NCBI GenBank assembly: GCA_964597145.1
Contig: CAZQWH010000001.1
Location: 15,696 to 79,695, forward strand
Direction of reading: 5' to 3'
Length of the DNA stretch: 64,000 nt
From: an uncultured Candidatus Saccharibacteria bacterium
GTDB taxonomy: Bacteria > Patescibacteriota > CAZHWT01
The notes under the pieces are model-generated. The model searched no databases and was not told where the DNA came from. It saw nothing but the letters and a program-made list of their open reading frames with translations. Made by a program: the position numbers and the translations under genes. How positions within the stretch are numbered: the stretch's first letter is position 1; every line of letters starts with the position of its first letter. This document shows positions 1 through 64,000 of this stretch, piece by piece.

Positions 1-958
1 CCAAGTTGCCCGACTCTAGGGCGGTAGAAGTACGCTGACTAGCCATCTGAATCGATGACAAACTAACCAGCCCACATACCACTACTACTAATCCTAACCA
101 CGGCCAAAGCCGCCGGTAGGGTATACGCCAAGCCCAGGGTAAGAGAGTAACACCAGCCGCAACTAACCCAATCCAGCCCGACCTGGAGTAGGTATACCAG
201 AGTGCCGCATACCCCAAGGTAAGGCCAAGCCAAGCCACAAACTGTAAGTATTTCTGAGCCGAAACAACCAACAGCCCTAGACTTAGCGGAATAGAAGTAA
301 GGAGGTAGGCTGCCAGCCAGTTAGGCTGCCCAAACGTCGCAAACACCCGGGCCTGAACATCTTGGACCCAACAGTCGGCATTCAACTCGCCTCGCAGTAG
401 CCAGCAACTTGGGCTAAAACCAAAATGCTCAGCCACCGCCCAGGCCGAAATCACAATCGAACTCATCACCCAACTCCATACCAACTTAGCCGTGCGTTGC
501 CTCCGACTGTCAGGGGGTAGTAAGTAAATAAGAGCCAGGTAAAACAACACCACGTACGCCGCCAACGAAGCTAAGCCGCCATGAAAGCGGGAGTAGTACC
601 CCATGATCGAGGTGTAAAGGTCTATGCTCAAAATAGTCGACACCACCAAAACTAGGCTATATATAACTAAAGGGCGACTCAAGGGATGTACCGCAATAGT
701 GAGTTTAGATTGGGTCAGGCTTTTGCCAAAAAGTAGACCCAGGCCCAGTATCGCCAGAAAATAAACCCAGACCATTTTGGGAAATTCGAACAACTCGTGG
801 CTTAACGGACTGAACAGGAGTGGGGTTACGGCGATGGATAGAAGCAAGACCGTTTCTATGCCTTGGTCTAGCCAGCTAAAGTGGTGGGCTAGCACAGGTG
901 TAGAATTGGTCGGCGAGGGAGTAAGTTGAGATGGTCTGGTAGACTTTGGCGTATTCAT
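1..958 (-). CDS. O-antigen ligase / Wzy_C-like polytopic membrane protein (5' part; C-terminus lies beyond the window start)
   Basis: My own reverse-strand translation from the ATG at 956-958 gives a multi-TM protein with the motif ...ATFGQPNWLAAYLL...YTYSRSGW..., typical of O-antigen ligase/Wzy_C family proteins. It is absent from the supplied ORF track because it runs off the window edge. Confidence 0.5.
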   Translation of the reverse strand, partial: MNTPKSTRPSQLTPSPTNSTPVLAHHFSWLDQGIETVLLLSIAVTPLLFSPLSHELFEFPKMVWVYFLAILGLGLLFGKSLTQSKLTIAVHPLSRPLVIYSLVLVVSTILSIDLYTSIMGYYSRFHGGLASLAAYVVLFYLALIYLLPPDSRRQRTAKLVWSWVMSSIVISAWAVAEHFGFSPSCWLLRGELNADCWVQDVQARVFATFGQPNWLAAYLLTSIPLSLGLLVVSAQKYLQFVAWLGLTLGYAALWYTYSRSGWIGLVAAGVTLLPWAWRIPYRRLWPWLGLVVVVCGLVSLSSIQMASQRTSTALESGNL

Positions 959-1211
959 TGACGATAATCCTTGACTCATTGTACTATGTTGACTGAAGTT
1001 CAATCGATGCATTGGTCCGCTTCTTACCGTAAGGCCCACCTATCCGTGCTCCTGCTTGCTTAAATACAGCTCGCATGTCGGATTTTGGTCATCCGTGGGC
1101 CGAAGAAGGCATTATTCTAGGTCGAAATGCGTAAAGCCAAAATACCTAAATAACATCCAGGCGCATCCATTGTCTCTCTCTAACTATGTCAGATAACATA
1201 GGAGTCCACTC

Positions 1212-1757
1212 TTGCCACTGTCCCGCTCTTTATTGACTCTAGTTGACGAAGCAATTATTCCGGCACTTATTATTTTTGGGGCCAAACTCATTGGCCTGGT
1301 CGTCGCTAATTTTTGGTATGATCTTTCTTGGGATGTCGGGAGCGGCCAATCGTCATTTTTCCCGCTGTTAGTCTACCGCTCCGAAGAAGCGTTTTTGCAA
1401 GCTAATACCTTGTCTAATATTTTTGTATTAAGCGTCATTTTACTCGGGCTCCTCTGGGTGCTCATCCGTGCTCATGCCTTTCATGGCTCACATATATCAC
1501 CCAAGCTATCGGTTTCTCTCGTCCAAAAACAATTAACCGGCTTGGTTATCCATAGCTGGGAGCTATACCACCAGGCCGTAATTTGGCTAGCCTACTTATG
1601 GTTGGGCCTTATCCTATTTACCATTCAAGCGATTTATGGGGTAAGTGAATGGTGGCTCTCCATAGTTGGCCTCATTATAGCGCTGATTTTTAGCTGGTTA
1701 TTAATTGTTGATGTTGAGAAAGAAATTGCGATTCGTCGTGAACATGAAAATAGGTAA
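1212..1757 (+). CDS. hypothetical polytopic membrane protein
   Basis: 181-aa ORF with several hydrophobic segments. No recognisable catalytic motif. Confidence 0.45.
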   Translation: MPLSRSLLTLVDEAIIPALIIFGAKLIGLVVANFWYDLSWDVGSGQSSFFPLLVYRSEEAFLQANTLSNIFVLSVILLGLLWVLIRAHAFHGSHISPKLSVSLVQKQLTGLVIHSWELYHQAVIWLAYLWLGLILFTIQAIYGVSEWWLSIVGLIIALIFSWLLIVDVEKEIAIRREHENR

Positions 1758-1769
1758 TGAATTGGGTAT

Positions 1770-2561
1770 ATGAAATCTAAACTTGCTGCCGTCGTTTTAA
1801 ATAGTGGATTACTAATTGTCGTTGTCGTCTTACTGTCGGCACCACTACTAATGGGACAATTGCTCGGTGAGTTTGAAAGTGGAGCTCTGGGCATAACCAC
1901 CACCAGTCCATCTACCGCTAATTCAGCAACAACTACCGCTGCCAATGGCATCGCTGTCTATCCCAATCTCACCGATTTTACCCAATACGCGGCTTTTGCC
2001 GACCAACCAGAGTCTGGCCCAAACACCTACCAAACAGCAGTAACTTTTACCGCGTTTGCTGGCCAGCAAGCAGCCTACAATTCGTTATTCACAGTCTATA
2101 ATACCAGCAATAAAGCACTGTCAGTTTCAGTTGAGGGAGGAAAGCTAAGCGCCCCTCTGCCGGGGTCGCAGGTTTGGCTGAGCATCATTCCCGATGGTGG
2201 CATAGCTTCTACCTTAGTCACCGAAGCCGCCAAAGCAGGTAGTACTCAGATCCGGCTAGCTCAGACTGCTGGGTTTAAACATGGCAAAATAGTTGCGAAT
2301 GACCAAATATTGAGTGTAGACACCACTTTACCTACCGCAGTTACGCTCGTTTCGCCTCTCAAATCTGAATTGGATGTAGGCCAGCGGGTTTATTTTGGTC
2401 CAGTGTATTACAGCCAATCAGTTACTGCCTCTCCAAGTAGCTCCCACACCATTCAATTGCAACCTCAGCAAAAAGCCACCATTAATTTAGCTGTTGCAAC
2501 TGTTGCCGGCCAAACAGCCACCAGCCAGTCGGTGATACCGATTATAATTCGCGCCCAATAA
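1770..2561 (+). CDS. hypothetical secreted/anchored Thr/Ala/Ser-rich protein
   Basis: N-terminal signal-anchor (MKSKLAAVVLNSGLLIVVVVLLSAPLL) followed by low-complexity T/A/S-rich sequence. It starts 13 nt after the preceding ORF, so the two are likely co-transcribed. Confidence 0.45.
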   Translation: MKSKLAAVVLNSGLLIVVVVLLSAPLLMGQLLGEFESGALGITTTSPSTANSATTTAANGIAVYPNLTDFTQYAAFADQPESGPNTYQTAVTFTAFAGQQAAYNSLFTVYNTSNKALSVSVEGGKLSAPLPGSQVWLSIIPDGGIASTLVTEAAKAGSTQIRLAQTAGFKHGKIVANDQILSVDTTLPTAVTLVSPLKSELDVGQRVYFGPVYYSQSVTASPSSSHTIQLQPQQKATINLAVATVAGQTATSQSVIPIIIRAQ

Positions 2562-2673
2562 GTTTTCGTCATACACATAAAGTCTGCCAAGTTCTCGATA
2601 GTAGCAGCCACACGTTTGTTTTATTGCCCTATAGTTGTTATAATTCTCAGAAATAACCCAGTCAGTATTTTTA

Positions 2674-4431
2674 ATGGAAGATAACCTGCCCACCACTTCC
2701 AATACCATTCTCTCTCAACCTGGCTCAGTTTCGGATCTGGGCTGGGAGAGAAGGCATACAAGCGCGGTAGCGTTACCGCCCCTGTTTTTCCCAGAAGGAG
2801 ACGAGACAGTGGATACGGAACAGTTCCCACTTCCAGTCCATGCACTCTTTGACAACTTACTTGGCTTAGTGACTCCGGCAGGTGTTGTCGCTTCGCGCGA
2901 CCCCAATTATGGGGCAGGAGTCTTTAGTCGTGACTTCTTCCTCGAGGTCTTAGACATCGATCCGTGGATGCCGAGCTTTATTACCAAAGGTCTTTACCAC
3001 GCCGCCAGTTATATCGCCCGAACTAAAGACGAACTGTCCGAAGCTCGAGGCTTTGGCCATCCGGCCCATGAAGTCCGCTTCGAATATCTCGGCCCAGCTC
3101 GAGTCAATCAGGCCAATCGCGAAATTATCCAGAAATTAGGCCCTCAGTGGTATGGGCATGATGATGAGTTGTTCTATTACGGGGCAGCCGACGTCATCCC
3201 TCAGTTTGTACGAGTTGCACTCAAACACGTCCAAACACACCACGACAAAATTCTGCAGCAAGAGATTCGCCATATCCATGCGCCAGCCGATCCCACCAAA
3301 TGCGTGGCGGGCAAGGATACGTATCTGCTTCGCGATATCGTGCTGGCCAATGTTCGGCTACTGGTCGAACAAATCCAAGAATCATCGTCGGGATTGTACG
3401 AGTTCTATCGCACCAATCCTGTAGGGCACAAGTGGAAGGTTATGCGCGATGGTGCACTGTCGCTCATGCATCCCGATGGTACGTTGGCTAATACCAATGA
3501 CCGCATTGCGACCGTTGAGCTTCAAGGCTTAGCCTACGATGCGCTAAAGTTGGCATCCAACTTCTTTGCTGCCGAATTGCCGAAAGAATCAGCAGTCTGG
3601 CAAGAATTAGCCCGCCAATTGCAACGTGCCACAATGGATAGGCTCTGGATTGAGGTTGGTGGTAACGAGGGCTACTTCGCCCTTGGCCTAGACCACAATC
3701 CGGTGACTGGAGAACTACGCCAGATCCAGACCGACAGCTCCGCTCAGTTCGAGTTGTTGGAGACCACCATCTTCGACGACCTACCAGAGAGCGAGCAGGT
3801 CTACCGTATTGGCAATCTAATGCGGCGACAGCGCTCGGCAGAATTCCTAGCTGCGCCGGGGTTGCTGATGACCTCGAAGATTCACCGTCGGGCCATGCCT
3901 CCTGGGTATACCGACTATCAATGGGACGAAACTGCCTGGGGCGTGACGAACCATATCGTGGCACGGGGTAACGATTACCAGGGGTTTAGCCCTTTGGGAA
4001 CCGACCTGCGTAACCGCCAGGTGAATGCCTGTGCCGTCGCCGGTAAGGTGCGGGAATACTTCTATGTCATCGACGATATAACGTACTACCGTTACCGAGG
4101 GCTAGAGGAAGGTGAGCAAGCCAGTGTCAAGCGGCCGGTGATAGTAGCCACTAACCAGCCCGAAGGCGGGCAGGGTTTTACCTTGAGTGGATTGTTGCGG
4201 GCCTACTTTATGCGGGTTAATCCTGTTGAGTTGCCTCAAGCACCACAGGCACAAGCGCCGTGGCGACAGGAGCTGCTGGAGCAATTGTTGCGCAAACAAC
4301 CGGTGATGGAATTGCTGAGCAAAGAGGCGGCTGACCTAATCCATCATCATTCGCCAATTGCCGCAATTGATACCGATCGAGGCAGACAGATTGTTGACGA
4401 ATTGTTAGAACAGGCTGGATACTCAGTCTAA
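2674..4431 (+). CDS. alpha/alpha-toroid (six-hairpin) glycosidase-like protein, GH15 / amylo-alpha-1,6-glucosidase-like
   Basis: 585-aa cytoplasmic ORF. The segment DPNYGAGVFSRDFFLEVLDIDPWMP and the overall composition resemble six-hairpin glycoside hydrolases. The family assignment is tentative. Confidence 0.4.
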   Translation: MEDNLPTTSNTILSQPGSVSDLGWERRHTSAVALPPLFFPEGDETVDTEQFPLPVHALFDNLLGLVTPAGVVASRDPNYGAGVFSRDFFLEVLDIDPWMPSFITKGLYHAASYIARTKDELSEARGFGHPAHEVRFEYLGPARVNQANREIIQKLGPQWYGHDDELFYYGAADVIPQFVRVALKHVQTHHDKILQQEIRHIHAPADPTKCVAGKDTYLLRDIVLANVRLLVEQIQESSSGLYEFYRTNPVGHKWKVMRDGALSLMHPDGTLANTNDRIATVELQGLAYDALKLASNFFAAELPKESAVWQELARQLQRATMDRLWIEVGGNEGYFALGLDHNPVTGELRQIQTDSSAQFELLETTIFDDLPESEQVYRIGNLMRRQRSAEFLAAPGLLMTSKIHRRAMPPGYTDYQWDETAWGVTNHIVARGNDYQGFSPLGTDLRNRQVNACAVAGKVREYFYVIDDITYYRYRGLEEGEQASVKRPVIVATNQPEGGQGFTLSGLLRAYFMRVNPVELPQAPQAQAPWRQELLEQLLRKQPVMELLSKEAADLIHHHSPIAAIDTDRGRQIVDELLEQAGYSV

Positions 4432-4472
4432 CCTAGTAAGTTGAAGCTAGGTAATGGATGAGAAACAGCCAA

Positions 4473-4505
4473 TGGCACTACAAAGCTATTTGTAGTGCCA
4501 TTTTC
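4473..4505. terminator. bidirectional rho-independent terminator between convergent genes
   Basis: Hairpin ggcactacaaagctatttgtagtgcc followed by ATTTT. It lies between the + gene ending at 4431 and the - gene ending at 4553. Confidence 0.55.
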
Positions 4506-4552
4506 ACTGTTAAATCCACTTGTTATCTATAGTTAAAATGGCCAGAAAGGGT

Positions 4553-5434
4553 TTAGAGGGATTGCAAAAAGTTGCCTAAATCTTTTGGCGCATTAACAAA
4601 CGTCAACAATTCATGACCATACACGTATCCTAAAACCGTATTTCTCTCAGGTCCATCCGGGCCCACTAAAACTCTGTACCGGGCTTCCATGTTAAGCATA
4701 TCAACGTCATTAATGGCATTGCCAGCGACCAGCAGGTTGCGTTCGTATATGCCAAAATATTTACACATATAATCAATCGCCCGCGCCTTGGTTACCTCGC
4801 GCTTTATATATTCAATATAACCATCCTGAAAGATAGTCTTAATTGAGCCGCCAGTAAAGTTAAGGCTCAAATTTTCAACATGAATAAAATCTTTAAGTTT
4901 AAGCGTCACATTGCTCACGGTTGTGGCTAAAAGTCGCTCCTTAACCTCAATCAATGAGCCGCTAAAGACCTCTGCGTACCAGCCACGCTGTTTGCGGGTC
5001 AATTCAACATCGCTTGGCTCTGGGCACCAGATCTGGGATTTATCTTTAAGATCAGGCGGGTTAAAAGCCAGGAATTGCACCATATCAACATTAAGTCCAG
5101 TAAATTCAATCAGCTTATCAATATCTGCCTTGTTAAACTGTGACTCAACCACCACCTCACCATTCTTTTTAACAATTTTTGCACCATGCTCAACCGAAAT
5201 AAGCGCATCATCGCTCACCACTTCGTCAAAACATTCACCTAATTTTTCTCGCACCCGCACATACGGTCTTCCAGTAGAAATTGTAGTAATAACGTCATAC
5301 TTACGCAAATGCGCTATTCCTTTACGAACTTCAGGCGGAGGACTCTTAGCTCCCCGAGGGATAATGGTGCCGTCAATATCAAAAACCGCTAGTTGGGGTG
5401 GATGAAGATCCGAGGGATTTTTTTTGGTGGACAT
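4553..5434 (-). CDS. HAD-superfamily hydrolase, subfamily IIB (Cof-like sugar-phosphatase type)
   Basis: Motif I FDIDGTI, motif II TGR, and C-terminal GNAINDVDML (the GDxxND-type motif IV). Confidence 0.7.
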   Translation of the reverse strand: MSTKKNPSDLHPPQLAVFDIDGTIIPRGAKSPPPEVRKGIAHLRKYDVITTISTGRPYVRVREKLGECFDEVVSDDALISVEHGAKIVKKNGEVVVESQFNKADIDKLIEFTGLNVDMVQFLAFNPPDLKDKSQIWCPEPSDVELTRKQRGWYAEVFSGSLIEVKERLLATTVSNVTLKLKDFIHVENLSLNFTGGSIKTIFQDGYIEYIKREVTKARAIDYMCKYFGIYERNLLVAGNAINDVDMLNMEARYRVLVGPDGPERNTVLGYVYGHELLTFVNAPKDLGNFLQSL

Positions 5435-5612
5435 ACCTATCGATAGTAGCAGGTTGAATTTTACGCTGTCAATTTTCTGTCTGAGAAATACCTCGCTAAC
5501 CGGTTATAATACAGAGAAGGATAGGCTCGGTAGCATAGCCAATTTTTTATAGCAGCTGCTTTGAGGCCATCAATCGCAAGGCACTCCTTTAGCCTCCTGC
5601 TATAATACAGCC

Positions 5613-6536
5613 ATGCGTGTGCTGTATTTTCTTCTTGTTTCTCTCCGTCCGCGCCAATGGCTTAAAAATAGTGTCATATTTACGGCGCTGTTTTTAGGTG
5701 GATGGCTGTTTGATTTAGACCGGTTACAAGCAGTTTGGATGACATTTATTGTCTTTTGTTTGGCTGCTAGCGGCATGTATTTAATAAACGATGTTTTAGA
5801 CAGACATCGCGACCGGCTGCATCCCACCAAAAAAAAGCGACCCATTGCCTCGGGCACATTACCCATCTCGGTAGCCATCGTCACTTCGGTCCTATTATTG
5901 GCTATCTCGGTAGCCTTAGCCTGGGACATCCATCGCACCTTATTGGCCATGTTGGGTGGCTATGTCTTTTTACAAATTGCCTACAGTCTATTTTTTAAGC
6001 ACACCATTATTATAGATGCACTCTTAATCGCCTTAGGGTTTGTGATTAGAGTGTATGCTGGCGCATTTGTAATAGCCGAACCACTCTCTGCTTGGCTGCT
6101 CCTGTCGGTTGCTGCTGGCGCCTGGTTCTTGGCCCTTGGTAAACGCCGGAGCGAGCTAACCCTGATGGGGCATCGGGTAGCCAGCGAACACCGTTCCACC
6201 TTACTCCATTATCCAGAAATTTTGCTCGACAGTCTCACCACTATGTCTGCCACAGCCACGGTCGTATTTTTCTGCATGTACACTTTTTTGAGCGGCAAGC
6301 AGGGCTTAAGCTTTTTAGCAGCCTTTCTACCTTCCACTCTCGAAGCACCAAAAATTCTCATGCTGACCATCCCATTTGTGCTGTATGGCGTGGCTAGATA
6401 CTTATACATAATTTATGAAAAGAAAGAGGCCGATTCACCCGAAGTGGCCTTACTTCGTGACATCCCCTTGCTTGTCGATGTCTTGCTCTTAATCGGCTTA
6501 ACCTATCTCATAATTTATGGGATCGGTACAGTATAG
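5613..6536 (+). CDS. UbiA-family prenyltransferase, decaprenyl-phosphate phosphoribosyltransferase-like
   Basis: N-terminal RPRQWLKN box, NDVLDRHRD (NDxxDxxxD) motif, and about 8 predicted TM segments. Confidence 0.7.
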   Translation: MRVLYFLLVSLRPRQWLKNSVIFTALFLGGWLFDLDRLQAVWMTFIVFCLAASGMYLINDVLDRHRDRLHPTKKKRPIASGTLPISVAIVTSVLLLAISVALAWDIHRTLLAMLGGYVFLQIAYSLFFKHTIIIDALLIALGFVIRVYAGAFVIAEPLSAWLLLSVAAGAWFLALGKRRSELTLMGHRVASEHRSTLLHYPEILLDSLTTMSATATVVFFCMYTFLSGKQGLSFLAAFLPSTLEAPKILMLTIPFVLYGVARYLYIIYEKKEADSPEVALLRDIPLLVDVLLLIGLTYLIIYGIGTV

Positions 6537-6539
6537 ATC

Positions 6540-6974
6540 ATGTTAAACTCCGTCCACGTTATCGCCGCCGCCGCCATTGTTGTGGCCATACCTAACCCCG
6601 CGGCTTCTCTGCCACTAGCTTTTGCTAGCCATATTGCCCTAGATACTATTCCCCATTGGAACTGGAGTCCCGGTAAATCACCAGCCGGTAAAGCGGCTTC
6701 GGTAGCCGATGGGGTGGTGGCACTTATAATAATTGGATTATTGTACGGGTACCTAGAATATAATTGGGTGATGCTTGCCGCTGGGCTATTAGCCATGCTT
6801 CCAGATATCATTCAAGCCCCCTACCATTTCTGGAATTGGCAACCACATTGGCTGCAGGTATTTATAGATTGGGAAAGTAAGCGCCAAAAATGGCCCTGGA
6901 TGCAACCCTGGATGGGCATAATGACCCAAGCGGTAGTGGTAATTGCTGCTGGGTTGATCTTATTGTCAATCTAA
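6540..6974 (+). CDS. hypothetical membrane protein, translationally coupled to the UbiA gene
   Basis: Its start lies 4 nt after the UbiA stop. Hydrophobic segments and a Trp-rich C-terminus. Confidence 0.45.
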   Translation: MLNSVHVIAAAAIVVAIPNPAASLPLAFASHIALDTIPHWNWSPGKSPAGKAASVADGVVALIIIGLLYGYLEYNWVMLAAGLLAMLPDIIQAPYHFWNWQPHWLQVFIDWESKRQKWPWMQPWMGIMTQAVVVIAAGLILLSI

Positions 6975-7106
6975 AAAATAAGATGTGAGAAATAGCCCAG
7001 ATTAAGCTATAGCCAGTTTTTATGGCCAGCGCCTCCAAAAATAGCGGTCACAAGCAGGTTAACTTAGTGCTCTGGCCTTAGGGGTTAACTAAAGCCAGAG
7101 TCGTGC

Positions 7107-7412
7107 TCATTTTGTCTTGTCTAGATGCCGCTCGTAGTAGTTGTGTAGTCGCTTGGAGGTAACCATGATAAAAACAATGAGGCTGGCGATGACATAGGTG
7201 GTGTACCCGATGGCAAGAAGTATGTCTCCCCAAGTCGGATAGTCAGATGCTATGCCCAATACCGATACGCCGATAAAAAGGATGCCAGCCAAGGTATATA
7301 ATTTGATAGCCAGGTTAGCATTGCGTTCAATCTCGAACCAATCGAAGAATGCCTCCATCGCCTTGACCAGCCAATCCGTTGCCACCACAACAAGGTCTCT
7401 TTTAGGTTCCAT
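7107..7412 (-). CDS. small hypothetical membrane protein
   Basis: 101-aa ORF with two hydrophobic helices. Confidence 0.35.
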   Translation of the reverse strand: MEPKRDLVVVATDWLVKAMEAFFDWFEIERNANLAIKLYTLAGILFIGVSVLGIASDYPTWGDILLAIGYTTYVIASLIVFIMVTSKRLHNYYERHLDKTK

Positions 7413-7504
7413 GCCAAACTCTCTTTCTACGTCTCTCTCTGATACGGTGGGTGGATACTATAGTATCCAAATCGAAGTGTCAAATGGTGTTGTGGCGTGT
7501 AAGT

Positions 7505-8596
7505 CTAGGAAGTAATCCGGCTTTTCTGGCGGGCGATAAGATACGATACAGTGAGGAAGGTAGCCACAATCACCACGCCAATAATCACAAAGGCGTAAAT
7601 CTTTTGTTTGCCTGAAAAAGCCAGGGCTAAGATGCCAAAGATGCCCGTTACCATCCAGTAGATTAAGACTATTTGCCGTTTAGACAAACCAAAATCGAGC
7701 AATTTATGATAAAGGTGGCTGCGGTCACCCCAAATTGGCAATTTACCTTGGGCCAACCGGCGGATAACGGTAATAATTCCATCAATCGTGGGAATACCCA
7801 ACACTAAAATAGCCGCAGCTAGTTTGGCTCCAGACAACATCGAGAGCGTTGCCAATAATAGCCCTAAAAATGACGAGGCACCATATCCAGGCAATTGTCT
7901 CTCCGGAGGAAAGTTGAACGGCAAAAATCCTAAGGCGCAACCAGCTAAAATAAAACACAGGGTAGCGGTGGTGTATTGCATGGGATTGCCGGCCGTAAAT
8001 TGCAACGCCACACCAGCTAAGGTAAAGGCCGCAATAGCCGAGATACCAGACAGTTGCCCTCCAATGCCTTTAGACCAATTGAGCGAGTTAATTAACCACA
8101 TAATCCACAGCAAAGCCAAACCATCAGCCAGGGGATGAATGGTAAACATCCAGCCTCCAGCCTCCAACTTCCAACTAAGTTGGTTTAAATAAATCAACCA
8201 GTTCTTATCGGTAACTGCCGCGAAAGGGTTGGTCACCCAGGGAATAGTAATCCCAGCCAAAATAATAATTACAGCCGAAATACCCAATGTGCCCAATCGA
8301 ACAATCGGATGAATGCTGCGCTTATCATCCATAGTCCCAACCAGCACGTTTAACCCAGCCGCCACAAGTATAGCCCACAATTGTGGCGTCATTGGCACCA
8401 ATAAAACGGACCCAATCACGAACGCCATATACATCGCAATCCCGCCTCCGCGCGGTAACGGCTTCGATTGCAAGACCCCTGGATGATCTGGCTTAGCGTA
8501 ATCGATTAAGTCAAAGTGCCGAGCCAAGCCTAGGGCGATGGGGGTAAAGAGCACCGTCAGGCCAAAAGCAAGCAGGGTGGCAAATGCATATTCCAT
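7505..8596 (-). CDS. glycosyltransferase family 4, polyprenyl-phosphate N-acetylhexosamine-1-phosphate transferase (WecA/MraY-like)
   Basis: MEYAFATLLAFGLTVLFTPIALGLARHFDLIDYAKPDHPGVLQSKPLPRGGGIAMY... is a typical MraY/WecA topology. I chose the ATG at 8594-8596 as the start rather than the longer track ORF, which begins at 8731. Confidence 0.75.
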   Translation of the reverse strand: MEYAFATLLAFGLTVLFTPIALGLARHFDLIDYAKPDHPGVLQSKPLPRGGGIAMYMAFVIGSVLLVPMTPQLWAILVAAGLNVLVGTMDDKRSIHPIVRLGTLGISAVIIILAGITIPWVTNPFAAVTDKNWLIYLNQLSWKLEAGGWMFTIHPLADGLALLWIMWLINSLNWSKGIGGQLSGISAIAAFTLAGVALQFTAGNPMQYTTATLCFILAGCALGFLPFNFPPERQLPGYGASSFLGLLLATLSMLSGAKLAAAILVLGIPTIDGIITVIRRLAQGKLPIWGDRSHLYHKLLDFGLSKRQIVLIYWMVTGIFGILALAFSGKQKIYAFVIIGVVIVATFLTVSYLIARQKSRITS

Positions 8597-8754
8597 AGAC
8601 TTTAAGTATAGCAGGCATAGAATAGAAATTGAGGGTAAAGCCTGCCAATAATTACCCCCAGCCCCAAAGCCAACCTCAAGCTCACCCCACCCACTCCATC
8701 TCAACCACCGTATCCGAGAATACCCAAACAAAACAATTCATCACAAATTTTAAA

Positions 8755-8821
8755 TCAAGCAACCTAGGTTCAAACACATTTAACCTCGGGGGTTAAACAG
8801 CTTTGAACCTAGGTTGCTTGA
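8755..8821. repeat. solo REPIN-like palindromic element (arm-core-arm)
   Basis: Perfect 20-bp inverted arms tcaagcaacctaggttcaaa / tttgaacctaggttgcttga flank the core ttaacctcgggggttaaa. The same arm and core sequences flank the RAYT gene at 27847-28723. Confidence 0.7.
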
Positions 8822-8957
8822 TTGAGTTGAAATGGATAAGAATCCGAGGTTGCCTGGGAGGAGATAGTCAAGCAGCCAGCATTATTCATAATGGTGTTTA
8901 ATGAGCTATAGTGTAAGATGAGGGAGGGTTGAATGCACCAATTGAGAGGAGTACGTA

Positions 8958-9845
8958 ATGAAGATTAAAAAAGCGGTTATTCCTGCCGCTGGCATGGGGA
9001 CTCGATTCTTGCCTGCTACCAAATCGATGCCTAAAGAAATGTTGCCCGTATTAGATAAGCCGGTAATTCAATATGTGGTAGAAGATGCGGTTAGCGCTGG
9101 GGTGGAAGACGTCGTTATTGTAACCGGTTGGCACAAGCGGGCGATTGAAGACCACTTTGACTATCCGTTTGAATTATTAGAACGGTTAAAAGAAGCGGGA
9201 AAGCTAGATCAGCGCGAGGAATTAATGAAGATTGCTAACCTAGCCAATTTTATTTATCTGCGCCAAAAAGGCCACTTAGGCAATGCCACACCTATTCTAA
9301 ACGCCGCGCCGATTATGGGCGATGAGCCATTCCTGTGCCTGTGGGCCGATGATTTCTTTGTGGCCAGTCCAACGCGATCACAACAGCTCGTAACTGCGTA
9401 CCAAGAGTTTAAAACCCCCATCCTTTCCGCCATTCAAACCGACAACCCAGAAGATACGAAAAAGTATGCTTTTGTGGGCGGCGATGAAGTTCGACCTGGA
9501 GTAGTAAAAGTCCGGGAAATTGTCGAAAAGCCGGGGCCAAATCATAAACTCAGCAATCTTGGCATTGTCTCAGGCTATGTGTTTACCCCAGATTTTGTTC
9601 ACCATATGAGTGCGATTAAACCAACCAAAGGTCAGGAGCTAGTCTATGTTGAAGGGTTACAAAGCATGCTAGATGCCGGACTGCCTATCTATGCTATTCA
9701 AATTACCAATGGTCGGTATTATGACTGCGGAAATAAATTAGAGTATCTAAAAGCCAATATTGAACTAGGCCTAAACCGAAAAGACTTTAGCAGTGAGTTG
9801 CGGGAATATTTAACTGGACTAAAAATAAAAAACGCTACTAAATAA
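8958..9845 (+). CDS. galU: UTP--glucose-1-phosphate uridylyltransferase
   Basis: MKIKKAVIPAAGMGTRFLPATKSMPKEMLPVLDKPVIQYVVEDA is a canonical GalU N-terminus. Confidence 0.9.
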   Translation: MKIKKAVIPAAGMGTRFLPATKSMPKEMLPVLDKPVIQYVVEDAVSAGVEDVVIVTGWHKRAIEDHFDYPFELLERLKEAGKLDQREELMKIANLANFIYLRQKGHLGNATPILNAAPIMGDEPFLCLWADDFFVASPTRSQQLVTAYQEFKTPILSAIQTDNPEDTKKYAFVGGDEVRPGVVKVREIVEKPGPNHKLSNLGIVSGYVFTPDFVHHMSAIKPTKGQELVYVEGLQSMLDAGLPIYAIQITNGRYYDCGNKLEYLKANIELGLNRKDFSSELREYLTGLKIKNATK

Positions 9846-9850
9846 GAATT

Positions 9851-9880
9851 GAGCCCCAAAGTGTAAACACTTTGGGGCTC
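9851..9880. terminator. bidirectional terminator hairpin
   Basis: gagccccaaagtgtaaacactttggggctc. A T-run follows on the minus strand and an A-run precedes on the plus strand. It lies between convergent galU and the small GC-rich gene. Confidence 0.55.
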
Positions 9881-9896
9881 TACTGTAACCGCCAAA

Positions 9897-10097
9897 CTAC
9901 CGGTCGTAGTCGTCGAAGTCGACGACCTCGTCGCGATGGTCCTCGCGCCGTCGTTCTTGCTCCTCCTCCAGCTCCTGAGGAGTGAACCATCCTTGACGAC
10001 CATTAGCTGCGCCGAAGCGTCGGCCATCATCGACGTCGATGATGCCTCGCCGGTTACCCTCGAAGTCGTCAGTGGTCCGACAAAATCCAGTAGCCAT
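9897..10097 (-). CDS. small highly acidic hypothetical protein (GC-rich island)
   Basis: A strong Shine-Dalgarno AAGGAG lies 7 nt before ATG (MATGFCRTTDDFEGNRRG...EEEQERRREDHRDEVVDFDDYDR). Local GC is far above its surroundings. Confidence 0.45.
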   Translation of the reverse strand: MATGFCRTTDDFEGNRRGIIDVDDGRRFGAANGRQGWFTPQELEEEQERRREDHRDEVVDFDDYDR

Positions 10098-10663
10098 GGG
10101 GTCTCTCCTTGATTTCCACACAGCGCCGTAGAGGCGTTGCCCACAGTGGGCGACCTAGGAATCCATCCCAGGAATATTTACGCAGTATATATTATATAGT
10201 GATAAATGTCAAAAACTATAGGATTATACTAACTAGGTAATACAATCCTGCGGATAGTTCATTGCTATTGTAGTCGCCGCTACAATAGTATTTCCTCATT
10301 CTAATAGCTAAAGCTAAATAGACCTGCGCCTAATTGCCAGCATTGCTATTAAGGTTGTTTATTTAGTGCTTAAGATCCCCGTTTGCTCTGCGACTCTGTT
10401 CGGAGTCTGCGGCCCAAGAATGACAAGTAGATTGAAAGTCATATCAACTTCCATCTAACTCCTATTCATTAAATATCTCCACTACTAGCTCCCGCATTCT
10501 GATTCAACATTCACTATTCAACCTCCGTAGTCCAACCTTCGATCTCCGAATTCCTATCTTCTGCATCCCGCCTCCCAGGTCTCAAATTCAATCTCCAACC
10601 TCCTGCTCCTAAGCGGCATAAGTTGTATCGGCCAAGCAAGTTGTAGTACCATGGAGGCTAATT

Positions 10664-12097
10664 ATGGATACTCCTGCGAGCCAGCCAGCTGTCAACCCAG
10701 CCCCTTCTACTCCTGCGCCCACCCCAACTCCAGTACCAGCATCAACCTCTGGAGGCGGATCAGGAAAGAAATTATTGTTTATAGCCGTTGGCGCCTTACT
10801 GCTGATCTTGATTTTGGGACTCGTAGCCTTCTACTTTTTGCGTGGTAACCAGGCCAACTCCAACAAACCAGTAACCCTAACCTATTGGGGATTATGGGAA
10901 TCGCCCGAAATCATGCAGCCGCTGATTGATCAATATCATCAAGACCATCCCAATGTCACCATCAACTATGAGCAACGCCCTATCGACCAGCACTATGCTA
11001 CAGTCAAGGCTCGGATTAGCCAGGCCAGCACCAGCAATAACCAGCCAGACATTGTACGGGTTCATAATTCTTGGGTTCCAGTTTTAGCTAATTATTTATC
11101 ACCGGTACCAGCTAGTGCCTACAGCCGCGAAGAATACGAATCAGTTTTTTATAACGTTACCAAAGATAACCTATTACTTAATGGTCAGTATTACGGCATT
11201 CCATTAATGATGGATGGTTTAGCCTTAGTTTATAATCAGGAGTTATTTAATACAGCTGGAATCTCGGCTCCGCCTTCTACCTGGGACGACGTGCGCCATG
11301 ATGCAGCCAAAATCACCCAACGTGACCAAAATGGTAACTTGACCATAGCCGGCATTGCCATGGGTAGCGCTAAGAATGTCGATCATTTTGCCGATATTAT
11401 TGGTCTGTTAATGGCTCAAAATAGCGTGGCCTTCAAAGACGGCAATGGCAATGTGGCTTTCGATAAATCTATTTCAGCCGACGGTCGCAACCTGGGCGCA
11501 GAAGCCCTAGCTTTCTTTAACTTATTCTCAACCGTAGAAAAAGGTTGGGACGACACCATGGAGCCATCTACGCTAGCTTTTAGTAAAGGTAAAGTCGGGA
11601 TGATTTTAATACCGTCGTGGCGGGTATTGTCATTGGTAGACCAAAACCCCGAATTGCAAATTAGGGTCGCACCTGTGCCACATTTAACCACCAACCAAAA
11701 AGTAGGCTATGCATCGTATTGGGTAGAGGCAGTGCCAGCCTCCAGCCCAAATCAAGCCGAAGCCTGGAAATTCTTACGCTACTTGTCAGAACGAGAGCAA
11801 CAATTAACCATGTTTAATGCTGCACAGCAAACCCGCAGCTTCGGTGAGCCCTATTCACGCAAAGATTTAGCTGACAGCTTATCCACCGATCCACTACTGG
11901 CACCGTTCGGCAGCCAGGCAGCTAACTACACCAGCTCATTATTTGCAACAAATACCGGTGCCGCCGAGTTAAATGGTGCCATCAATGCCGCCCTCGCCCA
12001 GGCCATAACCCAGGCTAAAACTACCGAATCGGCCGAAGCCGCCCTCACAACATTGGCCGAAAAAGTCACCTCCATCCTCACTCAAGAACGGCAATAA
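10664..12097 (+). CDS. ABC-transporter family-1 extracellular solute-binding protein with a P/T-rich N-terminal linker and TM anchor
   Basis: Pro/Thr/Ala-rich N-terminus, a TM helix, then a sugar-binding-protein-like core (LTYWGLWESPEIMQPLIDQY...). No permease or ATPase gene is adjacent. Confidence 0.7.
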   Translation: MDTPASQPAVNPAPSTPAPTPTPVPASTSGGGSGKKLLFIAVGALLLILILGLVAFYFLRGNQANSNKPVTLTYWGLWESPEIMQPLIDQYHQDHPNVTINYEQRPIDQHYATVKARISQASTSNNQPDIVRVHNSWVPVLANYLSPVPASAYSREEYESVFYNVTKDNLLLNGQYYGIPLMMDGLALVYNQELFNTAGISAPPSTWDDVRHDAAKITQRDQNGNLTIAGIAMGSAKNVDHFADIIGLLMAQNSVAFKDGNGNVAFDKSISADGRNLGAEALAFFNLFSTVEKGWDDTMEPSTLAFSKGKVGMILIPSWRVLSLVDQNPELQIRVAPVPHLTTNQKVGYASYWVEAVPASSPNQAEAWKFLRYLSEREQQLTMFNAAQQTRSFGEPYSRKDLADSLSTDPLLAPFGSQAANYTSSLFATNTGAAELNGAINAALAQAITQAKTTESAEAALTTLAEKVTSILTQERQ

Positions 12098-12537
12098 CCT
12101 CCGATAGTTCAAACCCCATAATCACCATCCGTCATTCCAACTGGCCTTTAACTGTGAGCGCCGGTAGAATTGGATCGGGAGTCTGTGCCGTAAAAAATAA
12201 ATTCGAAATTCTAAACTTGAAATCTTAAACAAATACTCCGTATAAATCAAAGATTTAGCAGAAGCTCTAAATCATAAATTTTAAATAAGACTCAAGACAA
12301 AAGACAAAAAGACTAAAACCCACCCTCTCCCCGTCATTGCGAATAAAATGAAGCAATCTTCTCTATCCCCACCAGGATCTGCCCGCCATGCCGTCGCCGG
12401 CGAAGCGGGCAGATTGCCATAGTCGCCCACGCTCCTCATTCGAGGCTGATCCTTCGACCATGAGCTTGAGACTGTCGAATGGGCAATGAGGCTTGAGTCT
12501 TTAGAGCCGAACGGCTTCGCCATGACGTATACTAACC

Positions 12538-12600
12538 TTCTCCAGACTCCAGACTCCAGACTCCAGACTCCAGACTCCAGACTCCAGACTCCAGACTCCC
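12538..12600. repeat. heptanucleotide tandem repeat (TCCAGAC) x about 8.5
   Basis: Directly visible perfect 7-bp tandem array in the galU-SBP-groES intergenic region. Confidence 0.9.
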
Positions 12601-12732
12601 GCATCCCGACACCAGACACCCTCCCCATCATTCTAGAACCAAGCACAGCCAAGAGCTAAAATTCCTCCGCTATCCGCTATCCGCTATTTCCAACCTTATA
12701 CGCTGCAATCCAACAGACTCAACTCTCGCCTC

Positions 12733-12787
12733 TTGACAGTCTGAGCTAGCTATCACTATAATAGCACTGCACTTATTCAAGTGCTAA
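12733..12787 (+). promoter_or_regulatory. groESL promoter (TTGACA-N18-TATAAT) overlapping a CIRCE operator (aTAGCACTg-N9-aAGTGCTAA)
   Basis: Matches the CIRCE consensus TTAGCACTC-N9-GAGTGCTAA at 12761-12787, with -35 and -10 boxes immediately upstream. Confidence 0.75.
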
Positions 12788-12843
12788 TTTCAAATTGTAT
12801 AACACAGGTTATTGTAAATATAACGATATAAGGAGGTTTTTAT

Positions 12844-13143
12844 ATGGCAAAATCATCAATTCAACCATTAGCCGATAAAGTTTTAATTAAACCAACTCCC
12901 AAAGAAGAGGTAACGGCTTCGGGTATTGTGCTGCCAGATACCGTGTCTAAGGAGCGTCCTCAAATGGGGGAGATTTTGGCGGTCGGTCCTGGCTCAATAA
13001 CTCCCGAAGGCAAAGTAATTGAACCCCGGGTTAAAGTTGGGCAAAAAGTCTACTTTACCAAGTATGGCCCAACTGAAATAAAAGTAGACGAGGAAGAGCT
13101 GCTGATTGTTGAAGAGAAAGACGTACTGGCGATTATTGCATAA
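12844..13143 (+). CDS. groES: co-chaperonin GroES
   Basis: MAKSSIQPLADKVLIKPTPKEEVTASGIVLPD... Confidence 0.95.
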   Translation: MAKSSIQPLADKVLIKPTPKEEVTASGIVLPDTVSKERPQMGEILAVGPGSITPEGKVIEPRVKVGQKVYFTKYGPTEIKVDEEELLIVEEKDVLAIIA

Positions 13144-13159
13144 TCGCTCAAAATTCGAA

Positions 13160-14914
<1,755 letters not shown>

Positions 14915-14955
14915 GAAGTTCAAAAGTCAAAAGACATAAGTCACAGTACATAGAA

Positions 14956-14988
14956 AGAGCCCCGATTAAACACCGGGGCTCTTTTGTC
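14956..14988. terminator. rho-independent terminator after groEL (bidirectional)
   Basis: agagccccgattaaacaccggggctct followed by TTTTG. It lies between convergent groEL and the mazG-like gene. Confidence 0.7.
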
Positions 14989-15320
14989 TAATCGCTTGGT
15001 GATACATTGTTACTAAGTCTTTGCTTAAGCTCCTCCATGGTGGAGAGAAACTCAGCTTCCAGATCCATACCTAACTCATCAGCAAGCACAATAATCGACC
15101 ACAGGCAATCGGACAACTCGTGGCCCAATTTTTGGTCAATATCTGCCTTGTGGCGGAAATTGTTCTTGGCCATAACCAGTTTGGCTAAGTCGCCTATATC
15201 GCCCATAAAGCCTTGCAGATATTCAGCCACTCCCCACGGCTGATGGCGGTTTCTGTGATTTGCTCTGCGATAGGATTCCTTCACTTCAACGGCTACGGCA
15301 ATCAGCTCCTTGAATTCCAT
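14988..15320 (-). CDS. MazG-like nucleotide pyrophosphohydrolase
   Basis: 110-aa all-alpha protein with a conserved EL.DCLW..I.LA..LG.DLE pattern typical of the MazG/NTP-PPase fold. Confidence 0.65.
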   Translation of the reverse strand: MEFKELIAVAVEVKESYRRANHRNRHQPWGVAEYLQGFMGDIGDLAKLVMAKNNFRHKADIDQKLGHELSDCLWSIIVLADELGMDLEAEFLSTMEELKQRLSNNVSPSD

Positions 15321-15378
15321 GTTTACTCCTTAGCTAAGAATGAAACAGTTTATTTAGTATATACAAGATCAGCGATGA

Positions 15379-16302
15379 TTAGTAGTATTTATGCAAGGTA
15401 AACTTTTTAGGTTGTCTGGGTGGGAAAAGTACCTCAATGTCCGGGTAATGGACATGGGTAGGAATGCGGCGAGTTGGTTCGTGGGCAATGGCTTGCTCTA
15501 TAATCCGGCCAACAGTTCCGGGCCGTTCTATGGGGGCTAAATGACCAACTTTAGGCATAAACTGAATCCGCGATTGGGGAATATGCTCAGCTAACATGAC
15601 TTGGGTTTTAATTGGCGCCACAATATCTGTTTCCCCAGCCAAAATAAAGGTTGGCACCGTGACTTTTTGAGCATAGGCATAAAACGGTGCAGCCAAAAAG
15701 CTTTCCAGGCATTCCATAACCACCTGCGGTCGTTGCTCTCGGGAATTTCTGATACCGAGCATCATTAATTCTAGCTTGCGCTTACGACTAACCGTCTTAA
15801 TGGTCACTAAAGACGACACAATTTCAATCAGAGGCGAAGCAAGCCAAGCCTTCCTCCAGCTCGGTGGCAGCTTTTGGCCGATGGCCAATTGGAACTGAGC
15901 CAACGTTTGGCTAAGCGAACGAAATGGTATAGCTGGAGAAATTAAAATAAGATGGTTCAACGATTTAGGATAAAGCGAGGCAAAAACCAGCGAGATCGAA
16001 GCCCCATACGAATGGCCAATCAAATCTACGGTTGGGCGATTAAGCGCGGTCAGAAATCGCTGAATAAAGTGGGCATAATTTTTAATTGTATGTGACTGAT
16101 GGGTAAATGACTGGGACCTGCCATAGCCAGGCAAGTCAAGCAGAATCGTGCAATAATCTTGAAAATAATCGGATAGTTCAGTTAAGGCCTTGTGATTGCC
16201 TTTAAATCCATGCACAAACACCATCGTTTGCACCAGATCGGGATTCCGCATCCAGTAATATACTTTTACTCCATCAATAATAATTGAGTGCCTAGTCAGC
16301 AT
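15379..16302 (-). CDS. alpha/beta-hydrolase fold protein
   Basis: MVFVHGFKGN...GHSYGASISL (GxSxG nucleophile elbow). I chose the ATG at 16300-16302 as the start. Confidence 0.7.
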   Translation of the reverse strand: MLTRHSIIIDGVKVYYWMRNPDLVQTMVFVHGFKGNHKALTELSDYFQDYCTILLDLPGYGRSQSFTHQSHTIKNYAHFIQRFLTALNRPTVDLIGHSYGASISLVFASLYPKSLNHLILISPAIPFRSLSQTLAQFQLAIGQKLPPSWRKAWLASPLIEIVSSLVTIKTVSRKRKLELMMLGIRNSREQRPQVVMECLESFLAAPFYAYAQKVTVPTFILAGETDIVAPIKTQVMLAEHIPQSRIQFMPKVGHLAPIERPGTVGRIIEQAIAHEPTRRIPTHVHYPDIEVLFPPRQPKKFTLHKYY

Positions 16303-16594
16303 AACAAACCTAGCTTGCCTGATACATATAGTATAACAAACCAGCAACACCCTACCCCTAAAAGCAACTCCTTTAAGCTCCTACTCGCTACTCCCGACTC
16401 ACAACTATAACCACAATGTGGTTACATATGCTTGGACGTTGATATCCCAGTGGATTGCCATTATAATGACCAACATATTGGGTCCTCAGTAAGCCCTCAT
16501 ACCGAGTGGCTTGCGCGTCATTCGGTAACAACGTTAATGATGTCTTGGGCTAAAGAACTCCGCTTGTTGCCGTTTGGTAGTTAAGGGGAGTTTT

Positions 16595-17557
16595 TTAGTG
16601 CTTTTGCCAGACAGTGATATGGTAACTACCCATACCTTGTTTAATAACTTCGGGGAATAAATAACCGGCTATAGCATTAGCGGTAAATGCAAGTGGATAC
16701 ACTGCAACCAACCCCTTAGTGATAATAGGTAGGCGAAAAAAGAAGTTGGCTAGTCTTTCAAACCGGTAAAGGGTGGGCAATATAAACGCCGACGCGTCTT
16801 CGTCACTAATTACCATCAACCCCTCCTTAGCAGCTTTGGCTAGGACATGGTCATATAGCTCAAATTGCGGTACAGCCATAGCTCTTTCAACCAAAGTTAA
16901 AGCTTTTGCCTTAGTCGTCGGTAGCTGGTGGCGAGGGGTGGTGGAGTAGCCATCAAGCACAATAAAGACTCCGTTCGGCTTAAGTATGCGACCGATCTGT
17001 TGGAATACCAGTTCTTTGTACTGGCTATAACACAAGGCTTCGATGACCAATACCACATCAACGCTAGCATCGGCAAAAATATCTAACCGATGATAATCGC
17101 CAAGTCGAGGATGGTAGTTGGGTAATCTGGCGGACTGTTTAGTGGCGAAGGAAAGCTGGCTCGGCGAAATATCCATGCCCTGAAAGCTTACATCGGGATA
17201 TTTTTGAGCCAGAAGGGCCGATGTAGCTCCTCGGCCAGTAGCTAACTCCACAACTGAGGTGGCGCTTAATTGGTCTATATACCGGGAAGTAATTCTAAAT
17301 GCTTCCTGCAAGTCGCTCTTTTTATACCTGCCATCCCGGCTGATCCCCATATACATTTGATGAGAGAAAGTGTGAAACAGCGAATAAGCCAATCGGTTAG
17401 CTTGGTAGTATCGTTGGATAGCATCAGTGTCGGTTGGTAGTTTTAGAATCTGGTCTAAATTAAAAAACTTAGCTAAAACCCGCAACTTGTATTCAAGTAT
17501 AGAAGAGTCGCTAGTCATAAGGAATGCTGCATTCATACTAATACACCGTTTAACCAA
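16595..17557 (-). CDS. class I SAM-dependent methyltransferase
   Basis: VVELATGRGATSALLAQKYPDVSFQGMDISP is SAM-binding motif I/II. Confidence 0.65.
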   Translation of the reverse strand: MVKRCISMNAAFLMTSDSSILEYKLRVLAKFFNLDQILKLPTDTDAIQRYYQANRLAYSLFHTFSHQMYMGISRDGRYKKSDLQEAFRITSRYIDQLSATSVVELATGRGATSALLAQKYPDVSFQGMDISPSQLSFATKQSARLPNYHPRLGDYHRLDIFADASVDVVLVIEALCYSQYKELVFQQIGRILKPNGVFIVLDGYSTTPRHQLPTTKAKALTLVERAMAVPQFELYDHVLAKAAKEGLMVISDEDASAFILPTLYRFERLANFFFRLPIITKGLVAVYPLAFTANAIAGYLFPEVIKQGMGSYHITVWQKH

Positions 17558-17714
17558 TTGTCATTTCAAATTAACTCTGATACTCTGGAATAGACGCTTG
17601 CCTCTTTTCAGAGCAAGATAGACTGGTGTAGGATGGTATCAGATATAGATCTCAGATCGCACTTGCCCTTTAAAAAGGGACAAGTTGACCTTTTTGAAGG
17701 GGGGTGAATATTGT

Positions 17715-17912
17715 ATGGCATTTAGCGTAGTAAGTGATAAATCCGGAAAGACGTATCACCTCCACTCTAAGACTGTTTCGCTTAAGAATACTGGTCGACA
17801 GCAAACAATTTACTTCTTTTCAACTAACCCTGAAGGATCAATCGATCTACCGACGGGTTACCAGGTTGTACAGAACCAACGAAGCGGGCTCCCTTTCCTC
17901 AAACGTGCTTAA
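17715..17912 (+). CDS. small hypothetical protein
   Basis: MAFSVVSDKSGKTYHLHSKTVSLKNTGRQQTIYFFS... preceded by a G-rich SD-like sequence. Family not recognised. Confidence 0.35.
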   Translation: MAFSVVSDKSGKTYHLHSKTVSLKNTGRQQTIYFFSTNPEGSIDLPTGYQVVQNQRSGLPFLKRA

Positions 17913-17946
17913 TTGCACAGCCGAGTATTGGGTCCTCAGACAATAA

Positions 17947-17988
17947 CCTCTACATGTTTACTCGAACACTGTAGAGGTTTTTGTTTGG
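17947..17988 (+). terminator. rho-independent terminator
   Basis: cctctaca-N15-tgtagagg followed by TTTTTGTTTGG. Confidence 0.55.
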
Positions 17989-18007
17989 CTTGTTATATAC
18001 TAGAAAT

Positions 18008-19444
18008 ATGAGTTATGAACAAGGTTTAGGCGCGCCAGCTGAAGCAGAACAGTTTAAATTTGGCGCAAAGCCAGCAGCGGAGAAGGCTACTGCTGTAGCT
18101 TTTGGCGAGGATCAATTTTACTCAGAGTCCCCTACGTACGAATTTGAGCCACAGCCAGCCGACACTTTGCACACCTCGTATGGCAAAGTGTTTTTAGAGC
18201 GAACTCTAGAAGAGCACCCTAACCGATCCGAGCAAGAAACGGCCGATGCAGAGAGAGTATTTGCCGAATTTGACCATCAGCAATTTGAAAACCTAGAAAT
18301 AGTTGAGTCTTCGCGTTATCCCGGAGTTAAATTTACTAAATCGACGGTGCATGTATCACCCGAAACTATGAGGCGCATATACGGCAATGAGTCCAATGCA
18401 GCCGATAGCCAAGACACTATTCCGGCTCAGCCAACGGCTAAAAAAACAATTGTCCTTTGGGGCTCTTTTGCTGCACCACCAGATGGCCATGCACTCAGCA
18501 TGGGCGATGCTATTTTTGACCGGGCAATTCAGGAGATTGGTATGGTATCTAATCGGATGGGCAGTCAGCACCCCATAGAGGTCGAGATTCAAATCTTGGG
18601 AGCACCAACTGGGCTAGGTGGTGAGGTGACACCGGAATATGTCAAAGACTTTAAGCAGCGCGGTTTAGACGCTAGCTCCGATATGTATGCCGAATATATT
18701 CAAGAGCATATCTTACCACCTGGCTTTATAGATATGCCTCCAGAGCAGCAAGCCGAGGTAATGCAAGACCAGCAGTTTGTGTTTGAAGGTGCCTCCAGAG
18801 GGGCAATTTTAGCCGATAAAGCTTACAGCCGTATGCCAGAGTCAATACGCCAAATAACAGCCCGCCGCTTAGATAATCCAGCCGGCCATCACGGTGACTC
18901 AAAACTATGGATGCTTAAGGGTTTGCAGGCTGGATTTGGCCTTGTTGGAGAATTTGCCCGGAATCTTATTGATAAGGATCGCCCATTGCGAGAGTTAATG
19001 GCTCAGGATAAAAAGCTTTATGCGGCGATGCGGCAAAAGTTTGGAATTCCTGATAATGAGCCTAAAGACCAAGCCAAGCTGAAAAATGCGGCAATGATAG
19101 CCGAGCTAAAAACATTGGGCAGGGGCGAAAGCTTATCGGAAGATGCAACTCGCCGGTACATCGTCCACGCCGTCAATGATTTACTCACCATGAATCCTTA
19201 CAAACGATCCCGCAAGCTACGGCACGTCAAACCTGGGACGTTGGCTCATAATATGTCAACGACTAATGAAGGCAAAGAATTCTTAATTGAAGGCGGACAT
19301 TTTTTTAAACCATTTGAGCGATATGCCAGCGATGAAGATGGCAACTTAGGGTCTTGGTGGCGGATGATTAATGCTGGAAGGCGAATGAGCGACGAAGTCG
19401 CTCAGAAGGCTGAGGGTGGTGTCAGCGAAACTGACAGGAGATAG
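18008..19444 (+). CDS. large hypothetical soluble protein
   Basis: The track ORF starts at a TTG at 17981. The first ATG, at 18008 (MSYEQG...), avoids overlap with the terminator. No recognisable domain. Confidence 0.5.
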   Translation: MSYEQGLGAPAEAEQFKFGAKPAAEKATAVAFGEDQFYSESPTYEFEPQPADTLHTSYGKVFLERTLEEHPNRSEQETADAERVFAEFDHQQFENLEIVESSRYPGVKFTKSTVHVSPETMRRIYGNESNAADSQDTIPAQPTAKKTIVLWGSFAAPPDGHALSMGDAIFDRAIQEIGMVSNRMGSQHPIEVEIQILGAPTGLGGEVTPEYVKDFKQRGLDASSDMYAEYIQEHILPPGFIDMPPEQQAEVMQDQQFVFEGASRGAILADKAYSRMPESIRQITARRLDNPAGHHGDSKLWMLKGLQAGFGLVGEFARNLIDKDRPLRELMAQDKKLYAAMRQKFGIPDNEPKDQAKLKNAAMIAELKTLGRGESLSEDATRRYIVHAVNDLLTMNPYKRSRKLRHVKPGTLAHNMSTTNEGKEFLIEGGHFFKPFERYASDEDGNLGSWWRMINAGRRMSDEVAQKAEGGVSETDRR

Positions 19445-19542
19445 GAGATAGGTGGGGCATATCATGTATATTGTATTAGGTATTATGCATGGGGATGGGC
19501 AAGAGATTCGATTCACGATTAACGATAAACGGCTACTGTCAT

Positions 19543-19638
19543 TGCGAGAGAACGAAGTGACTGCGGCAATCTACACTAGTTCAATCGAGATCTACTATAT
19601 TTCACAAGATTGCCGCGGCTTCGCCTCGCAATGACGGA
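19543..19638. repeat. nested palindromic element GTCATTGCGAG...CTCGCAATGAC
   Basis: Outer inverted repeat gtcattgcgag / ctcgcaatgac and inner inverted repeat gcggcaatct / agattgccgcggc. The same arms flank the ~60-bp repeat copy at 40022-40168. Confidence 0.7.
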
Positions 19639-19765
19639 GCAGTTAGCGCTTTTGAGCTTTGCGTTGTGGCTTTACGTCTTTAAATTTGAGTTTTGACCTT
19701 GTAACCTGTCAAAAGCATGTTGTCTAGTATATGTTTTCTATCTATCTGAGTTAAATAGGGTTAAT

Positions 19766-19790
19766 TATATAATATATTATATAATTCTTT
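19766..19790. promoter_or_regulatory. AT-rich perfect palindrome TTAATTATATAATATATTATATAAT (promoter-like element family, copy 1)
   Basis: Identical 25-mers occur at 42686-42710 and 56661-56685. An interrupted copy lies at 63615-63625 / 63693-63702. Confidence 0.6.
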
Positions 19791-19796
19791 TTTTCG

Positions 19797-20855
19797 TTAT
19801 TTCAGGCCGAGCTGGGCTAGCTTTTGGTGGTATTTTTTCATTATTTCCGATTGATAGTCGTGGGGGTGAAAGGCTAGGCGGTTGGGCTGGATGGTTTCTT
19901 TGGTGGGTTGGCGCATGATGCGCTGCTGGAATTTGTGGGCAAGACTGTCAAGCCAACTCAGGATGCGGGATGCGGTGAACAGTGACGAGTGACGAGTGAC
20001 GAGTGACGAGGTGAGGGGGGTGTCGTCATCCTGAACTTGATTCAGGATCTGGAGATTGGGGTGTTTGTAGAGGCTAGATCCTGAAGCGAGTTCAGGGTGA
20101 TAATGCATTTCGGTCAATGGGATGCGGGGGGTCGGAGGTCGGAGGTCGGAGGCGGATGAGCGGCTTGGGTACCTAGAAGGCTGAAGGCTGAAGGCTGAAG
20201 GCTGGATTTGGGAGGTTGGGAAATTGGGGAGAAAGTCGGTGATCCAGTTATTGATGTGGATATATTGTTCGTAGGTCTGGTGACGATTGAGGATGGGGAT
20301 GATGTGGGCTAGCTCGTTGGCGACGTAGAGGTTACAGTATTCTTCATTCAGATTGTCAATGGATAGCCACATATTGAGGCACAATTTATTATTGACGCGG
20401 CGGGGATCATCGGTTGGTTTGCGACGCCGACCGGTCAGGTTGAGAAGGAGGATGAGGATGAGGCGGGTCAGCCAGAGTCGGTTTCTGTCAGTGATAATCA
20501 GCAAATCAATATCATCGTCGGCTGTGGGGGTACCGCCGGCGACGGAGCCGGTGATGGCGACTAAATTAATCCAAGGGATTAGCCTAAAAATCCAGAGGGA
20601 TTTTTGGGCAGTTTGTAGTTTGTAGTTTGTAGTTTGTAGTTGGTATTTTTTTTGTTTTGCTAATTCGTTACGATTGTTTAATGTCCACGTGTTGTCTTGA
20701 TGTTTGAAGCTGGGTGACTGAACTTTGGACAGCCATTTGATATCTTTCAATTCATGTTGGATCAGATATTTTGATAATTCTTCGGTGGTGAGGGCCTGAT
20801 TGAATAGGTCAGCGTAAGCAAGAGTTTTAATGATGGCGGATTCGAGTTTATCCAT
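19797..20855 (-). CDS. Pol-beta-superfamily nucleotidyltransferase-domain protein carrying in-frame heptamer repeats and a 60-bp repeat element
   Basis: Canonical NTase motif ITGSVAGGTPTADDDIDLLIITD with a downstream acidic strand NMWLSID. The reading frame runs through (CAAACTA)x4, (GAAGGCT)x4, (GGTCGGA)x3 and (ACGAGTG)x3 tracts and through repeat copy E. Confidence 0.5.
   Translation of the reverse strand: MDKLESAIIKTLAYADLFNQALTTEELSKYLIQHELKDIKWLSKVQSPSFKHQDNTWTLNNRNELAKQKKYQLQTTNYKLQTAQKSLWIFRLIPWINLVAITGSVAGGTPTADDDIDLLIITDRNRLWLTRLILILLLNLTGRRRKPTDDPRRVNNKLCLNMWLSIDNLNEEYCNLYVANELAHIIPILNRHQTYEQYIHINNWITDFLPNFPTSQIQPSAFSLQPSRYPSRSSASDLRPPTPRIPLTEMHYHPELASGSSLYKHPNLQILNQVQDDDTPLTSSLVTRHSSLFTASRILSWLDSLAHKFQQRIMRQPTKETIQPNRLAFHPHDYQSEIMKKYHQKLAQLGLK
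20031..20099. repeat. GTCATCC...GATGAC-family composite palindrome, copy E (inside the NTase ORF)
   Basis: gtcatcctgaacttgattcaggatctgg...agatcctgaagcgagttcagggtgat. Confidence 0.6.
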
Positions 20856-20949
20856 GGCTAGTTAGTTGTAACAGATTGGGAATTAGTTAGCAAAAAGAAA
20901 TCCCAGCAGGTTAATACCGCGCTGGGATAATGAATAGCAAGGTGAAATG

Positions 20950-21276
20950 CTACGGGCCAGGTTTGTTCCAAGCTTCACGCTCGGCCTGGATGGCCTGCCA
21001 TTCTTCCGAAGCGTCGTCAATGTCGGCGTGCGCCTGGTTGACTGCATTGAGCTGGACTTGTCGGGAAATCCATTGCTCTAGTTCATGCTGGGCTGCTTCA
21101 ACCGCCTGTGGATTACTCTGAAAGTTTGCTCTCCAGACTAAGGCAAAATCGGCCAATTTGGCGGCAAAGTCTTCGGTAAACTTCGGCTGTTTGAGTAAGT
21201 CTGGATCAGCATCTCGCAAGAATTCGGCAAATATTTGCTGCAGCTCGACTCTTGTGTCGGCGTCTTGGGCACTCAT
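20950..21276 (-). CDS. hypothetical acidic protein
   Basis: 108-aa ORF on the same strand as its neighbours. No family recognised. Confidence 0.4.
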   Translation of the reverse strand: MSAQDADTRVELQQIFAEFLRDADPDLLKQPKFTEDFAAKLADFALVWRANFQSNPQAVEAAQHELEQWISRQVQLNAVNQAHADIDDASEEWQAIQAEREAWNKPGP

Positions 21277-21415
21277 GTTGCTCTCCTTTTCCAGCTGGCT
21301 TCACGAAAGCGAACTTGGAAGGATTATAGCATAGTTTTTTCAGATACAGCTGACGACAACTGAAAACAAAACCCCCTCGAACACAGAAATGTGCTGAGGG
21401 GGTGACAAGGAATCT

Positions 21416-21757
21416 TTAGGTTGAGACACCTGGGTCGTTGGTCCACACACCTCGACCACCAATGGCGGTATGACTAAAGACTACTGCTTCAATAATTTCA
21501 CGACGAAGACTTACTTCTATCCCTTCTTTGAAAATGGGCAAAATAAGCTGCTCGGCTTTGGTTGCATCGACATGGTTGGCGCAAACCGCGACATAGATTT
21601 CTCCCCCAAAATTGAGGAGGGTTGCTGTTGCGTGAAGTCTGGCGATGGTTGCCACCCATTGGGCAGTTGCTGCACACACCCTAGCCTGGTTGATAGATTC
21701 AAAGGCAACCACTTTAATCGATACCTCTTCGCGTATGATCTGAGTATCGTCTGGCAT
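21416..21757 (-). CDS. hypothetical protein
   Basis: About 113 aa from MPDDTQ, or 121 aa with the track start at 21781. Alternating beta/alpha pattern. No family recognised. Confidence 0.4.
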   Translation of the reverse strand: MPDDTQIIREEVSIKVVAFESINQARVCAATAQWVATIARLHATATLLNFGGEIYVAVCANHVDATKAEQLILPIFKEGIEVSLRREIIEAVVFSHTAIGGRGVWTNDPGVST

Positions 21758-21914
21758 TCTCTTTACCTCTCTCTTAAGCAAAGGACTTCCTCCAAGATCT
21801 TAAAGACTATATAACATGATTTAATGTAAGCGTCAAAAATGATTTCGAATGAAAAAGCAAAAAATATACCCCCAGTCTTCAATGAGTCTGAGGGTATTGG
21901 CCTTCGCTGGGTGG

Positions 21915-22493
21915 TTAGTGAATCACTTGCAAAGGCCCTCTACGGAGTAATTGCTCCGTCTTTTTTTTCAACCGTCCCCTAAAGTCTTCCTCGATGGTAG
22001 TGCTTGTCTGGGTAGACTGGCTTTGCCAGTGCTTCCAGTCCAACACCAAGTCAAGCAGTTGGCCAGCAAGATAGTTGGCCAACTGGGGGTTCTGGTTAAG
22101 GCCGGGTAGGGGCTGTTGCACCAGCCGGGCCATGATTGGTTGCAGCTCTCTCCGAATTCTTTGCTGGAGGTAATAGTCCTCCCAAGTGCCACCTCCTCGG
22201 TCGGTAACATTCTGGGCAACCTCCCGAACGAGCTGCTTGAGTGAGTTCGTCATGGTCGCCTGTCGAATCTTGACGGTTTGGTTGCTACTTTCAGACTCAA
22301 TAGTAACGATATAGCACGGCTCGTCAGTATCCTTGGCCAAGTCAGCCAAGAGCTCGGGTGGCAAATTATGGACCTCAGACAAGAACACCAGATTGAGTAG
22401 ATATTCCTCTAGGTATGGGTCCAAGCTGTCGCAGTCTAGTCTCCACCACTGGGAGTATCCGCCACGGATTGTACTCTTGATATCAATAATCAC
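21915..22493 (-). CDS. hypothetical protein
   Basis: 192-aa ORF, first gene of the four-gene minus-strand cluster. Confidence 0.45.
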   Translation of the reverse strand: MIIDIKSTIRGGYSQWWRLDCDSLDPYLEEYLLNLVFLSEVHNLPPELLADLAKDTDEPCYIVTIESESSNQTVKIRQATMTNSLKQLVREVAQNVTDRGGGTWEDYYLQQRIRRELQPIMARLVQQPLPGLNQNPQLANYLAGQLLDLVLDWKHWQSQSTQTSTTIEEDFRGRLKKKTEQLLRRGPLQVIH

Positions 22494-22595
22494 GGCTCAC
22501 TCTCCTGGTTGTTTGCGCGATACAATCGATCGATTTGAGTGTCAGAAGTATAGCATAGATTGTCAGATAGTAGCCCATCAGATATACTACACAGC

Positions 22596-23570
22596 ATGAA
22601 AGAACGAGTATTTTCTGGAATTCGGGCCACGGGGCAGCTGCACTTGGGTAACTATTATGGTGCCATTAAAGGCATGCTGGAGTTGCAAGATCAGCATGAA
22701 ACTATTTATAGCGTTGTCGATTTGCACTCCATCACCACACCTGTGGACTATACAACACTACCAGAAAAGATTAGAGGGATTGCTTTAGATTATTTAGCAG
22801 CTGGGCTTGATCCGCAAAAGTCCATATTAATGGTGCAATCGCAGAATCCCGCCCATCTAGAATTAGCCTGGATATTAGGTGTTTTTGTCCCAGTGACCTG
22901 GTTGTCTCATTTACCTACCTATAAAGACAAAAAGGCTCAGCATCCAGATTTTGTCAATTGGGGGCTACTTTCGTATCCGGTGCTCATGGCGGCAGACATT
23001 TTGGCCTACAAGGCCCCTCTAGTGCCGATTGGCAAAGACCAGGAGCCTCATTTAGAAATAACCAGGGAAATTGCCCGTAAATTTAATAAACAATTTGACT
23101 ATGATTTTCCTGAGCCAAAAAGTTTTGCTACAAAAGGCTACTCACTGCCGACATTAATGGGTGATGCCAAGAAAATGAGCAAATCGGTGGAAGGGAGCTA
23201 TATTGCACTTTCCGATAATCTGCCCACCATACAAAAAAAGTTGGCCAAAGCCCCAACCGATACCGGCAATGAGCCAGAGTTGAGTCAAGGAACACAAAAT
23301 CTATTTGCCTTGATGGAGCTGTTTAGTCCCAAAGATATCACAGAGCAATTTCGGGCCGCTCGTCAGGATGGATCAATTCGGTATGGAGATATGAAGAAGC
23401 GTCTAGCCGATGATATCTTTGTGGAGCTAGCACCCGTACAAGAGCGACGTCGCGAGATTGAAGCAAAGTCGGGATATGTGGAAGAGGTGTTGGTTGCAGG
23501 AGCTGAAAAAGCTCGAAAGATTTCGGAGCCGATACTTAAAGAGGTGAAAGAGCTAGTGGGGCTAGGGTAG
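22596..23570 (+). CDS. trpS: tryptophan--tRNA ligase
   Basis: GIRATGQLHLGNYYGAIKG (HIGH-region equivalent) and KKMSKS. I took MKERVFSG as the start. Confidence 0.9.
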   Translation: MKERVFSGIRATGQLHLGNYYGAIKGMLELQDQHETIYSVVDLHSITTPVDYTTLPEKIRGIALDYLAAGLDPQKSILMVQSQNPAHLELAWILGVFVPVTWLSHLPTYKDKKAQHPDFVNWGLLSYPVLMAADILAYKAPLVPIGKDQEPHLEITREIARKFNKQFDYDFPEPKSFATKGYSLPTLMGDAKKMSKSVEGSYIALSDNLPTIQKKLAKAPTDTGNEPELSQGTQNLFALMELFSPKDITEQFRAARQDGSIRYGDMKKRLADDIFVELAPVQERRREIEAKSGYVEEVLVAGAEKARKISEPILKEVKELVGLG

Positions 23571-23730
23571 GCGTGAGCATGGCGGGCAGGTCTTGGTTGG
23601 GTACAGAAGATTGCTTCATTACATTCGCAATCACGGACAATCTCTTCTACAGACTACAGACTACAGACGATAGACTAAAACCCCCGCCCGCCACGCAAGC
23701 CAGCTTGCTGGCGTTGCGGGCAGGTAAAAC

Positions 23731-24171
23731 CTACTTATTATCTCTAGATTTCACCTTAATCGATTTGGGTTTGGCGGATTCGGCTTTGGGCATGGTCAGG
23801 GTGAGGACGCCATCTTCGGTCTCAGCTTCGACTTTGGCAGCATCGACGGCCGCCGGTAGAGTGACGGAGCGGGCGAAAGTGCCGTAACGCACCTCTTTGA
23901 AGAAATAGTTTCGGTTCCGGTCATCTTCCACCTCCTCTTCTCTGGCCTCGCCTCGAACGGTAACAGTATCGCCGGTGATGGTGATATCCAAGTCGTCTGG
24001 CTTAATGCCGGGAGTGGGCATTTTAACGACCACGTCACCATTGGTTTCATACACATCAACCGCCAGAGTTGAATCGCTGGCAAATGACAGCCCGGTCAGG
24101 CGGTCAAACTCATCCCACAGGTTGGGACGGGTCACTTCTCTTCGATTGGGGTTGTATCGGACTATAGCCAT
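23731..24171 (-). CDS. Hsp20/alpha-crystallin-family small heat-shock protein
   Basis: MAIVRYNPNR...VDVYETNGDVVVKMPTPGIKPDDLDITITGDTVTVRGE...GTFARSVTLPAAVDAAKVEAETEDGVLTLTMPKAE. Confidence 0.9.
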   Translation of the reverse strand: MAIVRYNPNRREVTRPNLWDEFDRLTGLSFASDSTLAVDVYETNGDVVVKMPTPGIKPDDLDITITGDTVTVRGEAREEEVEDDRNRNYFFKEVRYGTFARSVTLPAAVDAAKVEAETEDGVLTLTMPKAESAKPKSIKVKSRDNK

Positions 24172-24192
24172 TTTTTATCTCCTTTACTGCAT

Positions 24193-24252
24193 GTCATTCT
24201 GAACTTGTTTCAGAATCCAATCACTTAGATCCTGGATCAAGTCCGGGATGAC
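24193..24252 (-). promoter_or_regulatory. ~60-bp composite-palindrome element, copy A, 21 nt upstream of the hsp20 start codon
   Basis: In the gene orientation it reads GTCATCCCGGACTTGATCCAGGATCTAAGTGATTGGATTCTGAAACAAGTTCAGAATGAC. It is near-identical to the copy upstream of dnaK. Confidence 0.7.
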
Positions 24253-24474
24253 AAGTCTGAGTAAGTATCATCTCAGCCTTGTCAACTTACCTAACTCACT
24301 ACCAACTACCATATACTTACAGTAGCTAGGTTGCTGCAAGCACGCACATGCCGAAGATAGATGCCAATCTTCGGTTGTATGTGCGGATGATTGATATGAA
24401 ACCCACCTCCCAACTAATTCTTACCCATCTGTCAAAACAGAAATTAGCTGAGAGGTGGGTTCGTTTGGATGTAG

Positions 24475-24642
24475 CTATCTGTAGGTATAGTAATTACGTA
24501 TCTCCGAATCTATTTGCCTAGCCGCCTTGCGCTCCCGGATAACTTTGCCTCCTTTGCGACCAAATGGTTTAATTTCATCAGAGTCAAATTGCGAGCTTCG
24601 AGTATCTAAATTATATTTTTTATGGGTCGATTGTAATTTCAC
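24475..24642 (-). CDS. possible small KGG-motif stress protein (55 aa, GTG start)
   Basis: My own translation: AAGGAG SD 7 nt before GTG, then MKLQSTHKKYNLDTRSSQFDSDEIKPFGRKGGKVIRERKAARQIDSEIRNYYTYR. It shares the GRKGG motif with the 35707-35934 protein. It is too short for the ORF track. Confidence 0.3.
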   Translation of the reverse strand: MKLQSTHKKYNLDTRSSQFDSDEIKPFGRKGGKVIRERKAARQIDSEIRNYYTYR

Positions 24643-24738
24643 GGGCAGTCTCCTTAAATGTACTAGTAGATATACTCTAGCTGTCTAACAACGCAAGGGT
24701 GGGAGCTAGACAGCTAGATGATTCATGACAATAGTGGT

Positions 24739-24993
24739 CTAAGCGGGGGTTCGCAGCATTCGGGCAATGGCGAGCAGGGCAACTGAGCCTACAATAGCAA
24801 TCAACATAGAGGCTAAGTCTAGCCCGTCTACTGTGCCAATACCGAATAGTGTAGCTAACCAGCCGCCAACTATTGCACCAACAATTCCGATCAGGATAGC
24901 TCCAACTACGCCACCAGGAGTTCGACCTGGGACGATTAAGCTGGCCACCCCACCGGCGATAAGTCCTAAGACGATCCAAGCTAAAATTGACAT
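24739..24993 (-). CDS. GlsB/YeaQ/YmgE-family stress-response membrane protein (transglycosylase-associated protein family)
   Basis: 84-aa Gly-rich two-helix membrane protein (MSILAWIVLGLIAGGVASLIVPG...GGWLATLFGIG...) on a GC-rich island. Confidence 0.7.
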   Translation of the reverse strand: MSILAWIVLGLIAGGVASLIVPGRTPGGVVGAILIGIVGAIVGGWLATLFGIGTVDGLDLASMLIAIVGSVALLAIARMLRTPA

Positions 24994-25550
24994 ACGGTAT
25001 AGTCACCCCCTTTCATGCACATCTTCTTGATGTCGCTCTTCTTTCTTCGTTTCCGAAAGATTGATCAAGAAGATTGAAAATTTATTACAACTTTTAATTA
25101 ATCCTGCTAATGAGCATAATTACCTTTCCTCCTGGTTGTCCCAGTTGGCTTGGCAAGACTAATTTCGATAACGCTTGGCGATACAACGACAAACCATCTA
25201 ATGGCGGCGCTGGAGTTAAGTGTTTCCATGAGTTTAGAGAGATAAGAGCAACTACAAAATCACGTGCATCGCGACGGCGGATTCGGCTTAGATACCGAGT
25301 AGTTAATTGCCAGCGATCAGATAGAGTCGTATAGTTATAGGGCGTGTATGTCATAAGTTTAGTTTAATGTACCTACAATTAATATTGATGTTTAACTATA
25401 CAATAATGCTATCACTAAGCATACTAGCTGTCAAGGGGTTTTAGTAGTATCCGAGTATGTTGACTGATTATCCTGGCTTAGTATAAGATGCTGGTGGTGG
25501 AGTATTATTTATAATTTGATAGAGTAACCAAATCAGTAGTAGAGTAATTC

Positions 25551-27104
25551 ATGAAATCATCGCCCACATCGATACCCAATATAGAAAAAATATTACCCAT
25601 AGAACTCATTACCCGCACCAACGCTACGACGGTCGGGATAGTTGTGCTTGATGCAAAGTTCTCCATTATGTATGTTGGTAAAACCGCTCAGCAATTTCTG
25701 CGTGGGACAGAATTAGCAATAGGCGATATCTTCACTCGGAAAATTAAAAAAGTTAAATCTGTATATAGTCAAGAAGACAAATCAGAGGAAGTCGCGGCAG
25801 ATTTATTACACTCTGTCCTGCATCAAAATAAACCACAGCAATTTTATTTAGAGACCGGGGCCGAAGACGAATCACCGCTGTGGTTAATCGTTGAAGCGAC
25901 TAAAACCCAAGTCAATAAAAATGGAGAGCTAGGCGTTTTATTAATCCTGACAGATGTAACCAAAATAAAACAGCAACAGCTAGCGGTTAGGAAACAATTA
26001 GCCGAAATTTCCGATCAAAACCGACAATGGCAAGCCATGTACAACGGTATGCCAGAAAGCATTGTCCTACTCAATACCGATGGGCGAGTCTTAACCATGA
26101 ACCCCGCCACCGAGAGGATCACTGGCTACAAGGTCTCAGAGGGTATCGGCATGCATGTTGGTGAATTATTTCCCAAAACCGATGCCATGGTACCCGGTGT
26201 TGATACCAAAGGCCGGAGTGGACTACACCAGACTCTCGAGGACGAACGCACCAGTGATTTATTTGAAGCCATTGTAGCCACCAAAGACGGCCGCCACATT
26301 TGGATAAACTATACCTACACCCCATTAAAAGATGCCAAAAGCGTTACGACCGCTTTAGTTCGGGTAACCAGCGACGTTAGTACCGTCAAGGCGGTAGAGC
26401 AAATGAAAAATGACTTTGTCTCTATTGCTTCACATGAACTCCGTACACCACTAGGCGTAATTAATAGCTACTTAACCCTGTTTTTAAATGGTCAGCTCGG
26501 CGAATTAACCGCAGACCAAAAAACATACATGCAGCGAGTGTATAATGCCAGCGGCGATATGTCGGCATTAGTTGAAGATTTATTAAACATGTCGCGAATC
26601 GAGTCGGGCCGGGTAGAGTTGGCGGTCCAGCCGTTTGATATGCGCGATTTAATTCAGGAAGTGTTGTCCCACTTAGAGCAACGTATTCAAACCAAAAAAG
26701 TCCACGTTAGCGTAAAGCAGCCCAAGCGGAAATTTTTAATCAAAGCTGATCGACAAAAAGTGGAGCAAGCCTTGACTAACATCATCGATAATGCTATTAA
26801 ATATACGTATGATGATGGTCAAATTACGGTCATCGCCAAGTCAGAAAATGGTAATGCAATCGTTGCCGTAAAAGACTCTGGCGTTGGAATAAAGCCAGAG
26901 AATTTAGGCCATGTCTTTGAAAAATTTTATCGAGAAGGTAACCCGCTATCTGTAAAAGAAGGTGGTTCAGGCCTAGGACTATATATTAGCCGCAAGCTCA
27001 TAGAGCTGCATGGAGGAACTATTTCAGTTGCATCGAAGCGACGAGCTGGTAGTATATTTACATTAACACTACCCTTGTCTGTAGATCAGAGCCGGGAAGC
27101 ATAG
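25551..27104 (+). CDS. cytoplasmic PAS-domain sensor histidine kinase
   Basis: H-box FVSIASHELRTPLGVI, then N, G1 (DSGVGI) and G2 (GGSGLGLYISRKLIELHGG) boxes. No TM segment. Confidence 0.85.
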   Translation: MKSSPTSIPNIEKILPIELITRTNATTVGIVVLDAKFSIMYVGKTAQQFLRGTELAIGDIFTRKIKKVKSVYSQEDKSEEVAADLLHSVLHQNKPQQFYLETGAEDESPLWLIVEATKTQVNKNGELGVLLILTDVTKIKQQQLAVRKQLAEISDQNRQWQAMYNGMPESIVLLNTDGRVLTMNPATERITGYKVSEGIGMHVGELFPKTDAMVPGVDTKGRSGLHQTLEDERTSDLFEAIVATKDGRHIWINYTYTPLKDAKSVTTALVRVTSDVSTVKAVEQMKNDFVSIASHELRTPLGVINSYLTLFLNGQLGELTADQKTYMQRVYNASGDMSALVEDLLNMSRIESGRVELAVQPFDMRDLIQEVLSHLEQRIQTKKVHVSVKQPKRKFLIKADRQKVEQALTNIIDNAIKYTYDDGQITVIAKSENGNAIVAVKDSGVGIKPENLGHVFEKFYREGNPLSVKEGGSGLGLYISRKLIELHGGTISVASKRRAGSIFTLTLPLSVDQSREA

Positions 27105-27120
27105 AAGGGTTATTTATATT

Positions 27121-27510
27121 ATGAGTGATGAATCAGTAAAAGTTCTATTAATTGAGGACGATGTACGAGTTCGTGAACTCTACGAATTAGTACTAAAAAT
27201 GGATGAGTACCAGGTAATTACATCCGAGACTGGCGAAGATGGAATTGAGAAAGCTAAGTCCGAGCAACCAGACCTAATCTTCCTAGATATCCGCTTACCA
27301 GGTATGAATGGCCTTGAAGTCTTGGAGATCTTACGTCAAGACGAACAAACCTCAGCCATTCCGGTTGTTATCCTCTCCAACCTTGACGATGAAAAGACGG
27401 TCAGCAAAGGCGTATCACTTGGCGCTCTAGAATACGTCGTTAAAAGCCGTATCACCCCTCAAGATTTATCCAAACGGGTTAAAGATATTGGCGGCAAAAA
27501 GAGTCATTAA
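27121..27510 (+). CDS. single-domain (receiver-only, CheY-like) response regulator
   Basis: LLIEDD...DLIFLDIRLPGMNGLEVL...K. No output domain. Confidence 0.85.
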   Translation: MSDESVKVLLIEDDVRVRELYELVLKMDEYQVITSETGEDGIEKAKSEQPDLIFLDIRLPGMNGLEVLEILRQDEQTSAIPVVILSNLDDEKTVSKGVSLGALEYVVKSRITPQDLSKRVKDIGGKKSH

Positions 27511-27846
27511 TTAAGTTAAGAGTGGTAAGGTCTAAGTTAGAAGTAAAAACACCCCGCCCCTGAGCAGGGTGTTTTGTTGCACCTTAAGCAGAGAGCGGCT
27601 GCAGCATCGATAGCAACCAGTTAAGCTCATCAGCCCCAGCTTCATGATTGTGTGTCTCTCTCGGCTGGCGCAGATAGAGCAAACGCATGCCTCCGTTGCA
27701 GCTGATAACTAAACCAGTGGCAGCATCGAACTGTACATTGAGCGTGACTGCTGAAAAACAAGCGTAACTAGCTTCGCGAACTGGACGCATTTGGCGGTTA
27801 TGCCCTTCACAGAGATCAGCAGCATCGGCATAAGCGGTGTAAAATG

Positions 27847-28723
27847 TAACCCCGGGGGTTAAATGAGCTTGAACCTAGGTTGCCTGCTTATTTCGAATGA
27901 GAAACGAGTGTGTTAGTCAGAAACAACGCCCTGGCCTTCGTGCAATAAGTGTTCAAGAGACTTGAGACTCTTTTGATAGTCAGCTTGGTTTAAAACAAAG
28001 TTGCAATAAGAATGCACATCATTGAACATACTTAAAACTGGGGCAGTGGTAATAAACGAATTCTTGCCTTTTATATAAAGTGGCAATGACGACCAAGGAT
28101 AAGAAAGAATCCCATTTGGGGTTTTTACAAGATAGGCGGTTGACGGATTTAAGTGGATGTAGCGCGATACATGGCTCAGCTGCTCAGCAGTCTCTATTCG
28201 CACAGCCTTAAAGGATGGCAAAAATAGCGTGCCTTTACGTGCATGTTTCAAGTTATAGTAACGAGTATAACTATTTTGAAGTTGACCTAAATATCTTGAA
28301 ATACCATCGTCTTTAACTTGTCTGAGTAATAAGTGGAAGTGGTTAGGCATTATGCAGTAGGCAATCACTTCAACCAAGCGCGACGATGGACTCCAGTTTG
28401 CGCGTATAGCCGCCTGCTGTTCTGAATTAAGAGCTAAATATCGTGAAAAACTAATTGTATTTGCTCCATAGCAGTAAAACTCTAGGCCAGATAGTATTCT
28501 GCGATATTCACGCAAGTCAGTAAATGTTTGACGCTCATCCTGTCCGCGATTAAAAACATGGTATATTTGCCCGTTGCATATAGGATAAATTCTTCTCATA
28601 CGACCCCCAATTAAGTACAACATGGGCAGTGCAGTGAATAACATCAACATATACGCCTCTGCATGCTGATTGTCAAAGTAAACAACCAACCTAGGTTCAA
28701 AGCTGTTTAACCTCGGGGGTTAA
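27847..28723. mobile_element. RAYT/IS200-like element: Y1 HUH transposase flanked by inverted REP-like hairpin repeats
   Basis: Left end 27847-27886 (taaccccgggggttaaatgagcttgaacctaggttgcctg) and right end 28684-28723 (caacctaggttcaaagctgtttaacctcgggggttaaac) are reverse complements of each other. They enclose the transposase gene. Confidence 0.7.
27913..28599 (-). CDS. REP-associated tyrosine transposase (RAYT) / IS200-IS605-family TnpA (Y1 HUH)
   Basis: IYHVFNRG...YCIMPNHFHLLLRQ (HUH motif) ...SYTRYYN (catalytic Tyr region). Start chosen at MRRIYP. The track ORF extends to 28689. Confidence 0.75.
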   Translation of the reverse strand: MRRIYPICNGQIYHVFNRGQDERQTFTDLREYRRILSGLEFYCYGANTISFSRYLALNSEQQAAIRANWSPSSRLVEVIAYCIMPNHFHLLLRQVKDDGISRYLGQLQNSYTRYYNLKHARKGTLFLPSFKAVRIETAEQLSHVSRYIHLNPSTAYLVKTPNGILSYPWSSLPLYIKGKNSFITTAPVLSMFNDVHSYCNFVLNQADYQKSLKSLEHLLHEGQGVVSD

Positions 28724-28976
28724 ACAGTTATTTCATATTGTTTTTACGAATTGAAGGTTTTAGTCATGATGACTGTGTATTTAGTGATCTAATCTGGTCA
28801 CCAAATGCATGACGTAAATCCCTAGAAATTGCCAGATTGCTGTGGTATAGTGCGGCTGGTTGTAATTGTTTGCTTTTACAACGTTTCACCTTGAAAAAAC
28901 GAATACACAAAAACCCATCCAAGTAATACCATGAATGGGTTTGAGAATAACGTAATGTATTTGTGTGCCAATTACA

Positions 28977-29279
28977 TTATTTTTCCGAATCAGGAAAAAC
29001 ACTGTGACGCAGGTTGAGATTATTTTTATTACCTACTTCAAGTAGCTCTAAAATAGCCTTAACCCCTGCTAGGTTCACACCCTTTTTGCGGGTTAAAAAT
29101 TGAATAAATTCCAATCGACGAATGTCGTTTTGGCTATAGCGACGACGATTAGTTTTGGTGCGATGTGGAACAACGAGTTGCTCTGTTTCGTAAATCATTA
29201 AGGTTCGCGGATGAACACCGAGCAAATCGGCCGCAACGCTAAGAGTAAACAAGGGTTTATCTAAGTTTAACTCCGGCAT
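28977..29279 (-). CDS. hspR: MerR-family heat-shock repressor HspR-like
   Basis: FTLSVAADLLGVHPRTLMIYE...RTKTNRRRYSQNDIRRLEFIQFLT.KKGVNLAGVKAILELLE closely matches the HspR HTH and dimerisation helix pattern. Confidence 0.7.
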   Translation of the reverse strand: MPELNLDKPLFTLSVAADLLGVHPRTLMIYETEQLVVPHRTKTNRRRYSQNDIRRLEFIQFLTRKKGVNLAGVKAILELLEVGNKNNLNLRHSVFPDSEK

Positions 29280-29540
29280 AAAAAGACACCTCCTATGGGT
29301 CGAATGTAAAAACAGTATAAAAATATTTTGACGTTTTATAACGCAGTTATGTCTGCAGCTACACCAAAATAAAATTACGTATAAGCAATAGCTCTGGCGC
29401 TAGTGCACACCGAAATAAATTCTAGTGTATCAAAATGTTACAACATTATTGTTGTCAGAAATAAGTCCGTTTGTCAAGGTGCAGGATTTAGTAAAATTAG
29501 GGGTTAACAATAAAGTCATAAAAAAGTATACTGGCATTGT

Positions 29541-31685
29541 ATGATTATCATTTCACGTTTAACAAAATATCCCTGGTTGCAACAGCTCATTTCCTATGGG
29601 GTGTTTGGCTTTCTGGTGATGTGTATTATGGGCTCTGTCGCGTTAACTATCGGGACGTGGGCATTCTCCATCGACTTGCCCAGCCCCGATCAACTAACCC
29701 AACGCTCCATCCCACAAAGCACCGAAATATATGATCGACATGGCAAGCTGTTGTACCAGGTCTATCGCGACCAAAATCGGACGCTAGTCTCCTTAGAAGA
29801 TATACCTCAAGTGGTAATTGACGCTACCTTGGCTGCCGAAGATCAAAATTTTTATGAGCATGGTGGAATTGATTTTCGAGGCATGGCCTATGCTGCCTAT
29901 CAAACGCTGGTGGTTGGTCATCTCCAAGGTGGATCCACCATTACCCAGCAGCTAGTTAAGCAAACCCTACTTTCCGATAAAAGGACGCTCGACCGCAAAA
30001 TTAAAGAGGCAATCTTATCGATGCGCTTAGAGCAGCAATATAGCAAAGATCAGATCTTGCAAATGTATCTAAACGAAGTGCCATACGGAGGGGAAGTGTA
30101 TGGTATTAAAGCTGCCGCTAAGACCTATTTTAATAAAGACTTGGACCAACTCACCCTTTCCGAGGCCGCCTTGCTGGCCGGATTACCACAAAGCCCTACT
30201 AACTATTCGCCATTTACCCACCCTCAGATGGCCGCCGAACGCCAGCATCATGTGCTGAACTTAATGGCGGAAGCTGGGCTAATCACTCAGACCCAAGCCG
30301 AAGAGGCTAAGTTAGTAGATTTGGCCTATGCCTCTCCAGAAGTATTAATCAATGCTCCCTGGTTTACCTTATGGGTAAAGGCTCAGCTAGAAGCTCAATA
30401 TGGTCAACAGTTAGTAGAAGAAGGCGGATTAAGAGTTACCACCACCTTAGATTTGGATAAGCAGGGAATAGCGGAAGAAGAGGTTGGCTTTCAGCTCGAT
30501 CGGCTGGCAACCGTCGGCGCCAACGCTCATCAAGCAGCCTTGCTCAGTATGGATCCACAAACCGGGGAAATCTTAAGCATGGTTGGCTCCAGAGATTACT
30601 TTGACCGAGAGGCCCAGGGTAATGTTAACGGCACTCTGGCTTGGCAGCAACCTGGCAGCTCAATTAAGCCGTTTGTCTATCTAACCGGCTTTATGACAAA
30701 TAAAATTACCCCAGCCACCTTACTCAACGATAAGCGGACAGTTTTTAATGCTGGAGTTGGCCAGCCACCATACATTCCTCGGGAGTCCGACGGTAAGTAT
30801 TGGGGCCCCATTTTAGCTAGGGATGCATTAGCCAATTCACGTAACATACCCACGGTCCAAGTTATGGAGAAAATCGGTGTGCCGGCTATGATCACTACTG
30901 CCACTAAAGCAGGTATCCCAAATTATGACAACAACCGAGGCAACTATGGATTATCACTATCACTCGGAGCTGGTGAAGTGCGAATGATCGACCTAGCCGC
31001 GGCCTATGCCACGCTAGCCAACAATGGGGTTTACCGCGAACCAGTCGCTATTTTAAAGGTTGAAACCGCCGATGGAAAGATTTTATACCAATACCAGCCT
31101 GGGCCAGGCCAGAATCAAATTGACCCTCGGTATTCATATTTGGTCACCAATATTCTCTCTGACAATAAAGCTCGAGAGCGATTATTTGGCCCCAATAATT
31201 TGCTAGAGCTTACCCATCGCCCCGCTGCTGTTAAAACTGGTACCACCGATGATAACCGAGATGCCTGGACAGTGGGCTTTACCCCAGATGTCGTCACGGC
31301 GGTATGGGTGGGCAATTTCGATAACACTCCCATGCAAGGTGTGATGGGGGCAACTGGAGCCACGCCAATCTGGCATTATTACATGGAGAGAGTGCTCAAA
31401 AACACCCCGGTATCAAACTTTACCCGCCCAGATGGACTAATAGAAAAGCCAATTACCAAGTCGGGCCATTTATCGTGCTCAAGTGTCACAACCTACCGCC
31501 TAGAGTTGTTTGTTAAAGGCACCGAGCCACAAGGTCCGTGCTATCCCTTTATTATTCCCGATGGCGAAATTGAACCTCGGCGTGGCGTGGCGGGGGAACA
31601 AATTTGGCGTCAAGAACGTAATGGGCGAAGTATTAGAATTCAGTACCAAGGCAATGGCCATACCATTTGGAAGTATATCGACTAG
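29541..31685 (+). CDS. class A penicillin-binding protein (PBP1A, glycosyltransferase GT51 plus transpeptidase)
   Basis: GT51 motifs AAEDQNFYEHGGIDFRG and GGSTITQQLVK. Transpeptidase SSIKP (SxxK), SRN and KTGTT. Confidence 0.85.
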   Translation: MIIISRLTKYPWLQQLISYGVFGFLVMCIMGSVALTIGTWAFSIDLPSPDQLTQRSIPQSTEIYDRHGKLLYQVYRDQNRTLVSLEDIPQVVIDATLAAEDQNFYEHGGIDFRGMAYAAYQTLVVGHLQGGSTITQQLVKQTLLSDKRTLDRKIKEAILSMRLEQQYSKDQILQMYLNEVPYGGEVYGIKAAAKTYFNKDLDQLTLSEAALLAGLPQSPTNYSPFTHPQMAAERQHHVLNLMAEAGLITQTQAEEAKLVDLAYASPEVLINAPWFTLWVKAQLEAQYGQQLVEEGGLRVTTTLDLDKQGIAEEEVGFQLDRLATVGANAHQAALLSMDPQTGEILSMVGSRDYFDREAQGNVNGTLAWQQPGSSIKPFVYLTGFMTNKITPATLLNDKRTVFNAGVGQPPYIPRESDGKYWGPILARDALANSRNIPTVQVMEKIGVPAMITTATKAGIPNYDNNRGNYGLSLSLGAGEVRMIDLAAAYATLANNGVYREPVAILKVETADGKILYQYQPGPGQNQIDPRYSYLVTNILSDNKARERLFGPNNLLELTHRPAAVKTGTTDDNRDAWTVGFTPDVVTAVWVGNFDNTPMQGVMGATGATPIWHYYMERVLKNTPVSNFTRPDGLIEKPITKSGHLSCSSVTTYRLELFVKGTEPQGPCYPFIIPDGEIEPRRGVAGEQIWRQERNGRSIRIQYQGNGHTIWKYID

Positions 31686-31976
31686 CCCAGTGAAGCAAGG
31701 CAATCAGGTAGTGGCCATGAACAGGCAGTAAAATACCACTCTCAAAAAAGTAGATACCACTTGGCGTCACTATCTAAAAAATTAAAATCGCCATCATCAC
31801 GAACATATCTCGTTAAATAAGACTCTGTGTCTCCGGCAACAATACAATACCATTACCATAAATATTTCATGAGTGGTGTGGGATTAACATACAGCATTAC
31901 GCAGCCGCCATTTTTTCAAACTTTAACTATTATAAAAGCAAAACGAGCGTCTACTTGTTGGGTAGCGCCTTGACCC

Positions 31977-33521
31977 ATGGTAGCGTTAGTGCTGCAAATG
32001 GATACTGCCCACGAAATAAACTTTCTTGATACGCCAATCTTCCACGAGGACAACGACGCTAACTCTTGGCTAGTTAGTCGGTGGCTTCACGCCATCCCAC
32101 TCGTCAAACGCTTTGTCCAACCTCAAGCAAATACGTCTAACTTGTTAGCGCTCGAAGGGGGATTTGTTTTTGAGCCTGAGGTAGCCATATCTATACCATC
32201 GGGAATGGTGTCTGGGATTATCGGTATGTCATTATTTTTGCTAGTTGGGGGTGCAATTGCCTCCAATTCATTAGGTGTATCTGTGTTAGCCCGAGTCGTA
32301 GAAATCGCTGGGTTATCAGGTACTTCATCAGTGAAAACAACTCCAAGTCATGTCGTTTCTCGAGTTACTATTTCGCCTACGGAGGGCCAAGTGTCAGTCA
32401 AGAAATCATCTCCACCTCCATCTTCTTCAACCTCAACAGTGGGCACCGTCTCAGTTGAGCCAACTCCTGCTCCTGCTTCAACTCAGCCAGACTTAAATCG
32501 GGAAGTTTTTGGCTTTTTGCCATACTGGTTTGTCAATGAGGCCGCCAATAACTTGGAATTCTCATTGCTCTCCACGCTAGCTTATTTTGACATCCCCATT
32601 AATGCCGATGGTTCATTAGATACGCTCTCTAACAGTTGGCAAATCCTTCACACTAAGACCACCCAAGACATCTTTAAACAAGCAAAGGCCAAAAACACGC
32701 GGGTCGTGTTAACCTATGCCACTTTTAACAACCAGCACATAGAGAATATTGCTACCAACGAACAGGCTCGGAACAGCGCGGTAACTAATATGGTGAATTT
32801 TGCCAAAGTCCAAGGCGCCCAAGGCGCCAATATTGACTTTGAGTACGTCGGCCAGCCTACACCCGCGGTGCGGGAAGGGTTTACCCAATTCGTCCAGCAA
32901 GCAACCGAGCGGTTCCATGCCGAGATTCCTGGTAGCCAGGTAACCGTTTCTATGTACGCTATTTCCGCCAAAATGGAGCGATTATATCAGGTCAATCGCT
33001 TAGCAGATGTGTGCGATGGATTGTTCATTATGGCCTACGACTTTTATACCGCTAGCTCTAGTAATGCCGGCCCAGTTGCCCCTCTGACTGGCGCTCCAGA
33101 TACATATTGGTACGACGTTACCAGCTCACTCAACGACTTCGCTGCCGCTGGTGTTCCCGAAAGTAAGATAATTTTAGGCGTCCCCTACTATGGCTACGAC
33201 TGGCCCACTGTTGACCATTCACCCCAAAGTCCAGTCGTGCCTGGGTCAACCAATACCGCGAATTACTCTGGAGTCCAAAAAGCTTTAGCGGCTGGTGAAG
33301 GTGAGCGTCGATGGGATAGTGTGGCCCAAGTCCCTTATCTGGTGTATCAAGAGAACGGCGTCAATCGTATTGCCTATTACGACGACGTAGAGTCATTAGG
33401 CAAAAAATACGATTTAATTAATCAGCGCAACCTCAAAGGAGTTGGTATCTGGGCATTAGGTCAAGACGGAAACCGTCAAGAATTGTGGGACTTGCTCCAA
33501 ACTAAATTTATCCATGAATAA
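31977..33521 (+). CDS. GH18-family glycoside hydrolase (chitinase / YaaH-like) with N-terminal membrane anchor
   Basis: FGFLPYWF...NIDFEYVG (the DxxDxDxE-type catalytic region) ...MAYDFY. An alternative start at 32205 (MVSGIIG, signal-anchor) is possible. Confidence 0.7.
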   Translation: MVALVLQMDTAHEINFLDTPIFHEDNDANSWLVSRWLHAIPLVKRFVQPQANTSNLLALEGGFVFEPEVAISIPSGMVSGIIGMSLFLLVGGAIASNSLGVSVLARVVEIAGLSGTSSVKTTPSHVVSRVTISPTEGQVSVKKSSPPPSSSTSTVGTVSVEPTPAPASTQPDLNREVFGFLPYWFVNEAANNLEFSLLSTLAYFDIPINADGSLDTLSNSWQILHTKTTQDIFKQAKAKNTRVVLTYATFNNQHIENIATNEQARNSAVTNMVNFAKVQGAQGANIDFEYVGQPTPAVREGFTQFVQQATERFHAEIPGSQVTVSMYAISAKMERLYQVNRLADVCDGLFIMAYDFYTASSSNAGPVAPLTGAPDTYWYDVTSSLNDFAAAGVPESKIILGVPYYGYDWPTVDHSPQSPVVPGSTNTANYSGVQKALAAGEGERRWDSVAQVPYLVYQENGVNRIAYYDDVESLGKKYDLINQRNLKGVGIWALGQDGNRQELWDLLQTKFIHE

Positions 33522-34539
33522 CGCGCCTCATCCCTCATGTACCCATCGTCGTCGAGTACGCGGCGGACAATTCATCCTAGCCGCCCTCGGGTTTTTTATG
33601 GTCAGCAGTTGTCTGGTTTTTGGTGGCACACACACCTTACTCCAGCAGCCAACTATAGCAGTTGGAGCGAAATCAGATAACCATGTCGCTACTACAGTGA
33701 GCAATCAGCCAAGTGCTCCTACTCCTAATTTGTCCGCGCCAATATTAGCAGCTCCTCAACCAACCCAGGTTCCAGAGTGGCACATGGTGAAAAGTACTTC
33801 CATCCCTACCGCACCGGTAACCGCTACGGCTGGGCTGGTGATCAACGACAACAGCGGCGAAATTCTGGCTGCTAAAAATGCTGATTTGCCGCTGCCCATG
33901 GCCTCAATTACCAAGTTGATGACCGCTTGGGTGGCCTTGGATCGGGCCAAGCCCGAGGACTCAATTACCGTTTCATCGGTGGCGGCTGCCACCCCACCGA
34001 CCAACATGCCATTAGCAGCCGGTGAGGTGCTAAGCGTCCAAGATCTGCTCAGCATGTTACTTTTAACCTCAGCCAATGATGCCGCTCAGGCCTTAGCCGA
34101 TGGCTTAGGCGGCGAACCCAGCTTTGTAAATGGGATGAATCAGAAAGCGGCCAAGTTAGGCTTAAAGAACACTCATTATGCAAACCCCACCGGCTTCGAT
34201 GCCGAGGGTCATCATTCGAGTGCCAACGATCTAGCAGTGTTAGCCCACCATTTATTTAAAGAGCACCCAGAGCTGTTACCTTTAATGCAACAGACCAAGA
34301 TAATAATTAACGGTAACGATAAGCATCGAGCCTATGATGTGGTCAATTTTCACCAATTAGTTGGGGTATATCCCGGCTTTCTCGGTGGTAAACCTGGCTT
34401 TACCGGTAATGCGGGAAGTTGTCTGCTGACGATGGCAGAGCGAGATGGAAAGAGAATTATTGCTGTCGTACTCAATAGCCCCGACTCTGCCTCTGAAAGT
34501 AGGCGTTTGTTGGACTTTGGATTTGAGCAACTGCGGTGA
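33514..34539 (+). CDS. D-alanyl-D-alanine carboxypeptidase (serine-type, PBP5/DacA-like)
   Basis: ASITKLMT (SxxK), TSANDAAQALA (SxN) and KTGFT-like motif. It overlaps the GH18 gene by 8 nt. Confidence 0.75.
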   Translation: MNNAPHPSCTHRRRVRGGQFILAALGFFMVSSCLVFGGTHTLLQQPTIAVGAKSDNHVATTVSNQPSAPTPNLSAPILAAPQPTQVPEWHMVKSTSIPTAPVTATAGLVINDNSGEILAAKNADLPLPMASITKLMTAWVALDRAKPEDSITVSSVAAATPPTNMPLAAGEVLSVQDLLSMLLLTSANDAAQALADGLGGEPSFVNGMNQKAAKLGLKNTHYANPTGFDAEGHHSSANDLAVLAHHLFKEHPELLPLMQQTKIIINGNDKHRAYDVVNFHQLVGVYPGFLGGKPGFTGNAGSCLLTMAERDGKRIIAVVLNSPDSASESRRLLDFGFEQLR

Positions 34540-34705
34540 GTGGCAGGCAAGAGATCGGAAGTAGGAGACTTGGGGTTGTATCTGGTCTCTGGCACTGTCA
34601 CCTTAGTGCTTATTGCTGGTCGCGCGAGTATTAAGGGATATAATCACCTGGAGCAGGGTGTGCTCCAGGTGTCGTGTGGGTGGTGGCTGTGCAGCTCTAG
34701 CTCTG

Positions 34706-35218
34706 TTAGGTAATTTCAATCGAAACAAACAGTAAGTTGCCGGTATGCTGATACCATTTGGCAAATACTTCCCGGATACGATCTCGTCCTTGTTTGAGCG
34801 AGTTGGCCTGTAGAATAAACAGTGCATCCTCGATGAACCGAAGGGCCCGATCCAGGTTATGTAATCGGTGTTCTGCAACAAAGTTATCCAGATGTCTCCT
34901 GCTTCTTGGTCGGAGATAGTCAACAATGTTTTGTATTCGCGCTTGCCCCTGTCTGAGTTGTGACTCAAGCCGGTCTTTCTCGTGACTCAATGCCACTCGA
35001 AGGGACATTGGATCACGATGAAATAGCACTTGATTCAAGACATCCATAAAATATTGAGAAGCCTTGATGTCGGTGTAGCCTAAGTCACGAACTGCCGCTT
35101 TATGGTCAGGGCTTAGCTGTTCTATGACGCTGACCAAATCTGCCGGCATATCTTCTAACCAGCGGATTGTCGCTACGTCTTTGAGCGGATAAAGATCTGT
35201 GCGTGCCTCGTCACCCAT
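34706..35218 (-). CDS. hypothetical protein
   Basis: 170-aa ORF with coding-like composition. No family recognised. Confidence 0.4.
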   Translation of the reverse strand: MGDEARTDLYPLKDVATIRWLEDMPADLVSVIEQLSPDHKAAVRDLGYTDIKASQYFMDVLNQVLFHRDPMSLRVALSHEKDRLESQLRQGQARIQNIVDYLRPRSRRHLDNFVAEHRLHNLDRALRFIEDALFILQANSLKQGRDRIREVFAKWYQHTGNLLFVSIEIT

Positions 35219-35706
35219 GCCTTGACTCCTTTTGATTACAGCCCATCACAAAATCTGAGTGAGTGTATCACTATAGGACTAATATGTCAAAAATGTTGAG
35301 TGACGGGTCTGGAATAGCAAATAGCAGATAGCAATAAGCAATATGCAGAGGACGGAAGGTTGAAGGTGGTGCCAGCGAAGCTGTTGGCTATCAGGTGTCA
35401 GGTTTTAATCATTTTGGGATTTCTGATCTCAGATTTGTTTCGAGTTTAGAATTTCAAATTTCGTATTTAGAACCAAGAGTCACCATGTCTGTCATTCTGA
35501 ACTGAAAGTGAAGAATCATACTTTGAAGGTTGAAGGTAGTATTTGGTATGTGGTAGGGGTAATGCTAGGGCATTGGCTGCCATTTGCCATCTGCTAGTTT
35601 AAGGACATCCAACAACAAACCGGAGTGGCGGGGGTAAAAACCTTAGCCAGCTCCGGTTGTTGTGAATATATTGTTGTTTAAACATAGGCAGTGGTACGTA
35701 GATTAC

Positions 35707-35934
35707 TTATTCTGCTTCAGCAGAATCGTCGCGCTTACCCAGTTTACCGATTGCAGAATAGAATTCTTTACCGCGAGTTTTTTTCATTATCTCGCCACCC
35801 TTAAGCCCAATTTCTGCGTAGTAGTTTGGATTCTCTTTGAGTTTGCGCTGTTTAGTTTTCATTCCACCTTTACGGCCAATTGCCGAAAAGAAGGCAGCAT
35901 CCTTAACCACGCCTTTTTTAGTTGTATTTGCCAT
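35707..35934 (-). CDS. KGG-repeat general stress protein (YciG/con-10-like)
   Basis: Repeated xIGRKGG / IGLKGG / IGKLGK motifs in a 75-aa hydrophilic protein. Confidence 0.6.
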   Translation of the reverse strand: MANTTKKGVVKDAAFFSAIGRKGGMKTKQRKLKENPNYYAEIGLKGGEIMKKTRGKEFYSAIGKLGKRDDSAEAE

Positions 35935-36297
35935 AACTTTATTCCCCTCCTTTCATCGATAGATATAGGCAGTTTACCCCGATTAAACCGGGGCTTATGG
36001 TTAGTTGTTTAGTAGATGTCTGATTCATAGTTAGTGATTACCGATCAATAAATAATACAAAGTACAAATACAAGAGACTAAGACTTACGGTAATAATGGC
36101 TATACCTAATAATATTTTGTTGATCCGCCAGATATTCTGTAGCGTCATAGTTCTCTTATGTTTGTGTGCTTATAGTTATACTAATAATATATATCAATAT
36201 TGTCAATATACATGACAAGAAAGATGTAGTGTATATACTATATTGCCTGCATAAGACCAACCTAAGAATGCTTGGGTCCTTAGTCAGTGGTTATGCG

Positions 36298-36334
36298 TTG
36301 ACACAAATTAGCACTTGTGCTACATTGGTGCTAA
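36298..36334 (+). promoter_or_regulatory. hrcA promoter overlapping a CIRCE operator (TTAGCACTT-N9-TGGTGCTAA)
   Basis: TTGACA at 36298-36303. The CIRCE inverted repeat is at 36308-36334. Confidence 0.75.
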
Positions 36335-36523
36335 GTTGACCCTGTTCTCAAGAGTAATCTCGGTTATTTTAGTGATAGGGGAGTATCAGGTAAATTAATC
36401 ACCAGACAGCAGCTTAAGCCAAAAGGCAAGGTTGTTTGTCCGGCAAAAACCAAGCAATTGCACCAATCGATTTGCCAACCTGCTTCGTGGTTTACACCCA
36501 CAAGGTTGAGAAAGGACGGCGTT

Positions 36524-37252
36524 ATGCCCATATCATCCAGGCAAGCACAGCTCTTACGCATTATTATAGAGGAGTATGTCAAGAGCAAGGAAGCGATCGG
36601 CAGTGAGAATATAGTAGCTAAATACAATTTAGGTGTTTCTCCCGCAACAGTCCGCAATGAAATGGCTGCTTTGGCTCAGGAGGGCTACCTCGATCAACCG
36701 CACACTTCTGCCGGGCGGGTACCAACTAGTTTAGGTTTCCGCTTTTACCTGTCGGAGTTAATGGAAGAGCAGGATATTCCTGTTATCTCGGAAGTTGCTA
36801 TTAAACAACGTTTGTGGCAAGAACGGCACGAATTAGAAAACTTGCTGCGTAATGCCGCTCTAGCCCTGGCCGATGAAACGAGGGAGATGGCCATTACGAT
36901 TACCGATAACGGTAAAGTCTATGCCGCTGGTGCAGCCTACATTCTAGATAATCCTGAGTTTTATGATATCGACTTAACGCGGGCAGTCTTGTCCTTAATC
37001 GACCAGTACGACACCCTCCAAGCAATGTTTAGCCGAGGAGGTGAGGAAAACCAGGTTAACGTCCTCATTGGTGCAGATACCGGAATACCAGCCCTGGCAC
37101 CATGTAGCGTTTTATATCGTCACTTTGATTTAGGTCGTGGTCGGGTCGGCACTCTGGGTATTATTGGTCCAGCTCGTATCAACTACCCAACCGTTATCCC
37201 GACAATTCGCTACTTTAGCGACTTAATGAATGAACTGTCCCGTAGTTGGTAA
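36524..37252 (+). CDS. hrcA: heat-inducible transcription repressor HrcA
   Basis: MPISSRQAQLLRIIIEEYVKSKEAIGSENIVAKYNLGVSPATVRNEMAALAQEGYLDQPHTSAGRVPT. SD AAGGACGG upstream of 36524. Confidence 0.85.
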   Translation: MPISSRQAQLLRIIIEEYVKSKEAIGSENIVAKYNLGVSPATVRNEMAALAQEGYLDQPHTSAGRVPTSLGFRFYLSELMEEQDIPVISEVAIKQRLWQERHELENLLRNAALALADETREMAITITDNGKVYAAGAAYILDNPEFYDIDLTRAVLSLIDQYDTLQAMFSRGGEENQVNVLIGADTGIPALAPCSVLYRHFDLGRGRVGTLGIIGPARINYPTVIPTIRYFSDLMNELSRSW

Positions 37253-37424
37253 ACGCGAAGCGTCTACCAACATACGCAAGTTAGAAACAAGAAATTAGAA
37301 ATTCTAAACAAACGAGAAACTTGAAAACATTAATTTGGGAACACATTCCATATGTTATTTATTTAGAATTTGTTTCCTATTTCGGATTTATGATTTCAAA
37401 TTTTGAAATGGAGATTATAGAAAC

Positions 37425-37946
37425 ATGGCAGAAAAAACAGACAAGCATACAAAAAAGCATCAAGACCAGTCAAATGAGGGACTAGTAGAAAAACTACAAC
37501 AGGATTTAGAAGAGTCACAGCGGCTGCAAGAAGAAAGCCTAACCAAGGCCCAGCGGGCGCTTGCTGATTACGCCAATTTGAAAAAGCGCTTTGAAAAGGA
37601 GCGCGAAGAAATTGCTAAATATGCCAGCGAAATGGTCTGTATGCGATTGTTGCCAGTGATCGATAACTTAGACCGAGCGGTGGGGTACGCCAGTGAATCA
37701 GAACAAAAATCTTCGCTGTATCAAGGAGTAAAAATGACGCTACAGCAAGCCCACGAAATGCTACAGTCAGCCGGGTTTAGCCAGATCCAGGCCCAAGCTG
37801 GCGATGAGTTTAACCCACATCTACACGAAGCCGTCGAAATGGTGTCTGGCGAGCAAGCCAAAATTGTTGAGGTTTTACAACCTGGTTACCAACTCGACGA
37901 CAAAGTAGTTAGACCAGCCCAGGTGAGGGTTGGAGATGGAAGTTAG
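37425..37946 (+). CDS. grpE: nucleotide exchange factor GrpE
   Basis: DYANLKKRFEKEREE...LLPVIDNLDRA. Confidence 0.85.
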   Translation: MAEKTDKHTKKHQDQSNEGLVEKLQQDLEESQRLQEESLTKAQRALADYANLKKRFEKEREEIAKYASEMVCMRLLPVIDNLDRAVGYASESEQKSSLYQGVKMTLQQAHEMLQSAGFSQIQAQAGDEFNPHLHEAVEMVSGEQAKIVEVLQPGYQLDDKVVRPAQVRVGDGS

Positions 37947-37998
37947 AAGTTGGGAAATAGTAGGCAGTTGACGAGACTGAGATAATTTCAACTCAGGT

Positions 37999-38059
37999 TC
38001 GTCATCCCGGACTTGATCCGGGATCTAAGTGATTGGATCCTGAAACAAGTTCAGGATGA
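37999..38059 (+). promoter_or_regulatory. ~60-bp composite-palindrome element, copy B, 31 nt upstream of the dnaK start codon
   Basis: GTCATCCCGGACTTGATCCGGGATCTAAGTGATTGGATCCTGAAACAAGTTCAGGATGAC. It has the same orientation as copy A relative to the downstream gene. Confidence 0.7.
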
Positions 38060-38090
38060 CAATAGGAAATAATTAAAGGAGGAACTTTGT

Positions 38091-40001
38091 ATGTCAAAAA
38101 TATTAGGTATTGATCTAGGAACAACTAATAGCGCTATGGCTGTTATGGAAGGTGGTGAGCCCACCATTATCCCTAACGCCGAAGGTGGACGCACTACTCC
38201 ATCCGTGGTTGACCCAGTCAAGCGCGTCGTCGGCACGGTAGCTAAACGCCAAGCCATTGTTAATCCCAAGAGCACAGTTTTTAGTGTAAAGCGTTTAATG
38301 GGGCGTAAACTCAACGATCCCGAAGTTCAGCGTGATTTAAAATGGCTACCTTATAACGTAGTCGCGGGAAAAGATGGCGAAGCCTTAGTCGAAGTTGAGG
38401 GTCGCAAATTTACCCCCCAAGAAATCTCGGCCATGATTTTGTCTAAGCTGAAAGCCGATGCCGAAAGCTACTTAAATGAGAAAATCACCCAAGCCGTCAT
38501 TACCGTTCCCGCGTACTTCGATGACGCCCAACGCCAAGCCACCAAGCAGGCCGGAGAAATCGCCGGTTTGGAAGTATTGCGCATTGTCAACGAACCAACC
38601 GCGGCTTCATTAGCCTATGGCCTAGATAAGCACAAAGACGAAAAAATTGCCGTGTACGATTTAGGTGGGGGTACATTCGATATTTCAATCCTAGAATTAG
38701 GTGACGGCGTGTTTGAGGTTAAGTCAACTAATGGTGATACTCATTTAGGTGGAGACGATTTTGACCAAAAGATTATTGACTGGTTGGCCGAAGAGTTTAA
38801 GAAAGATCAAGGAGTTGACCTTAAAAATGATCGTCAAGCCTTACAGCGACTTAAAGAGGCAGCCGAAAAGGCTAAGATCGAGTTATCTAGCGCTCAGCAA
38901 ACCGAAATTAATATTCCATTTATTACCGCCGATGCCTCAGGACCTAAGCACTTAAATATGAGCCTTTCCCGGGCTAAATTAGAGCAATTGGTTGGGGATT
39001 TAGTTGATGGCACAATTAAACCAGTTAAACAAGCATTGGATGATGCCAGCTATAAACCAAGCGACATCCACGAGGTGGTGCTGGTGGGTGGTATGACCCG
39101 GATGCCATCGGTTCAGGAAGCGGTTAAAAAATTCTTTGGCCGGGATCCGCACAAAGGGGTGAATCCTGATGAAGTAGTTGCCATTGGTGCAGCTGTTCAG
39201 GCTGGTGTACTCGGCGGAGACGTTAAAGACGTATTACTGCTCGATGTTACTCCGCTCTCATTGGGTATCGAAACCTTGGGTGGTGTAACTACTAAGCTCA
39301 TCGATCGCAATACCACCATTCCAACTTCAAAGTCCCAGACCTTCTCTACCGCCGCCGATAACCAACCCTCGGTCGAAATAAATGTCCTTCAAGGCGAGCG
39401 GGAAATGGCCAACGATAATAAGTCACTCGGTCGGTTTATCCTCGATGGCATTCCACCAGCACCGCGTGGCATCCCCCAAGTTGAGGTTGAGTTCGACATC
39501 GATGCCTCGGGAATATTAAACGTCTCAGCCAAAGACAAAGCTAGTGGCAAGGAGCAGAAAATTACCATTACCGGCTCTACAGGGCTAGATAAGACCGAGG
39601 TTGAAAAGATGACCAAAGAAGCCGAAATGCACGCCGAAGAAGACCGTAAGAAAAAGGAAGAAATCGAAGTTCGCAACACGGCCGATTCGCTGGTGTATAC
39701 TGCCGAGAAGTCACTTAAGGATGCCGAAGGTAAAATTGAAGAATCCTTAAAAACTTCGGTAACCGAAAAAGTTGATGCGACCAAAAAGGCCTTGGAAGGC
39801 AGCCAGGTCGAAACTATCCAATCGGCTACTCAGGCCTTGTCGGAGGAATTGCAAAAAATTGGCCAAGCCATGTACGCCGCCGGTGAGTCGAGTGAATCTA
39901 CCTCAACTTCCGCCGAAGAGCGACCGGAAGAGGTGGGCCAAAACAATAAAGACGGCTCCACCGTAGAAGGCGAAGTTGTCGACGAAGATGAGAAAAAATA
40001 G
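38091..40001 (+). CDS. dnaK: molecular chaperone DnaK (Hsp70)
   Basis: Full-length Hsp70 ([12 protein letters not shown]..., DLGGGTFD...). Confidence 0.97.
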
Positions 40002-40021
40002 ATATCTAAGTATCTAGGAAA

Positions 40022-40168
40022 CGTCATTGCGAGGAGCAGAGCGACGAAGTAATCTTGATAGGCTTTGTGTCATCCTGAATTTAGTTCAGGATCAGGCATT
40101 AGATGCTGAAACTAGTTCAGCATGACATTGGGTTTAGGTAGATTGCCGCGCTTCACTCGCAATGACCA
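40022..40168 (+). promoter_or_regulatory. nested repeats upstream of dnaJ: GTCATTGCGAG / CTCGCAATGAC arms enclosing copy C (40069-40126) of the 60-bp element
   Basis: Copy C: gtcatcctgaatttagttcaggatcaggcattagatgctgaaactagttcagcatgac. The outer arms match the 19543-19638 element. Confidence 0.65.
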
Positions 40169-40207
40169 ACCATATGATAGACTTTCGTCTACGAACTACG
40201 AACATTT

Positions 40208-41359
40208 ATGCCCAAAGATTATTACGAAACCCTAGGAGTCAGCCAGGATTCATCCGCTGATGACATAAAAAAAGCCTATCGCAAAGCGGCAGTCCAGTTT
40301 CATCCGGATAAGGCTAAAGGCGCAGATCAGAAAAAAGAGTTCGAGGCTAAATTTAAAGAGCTAAATAAGGCCTATGATGTGCTCAAGGATCCGCAGAAAA
40401 AAGCGGCTTACGATTCGTATGGCCATGCGGCGTTTGAGCAGGGTGGATTTAACAATGCCAGTGGTGGAGGTAATCCTTTTGCTGGAGCTAGCGGATTTGG
40501 TGGGTTCGACTTTAACCAAGGTGCAGCCGGCGGATTCTCCGGTGAAGATATTTTTGAAATGTTCTTTGGCCGCCAAGGAGGGGGGCGCGCTAGTAGTCGT
40601 CGCACAGCCACTAAGGGCCGCGATCTTCATTATGCCTTGTCTATATCCTTTGAAGCCGCAGTCCATGGTGGACAAGAAAAAATCCAGCTCACTCACCTGG
40701 CCACCTGTCACACTTGTAAAGGCTCTGGTAGCGCTAAAAATTCTAAGCCCCAAACCTGCGATCGTTGTGGGGGTAGCGGAGAAGTAACCCAGTCTACCCA
40801 ATCTATATTTGGCCAGTTCGCCACGGTTACCGTCTGTCCTAAATGTCATGGCGAAGGGAAAGTAATTAAGGACCCTTGCCCAACATGTAGCGGTAGTGGC
40901 CGGGAAAAAGAAACGGAAGAGTTAACCATAACTGTCCCCGAAGGTGTCGACACTGGCACCGAAATCCGATTTGGTGGTCGTGGTGATGCTGGCTTACGCG
41001 GCGCTCCAGCTGGCGATCTCTATTTAGAATTTAGAGTCAAGCCGCATCGCTATTTTACCCGCCGTGGTAACGATATTTATCTTAACCTACCTCTCACCCT
41101 CAGTCAGGCCGCGTTAGGGGATACCATGGAAGTTCCCACCATCGACGGCACAACCAAAATCAAAATTCCAGCCGGGGTTAGCAACGGCACCCAAATTAAA
41201 GTAGCCAACAAAGGCGTGTCGCGGCTTGGTAGTAGTGGCCGTGGCGACCAGTACCTAACCGTCGATTTACAAATGCCCACCAAGCCCAGCGGCCAAGAAA
41301 AAAAACTGCTGGAGCAATTAGCCAAGGTCGAGTCAAAGCCAAACTTGCCCTGGAAGTAA
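40208..41359 (+). CDS. dnaJ: molecular chaperone DnaJ
   Basis: J-domain HPD, G/F-rich region, and four CxxCxGxG zinc-finger repeats. Confidence 0.95.
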   Translation: MPKDYYETLGVSQDSSADDIKKAYRKAAVQFHPDKAKGADQKKEFEAKFKELNKAYDVLKDPQKKAAYDSYGHAAFEQGGFNNASGGGNPFAGASGFGGFDFNQGAAGGFSGEDIFEMFFGRQGGGRASSRRTATKGRDLHYALSISFEAAVHGGQEKIQLTHLATCHTCKGSGSAKNSKPQTCDRCGGSGEVTQSTQSIFGQFATVTVCPKCHGEGKVIKDPCPTCSGSGREKETEELTITVPEGVDTGTEIRFGGRGDAGLRGAPAGDLYLEFRVKPHRYFTRRGNDIYLNLPLTLSQAALGDTMEVPTIDGTTKIKIPAGVSNGTQIKVANKGVSRLGSSGRGDQYLTVDLQMPTKPSGQEKKLLEQLAKVESKPNLPWK

Positions 41360-41433
41360 ATTTACTCGCGTAGCAATGTATGATATAAGCTGTAAAACCC
41401 CGACAGTTTGCATTTCGGCACCAAGGAGACGCC

Positions 41434-41823
41434 ATGAAGGCTTATGTCACCTGTCCGGTGAGTCATACTCAAGACCGGCTTAAGCTACTCCCGAGAATTC
41501 GGCAAGTTGTCGAAAGCTCTGGAATGGACGTATTTGTGTTTGAGGTGGGCGGCGATCCAGAGGAGATTTTTGCACGCGATTATCATCAATTGAGCGTAAG
41601 CGATGTGCTGATTGCTGAGGTTTCGGAGCGAAGTCATGGAGTTGGAGTTGAGATTGGATTGTCGTACAGTCTAGGCTTGAAGAGAATCTTGCTTCATGAC
41701 AAAGGCCAGTTTGTCACTAAGCTGGCTCGGGGTATGCCCGATACGGTGATTATCGAGTATGCAACGGTTGAGGAACTGGAGAGTCAGTTGAGGAATACTT
41801 TAGAGTTGATCTTGGCTGACTAA
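41434..41823 (+). CDS. nucleoside 2-deoxyribosyltransferase-like (Rossmann-like) protein
   Basis: MKAYVTCPVS...AEVSERSHGVGVEIGLSYSLGLKRIL fits the NDT/YtoQ-like pattern. Tentative. Confidence 0.4.
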   Translation: MKAYVTCPVSHTQDRLKLLPRIRQVVESSGMDVFVFEVGGDPEEIFARDYHQLSVSDVLIAEVSERSHGVGVEIGLSYSLGLKRILLHDKGQFVTKLARGMPDTVIIEYATVEELESQLRNTLELILAD

Positions 41824-42255
41824 TCATCTGCGTCTTGTTGTAGTTCGACAAGGCGCAGATAGTTTATATGCTCATACCTCTGTTCATGTAAGTTATCAGG
41901 GTTATAATAGATCCTACCGACAGATTTACCAACTATACCGTGAGAGTAGGCATGGCCAAGTTTATTAGACCCTGAGCAATCTTGTGGAAAGTGGATGAAA
42001 GAGAAGCTGGCTGGTGCAACGTGGTGCGATGAGGGCTGCTCCGAAATACTTTGGAGTTTAAACTAAAACTTCCTGCGAAGACAGGAGTCAAGCTATTTAG
42101 TAGTCACTCTATTTGACAAAAGACCTATAGTATTATAGTATAGTAAACACATCTCCTCTTGTCCAAATAGTACGTATAGCAGGTGCGTATTATTTGGACA
42201 ACAAGCCAAGTTCAAGCTGGATGGTCTAGGTCGAACTTGGCCGGAGGAGTAAAAT

Positions 42256-42528
42256 ATGCATGCGTTGCTGATTTCCGAGGACGACTTTCGAAGCACTATA
42301 TTGGTCGATGGGCCAGAGTGCTCTGAAGAGATGGTGCACAAGCTGGCAAGTGTCATATGGACTGGAGCCAGTAGCCAAACCTCTGCCGAAAATAAGAGCA
42401 TTGAAGTCGCTGCTGTCGGAAGCATCACTCGCATTACTGCCCCAGATACCTGGTTGCTGCATCTCAGCATTAATAATGGTAACCTGGAGCAGCGAATGAA
42501 AGACATCTTCAACCTGATTGGGGGCTAG
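42256..42528 (+). CDS. small hypothetical protein
   Basis: GGAGG SD 8 nt upstream. A terminator follows. Confidence 0.4.
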   Translation: MHALLISEDDFRSTILVDGPECSEEMVHKLASVIWTGASSQTSAENKSIEVAAVGSITRITAPDTWLLHLSINNGNLEQRMKDIFNLIGG

Positions 42529-42562
42529 CTATCCTTCCGTTCAAGTAGAAAATTGATAAGAG

Positions 42563-42598
42563 TAGCGCCGGTGAGGTCAACCCTCCCCGGCGCTTTTT
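42563..42598 (+). terminator. rho-independent terminator
   Basis: agcgccgg-N16-ccggcgct followed by TTTTT. Confidence 0.7.
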
Positions 42599-42669
42599 CA
42601 AATCTTTCCCGCCATCCCCGCATACCAGCATACTTGCATACCAACCTATCAACCATGTATGAAAATTAT

Positions 42670-42712
42670 TACAGAGATAAATCATATTAATTATATAATA
42701 TATTATATAATT
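42670..42712 (+). promoter_or_regulatory. promoter-like element ACAGAGATAA-N8-TTAATTATATAATATATTATATAAT (copy 2)
   Basis: Same composite as at 56643-56685 and, degenerately, 46729-46752. Confidence 0.55.
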
Positions 42713-43106
42713 AATTACACTACTGAAATTTCAAAAACATCATCAAATTACTCTATGGCAATCAAATTAATTAAAGACTACAAAGGGGCAAGCTCATCTT
42801 GACTGAAGCAGGTAAATTTGCTATAGTGCAAAAGATTTTGAATGTAGCTGTGGTAGTGTATGAAGGCGGTCCAATAGGTCCGTTTTTTTATTACACATAG
42901 CTTGTTAAAAATGTTGAATAATGAAAAGTGGAAATGATAAAACTAATTCGAAATAATATCACTTTAAAGAAATTTTAAAGAAATGGATTAGTTTTTTCGC
43001 TATTCGCTATTCGAATTTCAGATTTGAACTACTTAGATTCTCAGGCAAGCTGAGAATGACACAAATAATGCGAGGCTAGTGGATTAGTCCGCAAGGAGAA
43101 TTTTTT

Positions 43107-44330
43107 ATGCGAACAGAATTTATGGCAGCCATGAACCAGGTAGCCTCCGAGCGCGGGATCGATGTTTCTATCATTTTAGAAACCCTACAGCACGCCTTGG
43201 TCGCCGCCTATAAAAAAGATTATGGCGAGGTTGGAGAAGAGGAAGAGTTGTGGGCCGATATTGACCCCGATACCGGCGAAGTTAAGATTATGCACGAAGG
43301 CAAAGACGTAACTCCAGCCGGTTTTGGCCGCATTGCCGCTCAAACAGCTAAGCAGGTTATTTTGCAGCGCATTCGTGAAGCTGAAAAAGAGGCTATCATG
43401 ATCGACTTTGAAAAGAAGGTTGGCACCGTGATTTCGGCTATGGTTCAGCGCAAAGAGGTGCCAAACTGGATACTCGATATTGGCCGGACTGTTGGAGTTA
43501 TGCCGCCGCAAGAGCAAGTATATGGCGAGAATTATCGGTTAAATCAGCGGTTAAAGGTCTATGTTTCCGAAATTAAAGAAGGTCCTCGTGGTCAAGAAAT
43601 TATCTTATCTCGCTCTCACCCCAATCTGCTGGCCGCTTTATTCGAGCTAGAAGTTCCCGAAGTAGCTTCGGGATCGGTTGAAATTAAAGGCATTGCTCGT
43701 GAAGCCGGTTTCCGCTCGAAAGTTGCCGTCTCTTCAAACCAAGACGGTGTTGACCCAGTTGGTTCGTGTGTCGGTCAAAAAGGTGTTCGAGTTCAGGCAA
43801 TTACCAACGAATTAGGCGGTGAAAAGCTAGATTTAATTTTATGGAGTCCAGATACTGAACGCTTCATCGTTGCATCATTGTCACCGGCTAAGGCAATTGA
43901 TATTGAAGTAGACTCCGAAGAAAAAACGGCAAAAGTAACGGTATTAGACGATCAGTTATCGTTAGCTATTGGTAAAGAAGGCCAAAATGTCCGGTTAGCC
44001 GCTAAGCTAACTGGTTACCGCATAGACATTGCTGGTGAAACAATTGGCGTCGAACCAGCCGCGGCTTCTGGCGGAGAGGTCTTACAAGAGGTCGAAGTAA
44101 GTCCTGATTCTGAAATTGATTCAGCGACCGCCGAAGAAGCAACCGAAACCGTCCAGTCTCAAAAAGAAGCTGGTGCACCGGAAGAAGTAGCCGAAATCAA
44201 AGCTGAAATGGCGGAAGAGGTCGAGGAGGTTGCTGAAGCGATCGAATCAGTTGAAGCTGAAGCTGAGTCATCCGATGGCGATGCCGAAGCTAAGCCCAAG
44301 AAGAAAACCAGCAAAAAGGCAGCAAAATAA
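43107..44330 (+). CDS. nusA: transcription termination/antitermination factor NusA (with acidic C-terminal tail)
   Basis: NusA N-terminal domain, S1, and KH1/KH2 regions (MAAMNQVASERGIDVSIILETLQHALVAAYKK...). Confidence 0.9.
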   Translation: MRTEFMAAMNQVASERGIDVSIILETLQHALVAAYKKDYGEVGEEEELWADIDPDTGEVKIMHEGKDVTPAGFGRIAAQTAKQVILQRIREAEKEAIMIDFEKKVGTVISAMVQRKEVPNWILDIGRTVGVMPPQEQVYGENYRLNQRLKVYVSEIKEGPRGQEIILSRSHPNLLAALFELEVPEVASGSVEIKGIAREAGFRSKVAVSSNQDGVDPVGSCVGQKGVRVQAITNELGGEKLDLILWSPDTERFIVASLSPAKAIDIEVDSEEKTAKVTVLDDQLSLAIGKEGQNVRLAAKLTGYRIDIAGETIGVEPAAASGGEVLQEVEVSPDSEIDSATAEEATETVQSQKEAGAPEEVAEIKAEMAEEVEEVAEAIESVEAEAESSDGDAEAKPKKKTSKKAAK

Positions 44331-44432
44331 GCATTGGTCGACAGTCGACAGTCGGTCATGTTAAGTTACTTAGGTAACTTAGGGTACTTAAGTAACTTAA
44401 AACCCATAAACTAAGAACTAAAAACGATATAT

Positions 44433-45953
44433 ATGGCTAAGAAAGACAAAAAACCCACAACCGAAATGCAAGTCAAACCACCCGTTGTAACCGTAATGGG
44501 TCATGTTGACCATGGTAAAACCAGCCTGCTCGATGCCATCCGTCAAACCAATGTTACTGCTGGTGAAAGCGGCGGTATTACCCAGCACATTGGCGCATAC
44601 CAGGTGGTACATAATAAGCAGCCCATCACCTTCATTGACACTCCTGGCCATGCGGCATTTACGCAAATGCGCGTCCGGGGCGCTCAAGTAACCAATATTG
44701 TGGTGCTGGTGGTAGCCGCCGATGACGGTGTCATGCCTCAAACCAAAGAGGCCATTGCCCACGCCCAAGCCGCTGGTGCACCTATGATTGTGGCTTTAAA
44801 TAAAATCGATACCGAAGGAGCTCAACCCGACCGGGTTAAAGACCAGCTCTCCCGTGAAGGGGTGTTGGTTGAAGGCTATGGTGGCGATGTGCCAGTTGTT
44901 GAAACCTCAGCTATTCAGAAAAAAGGTATCAACGAGCTTTTAGATATGATTCTATTAGTAGCAGAAATGCAAGAGTTAAAACCCGAATTAAACACTCCGG
45001 CCGAAGCCGTAGTCATCGAAAGCCACCAGGATGCCAAGCGCGGGGCAATTGCCACTCTGCTCGTGCAAAAAGGGGTATTGGCGGTGGGCGATGTGGTTAT
45101 TTCCGACACAGTCGTTGGTAAAGTGCGAGCAATGGCCAATGATAAAGGCCAGGCTATCCGGCAAGCCCTGCCAGCCTCACCAGCAGAAGTATTAGGATTA
45201 CGGGCTGTGCCAACGGTCGGGCATGTTGTTGAAGTGGTGTCAAATGAAAAAGAAGCACTAGCTTTAGCCCAGCAGCGCCAAGCTGAACAGACTCGCCAAA
45301 CTGAAATAGCCGAGGCAGCCGCGGTTACCGATCTCAGTCAATTATTCGACAACACCGGGAGTAACCGAGAGTTAAAATTAGTCATCAAAGCCGATACTCA
45401 AGGTTCATTGGAAGCAATTATCGAAAGTATTCGAGCCATGGAGTCTGAGGAGGGTGATACACCTCGGTTTATCTTAACCGGCACCGGCAATGTATCCGAA
45501 TCAGATGTGTTGTTAGCCTCAACTGCTCAAGCCTTATTGTTGGCCTTCCGGGTAAAGGTAGATCCTGCCGCTCAAAATGCACTCAACCAGGAAAAGGTCA
45601 TGATGCAGCAGTACGAGGTTATTTATCAATTACTCGAAGATGTTGAAGATGTGCTAGCTGGAGGCATCCCCGAAAAAGAAGTGCCCATCAAAGGCCGGGC
45701 CGAAGTGTTGCAGACCTTCGAATTACCCTCAGGTGACATCGTCGCTGGATGCCGCATTACCGACGGTATGATCCGCAAAAACTGGCGAGTCAAAGTCACT
45801 CGCGACGAAGAAGTAGTAGTAGAAGAAGCCACCGTCACCGAAATCCGCCATGGCCGGGAGAAGGTCAACGAATCCAAAAAGAATTCCGAGTGCGGCATTT
45901 TGCTTAAGCCGGGGTTTGAGTTTAAGACTGGCGATGTGATTGAAGCACTGTAA
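44433..45953 (+). CDS. infB: translation initiation factor IF-2 (short form lacking the N-terminal domains)
   Basis: G-domain VVTVMGHVDHGKTSLLDAIR, DTPGH and NKID. Confidence 0.9.
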   Translation: MAKKDKKPTTEMQVKPPVVTVMGHVDHGKTSLLDAIRQTNVTAGESGGITQHIGAYQVVHNKQPITFIDTPGHAAFTQMRVRGAQVTNIVVLVVAADDGVMPQTKEAIAHAQAAGAPMIVALNKIDTEGAQPDRVKDQLSREGVLVEGYGGDVPVVETSAIQKKGINELLDMILLVAEMQELKPELNTPAEAVVIESHQDAKRGAIATLLVQKGVLAVGDVVISDTVVGKVRAMANDKGQAIRQALPASPAEVLGLRAVPTVGHVVEVVSNEKEALALAQQRQAEQTRQTEIAEAAAVTDLSQLFDNTGSNRELKLVIKADTQGSLEAIIESIRAMESEEGDTPRFILTGTGNVSESDVLLASTAQALLLAFRVKVDPAAQNALNQEKVMMQQYEVIYQLLEDVEDVLAGGIPEKEVPIKGRAEVLQTFELPSGDIVAGCRITDGMIRKNWRVKVTRDEEVVVEEATVTEIRHGREKVNESKKNSECGILLKPGFEFKTGDVIEAL

Positions 45954-46020
45954 AATTGTGAAGTAGCTTACATAGTTGCAAACTTTAAGTATCTTAAGAC
46001 ACGTAAGTTGCTTAGGTTGC

Positions 46021-46569
46021 TTATTTTTTAAATTTAAAGGTTTTTCTGTTGGTATAAAGCATTTCAGTTATTCCTCCATATTGTTCAAATTGAGTAATAA
46101 GAGAAACAATCTGCCTATTGAGCAAATATGTCACAATATGGCACAGGGTGATATTGAGGTTCGCTGCCAGTTCAGCATCTGGCGGGAGATTAGGTTTTAC
46201 AACTATGTTGCCTGAGTCACTTAAGTTACATAGACTGCTTAAGGCGTAGGCCCTGTGGCGAAAGTTAGTTATTCGTGAATCACTTTTGGCAAATATACTT
46301 AAGTTATTTTGCCTTAAGTAATCTTCGTAATCAGACAATAATTCTTCAAACGAGGCTTTAGCAACTCCAAGTAATTTAATTTCCCCTCGTTTGGATGTCT
46401 GAGATTGTCCGACTCCTTCAACTATGTTTTGTTTGCCACTACGCGCAGCTTGAATCATTTGGTCATTAGTCCGGCTAAACTTATGGATGAATAAGGTGCA
46501 AAATTGAAAATTGAGGTCTTGAATTATTTCTGCATAGCGATACGTAAGCAGGTACTTTACTTGGTTCAT
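46021..46569 (-). CDS. four-helix-bundle protein (23S-rRNA-IVS-protein-like, TIGR02436-type) with C-terminal extension
   Basis: YRYAEIIQDL..F.......RSGKQNIVEGVGQSQTSKRGEIKLLGVAKASFEEL matches the four-helix-bundle protein family pattern. It is encoded antisense within the nusA...pnp gene string. Confidence 0.5.
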   Translation of the reverse strand: MNQVKYLLTYRYAEIIQDLNFQFCTLFIHKFSRTNDQMIQAARSGKQNIVEGVGQSQTSKRGEIKLLGVAKASFEELLSDYEDYLRQNNLSIFAKSDSRITNFRHRAYALSSLCNLSDSGNIVVKPNLPPDAELAANLNITLCHIVTYLLNRQIVSLITQFEQYGGITEMLYTNRKTFKFKK

Positions 46570-46769
46570 ATATAATAATTACCAAATAAAACCCGAAACA
46601 ACAACAAACAAGCAATGCAGTAAGTGAGTTAAGTATCTAAAGGTGCTTAAGCCGCTTAGACATACGACTTCCGTTGACTTCCTATAGGTTCTATGATATA
46701 ACGTACTATCAGTCTAAATTTCATATATTTACAGAGATAAAATTATTATAATATAAAAATATTTGGCTT

Positions 46770-47969
46770 ATGCAAGTAAACGATACCGTACAACAAATTA
46801 AAGATATTTTTACTAACCCGGCCGTCAAGCGAGTCCTAGTCACCAGTGGTAAAAACGTTGACCCCGATGCGCTCGGCTCAGCCTTAGCCATCGCCTCAGT
46901 GCTCGATGCCATGGATAAACAAGTCAATGTAGCCATAGAGGAATTTGATCCAGCTAAGATGTCATTTTTACCAGGAATTGAGCGGGTGCAGTCGAGTATT
47001 GGCCAAAAAAGTTTAGTAGTGTCAATTGATGTGGGCGCTAACCCTATTGAGCGAATTAACTATAATTCCGACGACACCACTTTTAATTTAATCTTAACCC
47101 CCAAAGCAGGCCAAGTCGATGTGGATCAAATCCAATATTCGTATGCGGGTCTCTCATACGACGCAATTGTGGTTGTAGACACCTCAGCCAAAGCCTTAGT
47201 CGGCGAATGGATAAATAACTTTGCCAAGGAGTTGCGTGATATTCCAGTTATTAATATAGACCATCACGCCGACAATGGCCTGTATGGTACGTTAAATTTA
47301 GTCCAATCAGACAAAGCTTCGGCTACTATGGTGGTGTATGAATTACTCAAAAAATTAGAGCAACCACTTACCCAGACAATAGCTACCAATTTATTAGCCG
47401 GCATATTATCGGATACAAATGGATTTATTAACCGCAATGCCGATGCAGCCTCACTTCAGGTAGCTGCCGAACTAGTGGCTGCTGGGGCCGATTTGCACGG
47501 CCTGACTCAAGCTCTATTTAAAACCATGAATCTGCCCGCCTTGCGCTTGTGGGGTCGAGTTCTGTCGCGGGTAGAGATGGTCGATCCAGGCATAGTTATA
47601 ACCGATGTACAACTAGAAGATATTGCCACAACCGGCGCTTCCCAGGCCGATGAAGAAACACTCAGCACCATAGTTAATACTTATATTCCTTCAGTTCCAC
47701 AGGCCTTGGTAGGGGTTGTCTTAAAAGAGAAGGAAAACGGAGAGGTGCGTGGCAGCTTGCGCTCAATTAACCCCAACGTCAATGTGCAGGTTATGGCCTC
47801 CCAACTAGGTGGAGGTGGGCATATCCTAGCCGCTGGCTTTAAGTTAGATAAAACCACTCTAAATAAAGCCCGAGAATCAGTGGTAAAAGTCGTTCGCAAT
47901 CAGTTAGAAAAACAATCATTATCTCAAGAGAAAGGTTCGGAAAAATCAAACGAAACCAGCAACAACTAA
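46770..47969 (+). CDS. DHH/DHHA1-family phosphoesterase (NrnA-like bifunctional oligoribonuclease / pAp phosphatase)
   Basis: DPDALGSALAI...INIDHHADN (DHH motif) ...GGGHILAAGF (DHHA1 GGGH motif). A -35/-10-like box (TTTACA...TATAAT) lies 20-40 nt upstream. Confidence 0.75.
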   Translation: MQVNDTVQQIKDIFTNPAVKRVLVTSGKNVDPDALGSALAIASVLDAMDKQVNVAIEEFDPAKMSFLPGIERVQSSIGQKSLVVSIDVGANPIERINYNSDDTTFNLILTPKAGQVDVDQIQYSYAGLSYDAIVVVDTSAKALVGEWINNFAKELRDIPVINIDHHADNGLYGTLNLVQSDKASATMVVYELLKKLEQPLTQTIATNLLAGILSDTNGFINRNADAASLQVAAELVAAGADLHGLTQALFKTMNLPALRLWGRVLSRVEMVDPGIVITDVQLEDIATTGASQADEETLSTIVNTYIPSVPQALVGVVLKEKENGEVRGSLRSINPNVNVQVMASQLGGGGHILAAGFKLDKTTLNKARESVVKVVRNQLEKQSLSQEKGSEKSNETSNN

Positions 47970-48091
47970 GCAAGAGTTGCAAAGCGCCTATAGTTTCTGG
48001 TAAGATACTGCAGTTGCAATTCCCTTGCCACAGAAATCACAGTACGCTACAATGAATAAGCAAAGCGTTTGAATAGACGAAATTAATTATT

Positions 48092-48361
48092 ATGGCCCTG
48101 AAAAAAGATAACAAAACTGAAATTATTACGGCATACAAGACACACGAAGGTGACACTGGTTCACCAGAGGTGCAGATTGCCTTATTGACTGAGCAGATTA
48201 AGAAACTGACCGATCACCTAAAAGAGCATCCAGGTGACGATCATTCTCGACGTGGTTTATTGCAAATGGTAGGTAAGCGCCGACGATTATTGCGTTACCT
48301 AACTAAGAAAGATGCAGACCGATACCAAATGGTGCTGCAGAAGCTAAATTTGAAACAATAA
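48092..48361 (+). CDS. rpsO: 30S ribosomal protein S15
   Basis: [70 protein letters not shown]. Confidence 0.92.
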
Positions 48362-48369
48362 ACAATTAA

Positions 48370-48480
48370 ATTCAAAATCAGAATAGCGAAATTAGAAACA
48401 AGATTTAAATTAGAAAAACTAAAATTTGCGATTTCATATTTCAAATTTCTGGCTTTAATGAATTATTAAAAGCAATTATT
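48370..48480. repeat. AT-rich inverted-repeat spacer between rpsO and pnp (gaaattagaaa / tttcaaatttc word family)
   Basis: cgaaattagaaacaagatttaaattagaaaaactaaaatttgcgatttcatatttcaaatttctgg. Confidence 0.55.
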
Positions 48481-48599
48481 TTAGGAGGTGGGTTGGCTGA
48501 TTAACAAGTTGGGAATGGTAACGTTTGGTAGAAAATAACTATTATTTTCTTTCAATCCTTACTATCCCCGCTAGGACATCTCCTAACCCTATACAATCT

Positions 48600-50687
48600 A
48601 TGAAAGTTATCCAAGTAGAGCGAGAAATTGCTGGACGCAAGCTAACACTGGAGACCGGCCGGGTTGCTGAACAGGCTGGGGGAGCCGTATTAGCCCGGTA
48701 TGGCGAAACGGTGGTATTAGCTACTGTGTGTAGTGCTGAACCGCGTCAGGACGTAGATTTTTTCCCATTAACCGTTGAGTACGCGGAGCGCTTATATGCC
48801 GGTGGGCGCATTCATTCATCACGGTTTATCAAGCGTGAAGGTCGACCCAGTGAAAATGCCACCTTAACTGCCCGCATTATCGACCGATCTATTAGGCCAT
48901 TATTCCCTAAAGATATGACCAATGAAGTCCAGGTCATTCTAACCGTCTTATCCTTCGATCCAGATTGTGAACCAGACATTTTATCAGTTATCGCCACTTC
49001 GGCTGCTCTTTCTATTTCCTCTATTCCTTGGAATGGTCCAATTGGGGCAGTTCGCATGGGTTTAAATGCGGATGGCATGACTATAGTTAATCCTACCCAG
49101 ACTGAGCGCCAAACATCGCTACTCGATTTAACCTTGTCTGGAACAGCCAAAGCAGTAGCTATGGTCGAAGCTGGAGCCAAGGAAATTTCTGAGGAGCAAA
49201 TGCTCGAAGCTCTACAGGCTGGCCATGAACAAATTAAAGAAATTGTTTCTATGGTAGAAGAATTTGCCGCCCAAGCGGCCAAGCCTAAGTTTACCTACGA
49301 GTCAGTTAAGCTAGATGCCAAGCTGGAGCAGGAAATTACCGAGTACGTAAAAGAGCATGTAGCCGCCAATCTGCTTACCCCAGATAAAACTTCTCGCGAA
49401 GATGCTGTGGGCGAATTTAAAGCCGAAGTTTTAGCCAAGTTCGAAGACCGGGCTGGTAAAAAAGAAATGTCGGCGGCAATCGAGAAGGCCGTTAAGCAAA
49501 TGGTTCGCTCGTTAGTCTTAAAAGACAAAAAGCGGGTAGATGGACGAGTTCCAACCCAGGTTCGTGATATTTGGACCCAGGTCGGGGTTTTGCCTCGAGT
49601 CCATGGAAGCGCCTTATTTACCCGTGGTCAAACCCAAGTCTTATCCACCGTAACCCTAGGCTCAACTTCAATGGAGCAAATTATTGACGGTATGGAAGGT
49701 GAATCAACCAAGCGCTATATTCATCACTACAACTTCCCTCCCTATTCAGTTGGTGAAGTTCGTCGCATCGGCTCCGTCGGTCGACGCGAAATTGGCCACG
49801 GTGCTTTGGCCGAGCGGGCTTTGGTCCCAGTAATCCCTAACGATATCGATTTCCCGTACACCATCAGGGTGGTATCGGAAACCTTATCTTCTAATGGCTC
49901 ATCCTCAATGGGCTCAGTCTGTGGCTCAACCATGTCCTTAATGGATGCTGGTGTGCCTATCTCGGCTCCTGTGTCAGGTATTGCCATGGGGTTAATTTCG
50001 GATGGTGACGATTATGTAATTTTATCGGACATTCAAGGCATCGAGGATTTTATGGGCGACATGGACTTTAAAGTGGCTGGTACACCCAAAGGTATCACCG
50101 CCTTGCAGCTCGATCTAAAGTTAACTGGCGTTAGTCAACAAATTCTAACCGAAGCTTTAGCGCAGGCTAAAGAAGGTCGGGCACATATCTTAGATGAAAT
50201 GATGAAGACCATTAACACGCCCCGCCAGGAAATGTCTCAGTATGCCCCGCGTGTTGAGATGATTAAAATTAATCCTAAGCTAATTGGGGTCGTCATTGGT
50301 CCCGGCGGTAAAATGATTAATCAAATTATCGATGAAACTGGCGCCGCGATTGACATCGATGACGATGGTTCGGTCTCTGTTTCCTCAGATAATCCGGAAG
50401 GCTTAAAGCGAGCGATTGAGTGGATTCAAAGTCTAACCAAAGAAATCACGGTTGGCGAGGAGTATAACGGTAAAGTTGTCCGTATTATGGACTTTGGCGC
50501 CTTTGTTGAGCTAGTACCAGGTAAGGATGGTTTAGTCCATATCTCCGAGCTAGACAACTCGCGAGTTGAAAAGGTCACTGACGTCGTAAAGGTTGGCGAC
50601 AAAGTTCGGGTAAAAGTAATTAAGATAGACGACCAGGGTCGAATCAATCTGTCGCGCAAGGCATTACTAAATTCAGACGAAGCCTGA
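48600..50687 (+). CDS. pnp: polyribonucleotide nucleotidyltransferase (PNPase)
   Basis: Two RNase PH domains, then KH and S1. Start taken at MKVIQVEREIAGRKLTLETGRVAEQAGGAV. The track ORF begins 75 nt earlier. Confidence 0.93.
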   Translation: MKVIQVEREIAGRKLTLETGRVAEQAGGAVLARYGETVVLATVCSAEPRQDVDFFPLTVEYAERLYAGGRIHSSRFIKREGRPSENATLTARIIDRSIRPLFPKDMTNEVQVILTVLSFDPDCEPDILSVIATSAALSISSIPWNGPIGAVRMGLNADGMTIVNPTQTERQTSLLDLTLSGTAKAVAMVEAGAKEISEEQMLEALQAGHEQIKEIVSMVEEFAAQAAKPKFTYESVKLDAKLEQEITEYVKEHVAANLLTPDKTSREDAVGEFKAEVLAKFEDRAGKKEMSAAIEKAVKQMVRSLVLKDKKRVDGRVPTQVRDIWTQVGVLPRVHGSALFTRGQTQVLSTVTLGSTSMEQIIDGMEGESTKRYIHHYNFPPYSVGEVRRIGSVGRREIGHGALAERALVPVIPNDIDFPYTIRVVSETLSSNGSSSMGSVCGSTMSLMDAGVPISAPVSGIAMGLISDGDDYVILSDIQGIEDFMGDMDFKVAGTPKGITALQLDLKLTGVSQQILTEALAQAKEGRAHILDEMMKTINTPRQEMSQYAPRVEMIKINPKLIGVVIGPGGKMINQIIDETGAAIDIDDDGSVSVSSDNPEGLKRAIEWIQSLTKEITVGEEYNGKVVRIMDFGAFVELVPGKDGLVHISELDNSRVEKVTDVVKVGDKVRVKVIKIDDQGRINLSRKALLNSDEA

Positions 50688-50809
50688 TTTAAGTAAAGCA
50701 GATAGCGGATGGCATTTAGTGGCTAGGTTGACTGATAAAGTACTAAAGCTACACTCTATATGTCTAAGCGCTATACCCTAAACCCTAAACGCTTTGCTAT
50801 ACTAACTTT

Positions 50810-51949
50810 ATGGATGCTGCCCCCCCACAACCATTGGTGGTCGATCCCGATTCAATTGGAGTTGATGCCACCAGCCAAGCTATTGCGACCTCAACCATTG
50901 ATGCACCACTCGATGTCGAGTTGTCAAAGTTAATGGCGTCTGTCGAGGCAACAGAATTGCCATCGGAATTGCACGTTAAATTGAAAAACCTGTTGGTTCG
51001 GCTCAATCGGTCGGTTGGCCAAGTCGGCTATCTCAATCTGTATGAGGAGGTAACCAGCTACATAGAGTGGGTAATTTCACTTCCTTGGACAGCCCGCAAT
51101 AACGATATTTTAGATCTGCATGCAGCCCAAGATGTGTTAAACCAAAGCCATTATGGTTTATTGCCAATCAAGCAACGTATTTTAGAACACCTGTCGGTCT
51201 TAATTCTGCAGGCCAAAACCGAGTCTCCCGAATCTGTCACCCGCTCGCCAGTGCTGTGTTTTGTTGGATTGCCGGGTATTGGTAAAACCTCCATCGCCTT
51301 TTCCATTGCCCAAAGTTTAGGCCGTCCGTTTATTCGTATCCCCATGGGTGGTATGGGAACAGCTAAACAATTACGTGGAGAACCGCGCAGTATGGCTGCT
51401 GCCGAACCTGGTCAGATTATTAAATCGTTACGTCGGGTTAAGGTGAAAAACCCGGTTATTTTACTAGACGAAATCGACCGCACCGCCGAGAGCGCCCGGG
51501 CTGAGATTATGGGAGTGCTGTTGGAGTTGCTCGATCCAGAGCAAAACTCCGCCTTCAGCGATAACTACATCGATTACCCTTTCAATCTATCCGAAGTCCT
51601 GTTTATCGCCTCGGCTAACAACACCAATGGCATTGCCAATGCCGTCCTGGATCGACTTGAAGTAATTCAAATGCCAGGCTACAGCGATGAAGAGAAAATT
51701 CATATTGCTCAGAATTACCTCTTCCCTCGTCAACTCAAATTTGCCGCTATACCCGATGGAGCGGTAACGGTTGATGAAGCAGTCTGGCCCATGATTATTC
51801 GACCATTAGGCTTCGACGCCGGCATTCGGACCACTGAGCGGCTAATCAACGGTATCGTCCGCAAAATTGCCTTACAGCTAGTAAGTGGAGCCGGACAGCA
51901 ATTTACCATTACCCCGCAGAACCTAAAACAGTTCATGCCGTCATGGTAG
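50810..51949 (+). CDS. Lon-like AAA+ ATPase lacking both the N-terminal LAN domain and the C-terminal S16 protease domain
   Basis: It aligns by eye to the LonA substrate-recognition linker plus AAA+ module. Walker A is GLPGIGKTS, Walker B ILLDEID, sensor-1 ASANN, Arg-finger LDR, sensor-2 GIR. The protein ends where the Lon protease domain would begin. The pore-loop region reads KQLRGEPRSMAAAEPGQ (no aromatic residue). Confidence 0.7.
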   Translation: MDAAPPQPLVVDPDSIGVDATSQAIATSTIDAPLDVELSKLMASVEATELPSELHVKLKNLLVRLNRSVGQVGYLNLYEEVTSYIEWVISLPWTARNNDILDLHAAQDVLNQSHYGLLPIKQRILEHLSVLILQAKTESPESVTRSPVLCFVGLPGIGKTSIAFSIAQSLGRPFIRIPMGGMGTAKQLRGEPRSMAAAEPGQIIKSLRRVKVKNPVILLDEIDRTAESARAEIMGVLLELLDPEQNSAFSDNYIDYPFNLSEVLFIASANNTNGIANAVLDRLEVIQMPGYSDEEKIHIAQNYLFPRQLKFAAIPDGAVTVDEAVWPMIIRPLGFDAGIRTTERLINGIVRKIALQLVSGAGQQFTITPQNLKQFMPSW

Positions 51950-52009
51950 GGGCAAGTTTTAGCTTGCCAGAAGATGATAGTTAGTTGGCGAATATGAGAA
52001 AATTCTACT

Positions 52010-52046
52010 CAGATTTGTCATCCCGGACTAGATCTGGGATCTAGCG
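52010..52046 (+). repeat. partial copy D of the GTCATCC...composite palindrome (first hairpin only), upstream of rnj
   Basis: gtcatcccggactagatctgggatctagcgtc. Confidence 0.5.
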
Positions 52047-52128
52047 TCAGTAATTTGAAAATTATGGATAGCCTAATGGCTACCACCTGTGGTTATTACA
52101 GAAATTAAAGAAAGAAGGAATTACATTT

Positions 52129-54054
52129 ATGCCACAATTTTTTAGAAAAAGTACCCGACCTGGTCCAAGACCAGAAGTTGGGGCAACCAAACAGGTTCGC
52201 CCAAATCAATCGGCGGCCGACAATAATCCATCGACGAGCAATTCGTCGCCATCCGATAAATCGTCTAGCAGGCACAGTACGCCGCCCGCCCAACGGGCTG
52301 GCAATCGCCGGCCTGGCCAAGCAAATCGACCGCAGCCAATTAATCGAGTACGTTCGCAGCAAGCTCAAAAGCCAGCCGTCCAGCGGTTTAACCCTAAAAA
52401 TGCCCCCGTTCTAAAAGTCCTACCTTTGGGCGGAAATGGTTTTGTCACACAAAATATGTTCGTCTACGAGTATGGCAACGACATTGTACTCGTCGACTGC
52501 GGTATGGGATTCCCTTCCAACGATATGTTAGGTATCGATATTGTATTGCCAGATATCTCCTATTTAAAGGACAAAATGTCTCGGGTAAAAGCCTTAGTAA
52601 TTACCCATGGCCACGAAGACCACATTGGAGCCGTACCCTATCTCGCGCCCAAGCTCAATGTGCCTATTTATGCTCCTCGGTTTGCCCTAGAATTAATCAA
52701 AGGCAAATTAACCGAATTTCGAGTCAAACAGGATTTGCATGAAATAGAGCCAGATAAAGACTACCGATTCGGGGCCTTCACCTTCAAGCCGTTCCGTGTC
52801 AATCACTCTATTCCCGACACCTTTGGCTATGTTATCGAAACACCAATTGGTCGCACCATCCACACTGGGGACTATAAGTACGATTGGACCAGTGTTGACG
52901 GCACTATAATTGAGGTGGATAAACTTGCCCGCGCGGGTGGCGAGGGCGTTTTGTCGCTCATGTCGGACTGTTTGCGGGTCGAAAAACCAGGCTACACTCC
53001 ATCCGAAGCAGTGGTAGAAGATCGCCTAGATGCCGAAATGCGCCATGCTACCGGCCGGGTGTTCCTCACCACCATTTCTTCCAATGTCACCCGCATGCAG
53101 CAAGCCATTAATGTGGCCATGCGCTACAACCGCAAAGTAGCCTTTGCTGGGCGCAGCATTGAGAATGTCATGAGTATTGCGACACGTTTAGGCTATGCCC
53201 AAATCCCGGATGGTGTAGTCGTCCGAGACACCGTCATTTCAGAATTACCAGATAATCAGCAGTTAATTATTCTAACTGGCGCGTATGGACAGGAAGGCTC
53301 AGCCCTAGCCCGGCTTACTTCAGGCAAGCATAAGCTGTTTGCCATCAAAGAAAACGACTTAATTATTTTCTCGGCCGATCCTATTCCAGGCAGTGAAGAT
53401 AGTATTTATGGCATCATCGACGACCTAACCGATTTGGGCGCCAAGATTGCCTATTCTGATATCATGAACAACTTACACGTTTCGGGTCATGCTGCTTCAG
53501 AAGAACTTAAAACCACCATTGCCCTAACTAAGCCGCGCTTTTTAATGCCAATTTCTGGAATGTCTAGGCAGCTTAAAGCCTACAGCCAAATGGCCCAGCA
53601 TATGGGATATCCAGCCGACCACATTAAAATCGTTGAGGCGGGGCAAGAAGTGTTATTTGATAACCAAGGTAATGCCACACTGGGCGAAACCCATCCTTAT
53701 ACTAGCGTGCTGGTCGATGGCCTAGGAGTAGGCGATGTGGGCGACGTGGTAATAGCCGATCGCCAACAATTAGCCGATTCAGGTGTATTTATTGTGGCTG
53801 CCAGCCTAAATAAGAACAAAGAGCTAGTTGGCGATATCGAAGTCCAAACGCGGGGATTCATTTACGCCCGCATTAATGAAAAGTTAATGGATGAAGCTCG
53901 AGCGATTGCCCGTACTGTCTTAACCGACCAGCAGACCAAAAACCAAGAGTGGGCCACTATCCGCTCTAGGGTTCAAGACCAATTAGCTAAGTTCTTTAAA
54001 CGCGAAACAGATCGCTCGCCAATCATTTTGCCAATGTTAATTGAAGTAAAGTAA
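52129..54054 (+). CDS. rnj: ribonuclease J (metallo-beta-lactamase/beta-CASP) with about 90-aa basic low-complexity N-terminal extension
   Basis: LGGNGFVTQNMFVYEYG...ALVITHGHEDHIGAVPYL, with a beta-CASP and C-terminal domain. The N-terminus is S/P/R/Q-rich. Confidence 0.88.
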   Translation: MPQFFRKSTRPGPRPEVGATKQVRPNQSAADNNPSTSNSSPSDKSSSRHSTPPAQRAGNRRPGQANRPQPINRVRSQQAQKPAVQRFNPKNAPVLKVLPLGGNGFVTQNMFVYEYGNDIVLVDCGMGFPSNDMLGIDIVLPDISYLKDKMSRVKALVITHGHEDHIGAVPYLAPKLNVPIYAPRFALELIKGKLTEFRVKQDLHEIEPDKDYRFGAFTFKPFRVNHSIPDTFGYVIETPIGRTIHTGDYKYDWTSVDGTIIEVDKLARAGGEGVLSLMSDCLRVEKPGYTPSEAVVEDRLDAEMRHATGRVFLTTISSNVTRMQQAINVAMRYNRKVAFAGRSIENVMSIATRLGYAQIPDGVVVRDTVISELPDNQQLIILTGAYGQEGSALARLTSGKHKLFAIKENDLIIFSADPIPGSEDSIYGIIDDLTDLGAKIAYSDIMNNLHVSGHAASEELKTTIALTKPRFLMPISGMSRQLKAYSQMAQHMGYPADHIKIVEAGQEVLFDNQGNATLGETHPYTSVLVDGLGVGDVGDVVIADRQQLADSGVFIVAASLNKNKELVGDIEVQTRGFIYARINEKLMDEARAIARTVLTDQQTKNQEWATIRSRVQDQLAKFFKRETDRSPIILPMLIEVK

Positions 54055-54076
54055 CGCCAATTTAATTTGGATTACA

Positions 54077-54127
54077 GCGCCAAGCGCCATGAAATATGTA
54101 ACTTAAGTAGTCTAAGTAGCTTAAGTT
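54077..54127. terminator. perfect 17-bp inverted repeat after rnj (gaaatatgtaacttaag / cttaagttacatatttc)
   Basis: Member of the cttaagt / acttagg word repeats also seen at 44341-44400, 45960-46020 and 46611-46660. No clear T-run follows, so terminator function is uncertain. Confidence 0.4.
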
Positions 54128-54457
54128 ACATATTTCTATCTTCGGCCTTCTACCTCCAAACTCCGATTCTCCGTCATCCTCAACCTGCCTGCACTGAGCT
54201 TGTCGAAGTGATCGAGGATCTAAAAAGCAGTATATCTACACACTCCCATTGCATCCCAGCTTGCCTGAATAGAAAAGTAATAGCTTTGGCCTTTGCCTTT
54301 TGCTCTTTAATCTTTTTCTTGCACATCCGAATACCTGCATTCCAGACTACCGCAACAACGATGTTGTTGCGCGTAGTGTATAATAATTGTGCTAGCAGGC
54401 TAGTTGCTCCTAATATTATTTTCAAGTTTCGAATCTCAAGTTTTGAATTTTTAACGT

Positions 54458-56611
54458 ATGCCCCGACCTAAGAAGTACAAGAAGAAAATTAAGTTTAAAC
54501 TTAAGCGCGATAGTGTCCAATCGTTAGTGGCATTGGTTTGCTTTGCTCTGGCCGGGCTAACCCTCATGGCTTTTGTTGGCCAGGCGGCCGGAGCCGGCAA
54601 CACGCTCCAAACCTGGATTGGCTTAATTGTCGGCTGGGCGTCATTCTTAGTCCCAGTTATTCTTCTTTCGGCTGGCTTAACCTTAACCAAAATTAATTGG
54701 CGAATTGCCAAGGTCAACGTACTGGTTGGTCTAATGATGGTTCTGCTCGGCTTAGCCTCGTTACTCCATCCTGTTTCCAGCCTATTTTCTCCACTCGATG
54801 CCATTGCCCGAGCCGAGGCAGGTATGGGTGGCGGCTATATTGGCTATACCATTTTTGCCGGCCTGTCCCAGTTTGTCACAAGCACTGGCGCGTGGTTTTT
54901 ACTCTTGTTATGGCTGGTCGGTGGTTTTTTGGTGTTGTTTAACACCTCACTCTCAACAGTCTACGATGCCTCTTCAAGTGCAGCCACTGCCAGCCGGGGA
55001 GCTATTTCTTCAGTAAAGCGCAATAATGGCAAGAAAGATAATAGCCAGGCCGAAAATGCCGGTTTTGCGGTTAACGTGGCGGGCAGCGCTCGCCAAACTC
55101 AAATACCACCACCGACGACCGATCCAAGTGAGGCTCTTAATTCAACTCAAGTCTTATCCAACGACGCCGGAGAGCAAGTAATTTGGGATTACCCACCGTA
55201 TACTCTATTAAGTAATAGCTCCAGTAAAGGTGAGCCCGGAGATCTTAAATCAACCGCGGCTATTATTGAGCGGACGCTGGATTCATTTGGTATCCAAGCC
55301 AAAGTAGTCGAAGTAAACGTTGGTCCAACAGTCACTCAATACGCCCTGGAATTAGCCAGTGGAACTAAGATTTCCAAAATTACCACCTTAGCTAACGATT
55401 TAGCTCTCGCCGTTGCCGCCAAAAGTGGGGCTGTTCGAGTCGAGGCCCCAATTCCGGGTAAAAGCCTAGTTGGGATTGAAATTCCTAACCACAAAGCAGC
55501 CGTGGTTGGCTTGCGAGGAGTCTTAGAATCACCAGAGTCCAAAGAGCTCTCCTCCCGTCTCCAGCTACCGCTAGGCCAGGGGGTATCTGGCCATCCAGTT
55601 ATCGCCGATTTAACCAAGATGCCACACGTTTTAGTCGCCGGGTCCACTGGCTCGGGTAAATCGGTGGCCATTAACGCCTTCATTACCTCGCTTTTATTTA
55701 AAAACTCGCCATCCGAGCTAAAGCTCATTTTAGTCGATCCTAAGTTTGTAGAATTAACTGGTTACAACGGTATCCCGCATTTACTGACGCCAGTCATTAC
55801 CGAGAGCGATAAGGTGGTTTCGGCCTTAAAATGGTCAGCCGCCGAGATGGATCGGCGCTACCGGGCATTAGCCACAGCCGGCGCACGAAATATCGAGTCA
55901 TACAATGAGATTTCAGGATTTCAGGCCTTGCCTTATATTGTAATTATCATCGATGAGTTATCCGACCTTATGATGACCGCGCCAGCTGAGGTTGAAGATT
56001 GTATTGTCCGTATTGCTCAAAAAGCCCGGGCAGTTGGCATTCACCTTATCTTGGCCACCCAACGCCCCTCATCAGACATTATTACCGGTTTAATTAAAGC
56101 CAATATTCCGGCTCGTATTGCCTTTAATGTTTCCAGCAACGTCGACTCCCGCGTAATTTTAGACCAACCTGGCGCCGAAAAGCTGTTAGGTAAGGGCGAT
56201 ATGCTCTATATGGGGCCAGATTCCTCCAAACCGCAACGTATTCAAGGCAACTGGGTTAAGGATGAAGAAATCCATAAGCTATTAGAGTTCGTTAAGAGTC
56301 AGGGAGTTACTCCAGAATATGCCGAGGAAGTGGTTACCCAGCCCGTCCAAACTAGCACCAGTGCTGGCGGCGGCAGTGGAGCTGACCGTGACCCCTTGTT
56401 TAACCAGGCTCTAGAAATCATCTCTAACGACGATAAAGCCTCCTCATCATTATTAATGCGACGGCTAAAAGTCGGCTACGCTCGCTCGGCCCGTATTTTA
56501 GATGAACTCTACGAGGCTGGATATGTCGGCCCAGCCGACGGCTCTAAACCCCGCGAAGTCTTGCGCCGAATGTCCGCCGATGGCGTAGACGAATCTAGCG
56601 AAGTTATATAA
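54458..56611 (+). CDS. ftsK: DNA translocase FtsK/SpoIIIE
   Basis: N-terminal TM segments, VAGSTGSGKSVAINAFITSLLF (Walker A), and a C-terminal gamma domain. Confidence 0.9.
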   Translation: MPRPKKYKKKIKFKLKRDSVQSLVALVCFALAGLTLMAFVGQAAGAGNTLQTWIGLIVGWASFLVPVILLSAGLTLTKINWRIAKVNVLVGLMMVLLGLASLLHPVSSLFSPLDAIARAEAGMGGGYIGYTIFAGLSQFVTSTGAWFLLLLWLVGGFLVLFNTSLSTVYDASSSAATASRGAISSVKRNNGKKDNSQAENAGFAVNVAGSARQTQIPPPTTDPSEALNSTQVLSNDAGEQVIWDYPPYTLLSNSSSKGEPGDLKSTAAIIERTLDSFGIQAKVVEVNVGPTVTQYALELASGTKISKITTLANDLALAVAAKSGAVRVEAPIPGKSLVGIEIPNHKAAVVGLRGVLESPESKELSSRLQLPLGQGVSGHPVIADLTKMPHVLVAGSTGSGKSVAINAFITSLLFKNSPSELKLILVDPKFVELTGYNGIPHLLTPVITESDKVVSALKWSAAEMDRRYRALATAGARNIESYNEISGFQALPYIVIIIDELSDLMMTAPAEVEDCIVRIAQKARAVGIHLILATQRPSSDIITGLIKANIPARIAFNVSSNVDSRVILDQPGAEKLLGKGDMLYMGPDSSKPQRIQGNWVKDEEIHKLLEFVKSQGVTPEYAEEVVTQPVQTSTSAGGGSGADRDPLFNQALEIISNDDKASSSLLMRRLKVGYARSARILDELYEAGYVGPADGSKPREVLRRMSADGVDESSEVI

Positions 56612-56642
56612 CCCTTATACACTCCTTATTACAGTAAAATAA

Positions 56643-56685
56643 CAGAGATAATTTAGATTAATTATATAATATATTATATAATACT
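56643..56685 (+). promoter_or_regulatory. promoter-like element ACAGAGATAA-N8-TTAATTATATAATATATTATATAAT (copy 3)
   Basis: Identical palindrome 25-mer, with the ACAGAGATAA box upstream. Confidence 0.55.
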
Positions 56686-56839
56686 TTAGTAGACAGGAAG
56701 CCTTACGCCTAAAATCAAATCTCCCCAAATCCCTCAACACCCATAACTCAGATCTCCAAACCAACTCCACCTTCCCGTCATCGCGAGGCGGAGCCGTGGC
56801 GATCTTCCGTAATCTACCCAGATGACTCAGTTGTTAACA

Positions 56840-57942
56840 CTCTTTCGCAATGGGCATAATATCCAAAAAGTGTGCTATTATACGCCTTTTATCCCTGTTA
56901 GTTGCCCAACATTCTTGAAACAGTTTAGCAATGTACTAAATTAGACTCCTCAAAACGTCCTCAAGTATGTCCTTGCTGTGGTCATCATCAGGTTCGGCGC
57001 AATGGTCGAAGTGCTGCTGGCAAACAGCGCTGGCGCTGCATAGCGTGTGACCACTCTTTTAGCCGCACTAATCCTGCTCAGCGACAGCGTCTCCAAGCGA
57101 CATGGTTTAAAAAGTGGGTTAAAGGTGGCTACACCATTACTCAATTAATGGAGATTTCCGGCCACAGCTGCAGCCACCTCCGTCGGATTATACTGGCCAA
57201 TCTTGAGCATACTCCGCCTCTACCAGAAGATCTTTCAGGTCACGCTCATCTTATCTTTGATGGCAAATTCCTCTTTGGTCGAAGCAACAGTCTCATTGTG
57301 CTCTTGGATGCCACCACCCACACTCCTCTAGCGGGTAAAGTCGTCCCCTCGGAAAGTGGTAAGTATATTCAGCCCTGGCTGGAAGGACTGCGGCAAGCAG
57401 GGCTCAACCCGACCTCCGTCACCCTGGATGGCAAACCCGGGGTTGAGCGGGCATTTCAAAACGTGTGGCCGACCATTCAGACACAGCGCTGTATTTTCCA
57501 CCTTGTCCTGCAAACCGTTGCCTGGCTCCGAGCGAAGCCTCGGTATGCGTCAGCCAAGGCTTTGAAGAGCCTTGTCCTCACCCTACCGGCCGTCACCACC
57601 TACACTCAGGCGCTCTTTTTTCAACAGCAGTATGAGCAGCTACTGACTAGGCATCAAGAGGAGTTATCTCAGTTAGACCCTACTCACCCAATCCAATCTG
57701 ATGTGCTAAAGGCCTACACCCTGATTGGCAATGCTCTGCCGCAAACATTTACCTATCTCACCGACTCGGCCATTGCGCCAACAACTAGCGCCCTAGAGGG
57801 TTATTTTAAGCAGGTGCAGAAGATTAAAGGGTTTATCCATAACGGATTGACACGACCGCATCTATTTCAATTCTTGTGTTGGCGTATTTATTTTGATCTA
57901 TAGAGCACACTTTTTGAGTATTGTGCCCGCAATGACGCATAA
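56840..57942 (+). mobile_element. IS1-family insertion sequence (single-ORF type) with ~35-bp imperfect terminal inverted repeats
   Basis: Left end cgcaatgggcataatatccaaaaagtgtgct (about 56842-56875). Right end agagcacactttttgagtattgtgcccgcaatg (about 57906-57940). These are reverse-complementary. Confidence 0.6.
56929..57903 (+). CDS. IS1-family transposase (InsA-like zinc ribbon and HTH fused in-frame to InsB-like DDE domain); N-terminal part lacks an ATG/GTG/TTG start
   Basis: The open frame from 56929 reads ...CPCCGHHQVRRNGRSAAGKQRWRCIACDHSF... (InsA zinc-ribbon-like) then GYTITQLMEISGHS (HTH), continuing into the track ORF 57148-57903 (LIFDGKF...VTLDGKPGVE...). The first canonical start is the ATG at 57148, so the gene may be decaying, or may use a non-canonical start. 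Confidence 0.55.
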   Translation, partial: QCTKLDSSKRPQVCPCCGHHQVRRNGRSAAGKQRWRCIACDHSFSRTNPAQRQRLQATWFKKWVKGGYTITQLMEISGHSCSHLRRIILANLEHTPPLPEDLSGHAHLIFDGKFLFGRSNSLIVLLDATTHTPLAGKVVPSESGKYIQPWLEGLRQAGLNPTSVTLDGKPGVERAFQNVWPTIQTQRCIFHLVLQTVAWLRAKPRYASAKALKSLVLTLPAVTTYTQALFFQQQYEQLLTRHQEELSQLDPTHPIQSDVLKAYTLIGNALPQTFTYLTDSAIAPTTSALEGYFKQVQKIKGFIHNGLTRPHLFQFLCWRIYFDL

Positions 57943-58066
57943 GCCCCTTCCGTCTACTAACTACTCCCGACCAACTACTGCAACGACGCCGTCGCTGCAA
58001 TGCTTGCTAGTTCAGCTTTAGCCCATTACTTGCTATTATGATGCAGAAGCATATCAAGCTGCCTCT

Positions 58067-59083
58067 ATGACTCCTCGACGCCGAATCCATCCCGAATCAT
58101 CCCCTCAGCGGACCTTAAATACGAAGCGCACTGGTGATATTTTGCGCCAAGCCCGCCAAGCTCGTGGTGAAAGCCTCGCCCAAGTCAGCCAAGCCATTAA
58201 GGTTCGGGTCTCCATGTTGCAGGCAATCGAGGCTGGCCACTTCTTTGGCTTAACCGACCCGTTATACCTTAAAGGTTTTATCCGAGCTTATGCCGACCAT
58301 CTCGGATTGGCAGAGTCAGAAGTCATGCCCTTCTTTCGCCGAGAATACGATGAGCAACAACACCAACAGCAACTAGCCAAGCCTCTAGCCCCTATTGAAC
58401 CCAAAAAACCCAAAATTACTCCCGGTCGCGTTATAGTGACCATATTAACCATTGCGATTGTGGCGGTGGTAGGGTATAGCTACAATCAATATGTGTCGGT
58501 CGCTCTCACCCCTAAGCTCGAGTTAGTTTCTCCAGTAGATGCCAGCACTGCCGCATCTGGCCAAGTGCTTGTCAAAGGCACCACCGACGCCGACGCCCAA
58601 CTCAGTTTAAATGGACAACCAGTTACCTTAACTCCAGCTGGCGATTTCGAGCTAACCGTAGCCTTAGCCTTAGGCACAAATACCCTCCAACTAAAATCCG
58701 TCAATAAGCTGGGTAAATCCACGGTAGTTGAGCGGACTGTGATTGGTCCACCACGCTTAGCTCAAGCACTTTTGCCTACACCCACCCCAACAGTTTTAGC
58801 CGAATCCACTTCAGAGAGCCAAGCCACTAGTTCGGCCACTCTGTCCGAAGTGGTGGTCGAGGTTAACATTGGGCCTTCGTCGGCCTGGATTGAAGTCCAA
58901 ACCGACGGCCAGCCAGCATTCTCAGGATTAATGTTGCCAGGCTCCACCCAATCATATGCAGGCACCCGCGATATTCACCTCAAAACTGGCAATGCCGGCT
59001 CAACCAGGGTCTCGCTCCACGGCGTAGACCAAGGTCTGCTGGGTAAAGATGGAGAAGTGGTCGAAAAAACTTACCGAAAGTAA
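58067..59083 (+). CDS. RodZ-like protein (XRE-type HTH, TM segment, C-terminal DUF4115-like domain)
   Basis: ILRQARQARGESLAQVSQAIKVRVSMLQAIEAG (HTH_XRE), a central TM helix (ITPGRVIVTILTIAIVAVVGY), and a C-terminal beta-rich domain. Confidence 0.55.
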   Translation: MTPRRRIHPESSPQRTLNTKRTGDILRQARQARGESLAQVSQAIKVRVSMLQAIEAGHFFGLTDPLYLKGFIRAYADHLGLAESEVMPFFRREYDEQQHQQQLAKPLAPIEPKKPKITPGRVIVTILTIAIVAVVGYSYNQYVSVALTPKLELVSPVDASTAASGQVLVKGTTDADAQLSLNGQPVTLTPAGDFELTVALALGTNTLQLKSVNKLGKSTVVERTVIGPPRLAQALLPTPTPTVLAESTSESQATSSATLSEVVVEVNIGPSSAWIEVQTDGQPAFSGLMLPGSTQSYAGTRDIHLKTGNAGSTRVSLHGVDQGLLGKDGEVVEKTYRK

Positions 59084-59314
59084 GTTTTTGGTAGTTAGTA
59101 GTTGGTATATAGTATTTAGCAAAAGCAACTATCAGCAAATATACGGCTGATGGACAGCAATTAAATCTTCCTAGATACTAGATACAAAATACTAGATACC
59201 GAAAACCGGAGACTTCTTCGGTAGCAAGTAGTAAGATTTTGCAAAAAGGCATAGTTTGCCGTTAAACTTAACTATCTGCTAGCTACTAACTACTAAAAAT
59301 CGGAGATTTTTATT

Positions 59315-61087
59315 GTGTGTGGAATATTTGGATTTATCGGTAAACAACCGAACGCAGCCGAAATAGTATTAGCCGGATTAAAAGAGCTAGAATATCGTGG
59401 CTACGATTCTTGGGGTGTTGTGATTAAAACGGATGCTGGCCTGGCCGTAGAAAAAGAAGTGGGCAAGATTGGCAGCCGTACATCGTCTTTACCTGCCGCA
59501 ACTATTGGTTTGGGGCACACCCGTTGGGCAACCCATGGGGCAGTTACTCAAGCGAATGCTCACCCTCACTTAAGCTGCGCCAACCGAGTTGCCGTCATTC
59601 ATAATGGCATTGTCGAAAATTACGAAACACTCAAGTCCACCTTAGCTGGCCACCATCGTTTTGTTTCCGAAACCGATACCGAAGTGGTGAGCCACGCCAT
59701 TGAGCAAGCCCTTGATAACGTACCATTTACCCAAGCCGTGCGGCAGGTATTTGCAACCTTGGCAGGCATGAATGTTATTATTGCTCTCGATTCCCAGTCC
59801 AACCAGATGGTAGCCGGCAAGAAGGGCTCACCGTTGGTTTTAGGCATAAACGATGAGTCTATATACATAGCCTCAGATGCTTCGGCTATTTTGCCACATA
59901 CTCGCCAATTAATATTTGTTGAAGACGGTTGGCTAGTTGAGATTAACCAGCTCAATGGTAAGCCACTCTGGAAAATTCGTGAGGCTCAATCCGGAAGAGT
60001 AGTGAAGGTTAAGCCACAAACTATCGACTGGACAATACTCGAAACCGATCGAGGCAACTTTGATCATTTCATGATTAAGGAGATTTTTGAGCAACCCAAA
60101 GTCTTGCGCCATTTAGCGAGCCAAGCCGAAGAAAAAGTTGGATCTTTAGCCAAAATGATAGCCGATTCGTATGGCTCGTTTATGATTGGCTGCGGAACCG
60201 CCTCATATGCAGCTCTTTCTGGTACGTACGTATTTTCCCGCGTTGCCCGGCAACACGTTAACTTTGTAGCGGGCAGTGAGTTCTTTTACCAAGAACAATA
60301 TTTAACCCCCGATAGTTTAGTTATCGCTATCTCCCAAAGCGGTGAAACCATGGATATTGTGGAATCAATCCAGTTAGCCAAAAAACATCGATCCAAAGTT
60401 GTGGCCGTCACCAACTCGCTAGGCTCAACCTTGTACCGCATGGCTGACGGCAGTGTAATGCTCGATGCCGGAGTAGAAAAAGCAGTCTGTTCCACCAAAG
60501 CCTTTACCGCCATGGTTGGAGTTCTACTACTATTAGCCTATCGGATTAATAACGATTTAGTACTAGCCAAAGACCTCCTGCAGCGGGCGGCCTCCAGTAT
60601 TGAGACTATGCTGCAGCCAGAGCGGCTAAAGCAAATTAAACAGGTGGCCGAATATATTAAAGGTTACGAGCACATGTTTATGATTGGACGAGGACTGTCA
60701 TACGCTGCCTCATTAGAAGCCGCCCTCAAGATTAAAGAAGTCAGCTACATTCACGCCGAAGGCTTTGCTGGTGGCGAACTAAAACATGGCGTTATTGCCT
60801 TAATCGAAACCGGCACACCTTGTATGGTATTTGCGCCCAACGATGAAACTGAGGCAGCCATTATCTCTAATGCCATGGAACTCAAATCCCGCGGCGGTTA
60901 CATCATTGGCGTTGGCCCTCAGCAGCACTCGGTATTTGATGTGTGGATTCAAACCGACGATGTGGGCGATGCCTCTATTATTACCAACGTCGTACCCGCC
61001 CAACTCCTTGGCTATTACTTGGCCGTAGCCAAAGGCTATGATCCCGACAAACCTAGGAATTTGGCCAAGAGTGTAACAGTTAAATAA
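59315..61087 (+). CDS. glmS: glutamine--fructose-6-phosphate aminotransferase (isomerising)
   Basis: GTG start followed by CGIFGFIG (catalytic Cys1), then two SIS domains. Confidence 0.93.
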   Translation: MCGIFGFIGKQPNAAEIVLAGLKELEYRGYDSWGVVIKTDAGLAVEKEVGKIGSRTSSLPAATIGLGHTRWATHGAVTQANAHPHLSCANRVAVIHNGIVENYETLKSTLAGHHRFVSETDTEVVSHAIEQALDNVPFTQAVRQVFATLAGMNVIIALDSQSNQMVAGKKGSPLVLGINDESIYIASDASAILPHTRQLIFVEDGWLVEINQLNGKPLWKIREAQSGRVVKVKPQTIDWTILETDRGNFDHFMIKEIFEQPKVLRHLASQAEEKVGSLAKMIADSYGSFMIGCGTASYAALSGTYVFSRVARQHVNFVAGSEFFYQEQYLTPDSLVIAISQSGETMDIVESIQLAKKHRSKVVAVTNSLGSTLYRMADGSVMLDAGVEKAVCSTKAFTAMVGVLLLLAYRINNDLVLAKDLLQRAASSIETMLQPERLKQIKQVAEYIKGYEHMFMIGRGLSYAASLEAALKIKEVSYIHAEGFAGGELKHGVIALIETGTPCMVFAPNDETEAAIISNAMELKSRGGYIIGVGPQQHSVFDVWIQTDDVGDASIITNVVPAQLLGYYLAVAKGYDPDKPRNLAKSVTVK

Positions 61088-61304
61088 CTGGCATAATCTA
61101 AGCCTCAAAGCCAAAGCTTTGGTTGCAGGCAGGGTGGAGAATGGAGTATAGGACGAAGCTCAAAATCCTCGTCCAAAGAACGACCGTTCTCTGGAAGAAA
61201 AAGGTCAAAACTTTTCTTTTCTCTTCTCTTCGCCAAATCACAAAATACTATCTCCTACCTCCAATCTCCTCTCCCTTCAGCCAGCCATTTGCTACAATAA
61301 AAAT

Positions 61305-63374
61305 ATGTTTGAAAGCTGGAGCTATATACCCCAAGAAATGAATAAACCGGAGGCTCAATCGGAAGCCGAATTAAATTCGCCCGAAACCGCTATTCACTAT
61401 CCCGAATTAATCGCCAATGAACCATTACCTAATACCACGCTTGTTTATTCGGTACCAGTTATGGGGGAATGGCGTAACGGCAACTTGCTGCGTTTTTTAC
61501 GGAGTACGTTCGCCCAAAAGGTGGCAGATAGCGAAGCGTTTGAGGTAGAGTTAGTCGCTAATACTGGACACTGGGTTGAGAGGCTACAGAATTGCGATCC
61601 CAATACATTTGAACCCATGGTCGACAAACAGGGTAATGCCATTATCGATGAGCAATTAGATCTGGGTGCTACAGCTAGACTCCAAGCCATGCTTGACGAG
61701 TCAGATCAAGCGGTCGAGTTTCTGCGTAAAGTAGTAGACGCCCAACGATTAGCCCGTACCAGCACCAGTTTAGAAGCGTTAACCCATGCCAACACCCAAC
61801 TTGAGTCTCTCATCGCCAGTGAGACTGAAGTGTTGCAACAGCAGATTCTGCGGTTAGCTGCCGAAAAGGCTAACTCCATTAGTCTAGCCATTGCCGATAT
61901 GACCCGTAAGTCGCTTCGCGATACTCCATACCATAGTACCAACCTTAGTTCATTACGAACGCTGGGCGCCGATTTAGCCAGAACACGATTTGAGGCAAAT
62001 CCAGATCTTGTTTTACATCTATTTGATGCCGATACTATCATGGCCACCAACGATACAGTCAGGCAAACCCAGGCGATATTTAAGCAACACCCCGAGCTAA
62101 ACTATTTGTTTTCTAATATGAGCAACGCCCCCACTGGCACAGAGCAGGCGCTTGTTGCCGATTCACCGCGAGAAAATGTCCGGCGAACAAAGAGCTATAA
62201 TAGTGATTATGTGCATGGGTCACCACAGATTGCCTTTCGTATGCGCGCCTATGAAAAGCTAAAAGAACTTTCCGGTTGGAAGGATACAGGGTTCGAAGGC
62301 GACGAAGATCGGGATACATCACAACGGCTCGTGTATCACTTTGGCAAACTACAGGACGGGCTATTATTTGAAGCCAGCGCAGATTTACAGCCAACAGTCA
62401 TGACTGGAGATCGGCTTGATGGCGCTGTAGATTCGGCTGGACGTAAGATTGGATATGAGGCTGCGGGTATTCGGCACATCACCAATGATATTGGTCGAGT
62501 CTATGAACTTCAAGATAAAATTGAAAACCTTATTTTAGCCGAACCGCCAGATAAACAGGCCAAGATTCGCTTAAGTTTGAGCAATGCTCGGCATCATTTT
62601 AAGCGAGAGCAGCAAGTGCAACAGCGTTTTAATCGCTGGCTATTAAAGAGTTTTGTCACTGCCGTCCAAATGGGCCACATATCCTTGGCTGAGGGTAAAT
62701 TACACTACAATGATGGCCAGATAATGAGCTTGCGTGGGGGAGAAGCATTACTTCACTATATTAAATCCAACCCGGTTTTGATTAGTGAAACAGTCGCCGA
62801 TTCTAGGGTAGTTGCCTATATCCAATCCTGCTTAGACAAAAATGATAGCTCAACCGCTGAATATACAGAAGTGCCACCTTTTTACCAGGCTATTGGAGAA
62901 TATATAGGCGAAGTCAAACTGGTTAGTCAGTTGATTGAGGACGGGCTACTAACCAAACCACAACCGGAAATAAAAACCATATATGGTAAGTATCAACAGG
63001 AAACATGGCACCCACAGGATAAGCGAACAACTAAAGATCGAGTATCTTTTATGCACTCAATGGTAGCCGAAACCTTTGCCTTAAACGCAGTATATAAAAT
63101 ATTTTTCGAAGTTAAAGAGCTAGAGAGACAAAAGCGTGATACCTACAATTGGCCCGCCGACCCCAACGAGCAAGAACTCCGAATGAATTTCCCCGACTCC
63201 GAAACCCGGTGGCAAACCATGCAGCAATGGATGGATACTCAAGGAACAGAAATACCGCAACCAGTCTCCGCCGATCCAGTGGGAGAGTTGGGGCAATGGC
63301 AATCAGTTCCCATGTCAAAACTGCTCGGCCGATTACGCTCGGGTTTCAGAAGTCTAACCAAATCGCAGCGGTAA
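61305..63374 (+). CDS. large hypothetical soluble protein
   Basis: 689-aa ORF with coding-like composition. It contains HLFDADTI (a DxD-like box), but no family is confidently recognised. Confidence 0.45.
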   Translation: MFESWSYIPQEMNKPEAQSEAELNSPETAIHYPELIANEPLPNTTLVYSVPVMGEWRNGNLLRFLRSTFAQKVADSEAFEVELVANTGHWVERLQNCDPNTFEPMVDKQGNAIIDEQLDLGATARLQAMLDESDQAVEFLRKVVDAQRLARTSTSLEALTHANTQLESLIASETEVLQQQILRLAAEKANSISLAIADMTRKSLRDTPYHSTNLSSLRTLGADLARTRFEANPDLVLHLFDADTIMATNDTVRQTQAIFKQHPELNYLFSNMSNAPTGTEQALVADSPRENVRRTKSYNSDYVHGSPQIAFRMRAYEKLKELSGWKDTGFEGDEDRDTSQRLVYHFGKLQDGLLFEASADLQPTVMTGDRLDGAVDSAGRKIGYEAAGIRHITNDIGRVYELQDKIENLILAEPPDKQAKIRLSLSNARHHFKREQQVQQRFNRWLLKSFVTAVQMGHISLAEGKLHYNDGQIMSLRGGEALLHYIKSNPVLISETVADSRVVAYIQSCLDKNDSSTAEYTEVPPFYQAIGEYIGEVKLVSQLIEDGLLTKPQPEIKTIYGKYQQETWHPQDKRTTKDRVSFMHSMVAETFALNAVYKIFFEVKELERQKRDTYNWPADPNEQELRMNFPDSETRWQTMQQWMDTQGTEIPQPVSADPVGELGQWQSVPMSKLLGRLRSGFRSLTKSQR

Positions 63375-63860
63375 AGGAAAAGGTCGACAATGAAAAAGGG
63401 ATTGCGGCTTTGTGGTCATTTCTTTACCAACCGAATGCAACATATGCTCCGCCGAGCTCCAATAAAAAGGTTATAGAGAAAGTCATAAGCTCATCCTTAA
63501 AATAGTCATCCACTGGGCGAAAAAAGCAAAGATTAAAACTAAGACCCAAAACACTGTCCTCTTAATGCTCACTACGAATCACAGAGTTATTTAGGGTTAA
63601 TTATATAATTGCCACAATAGGGTATACATCCAATACCCTATTGTCATCCTCAATTAAATTGAGGAACCGCCATTATATAATTAAATTTATTAATAAATAC
63701 TAAATACCAGATGCCATTTACTAGCCACCACATCAGCTTTAGCCAATGCCTGCCTGCTAGCCAAATTGACGGTTGCAATGCTACAATGTAACAAGATATA
63801 GTAACTATCCAACCAAGTAGTAACTCTGAGTTAATTTATTAAAAAGTTGAAGGAACTGCC

Positions 63861-64000
63861 CATGTTTACCTCTTTTAACGGTACCCAAATTCTCTTATCA
63901 ATTATGATCGTCTTGCTCGGGATCACGTTAGTGATTGTTGGCATCCAATTATTTTTTGTGCTCAAAGACCTGCGCAAGAGTTTAGCCAAGACCGACCGAA
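63861..64000 (+). CDS. hypothetical small membrane protein (5' fragment, runs off window end)
   Basis: MFTSFNGTQILLSIMIVLLGITLVIVGIQLFFVLKDLRKSLAKTDR is a single TM helix. Confidence 0.3.

Follow-up and report, generated by a model that had tools for sequence, protein, structure and literature searches.

Heptanucleotide tandem arrays of many different units in a Patescibacteria-type genome and their probable origin by replication slippage

Genomes of the Patescibacteria/CPR type are small and are usually thought to be repeat-poor. The window analyzed here, a 64-kb stretch of DNA from such a host, carries tandem repeats at many loci, each with a unit of seven nucleotides and with units that differ from locus to locus. 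Two questions follow: what kind of repeat keeps its period and not its sequence, and what process could have produced it?

The frequency of the period was determined with arrays called by TRF and by exact lag-7 runs. Exact period-7 arrays of at least two copies numbered 29 in the window, compared with 2.97 ± 1.78 (maximum, 7) in 30 dinucleotide-preserving shuffles of it. At a threshold of equal stringency for all periods (at least 11 consecutive lag matches), period 7 accounted for 10 arrays and every other period from 3 to 11 for 0 or 1 each; the period-7 background at the same threshold was 0.55 per 64 kb (1.28 Mb from 79 other genomes). Seven arrays contained three or more copies, with 0.15 per 64 kb expected from the background. 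In 2.2 Mb of background DNA, period 7 was the commonest non-triplet period (35 arrays versus 6 each at periods 6 and 8), and the density of arrays in the window was approximately sevenfold higher. Autocorrelation peaks at lags 7, 14, and 21 persisted in non-coding DNA once exact arrays had been masked. The recurrence of a 7-nt unit had been noted from the sequence and is real, far above chance; the test for enrichment over other periods covered the window and related loci. The units are contiguous and head to tail, exceed what composition yields, are over-represented at period 7, and change by whole copies between relatives; the arrays are thus heptanucleotide microsatellites, i.e., long simple-sequence repeats (SSRs) with a 7-nt unit. 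As originally recognized, they are not CRISPRs (repeats of 24 to 48 nt with unique spacers of similar length), because the 7-nt copies abut without spacers.

The arrays and heptad runs, other than those within genes (listed below), are as follows.

12294-12309, forward strand: (AAGACAA)x2.3, left flank of the GTCATTGCGA element
12540-12617, forward strand: (CTCCAGA)n, the longest array, 8.6 exact copies at 12540-12599 and 11.1 by TRF including a decayed tail; 116-193 nt upstream of the groES -35; absent in 5/5 relatives
12666-12687, forward strand: (TCCGCTA)x3.1, 46-67 nt upstream of the groES -35
13166-13268, forward strand: degenerate AT-rich heptads (GAAATTN)n ... (NNATTTC)n in the groES-groEL spacer, belonging to dispersed families D2/D9/D11
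13184-13208, forward strand: (AAATTAG)x3.6, a TRF array within the preceding heptads
14920-14943, forward strand: (TCAAAAG)x3.4, degenerate, starting 5 nt past the groEL stop
19436-19452, forward strand: (AGGAGAT)x2.4, at the stop of ORF 17981-19444
19509-19531, forward strand: (CGATTAA)x3.3, degenerate, 7 nt from a GTCATTGCGAG element
23647-23677, forward strand: (CTACAGA)x3.1-4.4, downstream of the trpS stop codon and ahead of a GC-rich hairpin
24298-24311, forward strand: (ACTACCA)x2.0, 46 nt from a GTCATCC doublet, upstream of hsp20
35313-35343, forward strand: five degenerate (AATAGCA) heptads
35523-35537, forward strand: (TTGAAGG)x2.1, with another GAAGGTTGAAGGT copy at 35355
37281-37408, forward strand: AT-rich heptads (AGAAATT)n ... 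(ATTTCNN)n upstream of grpE
40189-40203, forward strand: (CTACGAA)x2.1, ending 4 nt before the dnaJ ATG
42996-43013, forward strand: (TTCGCTA)x2.6, upstream of nusA
44337-44354, forward strand: (GTCGACA)x2.6, nusA-infB spacer
48382-48460, forward strand: AT-rich heptad runs upstream of pnp, including (ATTTCAA)x2.7 at 48431-48449
50771-50790, forward strand: (CTAAACC)x2.9, 19 nt upstream of an AAA-ATPase gene
59091-59119, forward strand: (GTAGTTA)x4.1, 5' arm of a structured element upstream of glmS
59171-59199, forward strand: (CTAGATA)x4.1, interior of that element
59271-59296, forward strand: (ACTAACT)x3.7, 3' arm, reverse complement of the 59091 array, ending 18 nt before the glmS start
61248-61270, forward strand: (CTATCTC)x3.3, degenerate, upstream of ORF 61305-63374

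All arrays named in the original prediction exist, although its copy numbers were mostly too low and some coordinates were shifted: the GAAGGCT array had been placed about 6 nt (exact run, 20176-20204) and the CTACAGA array about 8 nt (exact run, 23647-23668) from their true positions. GAAGGTTGAAGGT was found at 35355 and 35524. Independent Logan assemblies (at least 10 sequencing runs, k = 31) gave contigs in which every array below 31 nt matched the window at 100% identity; the arrays are therefore not assembly artifacts. Logan contigs broke inside the 60-nt (CTCCAGA) array, which is longer than k = 31, so that the copy numbers compared are those of arrays below 31 nt. Contig L001 terminated exactly at the 30-nt (AGTGACG) array at 19981-20010, all of its 31-mers being unique. 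The suggested comparison of copy numbers thus had two outcomes: 16 Logan contigs did not differ from the window at all, while the trpS array did differ between related genomes (see below). Since all Logan assemblies of the population agreed at arrays shorter than 31 nt, hypermutability was not observed.

This constancy bears on the reading of the arrays as contingency loci, with phase variation through 7-nt frameshifts or altered promoter spacing, as in Haemophilus. Five arrays do lie inside one nucleotidyltransferase-like gene, where a change of one unit would shift the frame, some others lie in promoter-proximal DNA, and the end of L001 at a 30-nt array is compatible with copy-number heterogeneity. 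However, variation at arrays shorter than 31 nt was zero over at least 10 runs, the affected genes are housekeeping rather than surface genes, and most arrays have only 2 to 4 copies, so that we regard phase variation as very unlikely.

Next, the units and their positions were compared. At least 25 different units occur within the 64 kb, on both strands and in every type of position, be it ahead of a promoter, in an untranslated region (5' or 3'), or within a gene. The units had been called unrelated; they are indeed diverse, but an ACTAC core recurs at six loci (6/33 units; Bonferroni P = 7e-4). By our own tally, the C-rich strand is the sense strand in 16 units and the antisense strand in 6, and together with the ACTAC recurrence this hints at selection or a sequence preference. 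Similarly, the description of the arrays as mostly intergenic holds for about 20 of 27, but 4 of the 8 arrays on which it was based are in frame within a real gene.

Selection would be expected if the arrays were cis-acting elements, i.e., periodic binding sites or RNA structures acting on transcription, mRNA stability, or translation of nearby genes, a role of the kind proposed for Beggiatoaceae TAACTGA repeats and Nostoc heptamers. It is compatible with an origin by slippage, which would then serve merely to vary the elements. Arrays of the AACTACN family, read in the sense direction, closely precede dnaJ and glmS, and no Shine-Dalgarno (SD) motif was found at the (CTACGAA)2 site before dnaJ, where start codons are first-in-ORF guesses. 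AT-rich heptad runs lie upstream of groEL, grpE, pnp, nusA, and ftsK. The element upstream of glmS is closed by two complementary arrays and has a predicted folding energy of −73 kcal/mol (z = −6.7). Heptad-periodic windows just upstream of groEL were found at 6 loci in 5 independent lineages, with 0.4 to 1.5 expected from a rate-based control, and most fold significantly. An intragenic (AAACTAC)n array has been kept in two lineages whose proteins are about 51% identical, and reporter data from Nostoc suggest that heptamers modulate the action of a regulator. Against such a role stand the variety of units in every position type and on both strands, and the close relatives, which lack nearly all of the arrays and yet keep the promoter, CIRCE, and SD signals. 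Moreover, the AT-rich heptad pairs in the window fold no better than shuffles (groES-groEL spacer, z = −1.3, not significant), and no binding protein was identified. Selected function as the explanation of the arrays is therefore unlikely, though it is the alternative to which we give the most weight. An Rfam search of the whole window returned 0 matches. Separately, groES-groEL spacers of distant phyla were seen to contain recurrent hairpins whose arms are heptad repeats.

Coding repeats had been excluded by the original prediction. This did not hold for seven arrays, which are translated in frame within two conserved genes, one for a GT4 (MraY-like) glycosyltransferase and the other nucleotidyltransferase-like.

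8145-8176, reverse strand: heptads GTTGGAA/GTTGGAG/(GCTGGAG)2 (sense), in-frame loop of the GT4 gene
19961-19975, reverse strand: (GGATGCG)x2.1, in frame, nucleotidyltransferase-like gene, part of an insertion of about 66 amino acids
19981-20010, reverse strand: (AGTGACG)x4.3, in frame, same gene and insertion
20130-20156, reverse strand: (GGTCGGA)x3.3-4.0 (exact x3.3 at 20130-20152), in frame, same gene and insertion
20176-20204, reverse strand: (GAAGGCT)x4.1, in frame, same gene and insertion
20610-20649, reverse strand: (AGTTTGT)x4.6-5.7 (exact x4.6 at 20610-20641), sense (AAACTAC)n, encoding QLQTTNYKLQT

The insertion of about 66 amino acids is a mosaic of four heptamer arrays and a hairpin, and the same linker holds in-frame insertions of arrays plus hairpin, of different sequence, in two lineages. 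These are clear examples of arrays and hairpin elements tolerated in frame within conserved proteins. The (AAACTAC)n array at 20610-20649, whose ortholog in L185 is (MAACTAC)x4.6, leaves net length unchanged relative to homologs; two intragenic arrays replace about 30 to 40 nt with no net change in length. Simple expansion does not predict such replacements, which argue against it. In the GT4 loop, heptad-phased repeats of differing sequence are present in three lineages, with (CAATTGG)2-CCATCGG in L184 and a 21-nt duplication in L182.

Palindromic elements had been noted beside the arrays. The elements and the one transposase-like gene relevant here are as follows.

12333-12535: MITE-like element beginning GTCATTGCGA; complete copies at 19538-19635 and 40023-40166; absent from relatives
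20025-20100: GTCATCC...GGGTGAT hairpin doublet (REPIN-like), about 60 nt; other copies at 24193-24252, 38001-38060, and 40069-40128; singlets at 52017 and 63643
27913-28689: Y1/IS200-like, RAYT-like gene, bracketed by inverted REP-like repeats

The GTCATCC doublets show compensatory changes between copies, and one is nested inside the MITE copy at 40023-40166. Of the 20 non-coding arrays, 5 are located no more than 30 nt from an element, where 0.85 would be expected (P = 0.002). The claim that arrays are often adjacent to 60-bp palindromes is thus correct as a short-range association, but the other 15 of the 20 lie far from any element. The further suggestion, that palindromic elements duplicated their target sites on insertion and so left the heptamers, would account for the short-range enrichment. 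Yet an element has unlike heptamers to its left and right (AGTGACG/hairpin/GGTCGGA and AAGACAA/MITE/CTCCAGA), up to 8 to 11 tandem copies stand on one side, and most arrays have no element nearby. We find this hardly credible.

The arrays might instead be parts or by-products of small mobile hairpin elements (array plus hairpin plus array), spread or generated by a transposase that acts on single-stranded DNA; the RAYT-like Y1 protein encoded in the window would be a candidate. The gene with its bracketing repeats, the doublets and GTCATTGCGA MITEs beside arrays, the composite insertions in one linker in two lineages, and the dispersed copies of hairpins with heptad arms in L065 are what such a system would leave, and the repeat-rich block upstream of groES is missing as a whole from relatives. 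The gene, however, has a Y1_Tnp match above the Pfam cutoff and a best NCBIfam match to RAYT of 50 bits against a cutoff of 80, and the REP family flanking it differs from the hairpins adjoining arrays. Termini are not shared among arrays, three-quarters of the non-coding arrays are remote from elements, and the trpS and GT4 arrays, both with orthologs, evolve where they stand. Mobile hairpins as the source are accordingly improbable, more so than a selected function.

The evolution of the arrays was followed in relatives, i.e., syntenic loci with GroEL 84 to 94% identical; scans of genomes and metagenomes with GroEL gave matches of at most 66% identity, which were used as background only, and a genome scan with a lineage-specific 487-amino-acid ORF found no relatives. 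A cyanobacterial origin of the window was rejected, with 0 HIP1 sites and with GroEL and gene sharing pointing to Patescibacteria (Patescibacteria/Microgenomates). In the syntenic DNA, arrays number 10 in the window, 2 in each of L179 and L184, and 0 in L177, L182, L183, and L181; the SBP-groES spacer measures 746 nt in the window versus 129 to 257 nt in relatives. L181 carries degenerate NNNAAAG heptads at the groEL 3' position of the (TCAAAAG) array. As judged from these alignments, the burst of arrays is lineage-specific, and the sharply unequal load among such syntenic relatives is the contrast needed in a search for a genetic cause.

These comparisons support the predicted common generating mechanism as a process that is shared where sequence is not, and slipped-strand mispairing fits them. 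Seven lines argue for it: (i) one period is common to many differing units; (ii) just upstream of the groES promoter and CIRCE, both conserved, the window has (TCCGCTA)3 and relatives a lone copy of similar sequence (TTATCCGT in L182), a single-copy proto-unit; (iii) no conserved borders or common termini were found among the window arrays, many have decayed edges, and the lag-7/14/21 signal extends outside exact arrays; (iv) the trpS 3' array has an ortholog in L179 with a common left border, C(T/C)CTT followed by CTAC, but differs in unit and copy number, with about four copies of CTACAGA in the window and a 13.7-copy array in L179 (CTACTGT x9.7, then a CTACAGT block x4.9), a classic signature of slippage plus mutation; (v) the GT4 loop carries different heptad-phased repeats in three lineages; (vi) the burst is lineage-specific; and (vii) arrays occur close to hairpins (P = 0.002), and in L179 a hairpin is located inside an array. 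We therefore favor replication slippage in 7-nt steps as the best-supported origin of these microsatellites, with a probability of roughly 0.6. The invariant copy numbers in the Logan assemblies and the non-random units count against it, and the inverted pairs with matching units and the dispersed copies (D2/D9/D11; L065) are more suggestive of mobile or selected elements.

In the proposed slippage pathway, a local 7-mer would be duplicated in place by slipped-strand mispairing at replication, and slips of one unit would then expand and homogenize the array. Point mutations would yield variant units, themselves amplified in blocks, and decay would leave a degenerate heptad run. Slippage may recently have been unusually active in this lineage, with arrays persisting wherever the host can tolerate them: in spacers, in untranslated regions (5' and 3'), and in protein linkers of low conservation, the last presumably when total length is a multiple of 3 and the sense strand is free of stops. 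REPIN/MITE-like hairpins may stall the replisome and so promote slippage and template switching beside them, or the elements may prefer arrays as insertion sites; intrastrand template switching could also account for inverted pairs of complementary arrays. The 7-nt step itself might reflect a polymerase footprint, an idea of Mrazek.

How do the arrays compare with known systems? Bacterial heptanucleotide repeats have been known since 1990 (Mazel et al., as cited in PMC4692102); the repeat class, known from the cyanobacterial STRRs, the long SSRs of Mrazek, and the TAACTGA repeats of MacGregor, is not new, and the host lineage is new for it. As reported in the papers that cite it (PMC4679880, PMC4692102), the survey by Mrazek, Guo, and Shah (2007) found heptanucleotides to be the commonest class of long SSRs in cultured bacteria (Burkholderia, Xanthomonas, cyanobacteria, and actinobacteria) and proposed an origin by polymerase slippage. 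On that description, the window arrays resemble these SSRs in their head-to-tail 7-nt units, the many units per genome, the excess of period 7, and a mainly intergenic location, and differ in their uncultured, Patescibacteria-type host. Among the papers that we searched, none reported heptanucleotide repeats for Patescibacteria/CPR or Dehalococcoidia.

The cyanobacterial short tandem heptamers (STRRs) were described from Calothrix PCC 7601 (Mazel et al. 1990, cited in PMC4692102). So far as the citing account goes, they share with the window dispersed tandem heptanucleotides at many loci, a preference for non-coding DNA, and hairpin or MITE elements alongside, but consist of few units at very many loci in heterocystous cyanobacteria, in contrast to at least 25 units in a non-cyanobacterial host. 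The largest unit family in the 64-kb window, with the ACTAC core, has six loci, where an STRR has one unit at very many loci per genome. The units of Mazel et al. reportedly are CCCCAGT, TTGGTCA, and CAACAGT, and tandem copies of these numbered 0 in the window.

TAACTGA direct repeats of marine Beggiatoaceae, some cyanobacteria, and Bacteroidetes, for which a cis-regulatory role was proposed in Beggiatoaceae, vary between strains by indels in 7-nt steps (MacGregor 2015, PMC4679880). They are similar in having 2 to 6 copies, mostly intergenic and often a few nucleotides upstream of starts without a canonical SD, with occasional in-frame copies in ORFs and contigs that end in repeats (PMC4679880). 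The commonest family of the window, TAACTAC/AACTACN, matches TAACTGA at 5 of 7 bases. In BOGUAY, however, one unit dominates and related heptamers are rare (PMC4679880), unlike the diverse units here. Most TAACTGA sets lie a few nucleotides upstream of starts in forward orientation, and in the window only the dnaJ, glmS, AAA-ATPase, and a few other arrays do so; TAACTGA itself occurs as 8 single copies and 0 in tandem.

Elhai et al. (2008, Genome Res) are said to have described small dispersed repeats (SDR) embedded in tandem heptamers in Nostoc punctiforme. These are reportedly also short hairpins with compensatory substitutions and nested insertions, frequently in or beside heptamer arrays, but of other sequence and host; the window hairpins are REPIN-like doublets of about 60 nt accompanied by a RAYT-like gene. 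The SDR appear in PMC3116915 as a cited work. The G-rich heptamers GGGAATC (Xanthomonas) and GGGGAYT (Nostoc), which form G-quadruplexes (Rehm et al. 2015, PMC4692102), are likewise intergenic SSRs that keep their positions in close relatives while differing there in length and sequence, and some are in inverted pairs. In the window, by contrast, G is scarce on the sense strand of most arrays, and 0 have G-tracts. The palindromic elements of Rickettsia reportedly form a single family, about 100 to 150 nt long, whose copies interrupt protein genes without loss of frame (Ogata et al. in 2000). Selfish repeat DNA tolerated in frame in a variable region of a conserved protein would be common to both, although the insert in the window is a mosaic of four heptamer arrays and a hairpin.

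A burst of arrays was also found in an unrelated Dehalococcoidia metagenome-assembled genome (MAG), so that the heptamer phenomenon is now seen in a Patescibacteria/CPR-type genome and in a Dehalococcoidia MAG. The unit GAGTCTG (the reverse complement of CAGACTC), common to the window and L065, was considered as evidence of transfer and rejected; by our estimate (about 27 and 22 units, about 1,170 strand-symmetric heptamer classes), a shared unit has a chance probability of about 40%. The two bursts, the period-13 arrays of unrelated units in the close relative L177, the two arrays that overwrite coding sequence at constant length, and the heptad-arm hairpins in groES-groEL spacers of distant phyla raise the idea that the period is set not by passive slippage but by an active, lineage-specific molecular ruler, i.e., a variant replisome, primase, or repair component, or a single-strand-DNA enzyme at hairpins. 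Such a ruler would write arrays of fixed period from any sequence it met and would build hairpins with heptad-repeat arms. We consider this a long shot, somewhat less probable still than the mobile hairpins; if it were true, the factor should emerge from a comparison of the genes of array-rich relatives with those of array-poor ones, and with it an answer to the old question "why seven?". At a practical level, the arrays interrupt short-read assemblies of genomes of this type, and do so at sites that can be predicted.

Of the 58 rows in the TRF output for the 64-kb window, about half have a period of 7. Every heptanucleotide array listed in the original prediction was recovered, with slightly offset coordinates and, for the most part, more copies than stated. 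The window holds 29 exact period-7 arrays of two or more copies, versus 2.97 ± 1.78 in 30 dinucleotide-preserving shuffles. Because a two-copy threshold favours period 7, the test was redone with a single threshold for all periods (at least 11 consecutive lag matches). Ten arrays were then found at period 7 and 0 to 1 at each other period from 3 to 11, so that the predicted excess of period 7 over other periods holds within the 64 kb tested. The background rate at the same threshold was 0.55 period-7 arrays per 64 kb (1.28 Mb, 79 other genomes), and seven arrays of at least three copies were present in the window versus 0.15 expected. Autocorrelation peaks at lags 7, 14, and 21 persisted in non-coding DNA with exact arrays masked, demonstrating that decayed arrays exist too. 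The survey covered 64 kb of the genome, with ORF-based gene calls.

The arrays are genuine, and assembly artefact is ruled out, because 16 Logan contigs (at least 10 sequencing runs) were 100% identical to the window across all arrays shorter than 31 nt. The proposed comparison of copy numbers between strains or reads, run on these Logan assemblies, thus revealed no variation, and no hypermutability was observed among arrays of this length. All six groES contigs start within the 60-nt array, whose length exceeds k = 31. The longest, L001, from the same population, ends exactly at window position 20010, the end of a 30-nt (AGTGACG)n run, in three samples. Since all 31-mers across this run are unique in the window, the stop points to a graph branch at the pure-repeat 30-mer. 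This hints that copy number is heterogeneous or that an identical array exists at another locus.

With every defining feature present, the arrays are heptanucleotide long simple-sequence repeats, a known kind in a host lineage new for it. They resemble cyanobacterial heptamer repeats (STRRs), MacGregor's TAACTGA repeats, and the arrangement of small dispersed repeats within heptamers in Nostoc; the host, however, is neither a cyanobacterium, like STRR hosts, nor a member of the Beggiatoaceae, like TAACTGA hosts. None of the named STRR and TAACTGA units occurs in tandem within the window, which also contains no HIP1 sites and no match to Rfam families. No report of heptanucleotide arrays in Patescibacteria was found in the literature searched. 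GroEL is at most 66 to 68% identical to that of named genomes, the best being WWE3, Microgenomates-type, and "Patescibacteria group" MAGs; neighbouring genes are common mainly to Davies-, Levy-, Chisholm-, and Gottesmanbacteria loci, and the named members of the family of an array-bearing nucleotidyltransferase-like protein are Patescibacteria/Microgenomates.

Period 7 was the commonest non-triplet period in a 2.2-Mb background (35 arrays versus 6 at period 6 and 6 at period 8), in agreement with Mrazek et al. (2007) as relayed in PMC4679880 and PMC4692102, and it was the only one repeatedly dominating single loci. The density of period-7 plus period-14 arrays in the window was ∼7 times background. 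A Dehalococcoidia MAG locus (L065; CedChl2, JBLYPS010000008.1) is denser still, with 25 exact period-7 arrays in 21.6 kb, arranged as hairpins at scattered sites, with C-rich loops between arms made of heptad repeats. One example, (GGAGTCT)n-CCCCCTCCCC-(GACTCTG)n, can pair along its full length only in RNA, where G-U pairs form (z = −4.3).

Array examples in L065 (positions of that locus)
11618-11679
13052-13143
17548-17620
17918-17997
20084-20161
21492-21570

The window encodes the housekeeping genes groES-groEL, hrcA-grpE-dnaK-dnaJ (hrcA at 36458-37252), hsp20, trpS, nusA-infB, pnp, RNase J, ftsK, glmS, and PBP1A. About 20 of the 27 TRF arrays lie in the non-coding part, ∼21% of the window; the description "mostly intergenic" fits these, and the others lie within two real genes.

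Positions of arrays relative to genes
12540 and 12666, upstream of the groES promoter
directly before the start codons of dnaJ (no SD), glmS, and an AAA-ATPase gene
just 3' of the stop codons of groEL, trpS, and nusA
within the nucleotidyltransferase-like and GT4 genes

The groES promoter is a perfect sigma-70-type TTGACA-18-TATAAT with a CIRCE-like element downstream of it, the inverted repeat TAGCACTG-N9-AAGTGCTAA (12733-12789), and both are kept at orthologous positions in the relatives L177 and L181 to L184. An ORF over the longest array (12281-12652, 123 aa) was judged spurious, a product of stop-free repeats, because it has no homolog and the entire region is missing from relatives. The motif CCGCATCC (C-rich strand) adjoins three different arrays (12598-12610, 19961-19975, and 20120-20130), at one of which it forms a two-copy array itself.

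The nucleotidyltransferase-like ORF (19797-20855, minus strand, 352 aa) is real and syntenic, and its homologs are typically 284 to 292 aa long. Relative to L179 (287 aa) and L177 (274 aa), it carries an in-frame insertion of ∼66 aa made up of (GAAGGCT)4, (GGTCGGA)3.3, a GTCATCC hairpin doublet, (AGTGACG)4.3, and (GGATGCG)2.1. A fifth array, sense (AAACTAC)n, encodes QLQTTNYKLQT in an aligned stretch without length change, and a farmland metagenome homolog (L185, ENA ERZ1761212; protein ∼51% identical) has an (AAACTAC)n array at the same codons. The L185 ORF begins with (AAATCCG)4.7 and then (CTAGCACC)2 (L185 951-999), and its C-terminal linker holds an in-frame hairpin with heptad-repeat arms, (AAWNTCG)5-palindrome-(CGNATTT)3 (1640-1790; z = −2.5). 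This linker insertion is an independent event, differing in sequence from the window's insertion at the same site. Heptad-phased repeats also occur in a variable loop of the GT4 gene in the window, L184, and L182, with a different sequence in each. When this ORF (7505-8731) is aligned with relatives, its real start falls at ∼8596 (MEYAF...), and the 45-aa N-terminal extension is therefore spurious.

The previously described 60-bp palindromes are doublets ∼60 nt long, each composed of a pair of inverted hairpins (GTCATCCTGAAC...GTTCAGGATGAC). Compensatory substitutions between copies preserve the stems, and the doublets are thus REPIN-like. A second, larger MITE-like element with ends GTCATTGCGAG...CTCGCAATGAC occurs three times; the copy in the dnaK-dnaJ spacer has a GTCATCC doublet nested within it, and the element is missing from the orthologous spacers of relatives.

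Dispersed elements of the window
20025-20100, GTCATCC doublet
24193-24252, GTCATCC doublet
38001-38060, GTCATCC doublet
40069-40128, GTCATCC doublet
52017, GTCATCC singlet
63643, GTCATCC singlet
12333-12535, MITE-like element
19538-19635, MITE-like element
40023-40166, MITE-like element
∼23590-23640, fragment of MITE-like element

Generation of the arrays by such elements was considered. Of the 20 non-coding arrays, five are no more than 30 nt from an element versus 0.85 expected (P = 0.002; arrays randomly placed in non-coding DNA, hand-curated element list), and the doublet at 20025 has four intragenic arrays beside it; to this extent the reported adjacency stands, but the other 15 non-coding arrays are far from every element. 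Target-site duplication by a mobile repeat, as originally suggested, is excluded because heptamers on opposite sides of an element always differ. A Y1/IS200-like transposase (27913-28689, minus strand, 258 aa) matches Pfam Y1_Tnp above cut-off (36.7 bits); its best NCBIfam match, REP-associated tyrosine transposase, falls short of the 80-bit cut-off at 50 bits. On either side of the gene stand inverted copies of a double-palindrome repeat (TTAACCNCGGGGGTTAA + GAACCTAGGTTC; span 27844-28750) that is distinct from the GTCATCC elements, and 8753-8823 holds a complete hairpin doublet of it. The arrangement resembles RAYT/REPIN systems, here in a CPR-type genome. No direct link from the transposase gene to the arrays was found, and we regard an element-driven origin as distinctly improbable.

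A further ∼48-nt AT-rich element with the palindrome TTAATTATATAATATATTATATAATT, which could be a promoter or terminator, has four copies, all in spacers.

Copies of the AT-rich element
19743-19790
42669-42716
56640-56687
63579-63626

The units, earlier called unrelated, are indeed diverse, except that a core ACTAC/GTAGT is common to 6 of 33 (Bonferroni P = 7e-4) and defines an AACTACN family; TAACTAC matches MacGregor's TAACTGA at five of seven bases. Dispersed families of AT-rich (GAAATTN)/(NNATTTC) runs precede groEL, grpE, pnp, nusA, and ftsK. The C-rich strand is the sense strand in 16 units versus 6, and in 7 of 7 arrays of at least three copies, in intragenic arrays partly because stop codons must be avoided. 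Some arrays form inverted complementary pairs. Between a rodZ-like gene and glmS, (GTAGTTA)n and (ACTAACT)n close a 240-nt structure (59075-59314; −73 kcal/mol, z = −6.7; 0 of 200 shuffles as stable) that matches neither the glmS ribozyme nor any other Rfam family; this spacer does not align to those of L182 and L184. Folding of the AT-rich inverted pairs in the window was not significant. Selection for cis-regulatory function, which is compatible with an origin by slippage, seems to us unlikely.

Just 5' of groEL, groES-groEL spacers of five independent distant lineages also contain inverted heptad-periodic array pairs with lineage-specific units.

Heptad-periodic groES-groEL spacers
L112
L113/L120
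L026
L034
L048
window 13166-13268

Six heptad-periodic loci upstream of groEL were observed versus 0.4 to 1.5 expected (Poisson P 3e-6 to 4e-3), folding was significant in four of five pairs tested (z = −2.3 to −5.2), and three more heptad-periodic events lie upstream of groES. Such heptad-armed spacers may be a structural feature that recurs in chaperonin operons.

Syntenic loci were compared in six genomes of the relatives' clade (GroEL 81 to 94% identical to the window's): L177 (whose sequence is also represented by the Logan contig L178), L179/L180, L181, L182, L183, and L184. Arrays with at least nine lag matches in syntenic DNA numbered 10 in the window (27.5 kb), two in L179, two in L184, and none in L177, L182, L183, and L181. 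The SBP-groES spacer is 746 nt long in the window versus 129 to 257 nt in relatives. The closest of these by GroEL (94%), L181, has ∼75 nt between stop and promoter, with neither array nor MITE. The array 3' of trpS is orthologous in the window and L179, with a common left border, and consists of ∼4 copies of CTACAGA in the former and of CTACTGT x9.7, then a CTACAGT x4.9 block, in the latter, where a small hairpin lies within it. At the site of the window's (TCCGCTA)3, relatives have a single similar copy. The trpS turnover, the single-copy site, the spacer lengths, and the array counts are as predicted for microsatellites that arise in situ, expand, become homogenised, and decay, and they show the present load to be a recent, lineage-specific burst. 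We favour, with a probability of roughly 60%, an origin in which slipped-strand mispairing in 7-nt steps would create the arrays, hairpins would promote slippage locally, and template switching would yield the inverted pairs.

L177 (GCA_964554805.1) has no period-7 arrays but carries tandem repeats of period 13 at three loci, built from unrelated units rich in pyrimidines, a post hoc observation for which ∼0.2 loci were expected at the background rate; two of them flank groEL.

Period-13 loci in L177 (positions of that locus)
9877-9978
11762-11845
18514-18539

Follow-up and report, generated by a model that had tools for sequence, protein, structure and literature searches.

A short oriented module was found to recur between genes in this genome, consisting of a box, C[A/T]GAG[A/T]TA, and two to three tandem 12-bp units with the 10-bp dyad core ATTATATAAT. 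We tentatively favour its interpretation as a lineage-specific dispersed repeat of the REP/BIME/BOX kind, intergenic and oriented, which is probably recognised by a sequence-specific protein and is not the housekeeping promoter of its neighbours, because the nearby genes have conserved promoters of their own. To our knowledge, Patescibacteria (CPR) have small streamlined genomes whose non-coding DNA and gene regulation are almost unstudied. A constrained module would offer a way to study a DNA-binding activity in an uncultured lineage, be it a regulator, a nucleoid protein or an enzyme that spreads the repeat. The module also breaks short-read assemblies, and annotation may mistake it for a promoter.

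Architecture and distribution of the module

In about 67 kb of the genome, five full copies were detected (about one per 13 kb), four in the window, i.e. the whole 64-kb stretch of DNA that was analysed, and one (copy 0) at 2.6 kb to its left. About seven further copies in relatives complete the small sample. The copies in the window are as follows.

19745 to 19787, + strand: module copy 1 (profile E = 5e-10)
19745 to 19753, + strand: box of copy 1, TCTGAGTTA, then an AT-rich linker and the units
19764 to 19773 and 19776 to 19785, + strand: units of copy 1, ATTATATAAT, with TCTTTTTTT next
42669 to 42715, + strand: module copy 2, box TTACAGAGATAA (ACAGAG at 42671)
42690 to 42699 and 42702 to 42711, + strand: units of copy 2, in a 30-bp perfect palindrome
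56640 to 56684, + strand: module copy 3, box TAACAGAGATAA (ACAGAG at 56642)
56661 to 56670 and 56673 to 56682, + strand: units of copy 3
63579 to 63684, + strand: module copy 5, split, box TCACAGAGTTA (ACAGAG at 63581)
63600 to 63609 and 63672 to 63681, + strand: units 1 and 2 of copy 5, with an insert at 63610 to 63671

The box is 7-10 nt long and is joined to the first unit by an AT-rich linker of 8-9 nt, which is variable in sequence and fixed in length. In all full copies the first ATTATATAAT starts exactly 19 nt after the box start, a register shared by copies 0, 1, 2, 3 and 5 and by those of L029, L054, L060 and L083. Every unit carries an exact TATAAT on both strands, and the units are constant while the central dinucleotide between them varies (AT, TA, TT, AA). 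The 12-bp phasing was seen in copies 1-3, in the copy left of the window, which has three tandem units (L077, 101-162), and in L029, L054, L004, L016, L063 and L083; it is broken in L060 (22 nt start to start) and in the split copy 5 (72 nt). L060 and L063 are symmetric variants with both arms altered. Several short-read contigs of the same strain (L073, L075, L076) end at the module.

The recurrence was far beyond expectation, with exact 22-25-mers of the module seen three times versus none expected. An exact 25-mer, TTAATTATATAATATATTATATAAT, is present at 19761-19785, 42687-42711 and 56658-56682 (0 expected in shuffles), and all eight exact ATTATATAAT 10-mers of the window fall inside modules (0.1 expected). 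An earlier note on this DNA had reported a perfect 25-bp palindrome at 19766-19790, 42686-42710 and 56661-56685. The three copies are real and the places hold, with coordinates off by 1-5 nt, but the 25-mer itself is imperfect, and the true perfect palindromes are 24 bp (19763-19786), 30 bp (42686-42715) and 22 bp (56661-56682) long. Their core is formed by two ATTATATAAT dyads, 12 bp start to start.

All five copies are intergenic, have the same orientation and are co-oriented with the upstream gene, in agreement with the non-random placement that the same note had considered. Over all modules, the gene context was co-directional in seven cases, convergent in two (copy 1 and L016) and divergent in none. 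The modules are placed between transcription units: they follow a stop codon or a terminator, and the promoter that belongs to the next gene comes well downstream of them. Copy 1 is flanked by convergent genes (17981-19444, + strand; 19797-20855, - strand), copy 2 comes after a hairpin that looks like the terminator of the gene before it (about 42567-42600, recognised by eye and not listed by the terminator scan), and the start of copy 3 is 29 nt beyond the stop codon of ftsK (56611).

The exact box string ACAGAGATAA was present in the window only at 42671, 46731 and 56642. The second of these belongs to a proposed degenerate copy upstream of nrnA, which was rejected as a family member, since its box alone matches the module profile (E = 9.3).

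46729 to 46752, + strand: box TTACAGAGATAA only, inside the nrnA 5' leader

A similar box (CTACAGAGTAAAG) occurs at a comparable place in the relative L057.

Promoters of the neighbouring genes

The module had been described as promoter-like, with a -35-like box, a 17-nt spacer and TATAAT. This geometry was confirmed, whereas the role as promoter of the downstream genes was not: nusA, nrnA and rodZ have their promoters at other places, the spacers that contain copy 1 and L016 are convergent, and the box matches the TTGACA-type -35 of the lineage at no more than two of six positions (ACAGAG or TCTGAG, 17 nt upstream of TATAAT).

42799 to 42827, + strand: nusA promoter, TTGACT-17 nt-TATAGT with TG; canonical, conserved and not part of the module
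58031 to 58039, + strand: extended -10 of the rodZ-like gene, TGCTATTAT; conserved, about 25 nt before the ATG

Copy 2 lies 85 nt upstream of the -35 of the nusA promoter, downstream of which come a short leader and a weak terminator (42865-42889). Copy 2 is not the nusA promoter, because the canonical one is retained by six relatives, none of which has the module at this place; upstream of nusA the module was absent in L057, L059, L060, L062, L063 and L065. The conserved nrnA promoter (TTGACT-17-TATAAC, 46674-46702) is upstream of the ACAGAGATAA box, and both the nusA and the nrnA promoter use TTGAC(T/A) in the clade. The rodZ-like gene does not need copy 3 as its promoter, since it has a conserved extended -10. 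As promoter of any of these three genes the module was therefore rejected, each having its own conserved promoter nearer to the gene. The real promoters of the region are ordinary TTGACA/TATAAT sites that are easily found by comparative alignment. A consensus promoter scan made no call on the box strand of the modules; calls overlapping them were on the opposite strand only (19805-19776, 10/12, and 42734-42707).

Conservation in relatives and the proposed role

At the ftsK site the module is retained in L083, the closest relative (FtsK 91% identical), where the counterpart of copy 3 is at 2807-2852, and it is absent in L084, a 73% relative. Only three islands of the ftsK-rodZ spacer align between the window and L083, and one of them is the module, with the same offset, 10/10 matches in the box, 13/13 in TTAATTATATAAT and 9/10 in unit 2. 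In this alignment the module is under visible constraint at the orthologous site. A profile search of about 64 kb of L057, L059, L065 and L084 detected no module. Among the relatives compared the family is patchy, with one copy kept in place. Mobility is suggested by this patchiness alone, and no pair of empty and filled sites with alignable flanks was found.

For the repeat that we favour, we propose that each dyad unit would be bound by one protein dimer and that the box would give polarity to the site. New copies may enter intergenic DNA by insertion or duplication, with some of them then retained. At operon boundaries the element may work at the DNA level, for instance as a topological boundary or, once bound, as a roadblock; alternatively the enzyme by which the repeat spreads could recognise it. 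The four TATAAT hexamers would be a by-product of the AT dyad, and any transcription from them would presumably use a -10-only promoter.

Other dispersed palindromic repeats abound in the genome; the 64-kb window has at least four dispersed repeat families, the module being one of them. The genome also encodes a RAYT-like Y1 transposase (27913-28689). Palindromes of a different, GC-containing family, AACCTAGGTT and TTTAACCTCGGGGGTTAAA, flank this gene, which speaks against the repeat reading, and no ATTATATAAT within one mismatch was found beside it. The AT-only hairpins are also weak, unlike those of classical REPs. The sole IS in the window (56852-57928, IS256/IS1249-like) has 25-bp ends unrelated to the module.

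Regulatory alternatives

The main rival, which we consider rather unlikely, is an auxiliary or alternative promoter, possibly mobile. An alternative sigma factor or an activator would use the box as a -35-type element, with the first TATAAT as the -10, so that transcription would start inside the second unit and read into the downstream spacer or gene. The two conserved blocks at constant spacing with a variable linker, as well as the perfect -10 hexamer, are what such a promoter would show. At copies 0, 2, 3 and 5 and in L029, L054, L060 and L004 the module points the same way as the gene downstream, and in two relatives it is 167-217 nt upstream of tRNA genes. Two conserved blocks a fixed 17 nt apart, of which the second is TATAAT, do give the look of a promoter footprint, and these features, together with the co-orientation of most copies with the downstream gene as well, count against a plain repeat. 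However, the poor -35 match, the lack of scan calls on the box strand and the nearer promoters of nusA, nrnA and rodZ argue against this rival. Copy 1 and L016 aim at the 3' end of a convergent gene or a tRNA, and the start site of copy 5 would land in the 62-bp insert. There is no conserved transcript downstream of copy 3, as the spacer there is unalignable between the sister species, and the IS that stands between copy 3 and rodZ in this strain left the rodZ promoter intact.

An operator array of one transcription factor would also be compatible with the data, as would protein binding in general, but as a regulon we judge it unlikely. A dimer would bind each dyad, cooperatively over two to three phased units, and modulate the downstream promoter or upstream read-through from a distance. 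The 12-bp phased tandem dyads of most copies (not L060 and copy 5), the exact 10-bp ATTATATAAT core in genomes whose flanks differ and the conservation at the ftsK site are consistent with this. The box, moreover, resembles the left half (ACTGAGATAAT) of a HAIR-like inverted repeat that precedes dnaK and hsp20, and there is an HspR-like gene as well. On the other hand, the nearest real promoter is at no constant distance (about -85 to -170; at rodZ more than 300), close relatives lack the module at the orthologous promoters, and modules are also found in convergent spacers. The downstream genes (nusA, rodZ, a YtxH operon, tRNAs and unknowns) have no obvious common function, and no transcription factor gene is consistently adjacent.

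Also among the unlikely readings we place a new promoter class of the clade, C[A/T]GAG[A/T]-N17-TATAAT, used by an alternative sigma factor or activator, in which the phased dyads would double as an operator. It would spread as a mobile promoter, and its cruciform apex could be the entry point for hairpin-type mini-elements (Y1 transposase), as in the split copy.

The split copy and weaker alternatives

Copy 5 is the single split copy. Its half-sites (63597-63609 and 63672-63684) are 62 bp apart, and the insert stands exactly at the dyad centre in place of the central dinucleotide. The earlier description of a split copy with two hairpins was right, with the insert being 62 bp rather than about 65 bp long.

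63614 to 63644, + strand: insert hairpin 1, 12-bp arms and 7-nt loop
within 63649 to 63667, + strand: insert hairpin 2, CCTCAATT-AAA-TTGAGG

In single-stranded form, pairing of the half-sites would close a junction of two hairpins (-35.7 kcal/mol, z = -6.7).

The insert had been proposed to be a MITE that targets the palindrome. More broadly, the half-sites TTAATTATATAAT could be the terminal repeats of a selfish MITE-like element, with the 88-bp split copy as the full element, or the apex could be an insertion hotspot that attracts small hairpin elements; we regard this as quite improbable. The inverted half-sites do flank 62 bp of structured DNA, inserted at the exact dyad centre, the family is patchy among relatives, and a homologue of Y1 transposases, which are single-strand and hairpin-specific, is encoded in the window. 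The insert is also partly like another dispersed hairpin family, as CCTATTGTCATCC together with hairpin 2 resembles the GTCATCC-hairpin repeats. Target specificity for the palindrome is nevertheless unsupported, because the other copies of this family are not inside AT palindromes. Searches of the window, of plasmids and of viral contigs turned up no second copy of the insert, no direct target-site duplication flanks any module copy, and the ends of the IS in the window are unrelated. Such an element would require that four of the five copies were deleted to exactly 2 bp. Two versus three tandem units would suit slippage and not an element with terminal inverted repeats, and the conservation at the ftsK site argues for constraint.

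A weak, partly bidirectional terminator or 3'-end hairpin, in which an AU hairpin in the upstream transcript and the following U-run would end or stabilise the transcript, appears highly improbable. The stop codon is about 11-45 nt from the box or palindrome at copy 3, L083, L054, L063 and L004, and at copy 1 for the gene on the - strand; two copies are in convergent spacers, and the terminator scan found no other terminator after ftsK. T-runs, however, follow the palindrome only at copy 1, L004 and L016, and copies 2, 3 and 5 are without a U-run. The AU-only stems (-4 to -8 kcal/mol) were no better than shuffles (z not significant), and the scan called none of the modules. Elsewhere the genome has GC-rich palindromes followed by T-runs, copy 2 itself follows such a GC-rich hairpin with T-run that resembles a normal terminator by eye, and the conserved oriented box would have no role. 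A dif/Xer site, of which one 28-bp 11-6-11 site per chromosome is expected near the terminus, was rejected, since 67 kb contain five copies, the centre varies and forms with three units occur.

Comparison with known systems

The dispersed repeat reading finds its closest counterparts in the REP/BIME elements of enterobacteria and pseudomonads, including the REPINs spread by RAYT Y1 transposases. Like the module, these are short extragenic palindromes with many oriented copies at gene 3' ends and between operons; they are patchy between species but may persist by vertical descent, and host proteins can bind them; a RAYT-like protein is encoded in the window. Unlike them, the module is AT-only and weak, with tandem 12-bp dyads and a separate box 19 nt upstream, and the RAYT-like gene has its own GC-containing REP doublets. 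The imperfect hairpin of REP/BIME elements is stable and usually GC-rich, with a conserved tetranucleotide at its 5' foot, whereas the box of the module is 8-9 nt from an AT-only stem.

BOX elements of Streptococcus pneumoniae (boxA - n x boxB - boxC) share with the module a fixed oriented end module and variable tandem internal units, and they too are dispersed, intergenic and near genes. Their units, however, are about 45-59 bp long and differ from AT dyads, the sequences are not similar, and no boxC-like end was seen in the module. Correia elements, the MITEs of Neisseria, and mobile promoters are likewise small dispersed inverted repeats with -10/-35-like hexamers that are able to create promoters or terminators. 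Correia elements are 100-155 bp long with 26-bp terminal inverted repeats and a TA duplication, in contrast to the module, which has no duplication and, except for copy 5, no internal segment, and whose promoter activity is putative.

The metboxes of MetJ (2-5 tandem 8-bp palindromes) are phased identical short palindromes like the units of the module, which fits cooperative dimer binding. Metboxes overlap promoters that belong to a single regulon, and orthologous genes retain them, whereas the module is at variable, long distances from promoters and is not conserved at nusA. Finally, the module resembles a sigma-70 promoter (TTGACA, 17 nt, TATAAT) in its perfect TATAAT and a conserved block exactly 17 nt upstream, and differs from it in that this block is C[A/T]GAG[A/T] and not TTGACA.

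Sequence and anatomy of the repeat

The 25-mer TTAATTATATAATATATTATATAAT was found exactly at three places in the window (19761-19785, 42687-42711 and 56658-56682), with none expected by chance. The earlier note had recognized this exact threefold repeat, but with coordinates 1-5 nt off, and had called it a perfect 25-bp palindrome; the 25-mer is not palindromic, and the perfect palindromes are 24, 30 and 22 bp long. Their core consists of two 10-bp dyads ATTATATAAT whose starts are 12 bp apart. The window has eight exact occurrences of this 10-mer, all of them inside modules, and allowing one mismatch added only two window sites, both unrelated to the module. Laid side by side, every full copy was in register, in the order box C[A/T]GAG[A/T]TA, AT-rich linker (8-9 nt, variable in sequence), TTA and units. 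The distance from the start of the box to the first ATTATATAAT was exactly 19 nt, which corresponds to 17 nt between ACAGAG and the first TATAAT.

A leftward walk on a same-strain contig (L077) revealed a further copy, built of three tandem units (ATTATATAAT-TA-ATTATATAAC-TA-ATTATATAAT). The "palindrome" is therefore better seen as a 12-bp unit repeated in a short tandem array. The box ACAGAGATAA occurs exactly at 42671, 46731 and 56642 in the window. The second of these belongs to a site at 46729, before nrnA, previously taken for a degenerate copy; its profile match was limited to the box (E = 9.3), and it was therefore excluded from the family. The same profile search detected no additional copy in the window. 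That the module is a real, structured and oriented repeat is well supported.

Copies of the module and their surroundings
L077 101-162: copy 0, three units, 125 nt ahead of a small ORF
19763-19786: copy 1, 24-bp perfect palindrome, in a convergent gene spacer, 11 nt from the stop of a (-) strand gene
42686-42715: copy 2, 30-bp perfect palindrome, behind the final GC-rich hairpin and T-run of the upstream gene, with a canonical promoter whose -35 lies 85 nt further on
56661-56682: copy 3, 22-bp perfect palindrome; the copy begins 29 nt past the ftsK stop, with an IS256/IS1249-like IS 170 nt beyond
63597-63609 and 63672-63684: copy 5, two half-sites parted by an insert, 205 nt past a 689-aa gene; a 123-aa/YtxH pair follows after 180 nt

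Genomic placement

The window has about 46% G+C and is about 19.5% intergenic, and its closest named NusA and FtsK matches were from WWE3, Gottesmanbacteria and Daviesbacteria (51-67% identity). All five copies share one orientation, that of the upstream gene. When the members found in relatives were included, seven spacers were co-directional, two convergent and none divergent. A small ORF across the palindrome was rejected, as the reading frames differ from copy to copy. The tRNA scan of the window gave no hit, and the Rfam scan (gathering and E-value thresholds) gave no RNA family at or near any copy.

The IS between ftsK and rodZ (56852-57928) encodes a 251-aa IS256/IS1249-like transposase of the Mutator family and has 25-bp imperfect inverted ends (56852-56876 and 57904-57928). 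It is missing in two relatives, L083 and L084, and its insertion is therefore recent. A 128-aa/YtxH pair directly follows rodZ in L084 (12393-14960), whereas in the window (58067-64000) glmS and the 689-aa gene lie between rodZ and the YtxH pair, a local rearrangement with copy 5 at its right border.

Promoters of the flanking genes

The region upstream of nusA was aligned between the window and six relatives (L057, L059, L060, L062, L063 and L065; NusA identity 79-94%). They have in common a promoter TTGAC(T/C)-17 nt-(TG)nTATA(G/A/C)T (window 42799-42827) and, about 50 nt beyond it, a terminator hairpin (42865-42889). The module is absent upstream of nusA in all six relatives. This conserved leader (42799-42892), with promoter, some 40-50 nt and a hairpin with T-run, could be an attenuator by which NusA controls its own operon; its stem has a T.T mismatch in the window and L065. 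The nrnA promoter, TTGACT-17-TATAAC (46674-46702), is kept in L057 and L065, and the nearby ACAGAGATAA box lies downstream of it, inside the leader. A conserved extended -10, TGCTATTAT, precedes the rodZ ATG by about 25 nt. These conserved promoters point to ordinary TTGACA/TATAAT usage in the lineage, and the module box is unlike their -35. The consensus promoter scan gave no call on the box strand of any module. Opposite-strand calls overlapped copy 1 (CTGAAA-18-TATAAT, 19805-19776, 10/12) and copy 2 (TTGAAA-16-AATTAT, 42734-42707), and in total the scan made no more calls than on shuffled sequence.

The earlier proposal that the module is the promoter of the downstream genes does not hold for nusA, nrnA and rodZ, each with its own conserved promoter, and the six nusA relatives do without the module. 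That it is not the housekeeping promoter of its neighbours is well supported. The main rival to the reading we prefer is that it serves as an auxiliary or alternative-sigma promoter. It does look like one, with two conserved blocks 17 nt apart and TATAAT as the second; however, copies occur in convergent spacers, the sequence downstream is unconserved and the neighbours own their promoters, and we regard this role as unlikely.

Relatives and conservation

Scanning species-representative genomes (source genome not included) with the 22-mer core gave 25 loci, nearly all chance matches in AT-rich genomes; a true relative was found in one MAG only, labelled Saccharibacteria. The metagenome scan with the box and half-site pattern gave 28 loci; only L029 and L054 belong to the family, and a large set of SAR11-like promoters proved a false lead. 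Viral contig scans and plasmid BLAST returned nothing relevant, and no such motif was found for CPR in the literature. No gene is common to the window and L004, L016, L029 or L054.

Module-like loci in other genomes and metagenomes
L029: centre TA, 217 nt before tRNA-Lys
L054: centre TT, about 45 nt past a small gene's stop codon
L060: box and offset as in the window, units 22 nt apart in a 46-bp perfect palindrome, co-directional spacer
L063: 8-bp cores ATTATAAT, 12-bp phasing kept, 8 nt past a stop codon
L004 (the MAG): 22-24-mer core as in the window, box out of register, 18 nt past a stop codon and 167 nt before tRNA-Ile
L016 (the MAG): 22-24-mer core as in the window, box out of register, convergent with tRNA-Leu

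The closest relative available (L083, FtsK 91% identical) has a module, AACAGAGATA-gtagtatt-TAATTATATAAT-aa-AATATATAAT, at the orthologous place after ftsK. Only three islands of the ftsK-rodZ spacer can be aligned with the window: a decamer directly past the stop codon, the module (box 10/10, TTAATTATATAAT 13/13, unit 2 9/10, offset kept, linker diverged) and the rodZ promoter. The conserved footprint thus comprises box and units and excludes the linker. Since the module is a conserved island in a diverged spacer, copy 3 is either under constraint or being homogenised against the other copies. The more distant L084 (FtsK 73% identity) has no module after ftsK, where an unrelated, GC-rich spacer of 202 nt is found, and the module profile had no match in about 64 kb of L057, L059, L065 and L084. 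Kept in L083 and absent from these, the family is patchy at the clade level, persistent at the species level and locally abundant. A search for empty sites among strains gave no polymorphism, all Logan contigs of the species being identical.

Because of the fixed spacing, the cross-genome sequence conservation and the conserved island in L083, it is well supported that box and units are both recognised by something. A regulon operator is an explanation that we consider rather improbable. A Fur/PerR box was rejected, since those boxes are 7-1-7 and on inspection the module symmetry is even (6-2-6), and a LexA box was rejected because the module is without the CTGT...ACAG pair. A dif/Xer site (28 bp as 11-6-11, beside ftsK) was ruled out by copy number, variable centre and the three-unit form.

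The split copy and its insert

Both half-sites of the split copy were present as earlier described, and both hairpins of its insert were found, but the insert measures 62 bp and not about 65 bp. Hairpin 1 (63614-63644) has 12-bp arms and hairpin 2 is CCTCAATT-AAA-TTGAGG. The insert takes the place of the central dinucleotide exactly: something inserted at the dyad centre of copy 5. Folded as a single strand, the copy forms a two-hairpin junction closed by pairing of its half-sites (-35.7 kcal/mol, z = -6.7).

Segment CCTATTGTCATCC with hairpin 2 resembles the GTCATCC-hairpin family (GTCATCCYGRAC-loop-GTYCRGGATC, often inverted doublets). The family has sites upstream of dnaK, dnaJ, hsp20 and RNase J. 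ORF 19797-20855 contains a pair as well, with its frame intact, and the dnaK and hsp20 copies (96 nt) are 86% identical. None of these sites has the AT palindrome, and the whole insert and hairpin 1 were absent elsewhere from the window and from plasmids and viral contigs. The earlier suggestion of a MITE targeting the palindrome thus comes down to one interrupted copy, which is insufficient for target specificity, and the module as a MITE or insertion hotspot has a slim chance. The intact palindromes fold weakly (-4 to -8 kcal/mol, not above shuffles), and a weak terminator is slimmer still.

Other repeats of the window

Repeat tracts
12174-12222, 13166-13268, 35438-35486, 37285-37408, 42995-43030, 48382-48460, 54420-54455: TTTCGAA-type heptads
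20008-20105, 24192-24287, 37966-38061, 40068-40130, 52000-52044, 63637-63670: GTCATCC-hairpin units
12331-12368, 23599-23636, 40021-40055, 56790-56822: CGTCATTGCGAGG...GCGACGAAG(C/T)AATC-type hairpin element
12526-12634, 19983-20010, 20603-20646: 7-bp tandem repeats
54091-54136: 46-bp palindrome GAAATATGTAACTTAAGTAG...CTTAAGTTACATATTTC, RNase J-ftsK spacer region

The low-complexity heptads (TTTCGAA or AAATTCGAAAT-like) directly precede the start codons of groEL, grpE, nusA, pnp and ftsK; the groEL tracts are also near groES, and a similar tract is in the L065 nusA leader. The (C/T)AATC sequence type is widespread in environmental bacteria. The 7-bp repeats are CTCCAGA (about 10 times), GTGACGA (4) and AGTTTGT (4), some within predicted ORFs. 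CTTAAGT-rich repeats related to the 46-bp palindrome occur at 44362, 45986 and 46204, and L060 has a similar palindrome at 581-622.

The inverted repeat CTGAG-N10-CTCAG (37977-37996 and 24257-24276) occurs in the window only upstream of dnaK and hsp20, and was not found in relatives. The repeat is similar to the HspR operator (HAIR), with a left half, ACTGAGATAAT, that is one base off the module box ACAGAGATAAT. Gene 28977-29279 (-) is HspR-like, of the MerR family (92 bits, below the cut-off of 105).

ORF 27913-28689 (-) is a homologue of Y1 (IS200-like) transposases; its best NCBIfam match, REP-associated tyrosine transposase, scored 50 bits (cut-off 80). A composite palindrome (CAACCTAGGTTG + TTTAACCTCGGGGGTTAAA; 27844-28750) flanks the ORF in inverted copies, and an orphan doublet of these palindromes is at 8753-8830. 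The organisation is RAYT/REPIN-like, here in a member of the Patescibacteria.

Comparison with known repeats

Our preferred reading, held tentatively at a little under an even chance, is that the module is a dispersed repeat of the REP/BIME/BOX kind, recognised by a protein and located at transcription-unit borders, its copies arising by insertion or duplication and partly retained. A protein dimer might bind each dyad unit, with polarity given by the box, and the module might act as a boundary, a roadblock or the substrate of a spreading enzyme. A long-standing question would be opened only if the alternative-promoter reading were true. Dispersed palindromic repeats are already known as a kind; new is this family, which belongs to a poorly known phylum and has an unusual build, AT-only tandem dyads with an offset box. 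The RAYT-like gene of the window is flanked by a palindrome family other than the module, which therefore stands outside REP sensu stricto.

Follow-up and report, generated by a model that had tools for sequence, protein, structure and literature searches.

A repeat-lengthened but intact nucleotidyltransferase of a Microgenomates-wide family beside a variable slot of small genes

Results and discussion

The last of four co-oriented genes analysed here encodes an intact member of an uncharacterised, Microgenomates-wide family of nucleotidyltransferases (NTases), whose reading frame stays open through several heptamer arrays and a palindromic repeat. We favour (at a probability of roughly 0.6) the explanation that the locus combines a variable slot with an intact, repeat-lengthened NTase, that the four genes do not make up one system, and that the arrays arose as a by-product rather than being tuned as a switch. 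According to this explanation, the slot between trpS and the conserved Microgenomates NTase would hold three separately transcribed, lineage-restricted small genes, and the conserved enzyme would have a minimal Pol-beta core at its centre, preceded by a winged helix and followed by a small helical domain at the C-terminus that packs back on the core. The tether joining core and C-terminal domain would have been lengthened (by about 62 residues) through repeats of intergenic type, a palindromic doublet plus three heptamer arrays, which by chance are in frame and stop-free, while a fourth heptamer array would have recoded part of a conserved helix with its length kept. Heptamer arrays of about four units may be a general slippage product in Microgenomates genomes, and the unconstrained segments of the NTase family recurrent spots where they survive.

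Locus organisation and gene order

By the window we mean the whole stretch of DNA that was analysed (64,000 nt; contig CAZQWH010000001.1 of assembly GCA_964597145.1, positions 15,696-79,695), and all coordinates below are positions within it. The four minus-strand open reading frames (ORFs) named in the original prediction are present, separated by gaps of 133, 139 and 94 nt, with p192 adjoined by trpS and p121:

22547-22555, minus strand: extended -10-like site of p192 (TGcTATACT)
21915-22493, minus strand: p192, 192 aa, with an Emfourin-like N-terminal domain and a C-terminal helical domain
21859-21898, minus strand: terminator-like hairpin and U-run after p192 (-21.4 kcal/mol, z -3.6)
21808-21836, minus strand: promoter-like site of p121 (TTGACG, 17 nt, TATATA)
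21416-21781, minus strand: p121, 121 aa if started from a TTG; probably 113 aa, from the ATG at 21757 that gene callers choose
21363-21403, minus strand: terminator-like hairpin and U-run after p121 (-23.0 kcal/mol, z -4.7)
21323-21331, minus strand: extended -10-like site of p108 (TGcTATAAT)
20950-21276, minus strand: p108, 108 aa, small helical protein
20892-20928, minus strand: terminator-like hairpin and U-run after p108 (-19.9 kcal/mol, z -4.7)
20865-20893, minus strand: promoter-like site of the NTase gene (TTGCTA-17-TACAAC), ending 9 nt before the ATG
19797-20855, minus strand: NTase, 352 aa (1,059-bp ORF), last of the four

Every intergenic gap (94-139 nt) contains a predicted hairpin with U-run followed by a promoter-like site, an arrangement that argues against co-transcription; the NTase ATG is not preceded by a Shine-Dalgarno sequence. 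When the co-occurrence of the four genes was checked across relatives, the gene order was found not to be conserved: the trpS-NTase slot of close relatives houses zero to three differing small ORFs (nothing in L181, a p121-like ORF in L177, an unrelated ORF in L179 and L003, and an Emfourin-like ORF in L095), and p192, p121 and p108 had no tblastn match in any of the more distant NTase-homologue loci (83 + 80 = 163). At 70 of 81 more distant loci, the NTase gene comes right after an SBP_bac_1 gene and is followed by groES-groEL; in the window, no NTase lies between the SBP gene (10664-12097) and groES-groEL (12844-14914). An operon or conserved four-gene module, as originally proposed, was rejected on the grounds of the predicted terminators in all gaps and of the unconserved gene order, and the three small genes are predicted from sequence to be transcribed independently, as lineage-specific neighbours that do not belong to a conserved system.

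The NTase family and its fold

A search for relatives of the NTase yielded 186 homologues (typically 285-300 aa), for which every named source belongs to the Patescibacteria/Microgenomates, and the family HMM matches the window protein with 339 bits across 19800-20855. The GS...DDDID motif that had been recognised in the 352-aa ORF corresponds to G103-S104 ... D115-I-D117, of which G103, D115 and D117 are invariant (71 homologues), as are R131, R144/145, C159, N161, E181, N202 and W204; a later strand holds the invariant C159 and N161, and the nearest invariant acidic residue is E181. All catalytic-motif residues are intact. The AF2 model (mean pLDDT 85.2, pTM 0.81) exceeds a pLDDT of 95 in the core and falls below 50 only in residues 230-275, and has the following domains:

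Residues ~1-62: winged helix
Residues 63-91: long helix
Residues ~96-210: minimal Pol-beta core
Residues ~218-292: repeat-derived tether
Residues 293-352: conserved C-terminal helical domain (19800-19979, minus strand; LDxLxxxxQxxxMRxxTxExxxxxxxxFHPxDY)

The core has the alpha/beta fold of the Pol-beta superfamily and, together with the invariant motif, bears out the originally predicted membership. Pfam NTP_transf_2 (PF01909) matches only residues 96-125 (E 2.5e-4) and at 21.8 bits barely passes its cut-off of 21, and this marginal support counts against our preferred explanation; a PDB profile search returned only 1wot (E 0.53). The putative enzymatic activity is probably nucleotidyl transfer. 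Since the family is Microgenomates-wide, has neither a Pfam family of its own nor a solved relative, and occurs in fused, split and RfaE-II-joined forms, we consider its biochemical characterisation a reasonable aim for a phylum in which few functions are known.

Repeats within the NTase gene

Arrays were called with Tandem Repeats Finder, which gives plus-strand units; minus-strand units are used for the coding sense:

20610-20649: N-terminal array, plus-strand unit AGTTTGT x5.7, with a perfect stretch of 32 nt
20610-20641, minus strand: perfect part of the N-terminal array, (AACTACA)x4.6, read as QLQTTNYKLQT (residues 72-82)
20176-20204, minus strand: tether-start array, (AGCCTTC)x4.1 (plus-strand unit GAAGGCT), read as QPSAFSLQPS (residues 218-227)
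20130-20156, minus strand: second tether array, (TCCGACC)x4.0 (plus-strand unit GGTCGGA), 23 nt perfect, read as SASDLRPPT (residues 234-242)
20026-20100, unstranded: 'repeat copy E', an inverted doublet of the REP-like palindrome TCATCCYGRACTNGATYYRGGATCT (at 20026-20050 and 20076-20100)
19981-20010, minus strand: tether-end array, (CGTCACT)x4.3 (plus-strand unit AGTGACG), read as TSSLVTRHSSL (residues 282-292)
19961-19975: short repeat, plus-strand unit GGATGCG x2.1

The in-frame arrays and repeat copy E of the original prediction were all recovered, its copy numbers of 3 being slight undercounts. The reading frame is open through every array, and 4 of the 7 perfect heptamer tracts (at least 3 copies) of the 64-kb window fall within this one ORF (binomial P = 2.5e-6). 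A conserved helix that includes the invariant K79 contains the N-terminal array and has kept the length seen in homologues. The array is also found in the 52%-identical orthologue of L095, where it shares 94% nucleotide and 82% third-position identity with that of the window (as compared to 58% and 39% gene-wide) and has an equal number of units (~4.5) despite 48% protein divergence; no array is present in the NTase of L177, a close relative.

The palindromic doublet is read in frame as residues 252-277. TCATCCYGRACTNGATYYRGGATCT occurs in 7 copies in the window (0 expected from shuffles), and the other 5 are all intergenic (24227, 38002/38035, 40101 and 52018). Rickettsia palindromic elements are reportedly inserted in frame into genes, and the likeness consists in a dispersed intergenic palindrome carried in frame by a surface-exposed, tolerant part of a protein; TCATCCYGRACTNGATYYRGGATCT is, however, unrelated to the Rickettsia elements, much shorter (a 25-nt palindrome), and present as a doublet accompanied by heptamer arrays.

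Altogether, the tether carries about 62 extra repeat-derived residues, predicted to be disordered and inserted between family-HMM positions 230 and 231 (residues 234-242 are insert states against this HMM). The C-terminal domain beyond it is conserved and in the same frame as the N-terminal part (79 bits with its own HMM; pLDDT >90, packed on the core), and retains Q310, M314, E320 and F329-H330-P331. Other genomes encode this domain in an overlapping ORF of its own or as a fusion with an RfaE-domain-II-like adenylyl/cytidylyltransferase, and the split falls at exactly the insert point in 14 loci (L053, L009, L010, L014, L017, L027, L036, L038, L039, L040, L044, L052, L060 and L064); since core and C-terminal parts can be encoded as overlapping ORFs, the tether appears dispensable as a covalent link. 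A decaying pseudogene with a C-terminal half wrecked by repeat invasion, as the original prediction had entertained, could be argued from the amount of intergenic-type repeat inside the ORF and from the observation that 18% of shuffled inserts with equal composition remain free of stops, which makes the open frame by itself weak evidence of selection. The intact catalytic motif and the in-frame, well-modelled C-terminal domain with its conserved residues already contradict decay, and we regard it as exceedingly improbable.

Heptamer arrays across Microgenomates

Period 7 dominates among perfect arrays with three or more copies (38 arrays in 1.27 Mb, against 1, 5, 4 and 1 for periods 5, 6, 8 and 9). 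In Microgenomates, which are ultra-small CPR bacteria, heptamer arrays with about four units occur commonly, also inside intact tsaD and topA. NTase homologues host 15 of 44 arrays (2.9 expected, P = 7e-8, an approximately sixfold enrichment), mostly at HMM positions 32-44 and 217-237, and independent genomes have arrays of different units at the same positions. Heptamers are over-represented in bacteria, and the commonest array of Xanthomonas has four units (PMC4692102); the Microgenomates arrays resemble GGGAATC of Xanthomonas, GGGGAYT of Nostoc and the cyanobacterial STRR in their period-7 excess and in the typical number of about 4 units (PMC4692102). They differ from these published arrays, which are mainly intergenic and of one unit per genome, in that every array has its own unit and many lie within intact genes, including essential ones. 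A literature search found no earlier description of such arrays in CPR bacteria, and we consider their presence inside intact (even essential) genes, together with the enrichment in a single family, to be of modest interest. The enrichment also weighs against our preferred explanation, as it exceeds what tolerant loops alone obviously explain.

Phase variation

As was pointed out in the original prediction, any gain or loss of one 7-nt unit shifts the frame, and the four in-ORF tracts (4.0-4.6 units, unit length not divisible by three) have the make-up of a contingency locus and render the NTase gene formally slippage-prone. A change of one unit in the N-terminal array would give a stub of 89-92 aa, and in the tether arrays core-only products of 229-304 aa. 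Phase variation of the NTase is possible but unproven; most likely its proneness to slippage is a side effect, with no tuned switch behind it, and we infer that the arrays are neutral passengers.

The alternative, in which the gene is a phase-variable contingency locus with the N-terminal array acting as an OFF switch, the tether arrays converting the long into the core-only form, and all arrays being kept by selection for switching, we consider unlikely, albeit worth weighing. It finds a precedent in neuO of E. coli K1, which is translated only if the number of its 5' heptanucleotide repeats is divisible by three; an array inside the NTase ORF would similarly permit translation only at frame-keeping copy numbers. 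Selection for switching would accommodate the clustering of four arrays in one ORF, the truncated products that one unit more or less would yield, the recurrence of the NTase family as an array host (with differing units at the same positions in independent genomes), and the DNA-level conservation of the N-terminal array. The last of these, occurring in a conserved helix and in so diverged an orthologue, is unexpected for a neutral passenger and as such counts against our preferred explanation. So does the behaviour of Logan k=31 contigs, since none of the 10 that extend to the two longest arrays continues past them: 8 contigs (8 runs) end at 20610-20614 and 2 (2 runs) exactly at 20010, that is, at the distal edges of the 32-nt and 30-nt arrays, where a single allele is expected to give no branch. 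Contigs run unbroken through a 22-nt array at 23647. For a contig to stop at an array, further k-mers of the same periodic sequence must exist, as a longer allele would produce; the breaks are compatible with length heterogeneity, and equally so with the same periodic 30-mer elsewhere in the sample. Their occurrence in 100% of the samples fits a fixed cause (another locus or a co-occurring relative with this 30-mer) at least as well. Furthermore, no out-of-frame allele was found among 84 homolog-containing sequences (83 loci and the window): N- and C-terminal parts share a frame in 61 of the 84, the two frame differences trace to an ordinary split gene and to a stretch of N, and the array-bearing homologues are all in frame. 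Arrays of equal size in the essential tsaD and topA, the low copy number (~4, with the same ~4.5 units retained in L095) and the array-free gene of L177 likewise speak against a switch.

A bolder variant, which we hold to be doubtful, would have the NTase family as the preferred target of a Microgenomates-specific process that writes heptamer arrays of ~31 nt over variable segments in a length-neutral fashion, the arrays being real slip-strand switches that vary cell-envelope modification in an episymbiont. The N-terminal array would turn the enzyme off, and the tether arrays would switch it back and forth between full-length and core-only forms, the latter resembling the naturally split version of other genomes; the envelope is suggested by the SBP-type neighbour and by the repeated occurrence of the C-terminal domain fused to an RfaE-II-like sugar-phosphate nucleotidyltransferase. 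Should reads reveal array length heterogeneity, the gene would represent a rare phase-variation candidate in an uncultivated ultra-small bacterium.

Comparison with known NTase systems

The fold of the NTase is nearest, although weakly, to MNT/MntA and ANT adenylyltransferases, the best structural matches being MntA/MNT (Foldseek E 1.9e-3, probability 1.0, at a TM-score normalised to the query of at most 0.25). The originally predicted likeness to CD-NTase/cGAS/OAS enzymes was not sustained, as CdnE ranks far lower; these enzymes belong to the same superfamily and have GS...DxD at the same chain position, and membership was rejected given that neither their family-specific sequence models nor their two-lobed fold were matched and no effector gene lies in the same operon. 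Antibiotic ANTs (AadA/ANT(3'')(9), AAD(9), ANT(4') and LinB) share 10-14% identity with the NTase, are devoid of its N-terminal winged helix, and differ from it in context, that of the NTase being conserved and housekeeping-like across a phylum-level clade. An ordinary antibiotic NTase, named as a possible outcome beforehand, was checked and discarded, with no curated ANT/Lnu match and no sequence-level match in NCBIfam, Pfam or PDB.

A signalling or defence operon of the CBASS or OAS type, with an NTase making a nucleotide second messenger and small proteins serving as sensors or effectors, would agree with the co-oriented genes, with GS...DxD about 100 residues from the N-terminus, with weak PADLOC matches to the candidate systems PDC-M05A and PDC-S09 (E 2e-4 to 2e-3), and with an NTase evolving faster than its neighbours (~53% identity to L177, as compared to 80% for TrpRS and 95% for p75). 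Nevertheless, the PADLOC matches are confined to residues 96-130 (a 30-residue motif), no effector domain was found in p108, p121 or p192, terminator hairpins separate all genes, the small genes are missing from the 163 loci, the usual context of the NTase is housekeeping (SBP, groES-groEL, tsaD), and no relatives of it were found in 2.9 million viral contigs. This reading is largely refuted, has next to no probability left in our estimation, and can be dropped as a defence or signalling module. An MNT-type antitoxin or AMPylating enzyme acting on a neighbour protein (similar to type VII HEPN-MNT), with one of the small upstream proteins as its partner, is suggested by the structural matches and by the recurrence, ahead of the NTase gene, of a p121-like ORF (L177 and the window) and of an Emfourin-like/p108-type ORF (L095 and the window). 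We judge it very unlikely, as the NTase is three times larger than an MNT and carries further conserved domains and features (winged helix, the motifs RRRKP, CLNMW and NxW, and the C-terminal helical domain), the partner differs or is missing in relatives (L181 has none), and the family is chromosomal and vertically conserved beside SBP/groESL in most genomes. A type VII HEPN-MNT toxin-antitoxin pair was rejected on a score of 12.7 bits for NCBIfam MntA (cut-off 60) and on the absence of an adjoining HEPN toxin (p108, p121 and p192 gave no HEPN domain match and by inspection lack the Rx4-6H motif).

Small upstream genes

The three upstream proteins, unrecognised at the outset, are essentially without known relatives. 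For p192, no sequence relatives were found apart from itself; it scores 26.0 bits against Pfam Emfourin (E 1.2e-5; cut-off 27), its counterpart in L095 lies above the cut-off (30.7 bits), and its AF2 model (pLDDT 75, built from 4 sequences) has emfourin 6zyg as best Foldseek match (E 8e-3, TM 0.27-0.42). Among the small proteins of the window, a putative likeness to emfourin (M4in, an inhibitor of protealysin-like M4 metalloproteases) in sequence and fold concerns only p192, which differs from it by an extra helical domain common to p108 and by the lack of an adjoining protease gene. Emfourin is co-operonic with protealysin (PMC9505478); Peptidase_M4 was not among the best 25 of 74 Pfam families matched by 41 window ORFs. 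A profile search of 5.8 billion proteins gave no relatives of p108 beyond the C-terminal domain of p192, to which it is paralogous (BLASTP E 9e-6), and an L095 protein (E 4e-15) that is Emfourin-like, 179 aa long and situated before the NTase in L095. Moreover, p121 represents an orphan family, for which an exhaustive HMMER search yielded one true relative (P0125, 52% identity) that likewise adjoins trpS (in L096), and a distant relative of 120 aa lies between trpS and the NTase gene in L177.

Arrangement of the nucleotidyltransferase gene and its neighbours

All four minus-strand open reading frames, the nucleotidyltransferase (NTase) motif and the repeats of the original prediction were recovered in the window (the repeats also by Tandem Repeats Finder). 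The genes concerned are:

21915-22493, minus strand, p192; promoter-like extended -10, TGcTATACT
21416-21781, minus strand, p121; promoter-like site TTGACG-17-TATATA
20950-21276, minus strand, p108; promoter-like extended -10, TGcTATAAT
19797-20855, minus strand, NTase (352 aa); promoter-like site TTGCTA-17-TACAAC, ending 9 nt 5' of an ATG without Shine-Dalgarno sequence

The view that they form one module did not hold. Besides the promoter-like site of each gene, a GC-rich hairpin followed by a U-run was found after each of the small ones (-21.4, -23.0 and -19.9 kcal/mol; z -3.6 to -4.7), and 0 of 200 shuffles folded as well; these minus-strand hairpins were found by direct folding, a consensus promoter/terminator scanner having missed them on account of their loops of more than 8 nt. 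Furthermore, tblastn searches with p192, p121 and p108 returned nothing in the 83 species-representative and 80 metagenome loci with NTase homologues (flanks of up to 10 kb included).

The usual neighbourhood of the NTase is a different one: in 70 of the 81 Microgenomates loci it directly follows, on the same strand and at a median gap of 20 nt, an SBP_bac_1 gene and is succeeded by groES-groEL, with a VanW-type gene and tsaD lying upstream of the canonical locus. The corresponding region of the window contains:

10664-12097, SBP gene (35% identity to the SBP representative of locus L033)
12098-12843, canonical slot between SBP gene and groES (746 nt)
12540-12617, (CTCCAGA)x11, within the slot
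12666-12687, (TCCGCTA)x3, within the slot
12844-14914, groES-groEL (groES 12844-13143)

A second NTase copy or remnant was sought in this repeat-rich slot, which yielded repeats only. In the clade of the window the NTase has been relocated to the neighbourhood of trpS, where it adjoins a divergent trpS across an interval of variable content (nothing in L181 and L182; a 120-aa ORF distantly related to p121 in L177 and L178; an unrelated 112-aa ORF in L179 and L180; two unrelated ORFs in L003; a 179-aa Emfourin-like protein in L095; p192, p121 and p108 in the window). The window TrpRS (trpS 22560-23570) shares 33-34% identity with those of L001 (5819-6835) and L003 (6066-7070), in which the relative orientation of trpS and the NTase is the reverse of that in the window; the histidine kinase and response regulator at the flanks reach 64-84% identity between the window and these two loci, and the TrpRS of L177, L179 and L181 are of the window's type (71-80% identity). 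These observations suggest that one of the two clades has exchanged its trpS for a distant copy.

Among the small proteins, p192 combines an Emfourin-like domain at its N-terminus (Pfam E 1.2e-5, slightly below a cut-off that its L095 counterpart clears; top Foldseek match of its model, pLDDT 75, to emfourin 6zyg, E 8e-3) with a helical C-terminal domain, to which p108 is paralogous (E 9e-6), as it is to the equivalent helical domain of the L095 protein (E 4e-15). Searches with p192 alone, and then with a profile of p192, p108 and the L095 protein, gave no additional relatives. Emfourin itself inhibits an M4 protease encoded in its own operon (PMC9505478), whereas p192 has no adjacent protease gene. 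For p121, 1.84 billion representatives searched exhaustively with HMMER yielded one real relative (52% identity, likewise beside trpS, in L096); two weaker matches (978 and 1,239 aa) were low-complexity repeat proteins and were discarded.

A Microgenomates nucleotidyltransferase family with its own architecture

A search of 5.8 billion proteins recovered 186 relatives of the NTase, and all the named ones belong to Patescibacteria/Microgenomates (Daviesbacteria, Gottesmanbacteria, Levybacteria, Woesebacteria, Shapirobacteria and others). Members are usually 285-300 aa long and share invariant residues (G103, D115, D117, W128, R131, R144/145, C159, N161, A179, E181, N202 and W204) and a conserved C-terminal block (Q310, M314, E320, F329-H330-P331); the window protein exceeds the family by about 62 residues, located between LPNF at the core's end and this block. 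Its AlphaFold2 model (71 sequences; mean pLDDT 85, pTM 0.81) exceeds a pLDDT of 90 in the core and the C-terminal helices and falls below 50 at residues 230-275.

In Pfam the NTase matched NTP_transf_2 (21.8 bits against a cut-off of 21) over a 30-residue motif only, PADLOC matches were limited to the same 30 residues, and NCBIfam MntA scored 12.7 against a cut-off of 60; across all four proteins these three resources gave motif-level or sub-threshold matches only. A sequence profile search of the PDB with the NTase gave no match below E 0.5, and a scan of 2.9 million viral contigs revealed no relatives. On these grounds the NTase is placed in the MNT/ANT branch of Pol-beta-type enzymes, with a distinctive architecture (winged helix, core, repeat-derived tether and C-terminal helical domain), and the CD-NTase- or OAS-like reading proposed originally is rejected. 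The protein evolves faster than its neighbours, with approximately 53% identity to its L177 counterpart (TrpRS 80%, the small protein p75 95%).

The tether as a break point

Two ORFs (223 and 72 aa) with an ATGA overlap encode the family in L053, and split forms occur in at least 13 further genomes (L009, L010, L014, L017, L027, L036, L038, L039, L040, L044, L052, L060 and L064). In these further genomes the N part terminates with LPNWKP and a stop codon, and the C-terminal domain follows in another frame on an overlapping ORF, the ATG of which is embedded in the codons for the invariant N-x-W motif; such an arrangement could represent translational coupling of two subunits or programmed frameshifting. 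Furthermore, an RfaE-domain-II-like adenylyl/cytidylyltransferase is joined to the whole NTase protein in L006 (588-1940) and to the C-terminal domain in L056 and L068 (there in the ORF after the N domain), the three fusions scoring 79-87 bits, under the equivalog cut-off. As both split and fused forms occur among the homologues, the covalent link between core and C-terminal domain is optional, and a long disordered insert is therefore tolerated in the tether.

The N and C parts share one frame in 61 of 84 homologue-containing sequences (83 loci and the window). In the window the C-terminal domain scores 79 bits against the family C-domain HMM in the correct frame, and the gene is thus not decaying: of the alternative that the C-terminal half is repeat-invaded and decaying, the invasion stands and the decay does not. 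The conservation of this domain is a stronger argument than the open frame, which by itself is weak evidence, since 18% of shuffles of the C-rich insert remain open.

The invariant GS...DxD motif argues for the NTase being a probably active nucleotidyltransferase, and the winged helix suggests a macromolecular partner (nucleic acid or protein). Three observations, namely the usual SBP/groESL context, the repeated joining to an RfaE-II-like sugar-phosphate nucleotidyltransferase and the lack of relatives in phages, point in our view to a lineage-specific housekeeping or envelope-related role rather than to defence. In L082 the gene that follows the C-terminal domain is PPAT-like, and together with the fusions it offers a lead towards the nucleotidylation of sugar phosphates or cofactors. 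The cytidylyltransferase-like fusions also raised the idea of a LicD/fukutin-like phosphotransferase; Pfam gave no LicD match and the fold matches included no such structure, and the idea is kept as a loose lead only.

Heptamer arrays in the NTase gene and across Microgenomates

Four of the seven perfect heptamer tracts (at least 3 copies) of the 64-kb window fall inside the 1,059-bp NTase ORF (P = 2.5e-6), one within a conserved N-terminal helix and three in the tether (residues 218-292). The repeats of this ORF (heptamers by Tandem Repeats Finder) are:

20610-20649, AGTTTGT x5.7 (32 nt perfect), the N-terminal array
20176-20204, GAAGGCT x4.1
20130-20156, GGTCGGA x4.0
19981-20010, AGTGACG x4.3
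19961-19975, GGATGCG x2.1
20026-20050 and 20076-20100, inverted doublet of the 25-nt palindromic element TCATCCYGRACTNGATYYRGGATCT (originally 'repeat copy E')

The palindromic element is present in 7 copies in the window (0 expected from shuffles), the remaining five being intergenic. The N-terminal array codes for QLQTTNYKLQT, which includes the invariant K79, and is found also in L095 (31 nt, one mismatch, 4.4 units versus 4.6 in the window), where it is the 11-codon stretch most conserved with the window at the DNA level (94% of nucleotides and 82% of third positions, versus 58% and 39% overall); in L177, a closer relative than L095, the NTase has no array. The L095 orthologue also bears an N-terminal extension (940-1011) made of (AAATCCG)x4.7 followed by (CTAGCACC)x3.6, which sits between the sole available ATG and the conserved domain, a classic position for a repeat-controlled start region.

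Heptamers are over-represented in bacterial genomes, polymerase slippage has been proposed as the cause of such arrays, and four units are their commonest size in Xanthomonas (PMC4692102); our literature search found no account of them in CPR bacteria. A count of perfect tandem repeats (3 copies or more) over 1.27 Mb of Microgenomates loci gave 38 for period 7 and 1, 5, 4 and 1 for periods 5, 6, 8 and 9, an excess of roughly 8-fold or more, which was replicated in a JGI metagenome set (7 for period 7, 0-1 for other periods) that served as replication only, its best identity being 41% and the close subfamily not recovered. The arrays are typically 30-35 nt long, and 41 of 45 lie within long open ORFs, including Pfam-verified tsaD and topA genes:

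L011, tsaD, 2712-2743 and 3020-3049: two perfect in-frame arrays, gene intact
L063, topA, 12647-13542: four perfect in-frame arrays, gene intact

Further perfect in-frame arrays of 30-35 nt in intact essential genes are listed for L016, L046, L074 and L082. Three Gottesmanbacteria (L011, L046 and L074) have similar units (TTTGATA, AATTTGA and AATTTTG) at about one place, which is the Pfam-verified tsaD in L011 and the corresponding position of a similar-sized ORF in the other two.

Arrays are concentrated in NTase homologues, which hold 10 of 37 in the first set (1.8 expected, P = 7e-6), 5 of 7 in the JGI set (0.76 expected, P = 2.6e-4) and 15 of 44 in both combined (2.9 expected, P = 7e-8). 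Most map to two segments of the family HMM, the variable winged-helix loop (positions 32-44) and the tether (217-237); in the loop, four HMM-mapped genomes have four different units, and a fifth (L107) has an array at the matching nucleotide offset. As the array residues are mostly in HMM match states, the arrays replace sequence and do not add to it. The NTase is an architectural variant within a known superfamily and carries a known repeat class in an unusual coding and family-enriched setting. Between genes, the array 3' of trpS (GTAGACA, 13.7 units, 3789-3884 in L177; CTACAGA, 4.4 units, 23647-23677 in the window) indicates that arrays at the same place vary between relatives in unit and copy number.

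Possible phase variation

The original prediction also held that changes in heptamer number might switch the NTase product. A change of one unit in either direction is predicted to give a stub of 89-92 aa at the N-terminal array, and proteins of 229-304 aa lacking the C-terminal domain at the tether arrays. We regard such a switch as unlikely. What speaks for it comes from Logan assemblies (runs SRR11843816-36; contigs reached through p192, p108 and the downstream 478-aa gene), which are 100% identical to the window in all overlaps. Since the contigs are interrupted within the gene, the contig index has no exact NTase product; the end points are 20610-20614 (eight contigs, one per run) and 20010 (two contigs, one per run). 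Each contig that reaches either of the arrays of at least 30 nt terminates at its far edge, as expected if a longer run is present, which is an indirect indication; the 22-nt array at 23647-23668 is crossed unbroken. The pipeline uses k = 31, and no 31-mer recurs within the periodic runs of 32 and 30 nt. For a contig to break here, the purely periodic 30-mer must therefore also occur in some other sequence of the sample; the break positions match the expectation for a longer run and not for a shorter allele. Candidates for this second sequence are a longer allele, a different locus and a co-occurring relative that has the same unit, the last being plausible because L095 carries the same N-terminal array. 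As the breaks occur in 100% of the samples, a fixed cause fits them at least as well as polymorphism.

Against a tuned switch stand the low copy number, the equal-sized arrays in essential genes and the nearly unchanged copy number of the N-terminal array in the 52%-identical L095 orthologue. Moreover, an OFF-frame allele was not seen among the 84 surveyed sequences (83 loci and the window), the two frame differences considered as candidates having been traced to a run of N (L015) and to the clean two-ORF split with ATGA overlap (L053).

Other features of the window

Rfam searches of the whole window gave nothing at gathering score, and a tRNA search found none. The dispersed repeats and a small ORF are:

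19743-19790, 42669-42716, 56640-56687 and 63579-63626, repeat of about 48 nt with the AT-only palindrome AATTATATAATATATTATATAATT
8753-8823, 27844-27889 and 28680-28750, repeats with AACCTAGGTTCAAA...TTTAACCTCGGGGGTTAAAC
12330-12400 and 19556-19650, GC-rich inverted-repeat element (...CGTCATTGCGAGGCGAAGCCGCGGCAATCT...), intergenic
17685-17912, plus strand, small ORF (65-75 aa, MAFSVVSDKSGKTYHLHSK...)

One copy of the AATTATATAATATATTATATAATT repeat lies immediately 3' of the NTase stop codon; the copies at 19743, 42669 and 56640 were checked and are located between genes, and that at 63579 lies past the last long ORF. Bidirectional termination or regulation is a possible role of this repeat. 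The AACCTAGGTTCAAA...TTTAACCTCGGGGGTTAAAC repeats are found at both ends of a 258-aa ORF (27913-28689) and again after the gene ending at 8731, and may represent shared terminator hairpins or the ends of a small mobile unit. The small ORF is 95% identical to its L177 counterpart, far above its neighbours, and its predicted product is a strongly constrained small protein. The CGTCATTGCGAGGCGAAGCCGCGGCAATCT element, with copies 3' of the NTase and in the SBP-groES slot, constitutes another dispersed repeat family of the genome.
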